DNA of 64,000 nt from an uncultured Gemmatimonadaceae bacterium. GTDB lineage: Bacteria; Gemmatimonadota; Gemmatimonadetes; Gemmatimonadales; Gemmatimonadaceae. The position numbers were made by a program, and so were the translations under genes. Numbering within the stretch: the stretch's first letter is position 1; the number at the start of each line of letters is the position of its first letter. Below are positions 1 to 64,000 of the stretch, in pieces. The stretch lies in the NCBI GenBank assembly GCA_963829055.1, contig CAWHHI010000011.1:224001-288000 (forward strand). The letters run 5' to 3'. The notes beneath the pieces are model-generated. The model made no database searches, had not been told where the DNA came from, and worked only from the letters and a program-made list of their open reading frames with translations.

Positions 1-658
1 GACGGCGGCCGGCTACACTGCAGTGTGGGCTACGGGCAACACACGCGCCGAGTTGTTCGACGCGATGATGCGCCGCGAGACCTACGCGACGAGCGGTCCC
101 CATATGACCGTCCGCTTCTTCGGCGGCTACGACTTCACGCGGGCCGACGCTACGCGCACCCCCGCGGCCACGGGCTACGCGAAGGGTGTCCCGATGGGCG
201 GCGATCTCCCCGCTGCCCCCCCCGGGAAAGCGCCAACGTTCCTGGTCGCCGCGCTCAAGGACGTCCGGAGCGGCAACCTCGATCGCATCCAGATCATCAA
301 AGGCTGGGTCGACAAGAGCGGACAGACGCACGAGAAGATCTTCGACGTGGTCTGGGGCAACAGGGACCGACGGAAGATCGTGAATGGCAGACTGACGCCG
401 GTCGGCAACACGGTGGACGTGGCCACCGCCACGTGGACGAACACCATCGGCGACCCGGAACTGGTCACCGTGTGGCGTGATCCGGAATTCGATCCGTCGG
501 TTCGGGCGGTGTACTACGCGCGGGTGCTGGAGATCCCCACCCCACGGTGGACCGCGTACGACGCCGCGTACTTCAAGATCAAGATCGGGGATCCGAAAGC
601 ACCGATGACGACGCAAGAGCGCGCATTCACCTCGCCAATCTGGTACGCGCCGAAGTAG
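1..658 (+). CDS. DUF3604 domain protein, C-terminal part (5' end outside window)
   Basis: Recognised family motifs [55 protein letters not shown]; followed by PPIase and HupE/UreJ genes, a usual neighbourhood. Confidence 0.85.
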
Positions 659-666
659 AGGCCGTC

Positions 667-1509
667 GTGCGCATCCGAAAAATGCTCAGCGAGCCGATGC
701 TCCACTTCATGGTGATGGGCATTGTGCTTTTCGCGGTTTACCAGTGGAGGGCGCCTGCGGACACCACCGGACACCGCCTCGTCATTACTCAGGGCGTGGT
801 GGACGATCTCGTCACTCAGCACGTGGCAGCGCGGGGCCGAAAACCCTCCGACGTCGAGTTGCACCATCTGATCGACGGCTACGTGCGGGAGGAGATCCTC
901 TACAGGGAAGGCATAGCGCTGGCGCTGGACCGCGACGACATCGTCGTGAAGCGCCGTGTCCGCCAGAAGCTCGAGGTCATGGCGGAGGAACAAGCGTCGA
1001 CGGCCGCTCCGAGCGACGCGCAGTTGTCGGCGTACATGGCTGCCAACCCCGACCGGTTCAGAAAGCCGCCGATCATCACCTTCGAGCAAGTATTCCTCGG
1101 CCCGGTGACATCGGAACTGGCGGTCCTGCCCGTCGCGAGTGTGGGCCGCGATACCCGTGAGCGCGAGTTCGACCCGGTGAAGCTCGGGCGACCCACGCTG
1201 CTACCGGAGAGAATGACCGAGACCGAGTCCCCGATTATCGCGCGCACCTTCGGGCGGGCGTTCGCGTCGGCATTGGAAGAGGCGAACGTCGGCGTGTGGA
1301 CCGGACCGCTCCCATCGGCGTTCGGGGCGCACTACATCCGAGTGTCTGCGCGCACGACGGCCGTGATGCCTCAGTTGTCCGAGGTCCGCGACCTCGTTGT
1401 CCGGGAGTGGGAGAATGCGCGGCGCCAGCGGGCACGCGACGAGAGCTATGCGAAGCTGCGCCGCAGGTATGACGTCAGCATCGAAGCGAAGCCGTCGGCT
1501 GGAACAGCC
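667..1509 (+). CDS. PpiC/parvulin-like peptidyl-prolyl isomerase family membrane protein (reads in frame into HupE/UreJ)
   Basis: GTG at 667; EPMLHF plus N-terminal TM, REEILYREG..L.LD.DD.VV.RR..QK, W.GP..S.FG.H. No stop before the HupE ATG at 1510. Confidence 0.75.
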
Positions 1510-2517
1510 ATGAGAAGGCAGGCGCTGCTCTTCGTCACGCTTGCGTTGCTGTGCGCCGCCAGCGTCCCGGCTCGCGCCGACGAGTTCAAGCCGGCCTATC
1601 TCCAGCTCACGCAGATCGACGGCCAGACGTACGACGTCCTCTGGAAAATCCCGGCGACGGATGAATCGACGACGCTGAAAGTGACGCCGCAGTTCCCCGA
1701 GGGAACCGAGGTGCTGACCAGCGTGCGCAGTACATATTCGCGCGGGGTCACCGTGCAGCGCTGGCGCGTGCGTGTGCCGGGCGGGCTCGACGGGAAACCC
1801 GTGACCTTCTCCAATCTGTCGGAAACAAGGATTGACGTGCTGGCGCGGCTGGCGCGGCTCGACGGCACCGTGCAACTCGAGCGCATCCTACCGGTGAGCC
1901 CGCGATTCATCGCGAAGCCAAGTCCCGGACCACTGGAAGTCCTGAGGACGTACACCGTGCTCGGTATCGAGCACATTCTCACCGGGTACGATCACCTGCT
2001 GTACGTCCTCGCGATGTTGCTCCTCGTCAACGGCTGGCGGCGCATCGTCGCCACGATGTCGGCGTTTACCGCGACCCACAGCCTAACGCTGACCGCTGCC
2101 GCCCTTGGCTGGGTCCACGTCCCGCAGCCGCCGGTCGAAGCGTGCATTGCCCTGAGCATCCTCTTCGTCGCGCGCGAGATCGTGCAGCTGCAGCGCGGGC
2201 AGCCCGGGATCACCGCGCGCTGGCCGTGGGTCGTGTCGTTCACGTTCGGGCTGATGCACGGACTTGGTTTCGCGGGGGCCTTGGCGGAGGTCGGACTACC
2301 GCAGTCGTCGATCCCGATCGCGCTGCTCTTTTTCAACGTCGGCGTCGAGATCGGACAGCTCCTCTTTGTCGGCGCCGTGCTGACGCTGATTGCCCTGGGT
2401 TGGAAGGCCGTACGACAGTTCAGACTGCCGCCGCCTGTCTGGTTGTGGCGAGTCGCGCCGTATGCGATTGGCGCCGTCGCCAGCTTCTGGGTGGTCGAAC
2501 GCGTGGCGAAATTCTAG
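1510..2517 (+). CDS. HupE/UreJ family membrane protein
   Basis: Own signal peptide MRRQALLFVTLALLCAASVPARA; LGIEHILTGYDHLL, FTATHSLTL, FGLMHGLGFA, FNVGVEIGQL. Confidence 0.85.
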   Translation: MRRQALLFVTLALLCAASVPARADEFKPAYLQLTQIDGQTYDVLWKIPATDESTTLKVTPQFPEGTEVLTSVRSTYSRGVTVQRWRVRVPGGLDGKPVTFSNLSETRIDVLARLARLDGTVQLERILPVSPRFIAKPSPGPLEVLRTYTVLGIEHILTGYDHLLYVLAMLLLVNGWRRIVATMSAFTATHSLTLTAAALGWVHVPQPPVEACIALSILFVAREIVQLQRGQPGITARWPWVVSFTFGLMHGLGFAGALAEVGLPQSSIPIALLFFNVGVEIGQLLFVGAVLTLIALGWKAVRQFRLPPPVWLWRVAPYAIGAVASFWVVERVAKF

Positions 2518-2558
2518 CCAGGCGCCTGCTGAAGTACCGCTTCTAGAGTGCGCGACTG

Positions 2559-3406
2559 CTACCACTGGACGCGGCTGAGGTAAGGGTTCAGTCGGAGCGC
2601 CAACGTTTCGATCCAGGACGCTTTCTTAGGTGAGAACACGAACCGTTCAGCGCCACTTGCGATACGACGGTTGATCTCCTTAACGAGTGCGGCCTTGGCG
2701 GTGGCGCGGTACACCGCGCCCGGCTCACCTTGATAACTGCCGAGCAACCCAAGATTCGACCCGAGAGGGACTGTCAACTCCGACTGGTCAGTCCCAACAC
2801 CGACAGAATCGAAGAAAAAGCTGGGGTTGTCGGTAGTGAACAGGAACAGCGACCTAGGGACGTCTACGAGTCGCCAGGTCATACGCCGAATGGCATCGAC
2901 GGTGCGGGCGCTAGGCCACGGCTCGGCGAGTTCGCGGCGAATGAAAGCGGGTGTCTGTCGCTGGTAGTCTCGTTCGATCCGTTCAAGAACATCGAGCATC
3001 GCCCCGACTCGCTCAGAGTTGTCTTCTGTCGTGAGTTCCGCGAGCTCCCGCCGGGTGTCCGCCAAACTCGATTGAAGCACCTTGGGAAACAATTCCTCGC
3101 CTTTGCGACGCCGTCGGGGCACGCGCATGATCATGGCCGCGAGATAATAGGCGAATGCGTCCCGGCCACTCGAATCCAGCGTTTCGCCACGGCGGAGCCT
3201 ATCGAGTGCCCGATGGCCAGGAGCCTCGACTTCTATCGCGAGCCGTCGTTCTACGTCCGGCGCGTAGTAGTCAGGTTCTTGAGCCACCTTCGCGATGGCT
3301 GCGTGAGACCATCGGCAAGTTTTCTTGTCGAAAAGCCAGACGTGCGAACGGTCGGGTGTCGTCGCGAACCGCGCAGGAACTCTTGTGGGACGTAGTGCTT
3401 TCCCAT
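2559..3406 (-). CDS. DUF4238 domain protein, one frameshift near 3370
   Basis: ATG at 3406 gives MGKHYVPQEFLRG (family H-Y-V-P start motif), then a shift into the 2559..3455 frame containing FTTDNP. Appears lower in GC than its flanks. Confidence 0.75.
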
Positions 3407-3829
3407 CGACGGCCTGTCGGGGCTTTAGGCGGTTCCATGCGACCATGCGAGCCATGGCACATCACCGACAACAAACGGCTTCTCGATCGCGGCGAAATGG
3501 TGGGAGCGCAGAATGCGCTGCCGTCACGCGAGATTGAGCCAAGACAATACGGTTCCGCCCGAAGACAACGTACCACGTAACGTGGCGCGGGATGAGCAGC
3601 TCGCTGAATAAACCGCGACGTCACCATCGCGACCACATCGGATTTCGAACCTGATCGAGGGTTAAGCGCGGTCGGCGGAAACTATTACCCAACTTGCGTG
3701 TCCGTCACGTTGTAGTTGAAGCCCCACGCTGCACGCAAGCCGTTTCCCACGGCCTATGGCTCATCGCGACGAACTATTCGGTCAGGAGAGATCCGTCAGT
3801 AAGCGGCCGAGCGACTGACGCAAGGGCCG

Positions 3830-4540
3830 TCAATCGATCGCGCCTTGGATGCCAAGCGGATGAGCGGCCGGTATCGATTCCGGCGCGCGGGCCGCACGAA
3901 GGCGATCGTACACGCGGGCAGCAACCGCCATACCCGTCAACGGAGCGACCCAGTACAGCCAATGCGACGCCCACAGGCCACCGACGAACGCTGGACCTAA
4001 CGAGCGGGCGGGATTCATTGACGCGCCCGTGAGTGGCCCGCCGACCAGCGCACAAAACCCGACGGTGAGCCCGACCGCGAGCGGCGCGAAACCGTCGGCG
4101 ACGCGATCGTCGGTCGCCACCGCCATCACGACGAACATCAACACGAAGGACAGCAGCCACTCGATGCCGAACGCCCGAGCGACTGCCACCGATGGGAGAG
4201 TCGCGCCCATTTGCCCTACGGGGCCCAGCACCGCCCGAAGGACCACCGACGCGGCAATGGCCCCGATACACTGCGCGATGACGTACGGGAGAACGTCTCG
4301 CGACGGGAATCGTCCGACCGACCAGAAGGCGACCGTGACGGCTGGGTTAATGTGGGCGCCCGAGAGGTGGCCGAGCGCGAACACCATCGCGATCACGACG
4401 AATGCGAACGCGAGCGAGACGCCGACATGGCCGACTGCGCCGTGAGACCACGCGTTGACCATCACCGCGCCTGGCCCGACGAGTACGAGGAAGAACGTCC
4501 CGATTGCTTCCGCCGTGAGCCGACGACCGTCCAGTCTCAT
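3830..4540 (-). CDS. MIP family aquaporin/aquaglyceroporin, likely arsenical channel
   Basis: Two NPA motifs (SGAHINPAVT, GASMNPARS), multiple TM segments; last gene of the ars cluster. Confidence 0.92.
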   Translation of the reverse strand: MRLDGRRLTAEAIGTFFLVLVGPGAVMVNAWSHGAVGHVGVSLAFAFVVIAMVFALGHLSGAHINPAVTVAFWSVGRFPSRDVLPYVIAQCIGAIAASVVLRAVLGPVGQMGATLPSVAVARAFGIEWLLSFVLMFVVMAVATDDRVADGFAPLAVGLTVGFCALVGGPLTGASMNPARSLGPAFVGGLWASHWLYWVAPLTGMAVAARVYDRLRAARAPESIPAAHPLGIQGAID

Positions 4541-4622
4541 GTTCGTGTGTGGCAGGGTAAGCCTGGAGGAACGTTAGTATGACCTTCACTATGTCTGCTT
4601 CACGCCTTGCGGCGAACACGGC

Positions 4623-5396
4623 CTAACGCGTCGGAGCTACGATGTTCTCTAGCTTCCCGCCCGACCGGAGGTAATCGGCAAACTCGTGGGGTAGATCGCT
4701 TTCGAGAATGGCACGGGCGGTACGCTCCACGTCGTACTCGACTCGCACGAACTCGACGCGCGGTTGACCGTCGCCGACATCGAGCAACACGTAACCCGCC
4801 CGCCAGTCTCCGTCCTTCGGCCGACCCACGCTCCCCGTGTTCACGAAGTGGATGCCCTCGACTTCTCGATGCCACGGCTTGTGCGTGTGGCCAAAACACA
4901 CCACGTCACCCGCCTTGGCGCCAGCATGCTGCGCCATCTTCGAGCAGAAGGAGTCGGGCCGGTCCTGGTCCCAGTAGAGCGTGTTGAGCGTCGGCGTACC
5001 GTGGACCAGAATGACCGTAGGACCAGCGGTGTGCCCGCCTAACGGCTTCACGTCCATGCGGAATGGCAGTGCGCCTAGATGACCCTTGGCTTCGGAGGAG
5101 GTGTGGCGCCTGGTCCAGTCGTAGCTCGAGTGCGACAGCTCCTCCTGGCGCGGGTCCTCGTACCGGCAGCCGCAGTGCTTGTAGTCCGCGGCCACCGTCG
5201 AGTCGTAGTTGCCCGCGATGCCCGCGATGCCGTTCGCACGGAGCAGCTCGACCGTCTCGTTAGGCCACGGCGCGTACCCGACGAGGTCACCGAGATGATA
5301 CGTGGCAGCGATACCCGGACGGCCGGCAATGTCCGCGAGCACCGCTTCGAGCGCGGGGAGGTTCGCGTGAATGTCCGAAATGAGTGCGTAGCGCAT
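4623..5396 (-). CDS. Calcineurin-like metallophosphoesterase, ars-operon associated
   Basis: SDIHAN, LGDLVGY, GNYD, VHG, FGHTH, NTGSVG motifs; extra CGC motif. Confidence 0.9.
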   Translation of the reverse strand: MRYALISDIHANLPALEAVLADIAGRPGIAATYHLGDLVGYAPWPNETVELLRANGIAGIAGNYDSTVAADYKHCGCRYEDPRQEELSHSSYDWTRRHTSSEAKGHLGALPFRMDVKPLGGHTAGPTVILVHGTPTLNTLYWDQDRPDSFCSKMAQHAGAKAGDVVCFGHTHKPWHREVEGIHFVNTGSVGRPKDGDWRAGYVLLDVGDGQPRVEFVRVEYDVERTARAILESDLPHEFADYLRSGGKLENIVAPTR

Positions 5397-5423
5397 AGAC
5401 CTCCCGGAATGGCGGAATCGCGG

Positions 5424-5531
5424 TTATTTGGCGGCGATCTCGCTCCGTGCCGCGTTATGCGTGAAGACGAAGAGCATGCACCGACGCGGGGATGAGTCGT
5501 CGCGCAGCTCACCCCGTACCGAGTCGGCCAT
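5424..5531 (-). pseudogene. arsC: Truncated arsenate reductase (LMW-PTP type ArsC) relic, 35 aa
   Basis: Manual translation MADSVRGELRDDSSPRRCMLFVFTHNAARSEIAAK*; LFVFTHNAARS matches the LFVCxxNxxRS P-loop with Phe at the catalytic Cys position; sits inside the ars operon. Confidence 0.7.
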
Positions 5532-5533
5532 GG

Positions 5534-6001
5534 CTAGGTGTCGGTTGGACTGCACGCTCGACACATGACCACGGCCGACGCGGGGCATGCACTCGTAAAC
5601 TCATCGGTGGCGCGCACGTCGGCGGGAACTTGGTCACGCCCGACCGGCTGGAAGCCGAACTTCGGGAAATACTGGTCGGCAGTAGTGGTCAGCAGGTACA
5701 AGGCCGAGATGCCGCGCGCCTCCGCGTCGCCGATCACGCGGGTGACCAGCGCGCGACCGACGCCGTGCGAGCGCCACTCGTCGGCGACGGCAACGGAGCG
5801 CAGCAGCGCGTTGTTGCAGCAGACTTCGAGACCCGCGACGCCCACGATGTCGTCACCGGCTTGGGCAACGACGAACGTCGGGAACGCGTCGCGGAGACCG
5901 TCCAGCGGAAGCCCGCTCTGAGTGACCAGGCGCTCGACGGCGGGAAGGTCGGCGGGTGTCGCTGCGCGTACGTGCGCGCTGAGTGTTGGCGTAGCGCTCA
6001 T
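5534..6001 (-). CDS. arsN2: Arsenic resistance N-acetyltransferase ArsN2 (ArgA-like GNAT)
   Basis: LLRSVAV, YLLTTTA..YF...GF, EF...CPASAVVM; directly downstream of arsM. Confidence 0.85.
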   Translation of the reverse strand: MSATPTLSAHVRAATPADLPAVERLVTQSGLPLDGLRDAFPTFVVAQAGDDIVGVAGLEVCCNNALLRSVAVADEWRSHGVGRALVTRVIGDAEARGISALYLLTTTADQYFPKFGFQPVGRDQVPADVRATDEFTSACPASAVVMCRACSPTDT

Positions 6002-6031
6002 GGTGTAGGCTCCGTGGCCAGATGGTTGTTC

Positions 6032-7021
6032 TTATCGGCAGCAGCCGTCGTCGCAACCGCAGTCGCGAGTCGCGTTAGGCTTCGGCTGCCTGGATGTCGC
6101 TGCGACGGGCGCAGTGGCGACGCTCGGCACACGCGGGCCAGGCTTCGTCGCCCGGACGAACCCGCTCATGATCTTGCCCTCGACCGCGTCCGCGAGCGAC
6201 ACGTCCAGGCCCGCGCCTTCCAGCAGCGCAGCGGCGTCTTCGCGGGTGTAGACACGCGTCGGCTCAATGGTCGCGTTCTCGAATCCTGCCTCCGTGAGGA
6301 GCGCGATGAAGTCGCGTTCTTCCAGTGCGCCCGCCACACAACCCGTCCAGAGCGGCATGCTGTCACGGACTGCAGTTGGCAGGCCCTCGCGTACGATGAC
6401 GTCGCTCACCGCGAACCGTCCGCCCGCCTTGAGCACGCGGAACGCCTCGTTGACGACCTTTCGCTTGTCGCCGGAGAGGTTGATGACGCAGTTGGAGATG
6501 ATGACGTCCACCGTGTTCGACGGCAGCGGAATCGCCTCGATGTGGCCCTTGAGGAACTCGACGTTCGTCGCCCCAGCCTTCTGCTTGTTCTCGACGGCCA
6601 GCGCGAGCATCTCGTCGGTCATGTCCACGCCGTACACCTTCCCTGTGGGTCCGACGCGCTTCGCGGACAGCAGCACGTCGATGCCGCCTCCCGAGCCCAG
6701 ATCGAGCACGGTCTCGCCCTCGCGCAGTTCGGCGAGCGCGGTGGGGTTGCCGCAGCCTAACGACGCCAGCAGCGCCGTCTCGGGCACCTGGCCCGCTTCC
6801 AGCGAGTCGTACAGGTCCGCCGTGATCGGGTCGCGGGTATCACTCGCGGAGCCGCAGCACGCCACCGCGCCAGCAGCCGGGCCGCAACAGCTCGCCGACG
6901 TTGCGCCTTGGGCGATACTCGACGCGACGGCGCCGTAGCGGGCCTGCACGGTGCTTCGGATGTCCTCCAGCGTGGTTGTCCCGGCCGTCGGAACGGAGCC
7001 TGCCGAATTCTGGCCTTGCAT
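6032..7021 (-). CDS. arsM: Arsenite S-adenosylmethionine methyltransferase
   Basis: LGCGNP, VLDLGSGGGID, GVDMTDEM, ISNCVINL, WTGCVAGAL; Cys pairs at both termini; AGGAGA RBS. Confidence 0.95.
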   Translation of the reverse strand: MQGQNSAGSVPTAGTTTLEDIRSTVQARYGAVASSIAQGATSASCCGPAAGAVACCGSASDTRDPITADLYDSLEAGQVPETALLASLGCGNPTALAELREGETVLDLGSGGGIDVLLSAKRVGPTGKVYGVDMTDEMLALAVENKQKAGATNVEFLKGHIEAIPLPSNTVDVIISNCVINLSGDKRKVVNEAFRVLKAGGRFAVSDVIVREGLPTAVRDSMPLWTGCVAGALEERDFIALLTEAGFENATIEPTRVYTREDAAALLEGAGLDVSLADAVEGKIMSGFVRATKPGPRVPSVATAPVAATSRQPKPNATRDCGCDDGCCR

Positions 7022-7036
7022 GGTGTCTCCTTGTCA

Positions 7037-7052
7037 ATCAAAAAATGTTGAT
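7037..7052. promoter_or_regulatory. ArsR operator, perfect ATCAA-N6-TTGAT, between arsR and arsM
   Basis: ATCAA aaaatg TTGAT just upstream of the arsM RBS; a near copy lies in the arsR promoter. Confidence 0.75.
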
Positions 7053-7077
7053 GAATTGGGCCCAAAAAAAGAGCCGG

Positions 7078-7416
7078 TCAGCCGCAGCAAGTCCCTTTCC
7101 CGGCGATTGGAAGTGCGCCGCGCGCAGGCTGCAAGCTGACGGCGAGGTCGTGCACCTCCGCGAGGGCATCAGGAACGATCCGGTAATAGGACCAGCGACC
7201 TTCGCGACGATCGGCGACCAATCCAGCATCTCTGAGTACCCGGAGGTGGAACGACAGCCGCGACTGTGCTGCTTCCAGCTCGTCCTGAAGCTCGCACACG
7301 CACAGCTCCCCGCCCCGTAGCATGCGCAGGATCGCGATGCGTGTCGCATCGCTGAGCGCGTGGAACAGCGTGACGGCGCGATCGGCGTCGAGGTCGGAAC
7401 GAGTTGCCGTGGTCAT
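7078..7416 (-). CDS. arsR: ArsR/SmtB family arsenic-responsive repressor
   Basis: ELCVCEL, QSRLSFHLRVLRDAGLV..RREGRW.YY; C-terminal CCG. Confidence 0.95.
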   Translation of the reverse strand: MTTATRSDLDADRAVTLFHALSDATRIAILRMLRGGELCVCELQDELEAAQSRLSFHLRVLRDAGLVADRREGRWSYYRIVPDALAEVHDLAVSLQPARGALPIAGKGTCCG

Positions 7417-7424
7417 TGCGAGAA

Positions 7425-7454
7425 ATGATACATCAAGAAAAGTTGTTTTGTCAA
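7425..7454 (-). promoter_or_regulatory. Sigma70-type promoter of the ars operon with operator in the spacer
   Basis: Minus strand TTGACA (7454-7449), 18 bp, TATCAT (7430-7425); ATCAA-gaaaag-TTGTT at 7432-7447; ATG only 8 nt after the -10. Confidence 0.75.
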
Positions 7455-7520
7455 GTAATTGCGCACGGGATGACTCAGAACACAGCTCCAGCGCTCAAAG
7501 CGGAGTAGGACTGCGATTCC

Positions 7521-8399
7521 TCACTTCGTTCGGAATGGCAGTCCTGTGCAACGCATGCCCCCGCTCGCGAGCAACTGCTCGAAGCGTGGATTTGACCGCA
7601 ACGGATCGAAGAGCGGGTCACACGGCAGGCTCAGCTCCGTGGCCAGCATGTCACGGCGCTCAACCATGCGTCGCACCGCCGACAGCGCCGCCGCCGAGTC
7701 ACCTGCGCCCGCCGCGGCCACCGCGAAATCGTAGCCGTTGACGCGCCCCGCGGTGTAACCGCGCTGCAGCGCCGCGTACTCGGCATCCGCTTCGCGAATA
7801 CGGCCGAGGGTCCGATATGCCACGCTGAGATACGCCCGCATGTCGTAGACGAGGCCCAGTCGGCGAGCGGTCTCGAACGCACTCACCGCACTGTCCGCCC
7901 GTCCCTGAGCGAGCTGGATCATACCCTGAAACCACTAGAAGTCGTTCCTCGTGCTGTCGAGCGCGAAAGCGCGGCGCACCTCGGAGCGTGCGTCGTGGTA
8001 CCGTCGCCCTCGGATCGATGAACGGCAGTACGCCGAGGGAGCGTACTGCTCGTGCAGCGCTCGGGGTGATCGCGCGGCCACCAGACACCGGCAACGTTGG
8101 CGACGACTACCACGGCGACGGCAACGACGCCAGCCGTTCGACGCGAGGCCGTTGCCGCTCCCGCCGGGCATGCCCCAGGCGCGTGCCGGAAGCGGCGGTG
8201 TCGTTCGGAACGCGGACCAGCGCACCGGCGTTAGGCGGCCGCGCGACCTCGCTCCGATGCGCGGCGACCGTGGATTGGGCGCTCGTGTGAGCCGCGAACG
8301 GATGCCGACCCGTCAGCAGCTCGTAGGCCCCACGCCCCAGGCGTAGATGTCGGCACGTTCGTCCACGCCCGCGTCCCCGAGCGCCTGTTCGGGCGCCAT
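7521..8399 (-). pseudogene. Decayed Ser/Thr kinase-TolB-like-TPR gene
   Basis: Fragments in different frames: MAPEQALGDAGVDERADIYAWGV and AYELLTGRHPF (kinase subdomains VIII-IX), SLGVLPF, TPR-like tail ending DPLFDPLRSNPRFEQLL; N-lobe and internal parts missing. Confidence 0.7.
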
Positions 8400-8454
8400 A
8401 CGAGCACAGTGGCGATCCGCCGGTGGAAGCGAGCCTGCCCGAGCCCCTTCGAGT

Positions 8455-9179
8455 TCATCGGAGGACCTCGACGATGGTCACGCTGAACGGGAGGTAGAAA
8501 TCCGGGCCGGTGTGCGTGAGCGCGTTGTGCCCTACGCTGTAGCAGCCGGCGATATGAGTTCCCCGGGACTCGACCCTCCACGTGCCGGCGACTCGGCTCG
8601 TGCTTCCGCTGATGCGGGTCACAGTGACACCGCTCCCAAGGTCGGCGGCGCTGTAGCGGAGACGTCCGCAGTTTGCGATGCCGTCAACTGGTCCCCATCC
8701 CACATCCTGCGCGCGGCTTTCCCCAATCGCGAGTTGCATGACCTCGCGGACTGTCGTGGTCCACGCGACCGCGAACGGACCGGCTCCGATATCGGCGGTG
8801 AGACGGCGCGGAGTGTTCTGACAGAGTGGCAATCCCTGATACTGCGGAGCGAAGAACGCGTCACCGGTGGCCGGAGGCGACGACTTGTACCAGCTGATGT
8901 TGGCCTCGACGCCGCATTGCGATTCTCCATCGTAGCCGGAGGCGTCGGTGGTCGCGTTGGCAACCGGCATCCCGGCGAGCCCTCGACCATCGCCGTACAG
9001 TCTGGCGTTCGTGATGCCGTCCGCGAGCACCCGATTGAAGAACCACTGCGCGCGTGAATCGGTCCCGGACACCGCTTTTGCGAAGACCGGTCCCAACGTA
9101 CTGCTGGTCGTGGCCCCGAAGGTGGATCCGTGCACGCTCCGAGGGCGCAGAGCATGATTGCGGCGATTTGACGGTTCAT
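8455..9179 (-). CDS. Hypothetical lipoprotein, one frameshift near 9100
   Basis: GGAG RBS, ATG 9179, MNRQIAAIMLCALGAC lipobox; body continues in the 8455..9234 frame. Confidence 0.65.
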
Positions 9180-9235
9180 GGTCGCTCCATTGCGTTTGGT
9201 GAAGGTGCGGTTTGCGCGAGCCAAACACTCCCACT

Positions 9236-9294
9236 ATCGTAGCGTGCGCCGGTGACCGGGCGGTGACCGTTAGGTCACCGCGTGGCGATACCTT
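9236..9294. promoter_or_regulatory. Divergent promoter with putative SARP/BTAD binding repeats
   Basis: CGGTGACCG at 9250 and 9261 (11-bp period) plus inverted GGTCACCG at 9273-9280; TAnnnT hexamers exactly 8 bp away on each strand. Confidence 0.6.
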
Positions 9295-9374
9295 GCGTCA
9301 TCAATGTGGCGACCAGGTTGCAGACGGTGATCGACGGGTGAGAACGACGGCGAACTCCTCAGAGGCGGGACCGT

Positions 9375-11944
9375 ATGCTGTACCTTCGGACGCTCGGAGG
9401 CCTTTCGCTCGACGGCGGCGGTTCAGCGACACTCGTCGCCGGACAGAAAGCGCGACTCGCCTTGCTCGCCGTTCTCGCACTCGGAGGCCAGTCAGGAGTC
9501 AATCGCGAGAAGCTGCTCGCCCTGTTCTGGCCGGATAGCGACGTTGACCATGCGCGCGGCGCGCTGAAGCAGGCACTGTACGCCCTGCGCCGTCATCTCG
9601 GCGACAATGTCATCGTCGGAAACGGCGAGCTTCGTCTGAATCCCGGTGTGATTGGGACGGACGTCGGCGATTTCGCGGGCGCTCTTGCCGCGGGCGACCT
9701 GGAGGCAGTTGTCGCTCGCTACACCGGGCCCTTCCTCGACGGCGTTTTCCTCCGAAGCTCGGCGGAGTTCGAGCAGTGGGCTGACCGCGAGCGTGTGCGC
9801 ATCGCTCACACGTTCTGCGAGACGCTGCAGCGATTGGCCTGCGCGGCCGACGAACGCGATGACTACTCGAACGCCCTCGCCTGGTGGAGACGAGCCGCAT
9901 CGGAAAATCCGCTGGATAATCGGATTGCCGTTTCCCTCGTCCGGAGTCTGGCGCAGGGCGGCGATACTGCGGGTGCGCTGCGTCAGGCGGCTATCTATCG
10001 CGCAATCGCTAGCCGGGAAGTCGGCGACCACGCCGACCCGACGATGGACGCCGCGGTCGCGGCGGTTCAGTCCGGCTCGTTGTGCTCCATTGCCGATACC
10101 AGGTCCAATGTCGTCAGCTCACGGACGTCGACAATATCGCGCGAGACGGATGGTGAATCATCGCCCGAAGCCGCCGATAACAGTGCTGTCCCAACCCGCG
10201 CCTTGCTCGAACCGCCGGTGCACGTCACCTCGTCGCGGCCCTTTGTGCGACGATGGTTCCTGCTCGGCGTCGCGCTGAGTGGCCTCGTTGGGATCGTTGG
10301 ACTTGGCGCATGGCAGGAGCGCCGCGCCCTATCCGTGGAGGACACGGTTTCGGTGGTAGCGGCATGCGAGCCGCCCGTCAGCGCGTCGGCGCGCCAGTCA
10401 TCAACGGCGCCGCAGGGAGAACTGGGCGAGCTGGTTCGCGATCGCGTCGTGAGCGGGCTCACCGATCTCCACAGCGTGAAGGTCGTTAGGCAGGCCCGCA
10501 CGCGGTTTCTCGTCGTCGCGAGATGCCGAAACCTCGCCGATTCGATGGTCTTCTCAGCCGACATCATCGATCGGAACGCGGATCGGATTCTCACCACGAT
10601 CGGTCCGGCGTCCGCCCCGGTGGGGCAGCCCGGCGGCGGAGTCGAATTGCTGCGCGATCGCGTGATGACCGCTATCGCGCTGCGAGTGGACCCGAAGCTC
10701 AAGGCATGGGTGTACGCGTCGAACGCACCGTCGAATTACGAGAGCTATCGTGAGCTCCGCCTCGGCATCGACGCGTTCGTGGCGATGCAGCTCGCCGAGG
10801 CCACGTTGCATTTCGGCAAGGCGGCCGCGCTCGACCGTGCGTCTCCAACACCGCTCGTGTGGGCGGCGTTCGCGCGAGCCTACTATTGGGATACGGCTGC
10901 CGACTCCATTCTCGCGGAATTGGATGCGTCACATCGACGCATGGGCCCGTGGGACGATGCGATGGTCGCGCTCGTGAAGGCGTTCATGCGCGGGGACTTG
11001 CCGTTAGCCCATCGCGCCGCACATGCCGTGGCCGCCGCGGCTCCGAACTCGGAGTGGCGCGTGCTCGTGGCCTCGACCGCGATGAGTGAAAACCGCGCCA
11101 GGGAAGCCCAGCGAGTTCTCCGTGCTGTGGACCCTGCCGCTGGGTGGATAAACGGGTGGGAGTTCTACTGGGTGACGTTGGACCAGTCGCATCATTTGCT
11201 TGGCGATTTCCGTGACGAGCTTGGGGATGACCGACGGGCGTTGAAACACTGGCCTAACAATGGCCTTCTGATCGGCCTCGAGTTCAAGGCATTGCCAGCG
11301 TTAGGGTGGATCGACGAGCTCGAGCGCCGGTGGGATGAAGTCAGTTCGGTGCGCGAACGGAATCCGGCCTTCGGGTGGCTCGTCACAGGCAGCCGACGAA
11401 TTACGTGCGCACGTGGGTATCGTTGCGGCGCGACCGTTCTATGATCGGTTGATCACAGGGGAGCGCCAGAGCCTCAAGGAAGACCCAGCGAGCGAACAAG
11501 CAGAGACGAGAATCCATTGTGTGGTATCTCGCGGCGTCAGGTCGGGTGGACGCCGCACGAGTTGCGCTCGATTCGCTGCTGCCCGTGGGTCGAGTCCCGT
11601 CGTGGGGGCTGGTGGTCCTCGATGGGACGATATCGGCAATGCAAGGAGATCGAGACCGGGCTCACAAGGCGTTAGCGCAACTCGAACAAGCTTCGGTCCC
11701 CGAGGAAAAGAGAATCGGTCCGACGATCGGCCAATCTCTCGGACATCATTTCGAGGGGGACCGGATCACAATTCATGCTCTGCTCGGCGAAAAAGCGGAG
11801 GCGGTAGAACTCCTCCAGGAAACCACGCGCGCCGGCAACGCGTATCGCCACGTGCTACACGCCGTCCTAGGCCTGGACCTTCTGAAGGGCTATCCTCCGT
11901 TCGATGCACTCGTTAGGCCTGTCGACACGCCGGAGAGTCCGTAG
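9375..11944 (+). CDS. SARP-like wHTH-BTAD membrane-anchored regulator with C-terminal TPR region; frameshifts near 11390 and 11520
   Basis: LRTLGGLSL, REKLLALFWPDSD..ARGALKQALYALRR, Y.GPFLDG, FEQW; one TM (WFLLGVALSGLVGIVGLGAW); C-terminus LKGYPPFDALVRP. Confidence 0.85.
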
Positions 11945-12152
11945 CGCTCCGAGTGAGCTGCGAGCCGCCTCGTCGGGAAACGTACCAGGCGATCCGCCGA
12001 CACGCCGTCTTTGAAGTGGCGCGTACCGCGCGTGCGCGCGGAAGGCGCGTGCGTCGTCGCTCCCCCAGGGTGTACCGTTAGGCGACAGGACCCTCGGAAG
12101 TGCGGGGGGGCGAGTTGATCAGTCTCGCCGTCGCAGTGCGCGGGTTTCGCTG

Positions 12153-12258
12153 GAGCAGCGGCACCTGCCGGCAGTCGATGTCATGAAGGCTGGCGGCTGG
12201 GCAGATCGGAAGACCATGGAAGCGTGCTAGCAACACGCTGACGACGCTGGCGTACTAG
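12153..12258 (+). pseudogene. Tyrosine recombinase C-terminal relic
   Basis: Manual translation EQRHLPAVDVMKAGGWADRKTMEAC*QHADDAGVL; Cre-like GGW box with a stop (12228-12230) at the expected catalytic Tyr; abuts the IS630 end. Confidence 0.55.
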
Positions 12259-13313
12259 TGGACTGAGAGGGAATTTCTGATGGCACGCACGCGACGCTTC
12301 GGATTGTCGTAGATCCAGTGGAAGGGCTGCGCCGTCTTGTTATGCAGCGTGATGTACTGGCGCAGTTTCTTCCGCAGGTCGGACACGGAGGTGAAGATGC
12401 CGCGCGCGATGAGGTCCCGTTCGATCTTCGCGAACCAGAGCTCGACTTGATTCAGCCACGAGCTATAGGTCGGCGTGAAATGGAAGTGCACGTGCGGGTG
12501 GGCGGCCTGCCATGCCGTGACAGCCTTCGTCTTGTGCGCCGACAGATTGTCGAGGATGACATGCAATTCCTGCCGACGCCGATAGCCCGCCACTACCCGG
12601 TCCATGAACTGGAGGAAGTCGGCACTCGTGTGGCGCGCCGCCGGCATCCCGGCCACGCGGCCGGTCGCCACCTCGAGCGCCGCGTAGAGCGAGAGCGTCC
12701 CGTGCCGGTAGTACTCGAACCCATGCCGCTCGGCCCGGCCGGGCGAGAGCGGCAGCACCGGATCGAGCCGATCGAGCGCCTGGATCGCGGTCTTCTCGTC
12801 GATACAGAGCACGATCGCGTGCGCGGGTGGGTCGAGATACAACCCGATGATGTCCGCCGCCTTGGTCTCGAACTCGGGGTCCGTCGTCGCGACGTACCGC
12901 TCGAGGCGCTGCGGCTTCAGCCCCGCGCGGCGCCAGACCTGCTAGACGGTCCAGTTACTGACGCCGACGAGCGCCGCGAGGCGCCGGGAGGTCCAGTGGG
13001 TCAGTGGGGCCGGCGGCCGCTCCTCCCGCGTTATGCGCAGGATGCGCGCTTCGACGGCGGGCCGCAGTCGGTTCTGCCGTCCGGGGCGCGGCTCGTCCGC
13101 GAGCGCGAGCACGCCGCCCGCGGCGAAGCGGCCCTTCCAGCGCGCCACGAAGCGATCGGTCACGCCGAGCGCGGTGCAGACCGCACTGTAGCTCGCGCCG
13201 TCGGCGAGCAAGAGCACACACCGAGCGCGACGGGCGATGCCGGCGGGCGTCGTCGTGGCGCGTACGAGCCGCTCGAGATCCTCGCGATCCGCTGCAGTGA
13301 GCGTGAGCTCCAT
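12255..13313 (-). pseudogene. IS630 transposase with in-frame amber stop at 12942-12944
   Basis: HTH part (12942..13313) and DDE part (CIDEK, ILDNLSAHK, TPTYSSWLNQVE) share one frame, separated only by TAG. Confidence 0.88.
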
Positions 13314-13381
13314 AGGCGTCGCAACATGCCGACGCCCACTGCAAGACGGATGCTATCTGCACTTTGCTCTCAATCCACTAG
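12255..13381 (-). mobile_element. IS630 family insertion sequence
   Basis: Inverted ends ACTAGTGGACTGAGAG (12254-12269) versus reverse complement of 13367-13382, 15/16 match; CTAG at both ends, consistent with TA duplication. Confidence 0.92.
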
Positions 13382-13979
13382 TCGCGTGGTGGTCGCACGC
13401 TTCTCAGGCGCTGGCCGGGGGCGCGGAAGTCCGGCAGGCTGACGGATTTTCCGAGACAGCCGTCGTCACGCGCCGCTGTTATCACCGCTCGAGGTGCCTG
13501 GGCCGCCGCCAAGGGCGCGGAACACATCCGAACCGGTAGAAGAACTACAACCAACACCGACTGCCTAACGCTTGGCTTCCTTCTGGCGACATCGATCAGT
13601 CGCAGGGCCCGCACGCGGCGAGCGGCACGGACCTTCGCCGTACGCCATCGCGACGCGTCATCACGCTCGACGACTCGGGCAACCTGCTCTGGCGACAGTT
13701 GCGGAAGCTCGAGCGCATGACGGCGTTAGGTTTGTCAGTCGTAGCCGATAGGTTCGAGTGCATCAACGCGTCGGGGACGCACCCAAGGCGTTCTCGGCCA
13801 CGCAGATTGGGCGCACATCCTCACGAAAAAAATGCGATCGACCTCGTGCGGATAAAGTGCGACACGTCGCTCTCCAACGTACCGATCATCACGCCGTGAC
13901 GGCCGCACGGCGAGTCAGTCCTTCCTCGGCGAGGCATAGCGATCGATCCGCAACGCCGACTCACCAAAGGAGTTCCTAC

Positions 13980-16649
13980 ATGATATCCCTTCCCGGTTTC
14001 AAAAAACCACAGGCTCCCAACGGCCATGGGCAGCAGTCGAATGGTTCTGCGAAACCGGGTTCGGAGGGGAACGGGGCTCCGCGGTATGCTACTGCGGCGC
14101 TAGAAGCGATGGTCGAGCGCGCCGAGCGCGCCGCCAAGGCGCTCGAGTCGTTCGAAGCCTTGGTCGACCGGGGCGAGCAGGTCGCGGCCATGGAACGGCG
14201 GATAGGAGAGCTCGAGGGCAAGCTCAGCGAAGCGGAGGCGGATTCGAACGAGCTCGCGGCCATCCGGGCTCGCTTCGCGGAGCAGTCGGCAGCACAGGAA
14301 CGAGCGGCCGCGGAGATCGCCGCCACGAAAGCGGAAGCCGGTCGAATTACCGAGTCCTTGGGTGACCTGGCGGGGAAGATCGACGGCATCCTCCACCTCA
14401 GGAGCCAGATCGACGGCCTCGCGGAGCTGAACGCGAAGTTCACCTCCATGTACGACGAGGCAAGCGGCGTTAGGGCCCAGGTTCGGGACGTGACCGAGAA
14501 CATCGCGCGTCTGCGCACCGTGCACGACGACGTGGCGCGCGCGCACAAACACGCCACCATTCGACTGGACGGGCTCGACCAGCGGCATCAGACAGCGACG
14601 AGCAAGATGGACGTGGTCGAGCGGCGGGCGGAGGCGGCCAACGAAGCTCTCGAGTCGCTCCTGCGCCTGGCGAGCGGAATCCCGAACGTCCAGCACCAAC
14701 TCGGTGTGCTGAAGGCCACAGCCGATCAGGTGTTCCAGAAAACGGCCGCGGTCGAAGCACAGCGCGAGATGCTGGACCGCGCACTCGCACAGGCATCGCA
14801 AGTCGGCACCCTGAACACGCAGCTTGCGACAGCGTTCCGCGGGATGGAGGATCAGACGCGCACGCTTTCCGCGGTCGAAGGCAAGCTGGCGGAGGTGCAG
14901 ACGCTGCACGCCACGGTGCTAGCGCGCAGCACCGAGATTGCCACACAGCAGCAGAAGCTCGACGAGGCGGAGCGCGATGCCAATCGCGAGCTCGCGAATC
15001 TGCGGGAGGAGATCCGCGCCAGCACCCAGCGCTTCGAGCTGGAAAACCGGAGCCTCGACGCCACTGGCGAGCGGATCGCGGAGCTGCGCGGCCTCGTGAA
15101 CGAGTGTGAGACCCGGGTCGCGACGGTCGACGCAACCGTTCAGGTGGTGGCCGAGACCGAAACCCGCTCCCAGGCGTTGGCCTTGCAGGTGACCCATCTC
15201 ACCGACGACATCAGCCGCATTTCCGCACAGGCCGAGCGACTGCGCGTGGTGCGCGACGACGTCGGAGCGCTCGACGACAGACTCCGCGAGCTCGCCGAGC
15301 GGACGGAGCGTGTCGAGAACATGCGCCCGGCGGTCGGCGAGGTCGCGCGCGAGCTGGCCACGCTGAACGGCGCGCAGGAGACCGTCCGCGACGGTCTGGA
15401 GCAGGTTCGGATGGCCGCAGTGGAAATGGCGCGGCTGCGCGAGACCCACTCGGAGACGAGTGCCTGGCTCAGCGACGCCGACGAGCGAATGCGAACGCTG
15501 CGCGGCCGTGTGGACGAGCTGGAGCGCGCCCGTCCGTCCGTCGACGCGCTGCACCGCGACGTGGAGCGCGTGAACGCATCGATCGCCACGATCGACACCC
15601 GCGCTTCGTCGCTGGACGACGTGCAAAACCGACTTGCCGGCATGGAGACGACGGTGGCAGGGCTCGATGAGCGCAGCACGAGCATCCGCTCGAGGATGGA
15701 CGCCGCGGAAGTGCGGTTCGTGGACCTCGCGCGGCAAGCCGGAGAGGCGGAGCGTGTGGCCATGACGATCGCAGGGGTGACCACCGCGGTCGACGGCGCC
15801 GAGCGCCGGATGGAGGGGCTCGGAACGTCGGTGGATTCCCTCGAGGAGCGCGCACACCGACTGGACGCATTCGGGGACCGGATGCGCGTGCTGGGGGACG
15901 AGATCGAGCAGCGTCAGGGCGCGCTCGAGAAGGCAGCGGAGCACCTCGCGAGGGCGTCGGACGAGCGCCGGGAAGCGGCCGACACGGCGCGCCAGCTGGA
16001 GGAGCTCACCACATACCTGGGGAGGCAGCTCGGTGAGGCGGAGTCACGATCGGATCGCCTCGCCGAGATCGCACACGAGCTCGAGCAGCGCGCCGCGGTC
16101 CTGAGCGACGTCGATCGGCGCATGACCCACCTGGAGGAACTACTCCGCCGGTGTGAGACGGCGCAGGCCACTGCCTCGCAGGCGCTGGAGCAGATCGTGG
16201 GGCGCCAGGCCACGGTGGACGCCGTGGAAGCGCAGGTCAAACGTGTATTCAGTATTGCCGAGCACACGGCGAAGGACGTGCGCGACATCGAATCGGCGCG
16301 CCGCGACGTCGAGAGCGCCCGCGTGCTGCTCGACGATTTGCAGGAGCGCCTGAAGAGCACCACCGATGCTATGAGCGACTTCGCGGAGCGAAAGCGACAG
16401 GTCGATCAGCTGGAGCAGCGGCTCGTCCGCGCCGAAGCGCTTACCCGGGACGTGCGGTCCACTGTAGAGCTGATCTCCGCGCAACGTTCGGTCATCGATC
16501 AGGTGTTGGAACGCTCGGGGTCACTGTCGGTGCAGGCGAGGCACGCCGAGGGGCTGATCGAGTCGTTGCGCGCGCAGTGCGTGATGGCGACAACGCTGCA
16601 CGATACCATTCGCGAGCAGCGACAGCAGGGCGAGCACGACGGGGAGTAA
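13980..16649 (+). CDS. 889-aa long coiled-coil protein of unknown function
   Basis: AGGAG RBS and ATG at 13980; uninterrupted frame; A/E/R/L-rich heptads after a short Gly/Asn/Pro-rich head; no TM, signal peptide or Walker motif seen. Confidence 0.85.
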   Translation: MISLPGFKKPQAPNGHGQQSNGSAKPGSEGNGAPRYATAALEAMVERAERAAKALESFEALVDRGEQVAAMERRIGELEGKLSEAEADSNELAAIRARFAEQSAAQERAAAEIAATKAEAGRITESLGDLAGKIDGILHLRSQIDGLAELNAKFTSMYDEASGVRAQVRDVTENIARLRTVHDDVARAHKHATIRLDGLDQRHQTATSKMDVVERRAEAANEALESLLRLASGIPNVQHQLGVLKATADQVFQKTAAVEAQREMLDRALAQASQVGTLNTQLATAFRGMEDQTRTLSAVEGKLAEVQTLHATVLARSTEIATQQQKLDEAERDANRELANLREEIRASTQRFELENRSLDATGERIAELRGLVNECETRVATVDATVQVVAETETRSQALALQVTHLTDDISRISAQAERLRVVRDDVGALDDRLRELAERTERVENMRPAVGEVARELATLNGAQETVRDGLEQVRMAAVEMARLRETHSETSAWLSDADERMRTLRGRVDELERARPSVDALHRDVERVNASIATIDTRASSLDDVQNRLAGMETTVAGLDERSTSIRSRMDAAEVRFVDLARQAGEAERVAMTIAGVTTAVDGAERRMEGLGTSVDSLEERAHRLDAFGDRMRVLGDEIEQRQGALEKAAEHLARASDERREAADTARQLEELTTYLGRQLGEAESRSDRLAEIAHELEQRAAVLSDVDRRMTHLEELLRRCETAQATASQALEQIVGRQATVDAVEAQVKRVFSIAEHTAKDVRDIESARRDVESARVLLDDLQERLKSTTDAMSDFAERKRQVDQLEQRLVRAEALTRDVRSTVELISAQRSVIDQVLERSGSLSVQARHAEGLIESLRAQCVMATTLHDTIREQRQQGEHDGE

Positions 16650-16680
16650 CTGGCCCGACGCGGGGAACGTGACTTGGAAA

Positions 16681-16713
16681 GAAAAGTCCCGCACGCGTAA
16701 ATGCATGCGGGAC
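16681..16713 (-). terminator. Intrinsic terminator after tRNA-Asn
   Basis: GTCCCGCA...TGCGGGAC stem followed by TTTTC on the minus strand; between convergent units. Confidence 0.7.
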
Positions 16714-16719
16714 AAGGAA

Positions 16720-16792
16720 CTGGGGCGGGTGGATTCGAACCACCGACCTCCTGATTAACAGTCAGGCGCTCTGCCAACTAAGCTACACCCCA
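16720..16792 (-). tRNA. tRNA-Asn (GTT), CCA not encoded
   Basis: Cloverleaf: acceptor TGGGGTG/CGCCCCA, D arm GCTTAGTTGGCAGAGC, anticodon loop CTGTTAA, T loop GGTTCGAATCC. Confidence 0.95.
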
Positions 16793-16884
16793 TCACCCGT
16801 CGCTGCGGGTTGCGCAATCTGACGAGGCTGTAGGCTCCGCGCAACGGTCTGCACCCGTTGAGCTCGCTCCTCTTTTCCGTTGGC

Positions 16885-17196
16885 CTACGGGCGCCGCTTT
16901 GTCGTGTCACGCGTCGCCGCACCCGTCCCAACCGGGCGCCCGCGCGTCGACAACGTGTCACCCGTGACGCCCGGCTTCCCGGTCCGCGGCGGACCGCCCG
17001 CCGTACTATCGGGCATGTCCTTCGTCAGCGACGTATCCAGTTTCATCGCCGGCGCCACGGCGCCGGAATCCGGCGAGTTCGAGTACTCCTCTTTCCCGCC
17101 CTTCGCGTTACACGCCGACACGGCCATCGCAGCGGTCACCACTGCAGCCAACACCCATCGCGATCGCAATCGCGCCTTCTCACGCTCCGTCCGCAT
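16885..17196 (-). CDS. Small low-complexity lipoprotein
   Basis: GGAGGAG RBS, basic N-terminus, hydrophobic stretch, VSAC lipobox. Confidence 0.65.
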   Translation of the reverse strand: MRTEREKARLRSRWVLAAVVTAAMAVSACNAKGGKEEYSNSPDSGAVAPAMKLDTSLTKDMPDSTAGGPPRTGKPGVTGDTLSTRGRPVGTGAATRDTTKRRP

Positions 17197-17999
17197 GCGA
17201 CTCCTCCTGACCTCGTGACTTCCCTTCCCCACTCGGGTCTCCCGCACGTCCTCGTCCCTCCGCTGTCGTCGCGCGTGACGCGCGAACCCCTCGGCCAATC
17301 GCCGACTCGTCGTACCGCGCCAGCAACTCGGCCGGATCGTCGTAGATCTCCGCGGCGTCCTTGAGCGCATCGTCACCCCAGCCGCCGCCGCGCAGCGCGA
17401 CGATCCTCACGCGCGCGCGACCCGCCGCCTCCACGTCGTACGGCGTGTCGCCCAGCATCACGCATCGCTCGTTACCCACGCCCGCCTTGTCGATCGCGAC
17501 GCGCACGATGTCAGGGTCGGGTTTCGAGCTCTCCGCGTCGCTCGAGCTCGTCGCTTCATCGAGCAGCCACTCCGCGCCTAACGCTTCGAGCAGGCCTTTC
17601 AACTCATCCTCGCTCGCCGACGTCGCCACCACCAGGCGGAGACCATCCGCGCGCATGCGCGCGAGGAGATCGTTCGCGTGAGGGAATGGCCGCACCGATG
17701 GCAGATACTCCTTGGAGAAGATCTCCTTCCGCCGCTCCACCAACTGCTTGCCCTGTCTCGCTGTCCGCCTCAATGCCCGTGAGTTGCGGTAGCAGCTTGT
17801 CCGCACCCATGCCGACGAGCGGGCGCACGGTCTCCGACCCTATCTGAAGGCCCGCTTCCTCGAGCGTGTCGGACCACGCCTGCGCGTGCGCATCATTGCT
17901 GTCGAGCAGCGTGCCGTCGATGTCGAGCAGCACGGCTTCGACCGCGCCTGACGCGGCGCGGTCGGCGGCGTTAGGCGTGTCCGCGGGGCGGCCGGTCAA
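17180..17999 (-). CDS. HAD family hydrolase, frameshift near 17755
   Basis: [27 protein letters not shown] across two frames. Confidence 0.88.
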
Positions 18000-18570
18000 T
18001 GCTCTCTCCGCTTCGCGCGACGCTCGAGGACGACCTCGCCGGCGACGATCATGTAGCGGATGATCCGCTCCTTCACTTCCGGGAAGTGCGCGATACGATC
18101 CTTGAACCGATCATTCGACAGCACGGAGGCATCGAGCTCGCGCGCGAACGTCAGGATGAAGTAGTCGGCATCGGTGCCCGCGGGCGCCTGCTTGATCTCG
18201 CCCATCCTTCACGAGCGCCTCGTACGCGCCAGGGTCGTCGATCTGATGGCGCAGCGCCGCGTCCGCGACGAGAATCGGCGTTAGGCCCTGCTCGGTGAGT
18301 CGGTCTCGCACGAGACGGACGTTCGCCAGGCAGGCCGAGCTCTTCTCGGTGGAATGCGCCACATTCGACGCGTCGACGATCACGCGCTCCGAATGCGGAC
18401 GCGGTTCCGAACTCGGCTGGTGGTCTCCGCTCGGGACATCCCTTCGCCGACCGCGACGTGGCCCTGCCTGTGGCCGAGCCGGCCGCGGGGAACGCGGCGG
18501 GCGACCAGGCTGCGCATGACGCGACTCGCCTCGTCGGTGACCGTGGCCCGTCCCATCCTGCCGCTCACTG
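17996..18570 (-). CDS. NYN/PIN-fold ribonuclease (Zc3h12a-like), frameshift near 18205, start uncertain
   Basis: [39 protein letters not shown] acidic motifs. Confidence 0.72.
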
Positions 18571-18815
18571 AATGCGTACGAGTTACCTCGATCCCTTCGC
18601 CGCACGATCGTCGCTCCGCCGTGAGGTATGACCCGAGGGGCGGGCAGCCGAAGCCCGACCGTTTCGCTCGTCCTCTGCAATTCACGCTTCGTGCCGTCAT
18701 GCGCGCGACGCGGGCTGCCTCACGCTCATCGAACGCGAGCGTGAGGGACCGTCGTGCCTGGCCCCTCACGCTTGCCAACTCACCTACTGTGCCGCGACTG
18801 TCGCTTCGCGACGTA

Positions 18816-19667
18816 TCAGTTGGGCTTGCGGCCAGTGTCGGACGCAGTGCGTGACTTCGACGTGCTGTCGCCGGTACCGGTCGAGCCACTCGTCAGCGAC
18901 TGCTGGAGCTTCTGCGCGCGCTCCAGATGGTCCTGCACGTGCTTCGTGGCATCGGCCAGATGCTGGCTCACGGCAGAGTTCTGCCCCTGCGATGCCGCAC
19001 CCTGCAGCAGCGTCAGCACCTGCTGGTGCCCCATCACCTGGGCATTCACGAACGCGCTGTCGAACGCCGCACCCTGCATGCCGCTGAGCCGCTCCGACGT
19101 CTGCTGATGCATCGTCTGCAACTGCATCGCGACGTTGCTCATCGAACCACCCGAGGTACCCTGCGAACCGGGGTTGACACCGGTCTTACTGGCTGAGTCA
19201 CTCGTGCCAGCCTTGCTCGTGCCCGACGCGCCAGACATGCCTCCAGTCGCGTTCATCAGTTGCACGTTGGCTGTCTTCGCGAGCTGACGATCCTTCTGCA
19301 ACGAAGCGGTGTGCTCTGTCACGAGTGTACGCGCGAGTGCTTTCACTTGTGCGTTCCGTGCCATCCGCTGCGCCATCTGCCCGTCCGCGATCTCCCCCTG
19401 ATCCACCGTGGCGAGTACCTGGATAATCTCCGGATCGCCGCCCGTGATCGACATCGAGCTGGTCCCGCCAGCCGAGCCCGGGGTCGTCGCCGCTGCGCCC
19501 GCCGTCGCGCCGGCCGTCGTGTCACGCGCGACGTCGCCGCTCGCGGTCGCCGTTGTGGCGCTGTCGGCATTGTTCGCGTCGCCGCCGTTTCGACCGCACG
19601 CACCCGTCGCTACGAGCGACGCACACATGGCCACCGCTGAGAATGTCTGCCATCGATTTCCCACCAT
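18816..19667 (-). CDS. DUF4142 domain lipoprotein
   Basis: GGGAGG RBS, TGAC lipobox; GEI..G..A, VKALA..LV.EH, FDSAFVNAQV.GH, HLERAQ.L. Confidence 0.85.
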   Translation of the reverse strand: MVGNRWQTFSAVAMCASLVATGACGRNGGDANNADSATTATASGDVARDTTAGATAGAAATTPGSAGGTSSMSITGGDPEIIQVLATVDQGEIADGQMAQRMARNAQVKALARTLVTEHTASLQKDRQLAKTANVQLMNATGGMSGASGTSKAGTSDSASKTGVNPGSQGTSGGSMSNVAMQLQTMHQQTSERLSGMQGAAFDSAFVNAQVMGHQQVLTLLQGAASQGQNSAVSQHLADATKHVQDHLERAQKLQQSLTSGSTGTGDSTSKSRTASDTGRKPN

Positions 19668-19794
19668 ACTGCCTCCCGCTCCAGAAGTCGCTTGCACATT
19701 GCTGATCCTGCTGCACTCTGCTCGACACCTGCGCGAGCACCAGTGAGGCCGCGCGTCGCGCAAGGACCGTGCTGCCAGAAGACAGAAAAATCGA

Positions 19795-19820
19795 AGGGCC
19801 GGTCTCGAAAGACCGGCCCT
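19795..19820 (-). terminator. Intrinsic terminator hairpin
   Basis: AGGGCCGGTCT-cgaa-AGACCGGCCCT, followed by a T-rich tract on the minus strand. Confidence 0.65.
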
Positions 19821-19872
19821 AACGATGACTGCCATCCCACGCGTTTTTACATGGGACTCAACGTTCCTGCGT

Positions 19873-20478
19873 TTAGTCGAGCTTGTCCTTGATGGCCTTG
19901 GCCTGGTCCAGGTGCGCCTGCACCTTCGGCTTCGCCTCGGCGATCGCGGTCTTCATGTCGGCGTTCGTCGTCTTGCTGTCGAGATCATTCAGGAGGTCGA
20001 GCGTTTCCTGGTGCATATCGACCTGCTCTTCCATGAACTCCTTGTCGAAATCCTTCCCGGTCTTCGCGTTCAGATCGGTAATGTCCTTCTGGTTCTCCTT
20101 CTGAAGGTCGCTGACCTTGTCGTTCGCCGCGGGCGTCACGTTGAGCTTCGTCGCGAGCCCCTTCACGGCGTCGAGCATGGCGCTGTGATCCTTCACCATC
20201 ATCTGCGCGAACTTCTTCACGCTCGCGTTCGTCGCCTTGTCGGCGCCGATCTGGCTGTAGTCGACTTCACCCTGATTCGCGACGGTCAGCACTTCCGCGA
20301 CGTTCGCGTCCGTCCAGCTGCCCGCGACATCAGTAGTCGTCGGCGTCGTTGCCGTTGCCGGAGGCGTGGTCGCGAGCGTGTCTGTCGCCTGCTCATTCTT
20401 CGGCGAGCACGCCGCGAGGAACCCAAAGGCCCCTACCGCCAAGGCGCTCGCAAGCCGCGTGTTGTTGATTTTCTGCAT
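19873..20478 (-). CDS. DUF4142 domain lipoprotein
   Basis: LAAC lipobox; VKKFAQMMVKDH, FDKEFMEEQVDMH, HLDQAK. Confidence 0.9.
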   Translation of the reverse strand: MQKINNTRLASALAVGAFGFLAACSPKNEQATDTLATTPPATATTPTTTDVAGSWTDANVAEVLTVANQGEVDYSQIGADKATNASVKKFAQMMVKDHSAMLDAVKGLATKLNVTPAANDKVSDLQKENQKDITDLNAKTGKDFDKEFMEEQVDMHQETLDLLNDLDSKTTNADMKTAIAEAKPKVQAHLDQAKAIKDKLD

Positions 20479-20689
20479 ATGTGTCTCCTCCTTCGAGTGA
20501 ACCCGCTTACAGACGAGCAGAGGGGGCAAGAGTCGTGCTTGCAGCGGCTCAGCAGTAGCGATTCACACGTCCCGGACGAGCTTACGCATCAGACAGGCTC
20601 GGCCATGTGCATAACGCGCGCGGCGATGCCGACATGCGGCTGCTAGCAGGCACCCGACTGCCGCTCACTCGGAATGACAGCGCGAGCCG

Positions 20690-21806
20690 TTAGGCGCCGC
20701 CGTACTTGTCGCGAAGATGACTCCGCAAGCCACGCGTGAGGCTCTTGATGCGTCCACGCGCCTCGGCGGTCGCCCGCTCGTCCTGCTTGCGAGCCAGATA
20801 CGCCAGCTCGCGCCGAAGCCGGTGCCAGCTCTCGAGTCGATCAACGGGCAAGTGCTCCCCGCGCTACCGCATCAAGGACGGCGCAATCCGGCTCGGCCTC
20901 GTGCTCGCAGTCGCGAAACCGACACGCCTCGGCCAGCGCTTCGATGTCCGCAAAGGCCGCGTCCAGACCGGCGTGAGCGCTCCAGAGTTGCAGTTCGCGC
21001 ATCCCAGGCGTGTCGATCAACAGCGCACCGTTCGCGAGGCGCACGAGCTCGCGATGAGTCGTGGTATGGCGACCACGGCCATCGTCGCCGACCTCCGCCG
21101 TGCGCTGATGCGCGCTGCCTAACAAGCGATTCACGAGCGTGGACTTGCCCACGCCGGATGAGCCGAGCAGCACGGCGGTCCGCCCGGGGAGGAGGTGCGC
21201 GGCGAGCGCGTCGATGCCCTCACCAGTCACGGCCGACACCGCGAGCACCGGAACAGCCGGGGCAGCAAGCGACGCGGCCGCGAGCGCCGAGGCGATGTCG
21301 TGCCCGAGATCGGACTTCGTGAGCACGACGATCGGCATCGCCCCGCTCTCCCACGCCAGAGCCAGGTATCGCTCGAGCCGACGAGAGCTCAGATCGCCCG
21401 AGAGTGCCGCGGCGATGAGCGCGACATCGACGTTCGCCGCGACGACCTGCGCCGACGTCGCCTCGCCGGCCGTCTTCCGAATGAACGCGCCGCGCCGCGG
21501 GACGACGAATCTGCACGACCCTCGTTCCGTCGCCGGACCCATGTGAGACGCCGACCCAGTCGCCAACGGCGGGCAACTGTTCGCGCGCGTCGGCGGTGTG
21601 TCGAGCGCGCCCGGCGAGGACCGCCGAGTGCTCGCCGTCCTCGCCCGCGACGACGTACCGCTCGCGGTGTTCCGCGATCACCCGCGCCGGCACTACCGAT
21701 CCCGCTTCTCGAGATCCCTAATGTATCAACACGCAACCGCGAACGCGGTCGCCCAACTCGACTCCCAGCCTAACGAGGCGAGAGGCGAGACATTTTCGAT
21801 TGTCAC
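20690..21806 (-). CDS. rsgA: Ribosome small subunit-dependent GTPase A, several frameshifts
   Basis: PAVGDWV, QVVAANVD, LERYL, LTKSD, GSSGVGKS, GRHTT, DTPGMRE, CRFRDC.H..EP.C; GTG start 21806 with AGGAG. Confidence 0.92.
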
Positions 21807-22122
21807 TGGAGGAGGCTCCTGGTCGCTCGGTGCATCGCGCAATGCGCGCGAACACACCGGGGCTAGACAAGCCGATCGCCGTCGGCGACCGGCGTGAACG
21901 ATCACGCCCTATCCGCGACTCGGGGGACCTGAGAGGAGCTAGACGACCTGAAGGTGCGGTACTACCCGCGTGCTACTCGGTCGAACGATCCGTCGTCAGG
22001 ACGCGAAGGTCGCGGCCAGACTCACAACGACGGCGGTACGCACAGGCGCCTCTCGGTGCAGGAGATGCGACGCACTCGATGCGCGTCGCGACAACGTACG
22101 AAAGCCAGAGATCGGCCCTGGG

Positions 22123-22777
22123 TCAAGTCGTCTGCGGAATGGACGCCGTGGGCGACCGGAGCGCGCGGAACGCTGTCGCAAGCTCCCAGGCCATCAACAA
22201 CGCCACCGCCGCGACGGCGATCCGGCTCGCCTCGTTGAAGAACATCACGCCGACAATGCCGCCGATGCCCGCACCCCACGCGAGCCATGCGAGCCACCGC
22301 GGCCGCGTTGCGTCCTGCCATTCTGCCCAACCGAGACCCAGCGCCCCGAGGGATACGATGAAGTTGCCGAACCGGGCGGCAATGAGCCCGATGGGGTGCG
22401 TCCCCTCGAACACCGGCGCCATCTCCGTGCGACCGGCCGCGAACTCGGCGGCCATGTGCCACCCGGCACCCGCCATGAAGCCGATGTTGAGCGCGTTCAC
22501 CGCTGTGCCGAGCGAGATGAGTGCGAGGGCGGCGAGAAGCAGCACGTTCACGGCGGGGCGGGAGTCCGTCACGAGCCGTACCCAGATGCCGGCAATGATC
22601 AGCGCCGATCCGGCGAGCATCGATAGATGCATCGTGCGCCAGTACGGCGTGTCGGCGATCATGCGCAGCTGGTCGACCGCCGCCCCACCGAGGACGGGGT
22701 GGATCAGGGCGGGCAGCGGCGAGCATGAGCATTCCAAGCAGCAGCGCGACAGAGAGTGCGCGGATGTAGCCGTTCAC
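22123..22777 (-). CDS. Hypothetical multi-pass membrane protein, frameshift near 22710
   Basis: GGGAGG RBS, GTG at 22777, about six hydrophobic segments. Confidence 0.6.
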
Positions 22778-23057
22778 TAGATTCCTCCCGGATCGTGCAC
22801 CCCGAATCGTATCGAGTTTCTCCGCAACGTGGGATTCGGTATCGATTCGCCACTGCCGTATCACCCCGAGCTGATACTCGAGTCATGACGAGCCGATTCG
22901 GAACACGCCGAGTTGCTGGCATTGCCCTCGTCGCGGTCGCGTTTCCGTTCGCGACCGCGACGACGCAGTCCACGACGCAACCGGCCGCGGCGCACGCCGC
23001 GACCCAACGGTCGGCGGGTGATTCTGAGATTCGTGACGCGCTCGATTTGACTGTCGC

Positions 23058-23993
23058 GTGAGCGGTCGAGCCTCCGCTGCCGGCGCGCCGACGGGCGCGC
23101 TCGCGGGGCGCGTGTGCGTCGTGACTGGCGCGACGCGCGGCATCGGGCGCGCGACGGCGATGCAACTCGCTCGGCTGGGCGCCGACGTCGTGATCGTCGG
23201 GCGCGATGAGGCGCGCCTCGATGCCGTGCGAATCGAAGCGAAGCACGCGGCCGGTAACGAGCGCGTGCACTGGGTGCGCGCTGACTTCGCTTCACTGGCG
23301 TCGGTACGACTCGCCGGTCAGGAGATCGCACAACGTTGGCCGGCGATTCACGTGCTCGTCAACAATGCCGGCGTGAACACCGCTCGCCGTACGACGAGCG
23401 CGGACGGCTACGAGATGACGTTCGCCGTGAACCACCTCGCGCCGTTTCTGCTGACGGCGCTTCTCGTTCCGGCGCTTACGGCAGGTGCGGTCGCTCGTGA
23501 TGCGCCATCGCGCATCGTGAACGTCGCATCGGTATTCGCGCACTTCGGTTGGCTGAGCCTCGCCGATCCCATGTTCGAGCGCCGGCGCTACGGCTCGACG
23601 CAGGCGTACAATCAGTCCAAGCTCGCGAACATCGTGTACACGATCGAGCTGGCGGCACGGCTCGAACGCTCGGGGATCACGGTGAACTGTGTCTCGCCAG
23701 GGCTCGTCGCAACGGATCTCCTGCGTGAGCACGCGTGGTTCGCGGCACGATGGCTTCGTGGATTGTGGGAGCGGGTGCTCCTCTCGCCGGACCAGGCGGC
23801 TGCTCGCATCGTGCGCGTCGCCACGTCGGACGCACTCTCGGGTACGACGGGCCAGTGCTTCGCTGGTTCAGCGCGTCCGATCGCCGTTCCTGGTCGCGCG
23901 TCTGATCCGGACACTCGGCGCCGGTTCTGGGAGCTGAGCACAGCGTTGACGGATGCGCCGGTGCTGGACACGACGCCGACTGTCGTGCGTTAG
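23058..23993 (+). CDS. SDR family oxidoreductase (retinol dehydrogenase-like)
   Basis: TGATRGIG, NNAG, FAVNHLAPF, YNQSK, PGLVAT. Confidence 0.92.
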   Translation: MSGRASAAGAPTGALAGRVCVVTGATRGIGRATAMQLARLGADVVIVGRDEARLDAVRIEAKHAAGNERVHWVRADFASLASVRLAGQEIAQRWPAIHVLVNNAGVNTARRTTSADGYEMTFAVNHLAPFLLTALLVPALTAGAVARDAPSRIVNVASVFAHFGWLSLADPMFERRRYGSTQAYNQSKLANIVYTIELAARLERSGITVNCVSPGLVATDLLREHAWFAARWLRGLWERVLLSPDQAAARIVRVATSDALSGTTGQCFAGSARPIAVPGRASDPDTRRRFWELSTALTDAPVLDTTPTVVR

Positions 23994-23995
23994 GC

Positions 23996-25197
23996 ATGCA
24001 CGAGCGCGCCGACCGTCGCACGAGAAACACATCGCTCGGGGAACTGGCGCGGCTGTTTCTCAAGCTCGGCACCATAGGGTTCGGCGGGCCCGCAGCGCAC
24101 ATCGCGCTCATGGAAGACGAGGTCGTGCGCCGCCGTGGCTGGCTGACACGCGAGGCATTTCTCGACTACGTCGGCGCGACGAATCTCATTCCGGGCCCGA
24201 ATTCGACGGAGCTCGCGATCGAGATCGGACGCGACCGGGCGGGCTGGCCTGGGCTCCTGGTGGCGGGGGCGTCGTTCATTGTACCGGCCGCGCTGATCGT
24301 CGGCGTGATCGCCTGGGGCTACGTGCGCTTCGGCCAACTGCCGGCGATGCTCGCGCTGCTCGCGGGCGTGAAGCCGGTGGTGATCGCGATCGTCGTGCAG
24401 GCACTGTGGCGGCTGGCCCGCACGGCGGTGAAGACGGTGTGGCTCGCGGCACTCGCGGCCGGCGTCATCGTGGCGGTCGTTGCCGGCGTGCATGAGTTGC
24501 TCGTGCTACTGGGTGCAGCGGTGGTCGCTACTCTCGGTGCTTTGCGAAAGCGCGGCGGCGCGACGCGCGCCCTTGGAGCGGGACTGCCGTTAGGCGCAGC
24601 GTGGCCGCCGGCTGCCCCGACCGTGTCGACGGCAACATCTGCGTTAGGCATGGCGGCTATCGCACCGGCGGTCTCGCTCTGGCCACTCTTCGGGATCTTC
24701 CTCAAGATCGGCTCGGTGCTGTTCGGCAGCGGCTATGTACTGCTCGCGTTCCTTCGCGCGGACTTCGTGCAGCGACTCGGCTGGCTCACGGAGCGGCAGC
24801 TGCTCGATGCGGTCGCGGTCGGGCAGGTGACGCCGGGGCCGGTATTCACGACGGCGACGTTCATCGGCTACGTGTTAGGCGGTGTTCCGGGGGCCATCGT
24901 CGCGACAGTCGGGATATTCCTGCCTGCATTCGTGTTCGTCGCGCTGAGCGGGCCGCTCGTTCCGCGCCTGCGCAAGTCGCCCGTTGCCGGGGCGGCGCTC
25001 GATGGCGTGAACGCAGCGTCGTTCGCGCTCATGGCGCTGGTCACGTGGCAGCTCGGGCGTGCGGCCATCGTGGATGTGCCGACGGCGCTGCTGGCGCTGG
25101 GTGCTGGAGTGCTGCTCGCTACATGGCGCATCAACGCGGCGTGGCTCATCCTTGGCGGTGGAATCGTGGGCGTTTGCTGGTTCGCTGCGCGCTTGAG
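23996..25197 (+). CDS. chrA: Chromate efflux transporter (end approximate; frame reads through a repeat)
   Basis: FLKLG.IGFGGPAAHIA, IPGPNSTE, FLKIG..LFGSGYVL, GQVTPGP; two CHR halves. Confidence 0.92.
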
Positions 25198-25264
25198 GGC
25201 CCTCTATCGGGATGCGCGCGATTCCTTGACTCCGCGCCTTCGGCGCTTCGCTCGGAATGACACC

Positions 25265-26023
25265 ATGGTCAACGCCTCTGCACTGCTGGTCTGGTCATTC
25301 GTTGCCCTCGCGCTCATCGTGGCCGCCGCGTTCGTGGCGGGCGTCTACCGCTCGGGTGCGACGGTCTCCGGCTCAGGCGCAGGCCGGCAAACGGCTGCTG
25401 TCGCGCTCGCGACCATTGCGTGGCTCGCCATCACGCTCGGCCTGGCGGCATCGGGGCGACTCAGCTTTACCACGAGGCCGCCGACAATGCTCGTGTTGAT
25501 CGCCGTGACGGTCGTGCTCGCGGTCGTTCTGGGGACGTCGCGCTTTGGGCTGCGGCTCGCGACGGGGTTACCGCTCGCGGCCCTCGTCGGCGTGCAGGCG
25601 TTCCGATTTCCGCTCGAGCTCATTCTGCATCGCGCTTACGTCGAAGGGCTCATGCCCGTGCAGATGAGCTTTTCCGGGTTCAACTTCGACATCCTGACCG
25701 GCTTGTCGGCGATCGTCGTCGCGCTGGCGCTGGTGCGCAAGCCGGGCTCGCTCGTACTGGTGCGCGTGTGGAATACGGCGGGGGCGGTGCTGCTGACGAA
25801 CATCGTGACCATCGCCCTGCTCTCCGCTCCGACGCCTTTCCGGTTCTTCCATAACGAGCCGGCGAACGTCTGGATCGCGCGGGCGCCGTGGGTCTGGCTG
25901 CCGACGGTGTTCGTGTTCGCGGCGATCCTTGGCCACATCGTGGTCTTTCGCCGGATCCGTCACGAGCTGAGCTCGACCGTGCGGTCCGCGGTCGCGAGTT
26001 CCCAGGCACGGATCACGATCTAG
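25265..26023 (+). CDS. Hypothetical multi-pass membrane protein
   Basis: ATG after the repeat; QAFRFPLE, G.NFDILTG, PWVWLP; many hydrophobic segments. Confidence 0.7.
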   Translation: MVNASALLVWSFVALALIVAAAFVAGVYRSGATVSGSGAGRQTAAVALATIAWLAITLGLAASGRLSFTTRPPTMLVLIAVTVVLAVVLGTSRFGLRLATGLPLAALVGVQAFRFPLELILHRAYVEGLMPVQMSFSGFNFDILTGLSAIVVALALVRKPGSLVLVRVWNTAGAVLLTNIVTIALLSAPTPFRFFHNEPANVWIARAPWVWLPTVFVFAAILGHIVVFRRIRHELSSTVRSAVASSQARITI

Positions 26024-26031
26024 TGATCGGC

Positions 26032-26232
26032 TGTCATTCCGAGCGGAGCCGCGAAGCGGCGTAGTCGAGGAATCGAGACTCTCTTCTGTAGAGGGGCCCT
26101 CTACCACCGAGTCGCGATTCCTCGACTCCGGCCTTCGGCTCCGCTCGGAATGACATCGTCCTCGACTGCGCGCCTCCGGCGCTCCGCTCGGAATGACAAC
26201 CCGCTCGGAATGACGGACGGCTCCGCTCGGAA
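26032..26232. repeat. REP-like palindromic repeat cluster (TGTCATTCCGAGCG...CGCTCGGAATGACA)
   Basis: Long hairpin 26032-26155 plus tandem partial arms; related copies near 7513, 20663, 25196-25262, 30560, 39522, 39797-39867, 59961. Confidence 0.85.
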
Positions 26233-26318
26233 AAACACCTAGCACTTCCCCCGGGTCGTGCGTAACCTCGGGGTAACCATCGACAATCCGCCACACACGC
26301 GTCACCTGGAGCGCAGCC

Positions 26319-28691
26319 ATGCTCGCCTCTCGTTTTCGGCACATCCGTGCCAGCCATTCGGCTCTCGCCATCACTGCCGCGCTCGCCTGTGTGAGCGGCG
26401 CGGTCATCGGCGCAAACGCCCGCCCCTGACGGGAAGCGCCCCATGACCTTCCTCGACCAGCAGAACATGCGGCAGGTCGGGTCACCGGCGCCGAGCCCCG
26501 ATCGGAAGTGGCTGCTCTACACGATCTCCGTGCCGGACTGGAAGGAGGCCAGGCGCCAGACCGACATCTACGTCGTGTCGATGGACCAGGGCGTCGGGTC
26601 GACGCGGCAGCTCACGTACACGAAGGACAAGAGCGAAGGCGCAGCCGACGCTGGGCGCCTGACGGCTCGTTCTTCGTGTTCTCATCGAACCGTGACGCGC
26701 CGGCGAATCCGCCTGGCGGCGCAGCGCCGGCGCCGGAAGCGCCCGCTGGCGGCGGTGGCTTCGGCGGTGGCGCCGGAGGCCCCGGCTTCCAGCTCTACAT
26801 GATGCACCCCGACGGCGGCGAGGCGCGCAAGATCACGGACGCGAAGGACGGCGTCTCGACGTTCGCGTTCAGCAAGGACGGCAAGTGGCTCGTCTACCGC
26901 AGCGGCAAGGCGGGCGAGGAGCAGCTCTATCGCGTGCCGGTCGCCGGAATCGATAGCGCCAAGGCCGAGCAGATCACGCGGCACCCGACGGGCGTTGGCA
27001 TCTGGCGCTTCGCGCCGACCGGCAACCGCATCTACTTCATCACGGCCGACACGATCGATCTCGACGAGAAGCTGCGTCGCGAGAAGCGGTTCACCGTCAA
27101 CATCCGGAATCCCGAGACGCCGCTGTCGAGCCTGTGGGCGTTCGACGTCGACGGCAAGAAGACGACGCGCCTGACGAAGGACACGATCGATCACCGTCAC
27201 CGACTTCGAGATCGTCGGACGACGGCAAGTGGGTCGCGTTCCGCGGCATCTCGTCGAACCGCTACAAGCGGAACATCACCGAACAGTCGATCAACGGCGA
27301 CGACTTCCTGCTCGACGTCGCGAGCGGTCAGATCGAGCGGCTGACGAACAACAACGAAGTCGGCGAGAGCACGCCGAGCTTCTCGCCGGACTCGAAGTGG
27401 ATCGCGTTCTCGGCGCCCGATGACCTGACGCGGTACACGATGAAGAACCACCGCGTGTACATCCGCGCCGTCGCCGACAAGGGCGGCACAGTGGCGCAAG
27501 CTCGGCACGGACTTCGACGGCGACGTCGGCGTCGGTTTCTGGTCCGCAGGACGGCAAGACGATCTACTTCAACGAAGGCATCCGGGCGACGAACAAGCTG
27601 GTCGCGCTCGACGTCGCGACGGGCAAGGTCGCGTCAGCTCACGAACGAGAAGGCGTCGGTGAGCGCGAACATGGATGAGGACACGAAGCGCGATCCTCAT
27701 CAACTACGCCGACCCGATGACGCCGCCGACGATCTTCACGGTCGCATCGATCGATCAGATCGCGAACCGCAGCGTCGTGGAAGCAGCTCACCGATGCGAA
27801 CCCGCAGGTCCGCAACATCGCGTTAGGCCAGGAAGAGGAGATCACGTGGAAGTCGACCGACGGCAGGACGGTCGGCGGCGTTCTCGTGAAGCCGGTCGGC
27901 TACCGTCAGGGCCAGCGCTATCCGCTCATCGTCGCGATTCACGGCGGCCCGGCGGCGGCGGACGTGCTCGGCTTCAACGGCGGCTACGGCGCGCAGGTCG
28001 TACGCCGGCGCGGGCTACGCGGTGCTCAAGCCGAACTACCGCGGCTCGACGAACTACGGCGAGAAGCACAAGACCGACATCGTCGGTGACTACTTCCGTC
28101 TCGGCTACGACGACATCATGACGGGCGTGAACCACGCTGATCGCGCAGGGCATCGTCGACAGCACGAAGATGGGCGTGCTCGGGCTGGAGCGCCGGCGGT
28201 CACTGGTCGAACTGGATCCTGACGCACACGAATCGCTTCAAGGCGATCAGCACGGGTGCCGGCACGACGAACTGGATCTCGATGTACGCGCAGAGCGACA
28301 TGCAGCGCGAATCGTCAGTTCTACCTCGGCGACAAGCTGCCGTACGACAACTTCGACGCGTACTGGAACCAGTCGCCGATCAAGTACATCAAGAACGCGA
28401 AGACGCCGACGATGATTCACGTCGTGCACGACGATCCGCGCGTGCCGCGTCCGCAGTCGGAGGAGCTGTTCATGGCGCTCCGGCAGCTCGGCGTGCCGAC
28501 GGAGTTCTACGTCTATCCGGGCGCGAGCCACGGCATCCCCGATCCGCGCAATCAGTTCGTCAAGTCGATGGCCGAGATGGCGTGGATGGATTACTGGGTG
28601 CGCGGGAGCGGCAAGAAGTTCGCGTGGCGGGACGTGCTGAAGACGCTCGACGATTCGACGGGCGCGCGGGCGGCCGAGACCCAAGCGGTGA
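26319..28691 (+). CDS. S9 family peptidase with beta-propeller, many frameshifts, end approximate
   Basis: SPD/WAPDG repeats, IHGGP, PNYRGS..YG, GWSAGG, DPRVP, YPGASHG. Confidence 0.88.
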
Positions 28692-28891
28692 TTCAGGAGA
28701 TCGTTAGGCTGCCGCTCGCTCGACAATCTGCCCCCGCTGACTCGGCCATCGTACTCGGCCGGTCAGCGGGGGCAAGTGCATCTGAGGTAGCGAGCGGCGT
28801 GGCCGTTATCGACCTGCTCGTGGCCGGAATTGGACCTGGAGTGCGTGTAGTGAGGACCAGAACACGAACTACACAATTCCAGGAGTCGTTA

Positions 28892-30233
28892 ATGCTTTCG
28901 TTTTCCACACGACCCGGCCACGCGATCATCGCGCTGGCCGTGGTCGCGCTCAATGCATGCGTCGATACACCGAATCCGACCGAAGTCGCGGGTACCACAT
29001 AGCCCGAGCCTCGCCGTCGGTGACGTTATTCTCGTCACGAACACCAGCGGTGCCGGTGTGGCCGGTTCCATTCGGCAGGCGCTCAATCAGGCGACTGGCG
29101 GTGAGATCATCCGCTTCGACCCGAGTCTGGCCGGCGCGAAGATCGTCCTCGATACCACCCTCGAAGTGCCGAAGAACGTGACCATCGAGGGACCTGCAGA
29201 CAAGGGCATCACGCTCAGCGGCGGAAACAAGGCGGGTGTTCTGCACGTGCACGAAGGCGCCAAGCTCGTGAACCTGACGATCACCGAAGGCAAGGCACTC
29301 GTCAGGGCGGCGGCATCCTCGCCGAAGGCGAGTTGATACTCGATCACACCACTGTCGCCGGCAATCAGGCGAGCGTCAGCGGGGGGATCAGTGGTGACGT
29401 GATCACGCTCACCAATAGCACCGTCACGAACAACCTGGCGCGCGCCGACAATGCGCTCGGCATCGCCGGAGGCATCCTGTACAACGGCACTGGACGGCTG
29501 ACGCTGATCAACAGCGTTGTGTCCAACAACGCTCCGAACGGGATCTCGCGGCGCGGCACCTTCCCCACCAAGGATATCGTCACGTTCGACAACTCGATCA
29601 TCGCGAACAACGGCGCGCAGAGTTGCATTGAGAAAGAAGGCGTGTCTTTCACGGGCCGAAACATCTCGAGCGACAATACGTGCGGCGTCAGCGCACTCAA
29701 CATGCTGGTGGTGGACCCGCTGCTCGGGCCGTTGGCCGACAACGGCGGACCGACACAGACGCGCGCACTCGATCGCAACAGTCCCGCGATCAACGCGACG
29801 GACTGCCGCGACGATCACGGTCGACCAGCGCTATGTCGCGCGCGATTCGAAGTGCGACATTGGCGCGTTCGAGTTCGTCTTCACGACCGTCACACTCACG
29901 GTCAACGCGACCGCACAGGTCGATCCGAAGACCGGAATCGCGGTGGTCGCGGGCACCGCGAAATGCAGCCGCGACGAGACGTTCGACCTCGCCGTTAGCG
30001 CGACGCAGGACCAGAGAGCCAAGCGTGTCCCGACCGTCGTGCAGGTGTCGAAGACGCTGCCGCTCGTGTGCGGCAAGACGGCGCAGCCATGGATCGTAGC
30101 GCTCGCTCCTGCGAGCGGACAGGCGTTCGAGGCGGGGACGGCTGTTGCGTCGGCTCAAACGCTGAACATCGCGAATGGGGTCACCGCTGCCTCAACGTCC
30201 GGCGACATCAAGCTCGTCTGGGCGAAGAAGTAG
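28892..30233 (+). CDS. Lipoprotein with beta-helix and choice-of-anchor Q-like region, frameshifted
   Basis: AGGAG RBS, LNAC lipobox; GSIRQA, STV..N and GGI repeats, DPLLGPLADNGGPTQT, DQR...CDIGAFE. Confidence 0.75.
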
Positions 30234-30254
30234 GCGCCGGGATCCGACCGGCCC

Positions 30255-30476
30255 CTCAGACAAGGGGAACGAACGGATCAATCTGATCGATCGGATTGAT
30301 TCATCGTGACGCTTGGTCGGTCTCGCAAACACCGGTGATGTTTGAAGAACGACCTCGGGAGACTTGAGCTTCCGGGGTCGTTCTTGCTTCAAACGGACGG
30401 TCTTGACGCGGAGGAGTCTCGCGAATTCAGGAAGCAATCCGCTCGATCCGACGCATCCGTTCGACGCTCGTCTGAG
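30255..30476. repeat. Nested imperfect inverted-repeat element
   Basis: CTCAGAC/GTCTGAG, GAACGGAT/ATCCGTTC, CGGATTG/CAATCCG, TTTGAAG/CTTCAAA and GAACGACC/GGTCGTTC pair in nested order. Confidence 0.65.
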
Positions 30477-30596
30477 AGGTCAGACGCTCACCGATGTGCC
30501 CAGGCCGGCTACGATGACATCACAGGAGGTCCCTCATCTGCCCGCTGCGCGGGCTCCCGCGCTCGGGATGACAACTCGGCCGCGCGGGGTGACAGA

Positions 30597-32385
30597 TCAG
30601 ATCTCCGGGCCGAGATTCCCTGCCTCGAGCGACGACTCTCGGCAATCGCCTTGAGACGCGCGTCCTGGTTCTTCCGAAGGCGCGAATGCAACGACGCGCG
30701 CGGCGATACGCCATCGGGATGAAGATGCGTGCGCAGTCGAGCTGCGCCTTCGCCGCATCCTCGCTTCGCCAGCCGCTCGATCTCCCACGTCGTCCGCGAC
30801 AGCACCGTCGTCGCGAGGTAAATGTCGATCGCCGCGTTCGCCATGCGCTCCTGCAGAAACTGACGGTCGATGATCCTCTTGCCGTGGCGCAGGATCGCGT
30901 CCTCGACCCCGAGCGCGAGATCGTGCACCGAGCGTCTCGATCAGCCCCGCCTCGCGCTCGAGCGCCGGGTGCACGAGCGTGAATCGCTGCTTCGTGATCT
31001 GCCGACGCGCCCGGCCCGCGAGATACTCGCCGATGGCGCCGAGCGAACGGATCGGCGCCTTGAAGGCCGTGCCTAACGCCTTGAGCCGCTCGCCCGGCTG
31101 CTGCAGTCCCATGAGCGCGATCAGCGCACGCAGCACCTCGTTCGTCCCCTCGAAGATCAGGTTGATCCGCGAGTCGCGCACCGCCTGCTCGTACGGGATA
31201 CTCCTTCGAGTAGCCAATGCCGCCCGCGATCTGCAGCGCCTCGTTCGACGCGCGGAACGCGAGCTCCGACCCGAACACCTTGCACGCGGCCGTCTCGAGC
31301 GAGAAGTCGATGCCGCCGCGATCGACCATCCCCGCCGTCACCATCACCGCCGAGTCGAGCGCGTAACACTCGGCCGCGAGCGTCGCGATCTTGCGCTGGA
31401 TGATCTCGAACGATCCGATCGGCCGACCGAACTGCTCGCGCTGTTTCGCGTACGCGATCGCCTCGCGCATGATGCGCCGCGTTCCGCGCGCCGAGCCGGC
31501 CGCGAGCCCGAGCCGCCCCGAGTTCAGGATCTCGAGCGCGATGCGGAACCCCTGGCCCACGTCGCCGAGCCGGTCTTCCGACCGGCACGCGAACGTTCTC
31601 GAACGAGATGGCGCGCGTGTCCGACGCCTTGATGCCCATCTTCTCCTCGAGCTTGCCGAGCTGTCACGCCGTGCGCGTGCGCGTCGACGACGAACGCGGT
31701 CACCCGCGCCTTTCGCACGCCGTCGACCTCCACCGGCACCTTCGCGAACACGGTGAGGATGTCGGCGTAGCCCGCGTTCGAGATCCAGATCTTCGTGCCG
31801 TTGAGCACGTAGTGCGTGCCGTCGGCGCTCGGGACGGCGGTCGAGCGCATGGCCTGCGCGTCGGAGCCGGATCCCGGCTCCGTGAGACAGAACGCCGCGA
31901 TCGACTCGCCGCTCGCGCACTTCGGCAGGATAGCGCTGCTTCTGCTCCTCCGTTGCCGAACAGGACGATGCCCTTGCACCCGATCGACTGATGGGCGCCG
32001 AAGTACACGGTGAGCGCCGGGTCGATCGAGCCGACTTCGCCGAAAACGCGGTTGTAGACTTTGGCGGACGCGCCGAAGCCGCCGTACTCCTCGGGAATGC
32101 TGAGACCCATGAGCCCGAGCTGCGTGCATCCCCTGCCGCACGTCGTCGGGGAAGCGCGCGTCGTGGTCGAACTTCGCGGAGTCGACGGACGCCTGCGCCC
32201 AATCGCGCATCGAGTCGAGGATCGCGCGGAGCGATTCCTGCTCGTCGTCGCTCAGCACCGGGAACGGAAAGACCAGCTCCTCGCGGATCTCGCCGAGGAA
32301 CGCGCTCTTGGTGAAGGACGGGTTGACGTCGGGGGCGGCGAGATGCGGCTCGTGTCTTGCCCGCGGTGGTCGGGGTCTCTGTCAT
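30597..32385 (-). CDS. Acyl-CoA dehydrogenase (ACAD9/VLCAD-like), frameshifted
   Basis: [53 protein letters not shown]. Confidence 0.92.
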
Positions 32386-32394
32386 GCAGAAAGC

Positions 32395-33698
32395 ATGACC
32401 TCCGCCGCACCCGATTCGCCAGCCTCGCGCGCCAGTCGTCCCTGGCGTTTTTCGCGCGCTCCGTCACCGGAACTATCGGCTGTTCTTCAGCTGGACAGAC
32501 CGTCTCGCTCGTCGGCACGTGGATCACGCGCATCGCGACGAGCTGGCTGGTCTACCGTCTCACGGGTTCGGTGCTGCTTCTCGGCGTCGTCGGCTTCTTC
32601 GGCCAGATCCCGACGCTGATTCTCGCGCCGTTCGCCGGCGTGCTCGTGGACCGCTGGAATCGGCATCGGATCCTGGTCGTCACGCAGGTGCTGTCGATGC
32701 TGCAGTCGTTCGCGCTCGCGGGGCTGTCGTTCGCCGGCATCATCACGGTGCCGCGACGTGCTGCTCCTGCAGATGGCGCAGGGCATCATCAACGCGTTCG
32801 ACACGCCGGCCCGGCAGTCGTTCGTCGTCGAGATGGTCGACGGACCGCGACGACCTGCCTAACGCTATCGCGCTCAACTCGTCGATGGTCAATCTGAGCC
32901 GCGTGATCGGCCCGTCGATCGGCGGCGTGATCATCGCGGCGGTCGGCGAGGCGTGGTGCTTCTTCCTCGATGGACGTCTCGTACGTCGCAGTGATCGCGT
33001 CGCTGGTCGCGATGACGCGTCGCGATGCGCCCGCGCGAGCCGGCGACGACGCGCGATCAGCGAGGAGCTCGTCGACGGGTTCCGGTACGTGTCGCGCTTT
33101 CCGCCGGTGCGGTCCGCGCTGCTGCTGCTCGCGCTCGTGAGCACAATGGGAATGCCCTACACCGTGCTCATGCCGGCGGTGTCGCGACGAAAGTCCTGCA
33201 CGGCGACTCGCACACGCTCGGCTTTCTGATGACGGCGACCGGGATGCGGCGCCCTGGCCGGCGCGTTCTACCTCGCGTCACGGCGCACGGTTGTCGGACT
33301 TGGCCGCGTGATCGCGATCGCCGCCTGCACGTTCGGCGTCGGGCTCGTGCTGTTCAGCTTCTCGCGCAATCTCGTGCTCTCGCTCGTGCGTGCTGCCGAT
33401 CGCCGGCGCGGGGATGATGGTGACGATGGCGTCGACGAACACGGTGCTGCAGACGATCGTCGAGGAGCGGCTGCGCGGACGGGTGATGGCGTTCTACGCG
33501 ATGGCGTTTCTGGGTACGGCACCGATCGGGAGCCTGATCGCTGGCGTGCTGGCAGACCGCATCGGCCCGACGAATACCATCACGCTCGGCGGCTCGCGTG
33601 CATCATCGGCGGCATCGTGGTTCGCCGTCCGGCTCCCGAAGTTCCGCGCGCACGTGCGGCCGATCTACGTCGAGCGCGGTATCATTCCCGGGCCTTGA
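32395..33698 (+). CDS. MFS transporter (MFS_3-like), frameshifted
   Basis: RALRHRNYRLFF.GQ.VSL.GTW, AGVLVDRWNR, NAIALNS, RGRVM. Confidence 0.88.
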
Positions 33699-33838
33699 TG
33701 GCCGGAAAGCCTGTAGTCGTTAGGCCCGTCCGGTCAGCAACATCGTTCCAGAACGTTTCAGGCGCGCATGGCACGAGTGTGCGTGCGGAAACCGGACGGG
33801 CGCGGCTGCCGTAGAGGAGCTACCTCGACAGGAAGCCC

Positions 33839-35816
33839 ATGCGCGTCAAGCTCTGGCCAACGCTGGTTCACATTCCAGCTGTGATGCTGGCGGTACTGTT
33901 GCCGGCAGGTGGCGCGCATGCCCAGACGGGCCCGTGTACGGCGCGGGTAGACTCGGCGTCGACAGCTCTCGACTCGGCGATCGTCGCCGCGATGCGCGAG
34001 CACGGCGTGCCCGGCGCTGCACTCTCCGTCGTGCAGGACGGACGAGTCACGTACATGGCAGGGTATGGCTGTGCGAACGTGGGCCGATCGATCGCGGTCG
34101 ACCCGCGACGTACCGTCTTTCACGTCGCGTCCGTGTCGAAGCCGTTCGTGGCGCTCGCCGCGGTTCAGCTCGCGACGCGCGGCGTCGTGGATCTCCGCAC
34201 CGACGTGAATCGCTACCTGCGCGGCATGCAGGTCGCGCCCGGCTGGGACCGGCCCATCACACTGCATGATCTCCTCACGCACACGGCGGGACTGGAGGAG
34301 AGCATCGTCGGCTACGCCGCGCGCACACCGGCGGACGTCCGCCCGCTCGGCGAGTTCCTCGCCGAAAAGCTGCCGCGTCGCGGTTGGGCGCCTGGCGACG
34401 TCACGGCGTACTCCAATTACGGCTACGCGCTCGCCGGGTACGTCGTCGAGTCGGCGGCCCAGCTGCCGTTCGCGGACTACGTGCGGACGGAGATCTTCGC
34501 GCCGCTCGGGATGTCGCGTTCGTCGTTCGCGCAGCCGCCACCGCCGGAGCTCGAGCGCGACGCCGCCATCTCGTACCGTTGCTCGAAGGCGGGTTGCGAT
34601 CCGATCGAGCCGGACTTCCGATCCGCCTATCCTCCGGGCGGTCTGGTGACGACGGCCGACGACATGACGCGGTTCATGTTGGCGCGAGTTGGGCGCGCCA
34701 GTCGATGGCAAGCGGGTGCTGAGCGATTCCGTGCTTCAACTGATGCACACGCGGCAGTTCTCGCACGATCCCGCCCTTCCAGGCCTGACGTACGGCTTCG
34801 CCGAGGACGACGTCGCCGGACAACGCGCGCTCTCTCACGCGGGCGGTGCGTCAGGATTCATGAGCTTCGTCGTGCTCGTCCCCAGTCGGACGCTCGGCAT
34901 GTTCGTGGTGACCAACGGCGGGTCATCACGATTCGGCGCGGCCGCGCTCGCAGCGATCGATAGCCTCATGGATCCGTCGCGCCCAGCGAGGCCTGCGGCG
35001 TCGCGCCTAACGACCACGCGCGACCGCCACCGATCCGGTCGGCGCGTACCGGCTGACGCGCTACGCACATCGCGGCATCGAGAACCTGCCTGCGCTGTTC
35101 AACGGCCAGCTGCACGTCGAGCGCGGCGCGGGCGACACGATACTGGTTGCTGGACTGGGCGACGCCGGCGGACGCGTACGTTCCGGTCACGCCCACGCTG
35201 TGGCGGCGTGTGAACGGAGCTGACGTCGCGGCCGTGCGAACACGAGATGGCAAGGTCACGCACTTCTTCGGCTCGCAATCGTTCTTCGGAACGCGGATCA
35301 CCGTCGGCGTTCGAGCGTCTCGCCTGGTACGACGAACCGCACTTTCTGAACGAGGCGCTGTCGTACATCGTCGCGATTCCGCTGCTCGCGCTGCTCGCAT
35401 GGCCGGTCGTCGCCGCAGTGGTTTGGCTGGTGCGACGCCGCACTCGATTGGTGAGCTCGCATCCGCCCGTCGGCGGGACCGACCAGGCGGGCGCTACGCC
35501 GTCGCGGCCGCGGTCGCGTTTTCTGCCATCGCCACGTGGTTCGGCTTCGGGTTCATCGCCGTGACCAATCGCGCGGCGGAACGTGGTGCCGGAGAGATTT
35601 TCTACGGCGTGCCGCCGATGCTGCGCGTGCTGGCGTGGGCGCCGATCGCGCTCGTCCTTGCTCGCGGTCGTTCTCGTCGCGGCTACGGTCATCGGCTGGC
35701 GACGCCGCTGGTGGAGCATCCCGGGTCTGCTGCTCTTCACGACAGTCACCGTGAATGCGGTGTTGTTCGTCGCGCTGCTCGTGCGGTGGGGATACTTCCC
35801 GTTGGCGACGGGATGA
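33839..35816 (+). CDS. Beta-lactamase-family serine hydrolase with C-terminal TM helices, frameshifted
   Basis: Signal peptide, F.VASVSK, LLTHTAG, YSNYGY, HAGG. Confidence 0.85.
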
Positions 35817-35855
35817 CCCGCTGGATCAGCAGGCACCCCGCCGCCTCCGTCGACC

Positions 35856-37651
35856 TCAGTCTTCGGCCAACTCTCGAAGCAGTCGCACCGCCTGCATCGC
35901 GGTGACCGTTGGCTGCGCGCCGTGCTTGACCGCCTCGACGAGCGGACTGCGTCGCGTCCGTAGAGATCGTTCCCGAAGTGCAGTCGGCCGTCGCGCATGA
36001 ACGTCGTGAAGTAGACGATGTACACGGGCACCTTCTCCTTCAGGTTCACGCGGCGATCGTCCGGACCCGTTCTCCATCGCGTTGCTTGACCTGCTCGGGC
36101 GTCCAGCCCAGCACCCACTGCGCCATCTTCTCCGGATTCTCGAGACGAATACAACCGTGACTGAACGCACGCACGTCCTTCTGGAAGAGCTGATCCTCGG
36201 GCGTGTCGTGCATGTAGATCGAGTACGTGTTCGGGAACATGAACTTCACGAGGCCTAACGCGTTCTTGTCACCAGGCTTCTGGCGGATGCGGTCCTTGCC
36301 GCCCTCGGTACGATCTCGTAGTTGTTGCGCTCGAGGAACGTCGGGTCGCTCTCGACCTTCGGCCACAGCTCCTTCGCCATGATGCTGTCGGTCGCGTTCC
36401 AGTACGGACGGAAGACGACGTACTGCATGGAGTCGCTGAACGATCGGCGTGTTGCGATCCTCGTACTCCGCCCCGACGATCACCTTCATCTCCATCACCT
36501 GCTTGCCGTCGTCGTACGCCTCGAGGCGGAACGACGGGACGTTCACGAACACGTACTTGGCGCCGAGCGACACGCGGCATCCATCGGTAGCGCTCCATGT
36601 TCGCGGCGATCTGCCCGAGGCGATACGTCGCCGGGACGTTGAGCGCCTCGCACGGTCTCCTTCCCGAGCGCGCTATCGACGGAGATGCCGTGCTCGCGCT
36701 GGAACCTGGCGACGGCGCGCAGCGAGGCCGCGGTCGTAGATGACAGTCTGCGCGCTCGGCGCGACCGCCGCTCCAGCCTTCCCGACAGATTTCTGCGCGC
36801 GGCGTCGGCCGGACCGGCGTCAGACGCATCGGCGTGCCGACGTCATAGCCTTCGGCCGCGAGGCGGTCGCGCAGTGCCGTTAGGCGCTCCGCCGACGTCC
36901 GAATCGCCGGGCTTGAGACGCCTTGCCTGCTGGCACGAGCTCCCAACCGCCCTGCGCGATGATCTGCCGGTATCGCTGAAGCTGCTTCTGCAGCTCCTTG
37001 TACTCCTCGTACTCGGGACGCATCTGCGTCACCGAGACGTCGAACCGCCGGTCCGCGAGGAACCGCGCGAGCGTCGAATCGACCTGCGCGGCGTCGGCTC
37101 GATGTGCCAGTCCTGCGACAGCTTGCTCGGATCCACCTGACCGGTGAGCAGGTCCTGGCCGAGCGCGACGTACGTGGCCGTCAGCACGACGTCGAGGTCG
37201 CCGAGCAGCTCCGGCGTCGGCTGCTTCGCCTTGAGCAGGCGGAGAGCAGCCGGTGGAGATCATCGAGCGGATAGGCGTCGAGCGCGAGCGCGTCGGCGTC
37301 GGCGGTGAGCAGCGCCGTCATCAGCGTCTTCGTGCGACGCTCGCGGAGGCCGTCACCGTCGAGCCAGATCGGCGCAGCCGCCGAACTGCGCGTAGAGCTT
37401 CTTCGCGTGCTTCCACTGCGCCTCGGTGATCGGCTTCGGCCGCGTCCTTCCGCAGACGCTCCGCGATCGCCGAGCGAACCTCGGCCATCGGCACGCCCTT
37501 CACGGACTTGATCTTTGCGGGCTCGAACGAGTTGTCGATCTCGCCACCGGACGTCGCTGCGGCGCGGCTCCTTCGAGCCGAGCTTGTCGCAGCAGTTCCG
37601 AAGACGACGAGCAGCGCGAGACCCGCAGGCGACCCGCGCGAACGCTGGCAT
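35856..37651 (-). CDS. L,D-transpeptidase (YcbB/LdtD-like), frameshifted
   Basis: NMERYRW, VNVPSF.L, Q.PG..NALG.VKFMFPN, IYMHDTP, FSHGCIRL. Confidence 0.88.
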
Positions 37652-37839
37652 CGAGAACGTTGAGGTGATGTGACGGGTTCGAGCGAACCGTTCGCGGCGA
37701 ATGTGCATTGAAACGAATCTCCTGAGTGGGCACTCGACCCCGTGCAGGAGCAAACCGTTGGGGTCGGTGCGATTCGCCAATAGGCGAAATGCGGGCCACG
37801 GGCGCCGCGGCCTTGAGCAACGCAATCGGACGTCGGTAG

Positions 37840-39867
<2,028 letters not shown>

Positions 39868-39868
39868 T

Positions 39869-41496
39869 CTAGAATCGCTGCCAGCGCGAACCCACGGCCT
39901 AACGACACCACCCAGCCCGCCGGCTCGCGGTCGTTCTCGAACCGGTACGCGAAGTCCAGACGGCCCACGATCGATCCGGCCGACCGAATCGATCCGATGC
40001 GGAAACCGAAACCGGCGTCGGTGCCCGTGCGGCGCTCCGCGCCGTCGAACCACGCACCGCCGTGATCCACGAAGCCCGCGATACCCAGACCCAACAGACC
40101 CAGAAAGCGCGGCAGCGCCAGCCACCGGTACTCACCGTTCAGCAGGTAGTACCGGTCGCCCGTGAACGCATGCGACGGGAACGCCCGCACCCCGTAGCCG
40201 AGGCCGAGGTCGTACTCGACGCCGAACGGCGGATTGTTGAGCTGCCCCGCCGCGACGTTCGCCGACCAACAGGTGGCGGTCGTTAGGCTGCATCACCGCG
40301 AGCAGGGATGCGTCGGCGCTCGACGAGTCGACGCCGGCGCTCGAGTGGAGGCCGCCCACCGACGCGCCGAGTTGCGCGAAGCCCGCCGGCACGCGCAGCC
40401 CCGCCGACGCCGCGAGGCGGCCGCCGACGCCGTTGCGCTCGTACCCCCACGCACGCGGTGCGATCGCGACGTCCGCGCGAACCGTCGGCCCGAGATCGAC
40501 GTCCTCCACACGACCCATCGCCTCGTAGTTGCGAACCTGGATGTAGCGCGGCGCGCGAAGCGGCGACGTACGGTCCGGCCGCCACCGTGATCGTGCGCGG
40601 AAGCTCCGCGGTGCCTCCCTCCTCGCCGAAATCGTCGCGACGCACCTGCCCGTGAAGCCCGACGCGCACGTAGCCGCGCGAGCTCGCGCGAAGCGCCATC
40701 GCGCCGTCGGCGCGCAGGATCGCGAACTTCCGTCGCGCCGAGTCCTCGCGAAACGCGTGCCCCCCTCGTAGTGCAGCACGCGACCGTCGAACAGGCCCCA
40801 GCTCAACGATCCGCCCTGACGCGACGACAGGCTGACGAACGGATAGTTGAGTGCCGCGCCCGCCGAATGTCCGTCCGATCGGCGGGAGTAGGACGCCCCA
40901 ATACCCACACGATTCGCGATCAGCCGCGGCGTGTCGAACCCGACGAGCACCGTCGTGCGGTCGGGATCGTTCTGGTAGCCTAACGTGGCGATCGTTCGCG
41001 TGCCCAGCAGGTTGATCTCCTGCACGAACGCATTGATGACGTGCTGCGTCCCACTCGTGCGGAGGCCGAAGCCGAGGTTCGTCGTCCAGCCGTCGGTCGT
41101 CCGGACGCGCACGGTCACGCCCGAGTCGGTGGTGACGGTGTCGATCTGCACGTCGCGGAAGATCGACGAGCGCGCGAAGGTTCCGCGCCGACTCGTTCAC
41201 GCGCGCGGTGTCGTACGGCTCACCCGGTCGCGAACAGCAGCTCGCGCCGAATCACGTAGGGCCGAGTCTCGCACGTGCAGCGCGTTGACGAGGGCGAAGC
41301 CCCAGAACTGTTTCGCCTCGGCGGAGTCGAACACCTCGCCGCGATCGATCACGATCCGGCGGATGATCGGACCGCTCGGGCGGCCGCTACGTGACACCGC
41401 CAGGAGCTCCCTGCGCCGGCCGCCCCAGCGCCGACGATAACGCCGCCAGCATGGTCGCGACTGCGCGACGGACGGCGATCGGGCGAGGACGGTCAT
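39869..41496 (-). CDS. BamA/TamA-like outer-membrane protein (POTRA-like plus barrel), frameshifted
   Basis: IRRELLF, ESARNLRAL, V.VRTTD.WT, EINLLG, GVRAFP...FTG, FVDHG.AW, RLDFAY. Confidence 0.7.
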
Positions 41497-41603
41497 TCGG
41501 CTCCGGCAGGGTGCACGAGGTACGAGGAGCGAGAAGGCTGCCGCACGTGCCGGATGCATGTCAATCGCGAACTGGCTGCCTCCGTCCTCTGACGCTGTCA
41601 TGC

Positions 41604-44600
41604 CTACGGGACGAAACGCGGCTTCGTGTCGGCGTGAATGACGTGCGGCGTCCCGGCGAGCGCCTGGTTGATCCGCGCCACTCGCGACGCGATGATCGCA
41701 TCGAGGCGAGCCTGCGCCTGATCGGTTTCCGTCTTCAGCTCGCCGAGTCGCAGCATCTCGCCCGCGGTCGGCGGCATCAGCGGCCGCCAGACCATGCCCG
41801 ATACCGTCTGCACCTCCTCGCGGAGACGCGGATACTGTCGGTACCCGAGCCCCGCGAGCGGACGCGCGAGCACCGAGTCGCGGAACTGCCGGAGGTCCTT
41901 GAGCGTCGCCGTCCACGTCGGCCAGCACACGACGCTGCGTCGCCGCCGCAGTCGTGTCGGCCGCGCACCATCGCCCGCGGCTCCGCGGCGGGCGACGCAG
42001 CTGATTCTGGAGCGCGGTGAGTTGCCGCATGATGTCGTCGGTCGCCGACGATCACCTGGTTGACGCGCATCGTCAGATCTCGCAGCTGGATCGCCGCGTC
42101 GTGCTGCGCGACGACCTGCGCCGGCGTCATGTCGCTCCGCGGATCCATGTCGACCTGCACCGTCTTCGTGTACTGACGTCCACCGACCGAGAGCGCCACG
42201 GTGTAGTCGCCCGGCAGCACCGACGGAGCCCGTCGGCCCCGCGAACGCTTCGTCCTCGTTAGGCCCTTCGTGCCACCCTCGGTCGCCGCTCGCCGACGCG
42301 CGCGCAGCGCCTCGAGCGACGTGTCGGCCGGTGTGCCCGGCCGCAGCGCCCGCCGCCGCGGCACGCGCGGCACCACCCGCCGGCCCGCCCGGTGGCGCGT
42401 CGTAGCGCAGATCCCACGCGACGCGATTGACGCCCGCCTCGTCGTTCACACGCCGCATCCGCCGTAACGACCTTCCCGTCCTTGTCGCGAGATCGTGACG
42501 TTCACCTCGCCCGGCGGCTGCTCCTTCAGGTAGTACGTGATCAGCGCACCCGGCGGCGGATTCTCGCCACGCCACGACTTCTGCCCGAGGTTGCCGTCGC
42601 GGCTCCACAGGCTCCAGCGCACCGCCGGGCGGATGTCGAACACGCACCACGTCCGACGCCTTCACCGACTCGAGCTGCTGCAGCGCGGTGATGTCATCCA
42701 TGATGTAGAGGCCGCGGCCGTGCGTCGCGAGCAGGAGGTCGTTGTCGCGCGGATGAATCTGGATGTCGCGCACCTGCACGACCGGCAGATCGCCGCGCAG
42801 CGACGTCCAGTGCGCGCCGCGATCCCACGACGCCCACACGCCCATCTCGGTGCCGATGTAGAGAAGATTCCGATTCTTCGGATCCTCGCGCACGACGTGC
42901 ACCCACGCCGCCTTCGCCGGCAGGTCGCCGGTGATGCGCGTCCACGTCTTGCCGTAGTCCGTCGTCATGTACGCGTACGGCGTGTAGTCGTCGTCCTGAT
43001 GGTGATCGGCGGCGACGTACGCGGTGCCGGCGTCGTAGTGCGACGCTTCGACCGTCGGGATCCACGCGTTAGGCTTGAGTCCCGGCACGTTCCTGAACAC
43101 GTTCGTCCACGTCTTCCCGCCGTCGCGCGTGACCTGCACGTTGCCGTCGTCGGTGCCGACCCAGATGACGTTCGAGTCCAGCGGCGACGGCGCGATCGTC
43201 AGGATCGTGCAGTGGAACTCCGCCGCCGTGTTGTCGACGACGATCGGGCCGCCCGACGACTGCTGCTTCGCCGGATCGTTGGTCGTGAGGTCGCCCGAGA
43301 TCGGCTGTCCACGACATGCCGTAGTCCGTGGACTTGAACAGCACGTTGCCGCCGAAGTACACGACCTTCGGATTCTGCGGCGAGAGCGCGATCGGCGAGT
43401 TCCAGTTGAAGCGATACTTGTGCGAGATCATCGCGTCGCCGACGGAGCCGACGCGATTCGGGTACGGGTAGATCGTCTTCTGCGTCCCGGTGCGCGTGTC
43501 GGTGATGTTGAGCATCCCGCCCTGCGCGTCGGAGTAGACGAGCCACGGCTTGTCCATCACCGGCACGGTGAAGAAGCCGTCGCCGCCCGACACCGTGTAC
43601 CAGTCGGTCTTTCGGTTGCCCTGGCCGCGACAGCGTCTGGCTCGGCCCACACCAGTTGCCGTTGTCCTGCAGCCCGCCGCACGCCATGTACGGGCGCTGC
43701 ATGTCGTAGTTGATGTGGTAGAACTGCGTGAACGGGAACGTGTTCACGACCTCGAACGTCCTGCTGCCGTCGTAGCTGACCTGCCAGCCGCCGTCGGATC
43801 CGCTGAGGACGCGATTCGGGTTGAGCGGATCGATCCACATCGCCTGATGGTCGCCGTGCACGTCGCGCGCGATCGTGCGGAACGTGGTGCCGCCGTCTTC
43901 CGACAGGTACAGTGACCCTGAGAGCGAGAAGATCGCGATTCGGATTCTTCGGATCGACGCGAATGTCGGCGTAGTAGAACGGGCGGAAGTTGATGTTCGG
44001 ATCGCGGTTCACCGTGCGCCATGTCGCGCCGGCGTCGTCCGACCGCCACAGCTCGCCTTCGCTCTTCGTCTCGCTGATGACGTACACGATGTTCGGATCG
44101 CTCGGCGCCACCGCGACGCCGATGCGGTCCATGTCGCCCTTCGGCAGCCCGCGCTCCTGGTCCTTTGCCCGACAGCCGCTCCCACGTGTCGCCGCCGTTC
44201 ACCGACTTGTAGACCGCGGTGTTGCCGCCGCCCGACTCGAGGTGCCACGCCCAGCGCCGGTAGGTGTACATGCCGGCGTAGATGATGTTCGAGTTGTCCG
44301 GATCGGCGGAGATGTCGGAGCAGGCGGTCTGCGGATCGACGTACAGCACCTTCTTCCACGACTTGCCGCCATCGACCGTCTTGAAGACGCCGCGCTCCTC
44401 GTTAGGCCCCCACTCGCGCCCGAGTGCCGCACGCGTACACGATGTCGGGGTTGCGCGCGTCGATCACGATGCGCGCGATCTTGTCGCGTCTTCTCGAGAC
44501 CGATGTGCGTCCAGTGCTCGCCGCCGTCGATCGACTTGTACATCCCGTCGCCGACCGACGCGTTGTTGCGCGGGTTCCCTTCACCGGTGCCGACGTAGAT

Positions 44601-44981
44601 CACGTTCGGATCGCTCGGCGCGATCGCGATCGCCCCGATCGACGAGACGTCCTGCTTGTCGAAGATCGGCTTGAACGTCGTGCCGCCGTTCGTCGTCTTG
44701 ATGATCCCGCCGTTCGCGCCGGCGACGTAGTACGTGAAGCGGATCGCCCGGAACGCCGACGACGACCGAGATGCGGCCGGCGTTGTTCGCGGGACCAACC
44801 GATCGCCAGTTGAGCCGCCGCACGCGTCGTCGATCGGCAGACCGGGATCGCGAGGTCGGCCGCGACGCCTTGTCGGACGGAGGGGGCCGAGGGCGGCGTG
44901 TTCTGCGCCGGGCGGCTGCGCGTGCGGCGTGCGACAGGAGACAGCGCAGGAACAGCCACGAACGAGGGATGCGCACGTCAT
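41604..44981 (-). CDS. VPS10/BNR (Asp-box) repeat protein, frameshifted
   Basis: WRSVGP...GRI, repeated S.D.G.TW boxes, YVGTGE, GGLQDNG, GGDGF, ATHGRG. Confidence 0.88.
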
Positions 44982-45200
44982 TGGGCGATACCTCGATGAT
45001 AGGGAGATCGTAGACGGGTAGAACGTCTGCGTACGGTGCTCGCGCTACATTGCAGCGAACGGTTGCGCCTTCGCCAGCGAATCCGAAACCCTGGGTCACC
45101 GGGTAATGTCCAATTTCAGTAACGGGCGGTGTCATTCGGTCGTCGGCGCCGTTTTCGCCCGCCCTCCGTTCCCGGTTCCCTGTTCCCGCTGTCCCTGCCG

Positions 45201-46690
<1,490 letters not shown>

Positions 46691-46777
46691 CAGATTGCCG
46701 GGGGGTGCCCACGTGGTCAGATTCGCCGTCGTCGCTCGCGAGTCTCGCCGTCACTTTCGCCCACTACCCCTCGCCTC

Positions 46778-47260
46778 ATGACTGTTCCGCCCACCGCGAC
46801 CGTCCCGGCGGCTGACCGCCGGCATCAACGAATACGTCGGCTGGATCGTCGCCCGCATCGGCAGCGTCCGGCTACCGCACCGACCTCCAGATCGGCGGCT
46901 TCAATTTCATGGCCGACGAACCGACGAGCATCGGTGGTAGCAGGCTCGGCCCTACACCATACGAGTTCCTGCTCGCCGCATCGGCGATCGTGCACGGCAA
47001 TGACGCTACGCATGTACGCGTCGCGCAAGGGGTGGCCGTTCGAGAGCGTCGTCGTGCGTCTTCGCGATACGCCGCTCGCACATGAAGGACTGCGTCGACT
47101 GCCGCGACGTCCGCCGTCGGCCCGCGAAACATCGATCGCATCGTCGAGCTCAACGGCGATCTTTCGCCGGAGCAGCGAACGCGACTTCATGCAGATCGCC
47201 GACCGCTGCCCGGTGACACAAACGCTCACGCGTGGAATTCAGATCCGAACCGTGGAGTAG
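46778..47260 (+). CDS. OsmC family protein, frameshifted
   Basis: ADEP...GG...GPTPYE, CTAMTLRMYA.RKGW, IADRCPV. Confidence 0.85.
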   Translation: MTVPPTATVPAADRRHQRIRRLDRRPHRQRPATAPTSRSAASISWPTNRRASVVAGSALHHTSSCSPHRRSCTAMTLRMYASRKGWPFESVVVRLRDTPLAHEGLRRLPRRPPSARETSIASSSSTAIFRRSSERDFMQIADRCPVTQTLTRGIQIRTVE

Positions 47261-47267
47261 ACCCCGA

Positions 47268-49629
47268 ATGTCCGAACGACGCATCGCCTTCGCTTCCCGC
47301 ACCGCCGGTCGCGCGACCCCGCTCCTGTTCGCCGCCTTCACAGGGTTCGCCGCGACATCCGCAGCGACCGCGCAGGCCGCAGCGTCGAGTTCGATCCCGA
47401 CGCCGGCGTCGGTGATCGGCTTCGAGCCGGGCGCCGATCGCAAGCTGCCGACGTGGAAGCAGGTCACCGACTACTTCACCGCGCTCGACAAGGCGAGCCC
47501 GCGCGTGATCGGTGCGCACGCTCGGCAAGACGACGTTAGGCCGGCCGTTCATCGTCGCGTTCATCTCCGATCCGGCGACGCTCGCGAACCTTCGCGCGCT
47601 ACCGGCAGATCCAGCGCAAGCTGATGGACCCGCGCCTCCGCGCGGCCGGCGAGCGCGACACGCCTCATCGCCGACGGCAAGCTCGTCGTGCTCATCACGT
47701 CGAGCATCCACTCGACGGAGGTCGGCGGCATCCTGACGCCGCTCGTCCTCGCCGACCGGCTCGCGCGAGCCGAGACGCCGGAAGCGCGGCAGGTGCTCGC
47801 GAACTCGATCATCATGCTCGTGCCGTCACAGAACCCCGACGGCGTGGACATCGTCGGCGACCACTACCGCAAGACGCTCGGCACGCGCGGAAGAAGGGAG
47901 CGGCCCGCCGGACCTCTACCACTACTACACGGGGCACGACAACAACCGCGACTGGTACGCGTTCACGCAGCATCGAGACGCGCTACACGGTCGACTCGCT
48001 GTACACGCCGTGGGATCCGCAGATCAACAACGACATTCACCAGCAGGGCGTCGAACGCCGGCCGCATCTTCATTCCGCCGTACATGGATCCGGTCGAGCC
48101 GAACATCGACCCGATCCTCACCGCCGGCGACGAACTCGTTAGGCTCGGCCATGAGCTGGCGGATGATCTCGGACGGCTTCACCGGCGTCGCGACGAACGC
48201 GTCGTACGACCAGTGGTCGCCCGCGCGCCAGTACTCGCTCAACCATCGCGGCGTCCGCATCCTCACGGAGACGGCGAGCGCGCGTCTCGCGTCGCCGATG
48301 GACATGCCGTTCGATCACGCTGGGCCCGGGACGCGGCTACGACGCGCGCGACGGTGACGTGGAACTATCCCGTGCTGTGGCCCGGCGGAACGTGGGCGAT
48401 CGGCGACATCGTGCAGTATCAGACCGCGGCCAGCTGGGCGCTGCTCGTCGAGGCGGCGCGCGACCGGCAGGGATGGCTCGAGAGCTACGCGCAGATGGGC
48501 GATCGCGCGTTAGGCGCGTCTGCCGCGCGTGGGGGAAGGATGCGTGGCCGTCCGCGTTCGTGATCCCGAAGGCGCAGGCCGACACGCAGGCGCTGCAGCG
48601 TCTCGTCTGGACGCTCCAGCACGGCCAGGTCGAGATTCGTGAGACCACCGCGCCGGTGACCGCCGGCGACAAGAGCTATCCGGCCGGCAGCTACGTCGTG
48701 CTCGTGCGCAGCAGCCGTTCGGCACGTACGCGAAGGCGTTGCTCGAGCGCCAGAAGTATCCGGACCTGCACGAGTATCCCGGCGGCCCGCCGAAGCGGCC
48801 ATACGACGTCACCGCGCACACGCTGCCGCTGCTGTTCGGCGTCGACGTGGCCGCAGTCGACGGGCGACGCCTCCGGCAACCGGCTCGATCGTCAAGCCCG
48901 TCGCCGAGCCGACGTTCACCACGGCCGCTGAGCGATGCGCGCGCGCGACGCGTCGCGATCTTCCGCACGACGCGCAACGAGTCGATGGACGACGGCTGGA
49001 CGCGCTGGGTGTTCGACAAGTACCGGGTGCCGTTCACGCGATCACCGAGAAGGATCTCGCCGCCGGCTCGCTCAACGCGAAGTTCGATGCGATCGTGATC
49101 CCGGATCAGTCGCCGCAGCAGCTGGCCCGCGCGATCGGCGATGCGGGCTCGGCGGCGTTAGGCGCGTTCGTCGAAGGCGGCGGAAACGTGCTGGCGTTCA
49201 ACGACGCGTCGCGTTGTTCGCGGATCGACGCATGAAGCTGCCGGTAAAGAACGTGCTCGAGGGTGTGAAGAACACGGACTTCTACGCGCCAGGCTCGATC
49301 TTCGGCGTGGAGGTCAACAAAGCGAGCCCGCTCGCGGCCGGCCTCAACGACGCCGGTGCCGGCAGTCTGGTTCGAGGACAGGCCGGCGTTCGAGATCACG
49401 GACCCTGCCGCGGCGACCGCGGTGCTCTCGTATCCCGGCGAGCGGGAATGCACTTGCTCTCCGGCTGGCTCCTCGGCGCCACAGAAGCTGAACGGCAAGG
49501 CCGCGATGGTCGACGTGAAGCGCGGGCGCGGGCACGTGGTGCTGTACGGATTCCGCCCGCAGTATCGGGGTCAGAGCAACGCGACGTTCCCGCTGATCTG
49601 GGCGGCGATAGGCGAAACCGGCGGCATAG
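47268..49629 (+). CDS. M14 family zinc carboxypeptidase-like protein, frameshifted, end approximate
   Basis: [49 protein letters not shown]. Confidence 0.85.
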
Positions 49630-49980
49630 CCGTGATTCCGGCTTTGCATCTCGGCATCATCTCGCCGGGGTCGGTGGGAACTACGATTGGGCGGATGAAC
49701 TGCAGAAACAGCCGGATACTACTTTGAATTGACGCTGGCTCTCACCGGACTCTGAACGAATGGGGACGGCCGCTCGGGACGCAGGAGCCTCCCGAGCGGC
49801 CGTCTCCAAAGAATCCCGGCTCGTTGCGAGAGGAGCCGGATTCTACCGAGCAGTATCCTGCTGTTTCCGTTTCATCCGCCCGATCGCAGTTCCCACCGAC
49901 CCCGGCGCGACGCTGCCTGAATGCAAAGCCGTATCCGGTAGTTTCGCCGTACAGATCCGCCCAATCGTTGTTCCCACCGG
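49611..49980. repeat. MITE-like long inverted repeat (about 100-bp arms)
   Basis: About 49611-49721 is an imperfect reverse complement of about 49848-49948 (e.g. CGCCGGGGTCGGTGGGAACT); inner hairpins; third partial arm 49955-49979. Confidence 0.75.
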
Positions 49981-50029
49981 CCGCTTGCGCACCGAGCCTG
50001 ACAACACAAATTCACCGCGCGCCCGTCCG

Positions 50030-52381
50030 ATGATTGCACCCCTGGGCCGACCCCTGCCTGCCCGCATGCCGCGACAAACCGCTTGGCCCGCCCCAGTTCC
50101 GCGATCATCGCCAGCAGCACGCCGCCTCCTGGCCGCGATCTTCACCTTCGCCGCTACCGTCCACCACCACCGCCGCGCAGACCCCGGCCAATCCGCGCGT
50201 CATCGCCCGTCGCGAAAGCCCACGCCATCACCAGAAGGCCCCAGTCGTGAACGGCCACCTCGACGACGTAGGCCTGGCAGGACGCCGAGCCGTTCAGCGG
50301 GCTTCGTCCAGCGCGAGCTCCAGGAGGGCGCCCCCGTCACCGAGCGCACCGAGGTGCGCATCCTCACCGACGGCGAGGCGCTCTACGTCGGCGCGTGGCT
50401 GTACGATCGCGACCCGTCGCGCATCGTGCCCGGCGAGAAGGTCCGCGACGTCGACGCTCACGAACAGCGACTACTTCGCGATCATCCTCGACACGTACCT
50501 CGATCGCCAGAACGGCTTCGTCTTCGCGACGACGCCGGCCGCCGTCGAGTACGACGGTCAGGTCGTGAAGGAAGGCGAAGGCGGCGGCGTGCACGCAGAC
50601 CGGGCAGACGCGCGCGCAATCCGGCTCGATGGGCGGCTTCAACCTGAACTGGGACGGCAGCTGGACCGTCGCGACGTCGGTCGACTCGTTAGGCTGGTAC
50701 GCCGAGTTTCGCATTCCGTTCTCGACGCTGCGCTACGGCGGCGGCGCGACCCAGACGTGGGGCCTCAACTTCGCCCGCAGCATCCGCCGCAAGAACGAGG
50801 AAGCGTTCTGGTCGTTCATTCCGCGCCAGTTCAACCTCTATCGGCTCTCGCGCGCCGGGACGATGGAAGGCATCCAGGTCCCCGTGCGGCGCGTCGCGAC
50901 GGTCACGCCGTACGTCCTCGGCGGCATGTAGCGCGCGTACGCGCTCGACGCGCCAGGGCAGCCTCGGCTCCGACGCCACGCGACTCGAACGAGTTCGGCG
51001 CGGACGCCAAGTACGGCCTGACGCCGAGCCTGACGCTCGATCTCACCTACAACACCGACTTCGCGCAGGTCGAGGTCGACGAGCAGCGCACGAACCTCAC
51101 GCGCTTCCCGCTCTTCTTCCCGGAGAAGCGGCCGTTCTTTCTCGAGAACGCCGGCATCTTCTCGGCGGGAACGCCGCAGGCCGTCGACCTGTTCTTCACG
51201 CGGCGCATCGGCATCGACAGCATCGGCCGACCCGTGCCCGATCATCGGCGGCGGACGCGTGTCCGGACGCGCTGGCCGGTCTCACCGTCGGGCTGCTGCA
51301 GCTCTTCACCGACGATGTGCCGACGAGGGCCGCCCGACGACGTCGTACACCGTTGCACGCGTGTCGCGCGAGCTCTCGGCGCGCTCACGCGTGGGCGCAC
51401 TCGCGGTGCAGCGTATGGCGACGACCAACGCCGACGACTCACAACCGCACCTACGCGCATCGACGGACGCATTGGCGCTGGGCCAGAACTGGACGTTCGA
51501 CTGGTGGGGCGCGAAGACCGAGACGCCGGGCCGCACCGGCGATGAATTCGGCTACAGCGCGCGCGCCGGCTACACGACGGCCGACTGGAACAACACGCAT
51601 CCGCTTCGTGCAGGTTGGCGACGCGTTCAACCCGGAGGTCGGTTTCCTGAATCGATCGGCGGCTATCGCTTCTACGACATCTCGTTCATGCGGCTCGTGC
51701 GCCGCCGGGAGTGGAAGTGGTTCAAGCAGTGGAACCCGCACTCGAGCTACCGCGGCTACTACGGCCTCGATGGCTTCTACCAGAGCGGCACAATGGCACG
51801 TCGATCTCACCGAGGTCGAGTTCGCGAACGGCGGACGCTTCGGCCCCGAGCTGAACATCTATCACGAGGGACTGCAGGAACCGTTCGAGATCTCGCCAGG
51901 CGTCATCGCTCCCCGTCGGGAGCTACGACTACCCATCACTCGGTCTCGATCTCGTCGCACGAATCCGAGCGCTCCGGTGTCGCTCACGCTGCGCGGCGAC
52001 TTCGGGCCGTTCTACGACGGGACTCGCAACGGCGGCAGCGCGACAATCGTTATGCGGTACGGCGCGTCGTTCACGTCGTCGCTGCTCGTCGACTACAACG
52101 ACGTGCATCTCGACGAGGGCAACTTCGTGCGCTCACTGATCGGGACTCGCCTCGCCTACTTCTTCACGCCGCGGATTCTCGCGCAGTCACTCGTGCAGTA
52201 CAACAACCAGGCGCGGGCGTGGACGGCGAACGCGCGCTTCGGATGGCTCAACACCGCCGGCACTGGCTTGTTCGTCGTGTTCAACGAAGGCCAGGTCGCC
52301 GACGGATTCTTCGATTGGGTCCGCCCGCAGTCACGTTCGTTCATCGTGAAGTACACGCGGCAATTCGGAACCGGCGGCTAA
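50030..52381 (+). CDS. DUF5916 / carbohydrate-binding family 9-like outer-membrane protein, frameshifted
   Basis: TERTEV, LDTY.DRQN, AEFRIPFSTLRY, DLTYNTDFAQVEVD, LFFPEKRPFFLE. Confidence 0.85.
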
Positions 52382-52560
52382 GCCAATGGACAGATAGCGA
52401 GGTCAGCACAGCGCCGACCTCCGCACACACTCCGTTGGCCGACCAACTATGGGCTCTCGCCGCAACGGAGTTGTCGTTGGTGGACAGCTGCACCGATCGT
52501 GGAGGATACGTGCCGTCATTCCGGACGGCCAAGTCGAACCCCAGGTGAGGTGAGGCCACC

Positions 52561-53169
52561 ATGCATCGATCGACATGGGCGACCGCGCTCGCGGTCGTCA
52601 CTCCCGCCGTTCTCCTGCTCGCGGCCTGCGGCGAACAGCCAGCGCCGACGGACGCTACTCGCGATGCGCCGTCTGTCGCCTTCAGCCGAGGCGAGAATGG
52701 GCAGGAACACGCCGGCGCGATCGTCGCACACGACAGCTGCGATCCGGCCTCGTTCAACCTCGCTATTGGTCCCGGCACCTGCCTGAAGAACGGCAACACG
52801 ACATTCCAGGAATTCATCGGCGAGCTGACCGCCACACGCGTTGTTCGCAAATGGAACTTCACGCCGACGCAACTCACCGCGCATTTCGGGGTCAACCTGC
52901 TTGGCAACAACGTCGGCGGTGAAGAACACACCTTCACCCCCGTCAGACAGTTCGGCGGTGGTGTCGTTCCGATTCTCAACCAGCTGTCCGGGAATCCGGT
53001 TATCGCGCAGGAATGCCTCAGCCTGGACGAAGACGACGTCGTTGCTCCTGGCGGCAAGTACATCATCGAGTCGGAAGAGCTGGCGGAGGTCGCGGACAAC
53101 AGCGGCATCGCGCGCGTCGAGTGCTGCATCCATCCGTGGATGCGTTCCGAGGTTCGGCTCAAGAGCTAG
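52561..53169 (+). CDS. Lipoprotein with cupredoxin-like ligand motifs
   Basis: LAAC lipobox; HTFT and C-terminal CCIHPWM. Confidence 0.7.
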   Translation: MHRSTWATALAVVTPAVLLLAACGEQPAPTDATRDAPSVAFSRGENGQEHAGAIVAHDSCDPASFNLAIGPGTCLKNGNTTFQEFIGELTATRVVRKWNFTPTQLTAHFGVNLLGNNVGGEEHTFTPVRQFGGGVVPILNQLSGNPVIAQECLSLDEDDVVAPGGKYIIESEELAEVADNSGIARVECCIHPWMRSEVRLKS

Positions 53170-53194
53170 CCATCATCTCGCGCACATGAGTGGG

Positions 53195-53227
53195 AACCGC
53201 GGGCGTGCCATGAGCACGCCCGCGGTT
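53195..53227 (+). terminator. Terminator-like hairpin
   Basis: AACCGCGGGCGTGC-catga-GCACGCCCGCGGTT; short T tail. Confidence 0.55.
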
Positions 53228-53446
53228 TCACATCCAGCTCTGGCTTCTTCTGTCGCTCCATGAGTCGAACGACCTATGTCGAGCGCGATCGAGCCGTCGC
53301 GGGTCGGACGTCGCGGGTCGGCCCATCACGGCCAGATGAGAGGATTCGAACGAACCGCCCGTTTCATCATCGTTCGCTTATCTCGTCGCCTCGGGCCAGC
53401 GGGTCGGTTCGCCGCAGGGCCCAGCTATCTATAGTGGAGCGCAGTC

Positions 53447-54667
53447 ATGTCTCTCGTTCCCGCGTCTTCGGGGGCCTTCACGGCCGGCAGTGCGTTTCAT
53501 CATGACTTCCTGATCCGCAGCAACGCCCCGCGCAGCGCCGATGCTCCGATTGAGTCCGATCCCCTCGGGCGGCTGGAGCGGGCGGTTGCCGTCGCGCTGT
53601 CACCGTTCGACTACGCCGACGCCACGGCCTGGGCAGACGCTCTCACGGCGGCTCTCTGCACCGTCGCCGGCGCGGACGCGGGATTCGTCCTGCTGCCGGG
53701 CACTTCCCTTCCGTGGCGTACGGTCAGCACGGGAGCGAACGCGGACGCGACAGGCCCAGGCTCCAGTTCTCCACTGCACGACGAGATCACCGAACAGCTT
53801 CGCACCGGGGCCAGCGGAGACCTCGTGCTCTGGGCGCGTGACGATCTTGCCGACACCGCCGTCCAGCCGACCACGATCACACCTCGTCACACCGTCGGCA
53901 TCCGCGTCCGCACCGATCGTGGTGCGGTCGCCGCGGTGTGCATGGAGCGGCACCCCGACCTCGGCCCCGCCCCGCACTACCTGCTGGCGTCACTCCGGGC
54001 GATCGCACCCGCCTTCCGGGCCGGCGTGAACACATGGGTCAGCGCCACCGCGGCCCAGACGAACATCGCCCAGATGCTCGACTCGCTCACTGACGCCGCC
54101 CTGCTGTTCGACGCTGCCGGTACGCTCGTCCACGCGAATGCGGCCGCGGACCGCCTAACGTCTGCGGCGGACACCGCGCGCCTGCGCCGCGAAACGCAGC
54201 GCATCGCCTGGGCCCTCGGCGCGATCGCGCATCGCCGCGCGACGGCGAGCCGCGGGCCGGCCGTTCGGTCGCACGATGCGTCGCAGTCGGCGACGCCTAC
54301 CACGCAGAGTGTTCGGGTGGGTGCCACGGTGTACCAGCTTCGCGGAACAATGGTTGGCGAGCAGCTGACTGGTGCCAAACCCGCCGTGCTGATCACGATC
54401 ACCGTCGCCGCCGCAAAGCCGCTGACGGACGACGAGCTCCAGGCCGAGTATGGATTGACCGCGCGGGAGACGCAGGTGGCGCGGCTGATCGATGAGGGAC
54501 TGTCCAACAACGAGATCGCCGATCGGCTGGGCGTCCGGTTCTTCACCGCCCGCAATCACGTGGAGCGTACGCTCGCGAAGCTCGGCGTACCGAGCCGAAA
54601 TCGCGTCGGGCCGCTGCTGCGCACTGGGGCGGAACCTTGCGACTCGAATAGGGCGACGGCGGCCTGA
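53447..54667 (+). CDS. LuxR-type C-terminal HTH regulator with PAS-like region
   Basis: LTARETQVARLI.EGLSN.EIA.RLG...FTARNHV...LAKLG; LDSL...LLFD..G.LVHAN. Confidence 0.88.
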   Translation: MSLVPASSGAFTAGSAFHHDFLIRSNAPRSADAPIESDPLGRLERAVAVALSPFDYADATAWADALTAALCTVAGADAGFVLLPGTSLPWRTVSTGANADATGPGSSSPLHDEITEQLRTGASGDLVLWARDDLADTAVQPTTITPRHTVGIRVRTDRGAVAAVCMERHPDLGPAPHYLLASLRAIAPAFRAGVNTWVSATAAQTNIAQMLDSLTDAALLFDAAGTLVHANAAADRLTSAADTARLRRETQRIAWALGAIAHRRATASRGPAVRSHDASQSATPTTQSVRVGATVYQLRGTMVGEQLTGAKPAVLITITVAAAKPLTDDELQAEYGLTARETQVARLIDEGLSNNEIADRLGVRFFTARNHVERTLAKLGVPSRNRVGPLLRTGAEPCDSNRATAA

Positions 54668-54676
54668 CCGTTAGCG

Positions 54677-55211
54677 TCAGCGCTGATTCTCCGGAATCAG
54701 GCGCTCGACGATCACCACGTCGCGCCACACGCCATCGAGCTGCGCGTGCCGTTCGTACACGCCGACCTCGCGGAATCCGTGTCGCGCGCACAATCCACGT
54801 GACGCCGAGTTCTCTGGAAAGATCCGCGACAGGATCTTCCAGACGCCCGCCTCGGCGCACGCCTCGACGAAGCGCGCCATGAGCGCGTCACCGACCCGCT
54901 GACCGCGCGCACGCGACGACACGTACACCGAGAACTCGGCCACTCCGTCGTAGCACGGACGCGACCGATACTCTGACGCGCGCACCCAGCCCACGACCTC
55001 GGCGTCGCCCCTGTTCCCATCCACCCGCTCGGCCACGAGAAACGGCCGCTTGATACGCGCGACGCTACGCGAGCCAGCCCGGCCACATCTTCGGGCGAGC
55101 GCTCGGTCGTCTCGAACGTCGCGCCCCGTCCGCGAATCCCCTCGTTGTAGATCGTCGCGATCGCGGCCGCGTCGCGAGGCTCGCGCATCGGATGCGAATC
55201 GAGGCCGGCAT
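54677..55211 (-). CDS. arsN1: ArsN1/phosphinothricin-type N-acetyltransferase, frameshifted
   Basis: IYNEGI....ATFET, GVAEFSVYV, WKILSRIFPEN, GFREVG.YERH..LDGVWRDVVIVERL. Confidence 0.65.
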
Positions 55212-55255
55212 CCTCGTGGACGCCGGCCTCGTGAGGTCAGTTCTCTTCGTCGTGC

Positions 55256-57962
55256 CTACTCGGACGCCACCTTCGAGTCCTTCGGCTTGTTCGCGTTCTT
55301 CACGTAGATGTCGAGCCACGCCGTCCACCGCGCCCACTGGTCGAGAATCGTCTCCTTCGTCGCCGGGCCGTGATCCTCGTACGGATACATGTACAGCGAC
55401 GCGACTTTGCCGAGCCCCTGCAGCGCGTGCATCATGCGGATCGAGCTGATCGGATCCGTGCCGACGTTCTGGTCCTCGAGCGAGTGATACATGAGCAGCG
55501 CGCCCGAGAGCTTGTCGGCCTTGAAGAACGGCGACATGTCGAGGTACGTCTTCTGCGCCTTCCCAGAAGTCGCGACGCTCGTTCTGGAACCCGTTAGGCG
55601 TGAGCGTGCGGTTGTACATGCCGTCGCCCGCGATGCCCGCCTTGAAGAACGGCGTGTTCACCATCGCGTTCACGGTGCTGAACGCGCCGTAGCTGTGGCC
55701 ACCGATGCCCGAGCGCGGCTGCGGTCGATGTAGCCCTGCTTGTCCAGCTCATCGATCACCGCCGTCAGGTTCGCGACGAGATCGGTCACGTAGTTGTCGT
55801 TCATCCGTCCGTTCGACGCCGACGATCGGCGGATCGAAGTTCGCGACGGCGTAGCCCTGCGTGACGAGGTACTCGATCGTGCGCGGGCCGGCCTGCGGGA
55901 ACTGGTTGATGTTGTTCGTGCGCAGCGTGCGATCGTACCCGCCTGATCGGTGAACTCGTACGGGTAGAACCAGAACATGGCCGGGAGGCGCGTGCCCGGC
56001 CGGTAGTCCGACGGCAGCGTCAGGTTCACCATGAACTTGTAGCCGTCCGCGCGCGTCACCGGGATGCGCTTGCGGATCGCCGCCGTGAACTCCGGCGTGT
56101 AGTCCTTGTTGTTCGTGAGCTTCGTGTACTGGCCGGACTGCGCCGTCGCGCAGATACGAGTCCGGCACCTGCGTCGGCGACTCGCGCGACGACGACGAAC
56201 TTCGTGAAGTCATCGTCCAGCGCGGCCGTCACCGTCTCGTACATGTCGGCCTGGCCTTCGAACACGCGCGACTTCTGACCGGTCTTGATCTCGACCTTGT
56301 CCACGAAGCCGTGCGGCGCCGAGTCCTGCCACGTCTTGAAGTAGCGCGTGCCCTCGAGGAACGCGTACTTGCCGTCCGTGGACAGCTGGGCGACCTGCAC
56401 GCCGATTGCGACCGCGCTTCGCCACGATGGTGCCGGGGTTCTGGTAGAACGTCAGCGAGTCAGCGCCGGTGCCGCCACGACCGCCACCGCCGCCGAACCC
56501 ACGGCCGTCGCCGCCGACGGTCGCGTTGAGCCCGCGCACGCGCCAGATCGTGTACTTCTTGCCCGGCTCGTCGAAGTAGACCGCGTACACGTGACCGGTG
56601 CCGCTCGCGTTCTCGGCCACGAACACCGACTTCGCATCGTCCGTGAACAGCACGCCACCGATGCGGTTGTCGCTCTCGAGCAGCAGCTTTCTTCGACGAC
56701 GCGTCGAACGGCGGCGTCCACTGATAGAGATGGTCCTTCCGACGCGCGCCACCCGGCCGCCCTGCGGCGCCGCGTCGCGTCGTGTCGGCCGGCGCGCGCC
56801 AGCACCGCGCGGCGGACGCCGAATCCTGCTGCAGGAAGTAGATCCCGGCCCGTTAGGCATCCAGCCGACGTTGCGCGGCAGCGCTGTCGTTCGCGCCGGC
56901 GCCCGGCGGGCCGAAGCTGTCATCATCGCCGCTCGTCACTTCGCGCAGCGGACGGTTCGCGACCTCGCGTCAGCATCTTGCCGTCGCGTCCCAGATCTGC
57001 TCCGACGTGCCGAACGAGTTGTACTGCACGATGTAGGAGAACGGCTTCTGCATGAGCGTCACGTGGAAGTACTTCCCGTCCGGCGACGCATCGACGGCCG
57101 AGATCATCCCCGGCGCGCCGATCTTCTTGACGCTGCCGCTGCTCGACGTTGATCGTCGCGAGCTGGCCGGTGACGTAGTACTCCATCAGCTCCTTCTCGA
57201 ACGGATCGCGGAGGAGGCTCGCGAAGTTGCGGGTCTTCTCCTTCTTCTCGTCCGTCAGGCGGACGAGCGGGCCGGTCTCGATCGCCGGACGCTTCGGCTC
57301 CGCCTTGCGTGCATCCGGAATCAGCACCGTGACGAGCTGGCTTCCGTCCGCCGTCCAGTCGACCGTCGTCACGAGCGTCGCGAGCAGCGCGCGCGGCGAC
57401 ACCTGGCGCGACTTGCCGGTCGCGAGGTCGGCGACGTAGAGCCGCGAGGCATCGTCGAAGTTCGCGATGTAGGCGAGCTTCGATCCGTCGGGCGACCACT
57501 GCGGGCTGCTGACGCTCGCGCCCTTCGGCGTCTCGATCGTCGCGCGACTGGCCGGTGCTCGCGTCGATGATCGCGAGGCCGGCTCGACCCGCGCGTCGTG
57601 AGGGCCCGCGCGCGGTTCGCCTTGTAGTCGACCTGCAGCCCGGCGAAGTAGTAGTGCGGCTTGCCGAACGTCTGGACGCTCGGCAGCCCCTCACTCTGCA
57701 GCTTGAGGAAGTACTTCCGGTTCGGGCTCTGGTTGTTGACAGCGTCACGTTGTTCTGTCGCGGCGCCGTGACGAGCCGCTCGATCGCCGCGGGCGGCTTC
57801 ACGTACGTCTCGGCCGCCAGCCGCTCTTTGGGCGGAAGCTCTTCCTTGCCGTTGTCGGCGCTGTTCTGTTGCGCTCGCGCGCCAACGGCGCGATCGCGAC
57901 GGCAAGGGCCGTCGGGAGCACGAAGCGCTCGCGTGGACAATGCGACGGAACGAGAGGGGCAT
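55256..57962 (-). CDS. S9 family peptidase, frameshifted
   Basis: WSPDG, LTLP.DY, GGHSYGAF, YNRTLTP.GFQ.E.R, DQNVGT, YPYEDHG. Confidence 0.88.
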
Positions 57963-58181
57963 GGACACTCCAGGATGGGTTTGGCGCTCCTGCGGCGGGA
58001 GAATCGCAGGGTTCTGCTGTGCCATACGCACAACCTGCCGGAAACGCGGCAACTCTGGCAAATTCGATGTGAGACACCCGGCTTGCGAACGCGGCGATCG
58101 CCCCGCTGCAGCACCCTACGACTCGTGTCGCCGCGCCGCCCACGCGCGACTCGATCACTCTCCAGCCGGTCGCGTCCGACC

Positions 58182-59954
58182 ATGAAGTCGCTGATTCTGC
58201 GTCTGCGCTCGCCTCATCCGCGGCCGTCACATGATCTGCGTCGTCGCGGTCTCTCGCACGTCCGTCGCGCGTCAGCCGTCGGCCAACGCATCAGCGCGTC
58301 GCGCGACACCGGCGTCGTCGCGTCGCGGCGCGGCGTCGTCGTGTCCGTCTCTGGGCATCGCGTCGGACGTCGGCGCGTCGGTGCTGCGCGCGGTGGCAAC
58401 GCCGTCGATGCCGCCGTCGCCACGGCGTTCGCCCTCGCCGTCACGCACCCGAGCGCCGGGAACCTCGGCGGCGGCGGGTTCATGATCGTGCGAACGGCCG
58501 ACGGCAAGGCGACCACGTTCGACTATCGCGAGCGCGCGCCGCGGCGCCGCGACGCCGACGATGTATCTCAAGACCGACGGCACGATCGACCGGTCGCTCA
58601 CCGCGCGGGATGGCTCGCCCCGGGCGTGCCCGGCACCGTTCGCGGACTCGCGACTCGCCCACAAGAGATTCGGCAAGCTGCCCGTGGGCCGACGTCGTAC
58701 GGCCCGCGGCGCGACTCGCGTTAGGCTTCCCGCTCTCGAAGGCGCTCGCGTCGAGCCTCAATTCGACCGTCGCGCAAGCACATGGCGCCGTTCCCGTCGT
58801 CGGTCGCGGCGTACGGGAAGCCGGGCGGCGGAAGCTGGGCCGCGGGCGACACGATCCGACCTGACGGATCTCGCTCGCACACTCGACGCGATCGCGTCGA
58901 AGCGGGCCCAACGCGTTCTACACCGGCTGGATCGCCGACAGCCTCGCCGCGCAGATGAAGGCGAACGGTGGCCTGATCACGAAGGCCGATCTCGCCGCGT
59001 ACGAGGCGAAGGAGCGCGCGCCGGTTCGCGGCACGTTCAACGGCTATGACGATCATCGCGATGGGCCCGCCGAGCTCCGGCGGCACCGTGATGCTCGAGA
59101 CGCTCAACATCCTCGAGAAGTTCGACGTCGCGAAGATGGACCGCTGGTCGCCGGACTATCTGCATCTCCGCATCGAGGCGGCGCGACGCGCGTACGCCGA
59201 CCGCGCGCGCTGGCTCGGTGACCCGGACTTCGTGTCGGTGCCGGTGGCGCGCCTAACGTCGAAGGCGTACGCCGACACGCTCGCGCGCGGCATCAAGCGC
59301 GATCGCGCGTCGAGCAGCGTCGAGATCGGCGCGGACATCGTCACGGTCGCGCGCCGCCGAGTCCGATGAGACGACGCACTTCTCGGTCGTCGACGGCGCC
59401 GGCAACGCGGTGTCGAACACGTACACGCTCGAGGGCGGCTACGGGTCGGGCGTCGTCGTTCGCGGCGCCGGCTTCATTCTCAACAACGAGATGGGCGACT
59501 TCAACAAGAAGCCCGGCGAGACGAACGCGGCGGCGACATCGGCACGCCCGCGAATCTGATCGCGCCAGGCAAGCGGATGCTGAGCTCCATGTCGCCCGCG
59601 ATCGTGACGCGCGATGGGCGTCTCGTCCTGGTGACGGGATCACCGGGCGGCCGCACCATCCCGAACACGGTCCTCGACGTGGTGCTGGGGGTGACGGCGT
59701 TCGGCGAACTCGATCCGCAGGCGGTCGACGCGCCGCGCCTGCACCACCAGTGGCTCCCGGACTCGACGACGATCGAGCCGGGCAAGGTGAGCGACGCGAC
59801 GATCGCGGCGCTTCGCGCGCGCGGCCAGGCCGTGCGCCTCTCGACCGGACGACAGGGCGATGCGCACTCGATCTGGGTCGACCCGAAGACCGGCATCGCG
59901 TACGGCGCAGCCGACCACCGCAGCCCGGACTCGAAGGCGAGCGCGCCGCGTTAG
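58182..59954 (+). CDS. ggt: Gamma-glutamyltransferase, frameshifted
   Basis: GGNAVDAAVA, GNLGGGGF, DYRE.AP, PPSSGG, ETTHFSV, LNNEMGDF, LSSMSP, GSPGG. Confidence 0.92.
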
Positions 59955-60242
59955 AACGCGTGTCATTCCGAGCGAAGGCCCGCAGGGCCGCAGTCGAGAA
60001 TCGACAACGCACGACCGACTACGTTCGGCAGCGTGGCCAGTGAGTCAGCTTCCAGTCGTTAGGAGGAGGTCTCAGGCATCAGGGTAACAAACACCCTCGA
60101 TACCTGATACCTCGACCTGAGTAGCTGACGCGCTCGGAACTGGCCATGCCGCCGCCGGAGCCATCCGCCGCCGCATGCCCTCACGGAACTTTGATGCAAG
60201 AAGCCTGATTTACTCGACTCACTCAGGCTTCCTGCTCGAACC

Positions 60243-61561
60243 GTGTCACGATTCCCGCAGATACCGCCCCCAGCCCACGCGCGCTTCACCCCGCCTGGCT
60301 CGCGCTCGCCGTCACGTTTCTCGTCCTGCTCGTCTGCTGCCGCCGTTCGCGCGACGCCGAGCGTTCTGTTCCTCCCACTCGAGCAGGAGTTCCACTGGTC
60401 GCGGTCGACCGTCTCGCTCGCCGTTTCGGTCAACATTCTGCTCTACGGTCTCGTCGGCCCGTTCGCCGGCGCGCTCATGCAGCGTCTCGGCGTTAGGCGC
60501 ACGACGCTGATCGCGCTCACGCTGCTCGCGGGCGGCGTCTCGCTCGCGACGCTCGTCAGGCAGCCCTGGCAGCTCGTGCTCGTCTGGGGCGTCGTCGTCG
60601 GCGCCGGCAGCGGAATGGCGGCGCTCGTGCTCGGGGCCACGATCGTCAACCGCTGGTTCGTCGCGCGACGCGGACTGGCCATGGGCATCCTGACGGCGAG
60701 CACCGCGACCGGGCAGCTCATCTTCCTGCCGCTGCTCGCTTCGCTCATCGAGCGACACGGGCTGGCGGTTCGGCGATTCTCATCGTCGCCGCGGCGGCCG
60801 CGCTCATGATCCCGCTCGTGTTCGTCGCTGCTCCGCGAGCGCCCGAGCGATCTCGGCATTGCGCACCGTACGGCGGAACGGTCGACACACGCACCGACGG
60901 CCGCCACGGCGAATCCCGCGCGCGTCGCCATTCAGGCGCTCGCCGACGGCCTGCGGTCGCGCGACTTCTGGCTGCTCACGCTCACGTTCGTGATCTGCGG
61001 CGCGTCGACGAACGGCCTCGTGGGCACGCACCTCATTCCGGCCGCGCACGACCACGGCATTCCCGAGGTTCGCGCGGCAGGCCTGCTCGCGATCATGGGC
61101 GTCTTCGACCTCGCCGGCACCACGGCGTCGGGCTGGCTCTCGGATCGCTGGGACAGCCGGCGGCTGCTCGCCTGGTACTACGGGCTGCGCGGGCTGTCGC
61201 TGCTCTTCCTGCCGTTCGCGCTCGGCGACACCCGGAGGACCGCGCTCTGGGTCTTCGCCGTGTTCTATGGACTCGACTGGATCGCCACCGTGCCGCCGAC
61301 CGTGAAGCTGGCGACGGACGCATTCGGCGCCGCACGCGCGCCGGTCATGTTCGGGTGGATCGCGGCCGGGCATCAGGTCGGCGCGGCGCTCACCGCGCTC
61401 ACCGCTGGCTGGGTTCGCACGACGTTAGGCGACTACCAGGTCGCGTTCTGGGGCTCGGGCACGCTGTGCCTCGTCGCCGCGCTGCTGGCGCTGCAGGTGG
61501 GTCGCGGGTCGCGCGGCGTCGCGCACCGGCGTTAGGCGCCGCCGGCGTTCCCGCGAGCTGA
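60243..61561 (+). CDS. MFS transporter, frameshifted
   Basis: VRATP, RWF..RRGLA.G, ATGQLIFLP, ICGASTNGL.GTH.IP, GWLSDR, ATVPPT. Confidence 0.88.
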
Positions 61562-61582
61562 CCGGCGGAACGATAGAAACGA

Positions 61583-61619
61583 CGAGGGGCCCGCGCTCGT
61601 TACGAGCGCGGGCCCCTCG
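61583..61619. terminator. Terminator hairpin between convergent genes
   Basis: CGAGGGGCCCGCGCTCG-tta-CGAGCGCGGGCCCCTCG, 17-bp stem. Confidence 0.75.
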
Positions 61620-61629
61620 CGCTTCGACG

Positions 61630-62592
61630 CTAGCACGTTGGCGCTAGCGCGCGCGATCCTGCAACGCGTACGCGAGCGAGTCGACGCAGTGCGCGGCGAG
61701 CTCGTTCGAGTCGTACGCGTAGCCGGCGACGTCTTCGCTCCGCCACTGCCAGTCCTCCACGCGCGTCGCGTCTGCGCGGAGCACCGTCTCGCGAAGCGGT
61801 ACCGCGCCCGGGCCACCGCTCGAACCGGCACTTCCCGACATGGCCTTCCCACTCGATGATCATGAGGCGACCCGTCGCCACCGTGTCGGGCCGCGTGCGT
61901 ACCCACGACAGCGTGAGCGCCACGGGCCCCAGCTGCACCGTGCACCGATTCGGCACGCGATGCACTTCGAGCGGCGTCTCGACATCATCGCGATTGACGG
62001 TCGCGACACGCTTCGTCACTTCGGCCGCCAGTCGATCGAACTCCCGGCCCAGGTGCGTGATCGCGCGGTGTGACCCGAGAAACGAGTCACGCTGCTGCGA
62101 GCGACGCGCTGATCGGCGACAGGGATCTCGACCACCACATCCGACGCGGCCTGGCGAGTCGCGCCACCGAGATCCGCGACGGCGCTGACGATCCAGTCGG
62201 CGCATTGATCCGACGTGCACCCAGCGCTCGCGACGGCGATTTGCGGAGCCACGTCGGCGGCGTCGTCCGATCGAGCAGAACGACACGGACCGAGTCCGGC
62301 CCCTTCGCCGTGATGCGGCGTTTGATGGCCGTCCGCATCGTCTTTCGTCGTCGCGTCCTTGCCCCAGAGATGCTGGTGCAGCACCACGACCACGCGCGCG
62401 GTCTTCCCGAACACTGCCGGCGCGCGGCGCGTCGAGCAGCTCGGTCGCCGCGGTGGTCCACACGGGACGCAGCGGCGGAATGCTGGGGAGCCGAAGCGTC
62501 AGCTGTCGCTCGAGCTCGCGCAGCAGGCGGGCATCGTGCTCGACCGACGACACGGCCACGTCGAATGCGAAACTGGATGGCTTGCTGATCAA
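61630..62592 (-). CDS. Hypothetical protein with degenerate TIR-like N-terminal domain, frameshifted
   Basis: Stitched: FDVAVS..EHD....ELER.L, VFGKTARVVVVL....WG, AIKRR, VVLLD..PPTWL. Confidence 0.5.
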   Translation of the reverse strand: MISKPSSFAFDVAVSSVEHDARLLRELERQLTLRLPSIPPLRPVWTTAATELLDAPRAGSVREDRARGRGAAPASLGQGRDDERRCGRPSNAASRRRGRTRSVSFCSIGRRRRRGSANRRRERWVHVGSMRRLDRQRRRGSRWRDSPGRVGCGGRDPCRRSARRSQQRDSFLGSHRAITHLGREFDRLAAEVTKRVATVNRDDVETPLEVHRVPNRCTVQLGPVALTLSWVRTRPDTVATGRLMIIEWEGHVGKCRFERWPGRGTASRDGAPRRRDARGGLAVAERRRRRLRVRLERARRALRRLARVRVAGSRALAPTC

Positions 62593-62598
62593 CGGTCG

Positions 62599-62820
62599 TT
62601 ACCCCTTGTGACGGAACGTGATGCGACCGCGAGTGAGGTCGTACGGCGAGACCTCGACCGTCACGCGGTCGCCGTTCAGGACGCGAATACGGAATCGACG
62701 CATCTTGCCCGCGAGCGTCGCGATGACCGAGTGCCCATTGTCGAGCGACACGCGGAACATGGCGCTCGGGAGCACGTCAGACACGATTCCGTCGAGAGCC
62801 AGTGCTTCTTCCTTCGACAT
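62599..62820 (-). CDS. infA: Translation initiation factor IF-1
   Basis: [22 protein letters not shown]...[21 protein letters not shown]. Confidence 0.97.
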
Positions 62821-62877
62821 GCATGCCCTCCACCAGAGTTGATGCGGGCGCTACGCCGCCTAACGAGCGTGCGGGTC

Positions 62878-63069
62878 CTAACGCGGACGTCCCGACGACC
62901 GCCCTCGACGCCGCGCCGCGGCGGCCTTGAGCTGTCGTGCCTCGCTCGGCTTCACGTAGTGCCGCTTGCGCCGGAGATCCTTCAGGATCCCGGACTTCAG
63001 AACCTTCTTCTTGAACGTCTTGAGCGCCCAGTCCAGCCGGTCGCTCTCATCGAGCTTGACCTCGATCAT
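62878..63069 (-). CDS. rpsU: 30S ribosomal protein S21
   Basis: [32 protein letters not shown]. Confidence 0.92.
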
Positions 63070-63131
63070 TGCAGCTCCGAGGTGAAATGATCCCGCGACC
63101 GATGTGAGCGCGGGTAGAGAGAGAAGCGAAC

Positions 63132-63169
63132 GGCCGGCTCGGGTACGTCGCGACGTACCCGAGCCGGCC
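63132..63169. repeat. Perfect 38-bp palindrome between csp and rpsU
   Basis: GGCCGGCTCGGGTACGTCG followed directly by CGACGTACCCGAGCCGGCC. Confidence 0.85.
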
Positions 63170-63207
63170 ATACTGCGCCGCGGACAAATGAGCAGCGCTT
63201 CGCGCGG

Positions 63208-63422
63208 TCAGGCGCCGACCTTGTCACGTTCTCGGCGGCCGGTCCCTTCGCGCCCTGCACGACCTCGAACTCAACCCGCTCGCCCTCGGCGAGCGACTTG
63301 AATCCCTTGCCCTGGATTGCCGAGTGGTGCACGAAGCAGTCCTTCTGCCCGTTTTCAGGGGTGATGAAGCCAAACCCCTTGCTGTCGTTGAACCACTTGA
63401 CCGTGCCAGTGATACGAGCCAT
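63208..63422 (-). CDS. Cold-shock protein (1-bp indel near 3' end)
   Basis: [36 protein letters not shown]; adding one base gives ...VTKVGA*. Confidence 0.95.
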
Positions 63423-63645
63423 TCGATACTCCTGAATATGATGTGATCGGAGTACCGGGCATGCCGTACGCACCGAACACGAAATGATCGTGGGGCAACC
63501 CCCGCACGACCGGCGACAGCTCGCGACAACTCCAGTCCCAGAGGGACCGACGACCGCCGCGAAAACACGAAAGGGGCCACCGCGAGAGCGAAGCCCCTGT
63601 GGTCGACGGAGTTGTGCGCGTCATGCACGCTGTTGCCGCACGCAA

Positions 63646-63674
63646 AAACTAGCCATATCGACGAGCCACGTCAA
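63646..63674 (-). promoter_or_regulatory. Sigma70-type promoter for csp, implying a long 5' UTR
   Basis: Minus strand TTGACG (63674-63669), 17 bp, TAGTTT (63651-63646). Confidence 0.6.
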
Positions 63675-63689
63675 CGCGCAAAAACACCC

Positions 63690-64000
63690 GCCATACGCGC
63701 TCGTAGCCGGCACGCGTGATCGACGGACACGTCCAGTCCACGCCGTGTACCGGTCGGCTCGCTGAACCAGCTCCTCGACAGCAGTGCCTCCGGATCGATC
63801 CACCGCGTCTCCGCGACCTCGACTCGGATCCGGGTTCGTCGGCCCGTTCCAGCGGCCGATCAGCACATGATCCAGCTCGTGCTCGACCAGCCCGCCGTCG
63901 AGCTCGGCGAAGTACAGAAACTCCGGTCACCCGAGTCAGCCCACACCCCTCGATCCCCATCTCGTCGAGGAGGCGGCGCCGAGCCGCCTCGCCGACCGAC
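63690..64000 (-). CDS. idi: Isopentenyl-diphosphate isomerase type 1, C-terminal part, frameshifted, end approximate
   Basis: AARRRL.DEMGI, GLVEHELDHVLIG, PDP.EV, YTAW. Confidence 0.75.

What the first reader, a model, noticed from the sequence alone, without database searches (positions are those of the whole stretch)
2081..62864. Highly iterated non-palindromic octamer CGTTAGGC/GCCTAACG across the window
Seen: by eye at least 52 exact GTTAGGC/GCCTAAC heptamers (about 32 and 20 by orientation), about 49 with the extra C/G, e.g. 2081, 4621, 5259, 6074, 8230, 11912, 17970, 20689, 24589, 27822, 31071, 36253, 40282, 44401, 48138, 50688, 56852, 61424, 62858. A rough base-composition estimate (assuming about 69% GC) gives only 2-3 octamers. 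Copies lie in coding DNA as TTA-GGC (a rare Leu codon) or CCT-AAC, and supply stop codons at 4623, 20690 and 23991. They occur in both accessory and core parts. Known analogues: cyanobacterial HIP1, DNA uptake sequences, Chi, KOPS. Inference: a lineage-specific signal maintained by selection or biased repair (uptake, recombination, methylation or nucleoid-protein site). I know of no description of it.
Basis: partly seen in the sequence, partly recalled or inferred. Interest (0 to 1): 0.85.

Follow-up and report, generated by a model that had tools for sequence, protein, structure and literature searches.

The report
Genome-wide CGTTAGGC word in Gemmatimonadaceae
This soil bacterium and about a third of its family carry one eight-letter DNA word thousands of times, written into ordinary genes against their codon habits, much like the self tags that Neisseria and Haemophilus use for DNA uptake; the word also equals the crossover core of integron gene cassettes, and what reads it is unknown.

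Summary
CGTTAGGC occurs 49 times in the window, against 1.17 expected. It occurs 5004 times in the 7.78 Mb genome, 19 times an order-3 Markov expectation and the highest such ratio among octamers seen at least 200 times. Flanks are not conserved. Every reading frame is used. Strands are balanced, and close pairs are depleted. Synonymous-codon shuffles give 170±12 copies against 3439 observed in ORFs, and 41% of all TTA codons lie inside the word. In rpoB/rpoC the word arose by silent CTC/CTG to TTA or CTA changes.

The organism is an uncultured member of Gemmatimonadaceae. 48 of 151 sampled family genomes are enriched, in several separate lineages. Cultured Gemmatirosa kalamazoonensis is enriched too.

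The word is identical to the integron attC core. However, almost no copies sit in attC sites, and enrichment does not follow the integron integrase, the one DNA methyltransferase found, or an AddB-like gene.

My best reading, at about 0.4, is a DNA-uptake-sequence-like tag spread by molecular drive. The protein that reads it is unknown.

I found nothing in print. This scan has noted the same word before on other genomes.

The parts
2081..2088 (-). CGTTAGGC copy; in ORF, antisense NGC-CTA-ACG
4621..4628 (-). copy supplying the TAG stop of ORF 4623..5396(-)
5037..5044 (-). copy; in ORF, sense NCG-TTA-GGC
5258..5265 (+). copy; in ORF, antisense CCT-AAC
6073..6080 (+). copy; in ORF, antisense CCT-AAC
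6755..6762 (-). copy; in ORF, sense NCG-TTA-GGC
8229..8236 (+). copy; outside the crude ORF set
10484..10491 (+). copy; in ORF, sense GTT-AGG
11911..11918 (+). copy; outside the crude ORF set
12076..12083 (+). copy; outside the crude ORF set
13563..13570 (-). copy; outside the crude ORF set
17576..17583 (-). copy; in ORF, sense NCG-TTA-GGC
17969..17976 (+). copy; outside the crude ORF set
18279..18286 (+). copy; outside the crude ORF set
20688..20695 (+). copy between ORFs 19825..20646 and 20717..21322; not a stop of any listed ORF
21768..21775 (-). copy; outside the crude ORF set
23988..23995 (+). copy supplying the TAG stop of ORF 23058..23993(+)
24588..24595 (+). copy; in ORF, sense NCG-TTA-GGC
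24642..24649 (+). copy; in ORF, sense NCG-TTA-GGC
27821..27828 (+). copy; in ORF, sense NCG-TTA-GGC
28702..28709 (+). copy; in ORF, sense GTT-AGG
31071..31078 (-). copy; outside the crude ORF set
32857..32864 (-). copy; in ORF, sense NCG-TTA-GGC
33718..33725 (+). copy; outside the crude ORF set
35005..35012 (-). copy; outside the crude ORF set
36253..36260 (-). copy; in ORF, sense NCG-TTA-GGC
36878..36885 (+). copy; in ORF, sense NCG-TTA-GGC
38232..38239 (-). copy; in ORF, sense NCG-TTA-GGC
38576..38583 (-). copy; in ORF, sense GTT-AGG
39897..39904 (-). copy; outside the crude ORF set
40281..40288 (+). copy; in ORF, antisense CCT-AAC
40978..40985 (-). copy; in ORF, sense NCG-TTA-GGC
42257..42264 (+). 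copy; in ORF, antisense CCT-AAC
43067..43074 (+). copy; in ORF, antisense CCT-AAC
44400..44407 (+). copy; in ORF, sense GTT-AGG
47534..47541 (+). copy; outside the crude ORF set
48137..48144 (+). copy; in ORF, sense GTT-AGG
48508..48515 (+). copy; in ORF, sense NCG-TTA-GGC
49156..49163 (+). copy; in ORF, antisense CCT-AAC
50687..50694 (+). copy; in ORF, sense GTT-AGG
54153..54160 (-). copy; in ORF, antisense CTA-ACG
55592..55599 (+). copy; in ORF, antisense CTA-ACG
56851..56858 (+). copy; outside the crude ORF set
58719..58726 (+). copy; outside the crude ORF set
59251..59258 (-). copy; in ORF, antisense CTA-ACG
60491..60498 (+). copy; in ORF, sense GTT-AGG
61423..61430 (+). copy; in ORF, sense NCG-TTA-GGC
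61530..61537 (+). copy; flagged as a TAG stop at the end of an ORF of the crude set
62858..62865 (-). copy; in ORF, antisense CTA-ACG
11252..11258 (-). heptamer-only copy (GCCTAAC followed by A)
21117..21123 (-). heptamer-only copy (GCCTAAC followed by A)
24874..24880 (+). heptamer-only copy (GTTAGGC preceded by T)

Best explanation
CGTTAGGC is a stand-alone, double-strand-symmetric genomic tag. It behaves like the DNA uptake sequences of Neisseriaceae (DUS) and Pasteurellaceae (USS). The inferred mechanism has three steps. An unidentified DNA-binding component of the DNA import route prefers fragments that carry the word. Alleles carrying the word are therefore taken up and recombined into kin more often. 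This transmission bias (molecular drive) writes the word into any tolerant position, including silent sites with the rarest codons, stop codons and spacers, until roughly every 1.5 kb fragment holds one.

Shown here: the word's abundance, its independence from protein coding, its symmetry, its spacing, its origin by silent substitution, its absence from foreign DNA, its patchy distribution, and the presence of import genes.

Inferred, not shown: that uptake or transformation is the process involved, and which protein reads the word.
For: - Density is 1 per 1.56 kb, 5004 copies, 19 times an order-3 Markov expectation and the highest ratio among octamers seen at least 200 times.
- Flanks are not conserved: at most 0.13 bits per position outside the 8 bases. 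It is therefore a word, not a longer repeat.
- All frames are used. The split is 1257 NCG-TTA-GGC, 947 CCT-AAC, 629 CTA-ACG, 574 GTT-AGG, 385 in the two frames that read TAG or TAA, and 1212 outside ORFs.
- 3439 copies lie in ORFs, against 170±12 after synonymous shuffling. 1268 of 3077 TTA codons lie in the word.
- Strands are equal: 2547 and 2457 in G000, and a forward share of 0.50±0.017 in the 48 enriched genomes. Neighbouring copies share orientation in 2589 of 4984 cases.
- Close pairs are depleted. 1.4% of gaps are under 100 bp against 6.3% for Poisson, and the 5% quantile is 214 bp against 78 bp.
- Copies are 2.7 times enriched within 30 bp of stop codons: 679 of 5004 against 248±13. 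A few inverted pairs form terminator-like hairpins.
- In rpoB/rpoC the word replaces CTC/CTG Leu codons of 12-14 other genera by TTA or CTA. It is shared by subsets of genus g1, with species-specific gains.
- Three blocks of 31-50 kb lack the word entirely and carry divergent second copies of housekeeping genes, so they look foreign. In the one integron array examined, the listed copies lie mostly at attC ends. Density rises with gene GC3, from 0.37 to 0.74 per kb.
- Import genes are present: ComEC in 21 of 21 relatives, secretin in 148 of 151, and a ComEA-like HHH_3 domain in G000.
- There is a dialect-like shift in genus g5. In 248 kb, CGTTTGGC occurs 54 times (5.6 times expectation) beside 28 canonical copies.
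- Three non-enriched genomes have no hyper-abundant octamer at all.
Against: - No uptake or transformation has been shown for any Gemmatimonadota. My searches of the paper library found nothing.
- The import genes are equally present in genomes without the word, so they do not explain who has it.
- No ComP_DUS homologue was found. That model also rang in no control genome, so this says little.
- The same word, unchanged, is used by at least 33 sampled genera in several separate branches of the RpoC tree. It is also used by a genus of a second family and, at 10 times expectation, by one Verrucomicrobiota genome. DUS and USS drift into dialects over such distances.
- A temperate phage carries 18 copies in 49 kb. 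This fits any process acting on resident DNA, not uptake specifically.
- The exact identity with the integron attC core is not explained by a plain uptake-tag model.
Confidence: 0.4

Rival explanations
1. The word is a self-marking signal of the Chi type. A helicase-nuclease or a defence system reads it inside the cell. The word protects or directs repair of DNA that carries it, so selection keeps it at regular intervals in both orientations.
For: The word is a short over-represented octamer, evenly spaced, absent from foreign blocks, and present at 0.37 per kb in a temperate phage. G000 has an AddAB-like gene pair at C15:9162-16046.
Against: Replication polarity is almost absent: neighbours share orientation in 51.9% of cases, and the Spearman correlation with GC skew is 0.19 over 137 bins. 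No RecC was found. The AddB-like N-terminal query matches only 5 of 151 family genomes, in g1 and the non-enriched g4. Selection alone would have to hold 5000 sites in the rarest codons, even in rpoB/rpoC.
Confidence: 0.15
2. The word comes from biased repair or gene conversion. A sequence-specific enzyme (a mismatch nicking enzyme, or a methyltransferase-linked system as proposed for HIP1) converts near-matches into the word in all DNA replicating in the cell, with or without any function for the word itself.
For: The word populates the chromosome, a 1.1 Mb plasmid and a temperate phage alike. One-off variants show a position-specific spectrum. TGTTAGGC (4.4 times), CGTTAGGT (5.2 times) and CGTTATGC (7.2 times) are enriched, while changes at positions 2, 5 and 7 are not.
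Against: G000 (86% complete) has no match to the N6_N4_Mtase, N6_Mtase or C5 DNA_methylase families. Its one D12 methyltransferase occurs in 67 of 151 genomes, both with and without the word, and in 0 of 3 genomes of the densest genus g14. I recall no repair system with an 8-bp asymmetric specificity. The depletion of close pairs is not predicted by a local repair bias.
Confidence: 0.15
3. The word is integron-related. The copies are binding or landing sites for the integron integrase (attG-like capture sites), or footprints of cassette traffic.
For: The word equals the attC core GTTRRRY together with its usual preceding C. 23 attC ends on the plus strand of a 20 kb array in G015 read CGTTAGGC, with GCCTAACA as the inverse core. 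G000's own attC sites start with GCCTAACG. IntI at E<=1e-50 occurs in 96 of 151 family genomes. IntI can insert cassettes at genomic GWT sites (10.1101/2022.09.11.507474, passages read).
Against: There is no association with IntI: 33 of 48 enriched genomes have it against 63 of 103 others (odds ratio 1.4, p 0.47). The densest genus g14 has 0 of 3. Only 8 hairpin-forming inverse-core/core pairs were found in G000, one of them counted on both strands. Pairs in attC order number 41, against 30 in the opposite order. GTTRRRY variants such as CGTTAGAC (0.15 times) and CGTTAAGC (24 copies) are not enriched as the canonical word is. Cassette insertion and excision cannot write silent in-frame substitutions into rpoB.
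Confidence: 0.08
4. The word is a chromosome-architecture site, bound by an abundant nucleoid-associated or SMC-type protein at regular intervals.
For: Spacing is more regular than random, and the word is orientation-free. It is present on the chromosome and on a megaplasmid.
Against: No candidate protein was identified. 91 of 151 sampled family genomes do without the word, and three of them that were sampled have no substitute word. Weak per-site selection is unlikely to force the rarest codon into core genes.
Confidence: 0.1
5. The word is an artefact of assembly or base calling.
For: G000 shows many frameshifted genes, for example the D12 methyltransferase and the AddAB-like genes.
Against: The same word occurs at comparable density in 6 other genus g1 assemblies of 260-1170 contigs. 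It also occurs in 47 further family genomes and in the finished record NZ_CP007129 of a cultured strain. Orthologous sites are shared across assemblies.
Confidence: 0.01

Closest known systems
DNA uptake sequences: DUS of Neisseriaceae and USS of Pasteurellaceae (PMC1939737 and PMC3630211, search listing and abstracts only)
   Same: It is a short non-palindromic word at about one per kb on both strands equally. It is written into genes in all frames as well as spacers, spaced more evenly than chance, lineage-restricted and missing from foreign DNA.
   Different: No uptake bias or competence is known here, and no ComP-like receptor was found. The same word persists unchanged across many genera and reappears in another phylum, where DUS and USS show dialects. 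Few copies form terminator pairs. The word equals the integron core site.
HIP1 (GCGATCGC) of cyanobacteria (PMC13756078, outline and abstract read; PMC4390886, abstract in the search listing)
   Same: It is a hyper-abundant octamer with quasi-regular spacing and a patchy phylogenetic distribution. Its function went unknown for decades and is now proposed to relate to uptake.
   Different: HIP1 is a palindrome recognised by two methylases. This word is asymmetric, and G000 shows no matching methyltransferase repertoire.
Chi sites of RecBCD/AddAB (from my own knowledge of the E. coli and Bacillus systems)
   Same: It is an over-represented 5-8-mer spread through core genes and lacking in foreign DNA.
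   Different: Chi is co-oriented with replication and needs a cognate RecC or AddB. Here there is no polarity, no RecC, and the AddB-like gene is not co-distributed.
Integron attC/attI core site (R box GTTRRRY; the consensus is recalled, the local examples are)
   Same: The letters are identical, including the preceding C. The site is used by the integrons of this very order.
   Different: Solitary copies lack the inverse core, the hairpin and any cassette. Their abundance is independent of IntI.

Membership tests
DNA uptake sequences (DUS/USS) | Short word at roughly 1 per kb, far above composition-based expectation | tested here: met
   5004 copies in 7.78 Mb, 19 times an order-3 Markov expectation
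DNA uptake sequences (DUS/USS) | Both orientations equal, no replication polarity | tested here: met
   2547 and 2457 copies; neighbours share orientation in 51.9% of cases
DNA uptake sequences (DUS/USS) | Imposed on coding sequence independently of frame and codon usage | tested here: met
DNA uptake sequences (DUS/USS) | Spacing more even than random | tested here: met
   1.4% of gaps are under 100 bp, against 6.3% for Poisson
DNA uptake sequences (DUS/USS) | Competent cells prefer DNA carrying the word | not testable with these tools
   Needs uptake assays; a cultured carrier exists
DNA uptake sequences (DUS/USS) | Import machinery present and linked to the word | tested here: inconclusive
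   ComEC in 21 of 21, secretin in 148 of 151, and a ComEA-like domain in G000. They are present with and without the word.
DNA uptake sequences (DUS/USS) | Dedicated receptor (ComP in Neisseriaceae) | tested here: inconclusive
   PF16732 has no match in G000, but the model rang in no control genome either
Chi | Co-orientation with replication | tested here: not met
   Spearman 0.19 with GC skew over 137 bins of 50 kb
Chi | Cognate RecBCD or AddAB co-distributed with the word | tested here: not met
   No RecC; AddB-like query matches 5 of 151 genomes
HIP1-like highly iterated palindromes | Palindromic word | tested here: not met
   CGTTAGGC is not its own reverse complement (read from the sequence)
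HIP1-like highly iterated palindromes | Cognate methyltransferases | tested here: not met
Integron attC site | Core GTTRRRY | tested here: met
   GTTAGGC fits the consensus (recalled); local attC sites use it
Integron attC site | Inverse core 50-140 bp upstream, pairing into a hairpin | tested here: not met
   8 such structures, one counted on both strands, against 5004 copies; no conserved flanks
Integron attC site | Dependence on an integron integrase | tested here: not met
   Odds ratio 1.4, p 0.47; genus g14 has 0 of 3
KOPS / architecture-imparting sequences | Strong strand skew that switches at origin and terminus | tested here: not met
REP/MITE-type dispersed repeats | Conserved sequence beyond the core, often palindromic | tested here: not met

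The most novel reading that the evidence does not exclude
The word is an import tag that copies the one sequence all integron cassettes share, the attC core. Under this reading, these soil bacteria preferentially take in cassette-bearing DNA, and natural transformation becomes coupled to integron capture. The same drive then filled their own chromosomes with the tag. Convergence on the universal attC core, or transfer of its reader, would explain three things: why the same eight letters recur unchanged in separate Gemmatimonadaceae lineages, why they recur in a second family, and why they recur in Verrucomicrobiota. Transformation has been shown to feed cassettes to a chromosomal integron in Vibrio cholerae (PMC12614218, abstract read).
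Probability: 0.12. Interest if true: 0.9.

Novelty: new variant of a known kind. Interest (0 to 1): 0.7.

Why it matters
Sequence-specific DNA uptake tags are experimentally established in only two proteobacterial families, from my own knowledge. HIP1 has recently been proposed as a third case (PMC13756078, abstract).

A word of comparable strength in Gemmatimonadaceae, a common soil family, would extend the phenomenon to another phylum. A cultured carrier, Gemmatirosa kalamazoonensis KBS708, makes the question directly testable.

The word's identity with the integron crossover core, and its recurrence across lineages, raise a new question: is gene-cassette exchange in soil channelled by such a tag?

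There are also practical uses. The word is a sharp marker of native versus foreign DNA. It exposed three probably chimeric or foreign contig ends in this assembly. It may also help to link phages to their hosts.

Tried and rejected
- **Apparent strand runs.** The place list seemed to show long one-strand runs in g53 and g78. Fetching those stretches showed both orientations intermixed. The list simply prints forward matches first, so I make no polarity claim.
- **Dense one-strand clusters in G013, G015 and G017.** These are integron cassette arrays, not the dispersed word.
- **Candidate readers.** None of the candidates tested followed the word. This covers the integron integrase, the D12 methyltransferase, the AddB-like gene, secretin and ComEC.
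- **RpoC identity as a proxy for kinship.** It was too flat, at 83-89%. A first tree contained four wrong ORFs and was rebuilt.
- **Verrucomicrobiota.** The MAG reached through L045 is not enriched. Of 401 sampled Verrucomicrobiota genomes, none is hyper-abundant. G497, the only one above 1.5 times the control, is strand-lopsided at 168:6.
- **Public sequencing runs.** They hold only 8-13% of the sampled words of window 40001-50000. The contigs laid from four runs are short pieces, mostly 90-95% alike, most likely from relatives, and 692 differences were not shown. Nothing can be said from them about the word.
- **Viral contigs.** Most of the 46 contigs found with the doubled word carry only the seed. 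L271's cluster is a 7-bp tandem repeat.
- **Literature search on Gemmatirosa.** The query was too loose and returned nothing relevant.
- **Accession CP007129.** It was not in the plasmid collection under that form. NZ_CP007129 was.

Full report
**Observation in the window.** The window holds exactly 49 copies of CGTTAGGC, 31 on the plus strand and 18 on the minus strand. 100 dinucleotide-preserving shuffles give a mean of 1.17 and at most 4. The copy at 20688-20695 lies between two ORFs.

**The whole genome.** The window is C11:224001-288000 of a 7.78 Mb assembly of 20 contigs with 66.7% GC.
- All 20 contigs carry the word, 2547 forward and 2457 reverse.
- An order-3 Markov model expects 130 and 127. 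The observed-to-expected ratio of about 19 is the highest among octamers with at least 200 copies, and the word ranks about 30th by raw count although it is only 50% GC.
- Aligning all 5004 copies shows no conserved flank: at most 0.13 bits at the two adjacent positions and 0.06 or less elsewhere. It is a free-standing word, not the core of a longer repeat.
- A codon-periodic GC signal in the flanks shows that most copies lie in genes.

**Relation to coding.** I built a crude ORF set of 6537 ORFs chosen by GC3 that covers 80% of the genome.
- The copies split into 1257 NCG-TTA-GGC, 947 CCT-AAC, 629 CTA-ACG, 574 GTT-AGG, 385 in the two frames that read TAG or TAA, and 1212 outside ORFs.
- Permuting synonymous codons within each ORF keeps every protein and each ORF's codon usage. 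It leaves 170±12 copies (maximum 202 in 30 shuffles) against 3439 observed.
- 1268 of the 3077 TTA codons and 633 of the 4905 CTA codons of the ORF set lie inside the word.
- Copies are 2.7 times enriched within 30 bp of a stop codon: 679 of 5004 against 248±13 for random places.

**Symmetry and spacing.**
- Neighbouring copies share orientation in 2589 of 4984 cases (51.9%).
- Over 137 bins of 50 kb, orientation skew correlates only weakly with GC skew (Spearman 0.19) and with gene-strand skew (0.12).
- Short gaps are depleted. 1.4% of gaps are under 100 bp against 6.3% for a Poisson process, and the 5% quantile is 214 bp against 78 bp (all).
- Copies in sense and antisense of ORFs number 2008 and 1784.

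**Origin of the copies.** I took an 18 kb stretch with rpoB and rpoC (L111) and aligned its nine copies to the orthologous DNA of the 20 relatives.
- In the four rpoB/rpoC copies that align across 12 to 14 other genera, the other genera read GCCGAGCG, GCCCAGCG, CGTCAGGC and the like. G000 reached the word by silent Leu changes, CTC/CTG to TTA (two substitutions) or CTG to CTA.
- In the aligned genus g1 genomes, 7 of 11 site-by-genome comparisons keep the word. One copy is unique to G000.
- Conversely, of the 11 distinct copies in the fetched g1 loci that aligned fully to L111 (seven loci-rows were duplicates, partial or unaligned), 7 coincide with a G000 copy. At three others G000 still has CGCTCGGC, CGCTCGGA or GCCTCGCA, and one aligns with gaps.
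- The word is therefore still being gained and lost within the genus.

**Who has it.** RecA relatives carry record titles of Gemmatimonadales and Gemmatimonadaceae MAGs at 81-90% identity.
- *Nearest relatives.* All 7 genomes of genus g1 have 2501-5112 copies. One other genus of the family, g5, has 605. The remaining 13 genomes have 3-65.
- *Family sample.* Among 151 family genomes from 77 genera the distribution is bimodal. 91 genomes hold fewer than half as many copies as the reversed control word (median 4 per Mb). 48 hold more than 1.5 times the control and 27 more than 5 times, up to 1327 per Mb in genus g14. The forward share among the 48 is 0.50±0.017. The reversed word is only a rough yardstick, because it lacks the rare TA step.
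- *k-mer analysis of fetched stretches.* The word has the top or second-highest observed-to-expected ratio in g53, g78, g5 and g1. Three non-enriched genomes (G008, G064, G055) have no octamer above 4.3 times expectation. G116 has a different word, AACGTCTA, at 16 times. In g5 the variant CGTTTGGC (54 copies) outnumbers the canonical word (28) in 248 kb.
- *RpoC tree.* The tree uses the 30 best-matching genomes. It places 11 enriched genomes in one supported clade, but g1, g25, g81, g46, g60 and g53 sit among non-enriched genera. At least 5 changes are needed, 3 of them forced by strongly supported branches. A single enriched clade is rejected (AU p 1.5e-92). This is a single-gene tree, and I defined the groups after seeing a first, faulty tree.
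- *Rest of the phylum.* Of 162 sampled genomes outside the family, only genus g109 of family f2 is enriched, with three genomes at 1.7-3.9 times the control.
- *Cultured strain.* Gemmatirosa kalamazoonensis KBS708 carries 36 copies in 50 kb of its 1.1 Mb plasmid 1, against 0.8 expected.
- These tallies include unpublished genomes: G021, G047, G048 and G146 in the family scans; G021, G205, G234 and G306; and G349, G374 and G477. No named example rests on them.

**The integron link.** In G013, G015 and G017 the few copies cluster in one orientation every 0.5-1.3 kb.
- These are integron cassette arrays. Each repeat has GCCTAACA, a hairpin-forming middle, and CGTTAGGC at its end. That is the inverse core and core (GTTRRRY, recalled consensus) of attC sites.
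- G000 has its own integron integrase at C20:208041-208958 (265.7 bits against a cut-off of 265). Beside it lie attC-like sites that begin with GCCTAACG.
- So the hyper-abundant word is letter for letter the local integron crossover site.
- The dispersed copies, however, are not attC sites. They have no conserved flanks. Pairs in attC order within 35-140 bp number 41, against 30 in the opposite order. Only 8 pairs fold with core paired to inverse core, one of them counted on both strands.
- Abundance does not follow the integrase either. IntI at E<=1e-50 is in 33 of 48 enriched and 63 of 103 other genomes (odds ratio 1.4, p 0.47, relatedness ignored), and in 0 of 3 genomes of the densest genus.
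- Other GTTRRRY words are not enriched as the canonical word is.

**Other candidate readers.**
- *Methyltransferases.* G000 (86% complete) has no match to N6_N4_Mtase, N6_Mtase or C5 DNA_methylase. It has one frameshifted D12-class adenine methyltransferase. Its orthologues occur in 67 of 151 genomes irrespective of the word, and in 0 of 3 g14 genomes.
- *Recombination nucleases.* RecC is not found. An AddAB-like pair exists but is fragmented, and its AddB N-terminal part matches only 5 of 151 genomes.
- *Import genes.* ComEC (21 of 21) and secretin (148 of 151) are near-universal. A weak ComEA-like domain is present. ComP_DUS is not found, but that model rang nowhere.

**Foreign DNA and phages.**
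- Three gaps of 31-50 kb without a single copy lie at contig ends: C6:5440-55037, C11:1-46789 and C6:591808-623330. A Poisson model expects 0.013 gaps over 20 kb.
- These blocks carry housekeeping genes such as FtsK, FolD, ribulose-phosphate epimerase and DAHP synthase. Their second copies elsewhere in G000 are only 47-59% identical. The blocks are therefore foreign, most simply chimeric joins.
- Density also rises with gene GC3, from 0.37 to 0.74 per kb.
- Of 46 viral contigs found with the doubled word, two carry it well beyond the seed, and both encode terminase, portal and capsid proteins.
- One of these, at 70% GC, has 18 copies in 49 kb and an integrase at its end. It is thus a temperate phage, whose load can reflect long residence in a host.

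**Cross-phylum check.** Earlier notes of this scan report the same word, as TCGTTAGGC, in soil Verrucomicrobia. In my sample of 401 Verrucomicrobiota genomes none is hyper-abundant. The highest balanced count is G381, with 299 copies in 4.9 Mb. In a 290 kb sample of G381 the word is 10 times over expectation (21 against 2.1), dispersed, with unrelated flanks. This is partial support only.

**Interpretation.** The anatomy matches DNA uptake sequences point for point, apart from the functional test. This is my best reading, at 0.4.
- Against Chi-type signals stand the missing polarity and the missing co-distributed nuclease.
- Against methylation-linked mechanisms stands the missing methyltransferase.
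- Against a direct integron mechanism stand the independence from IntI and the silent in-frame origin of the copies.
- Two facts are not explained by a plain uptake tag: the exact identity with the attC core, and the unchanged word in separate lineages. They motivate the bolder reading that the tag targets cassette DNA.

**Novelty.** I found no description in the paper library.
- A search for the octamer string returned 478 papers. None of the 20 listed was about a bacterial genome signature, and most concerned unrelated organisms and methods.
- Gemmatimonad* together with 'uptake sequence' returned nothing.
- Among the 15 of 594 papers listed, none contains the term Gemmatimonas.
- Searches added nothing.
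- This scan, however, has noted the same word 25 times in at least 6 other genomes, with the same closest analogue and the same integron observation. My report is therefore a further, independent instance and not a first sighting.

Noticed in passing
G000 C6:5440-55037, C11:1-46789 and C6:591808-623330 (outside the window; loci L232-L239): Three blocks of 31-50 kb at contig ends have no copy of the word. They carry housekeeping genes whose other copies in the genome are only 47-59% identical. They are probably chimeric joins or large foreign inserts, so the word could serve as a check on binning.
   Followed up: partly
G000 C20:183800-209000 (outside the window): An integron integrase gene lies at 208041-208958(-), just at the curated cut-off. 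On its 3' side are attC-like sites that start with GCCTAACG. The array lies on the unusual side of intI.
   Followed up: partly
L014 (G015:C95:1-20000), L016-L021: Large chromosomal integron cassette arrays occur in family f2 genomes, with 23 attC ends in 20 kb. IntI is found in 96 of 151 Gemmatimonadaceae genomes, so integrons are very common in this family.
   Followed up: partly
G000 C8:134573-135776 and C15:9162-16046; window 38361-39617 and 47688-48563: Many genes look frameshifted or truncated, including the D12 methyltransferase, the AddAB-like pair, and phosphoglucomutase and M14 peptidase fragments. This suggests indel errors in a long-read assembly rather than true pseudogenes.
   Followed up: no
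L192-L201 (G116:C1:1000001-1200000): A non-enriched genus, g49, has its own over-represented words: AACGTCTA (16 times expectation, 21 copies in 200 kb) and AACGTCCA (6 times). This may be a different tag.
   Followed up: no
L001-L013 (G010:C1): In genus g5 the one-letter variant CGTTTGGC (54 copies) outnumbers the canonical word (28 copies). This looks like a dialect shift.
   Followed up: no
L311, L310, L241 (IMGVR_UViG_3300015615_001045, 49.2 kb): A temperate tailed phage (integrase, terminase, portal, major head protein) at 70% GC carries 18 copies of the word. Four of them lie in the 190 bp upstream of the small terminase gene.
   Followed up: partly
L271:9980-10015: A 7-bp tandem repeat (CGTTAGG/CGTTGGG units) sits between the large terminase and portal genes of a second phage contig.
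   Followed up: no
L288-L307 (G381, Verrucomicrobiota): Besides a 10-fold excess of CGTTAGGC, this genome holds a different, longer dispersed repeat. Octamers such as TCAGGACT and GGACTCAG occur 56-70 times in 290 kb.
   Followed up: no
G120 (genus g54): One member of an otherwise enriched genus has only 66 copies and two separate rpoC matches of 84% identity. It is possibly a mixed bin.
   Followed up: no
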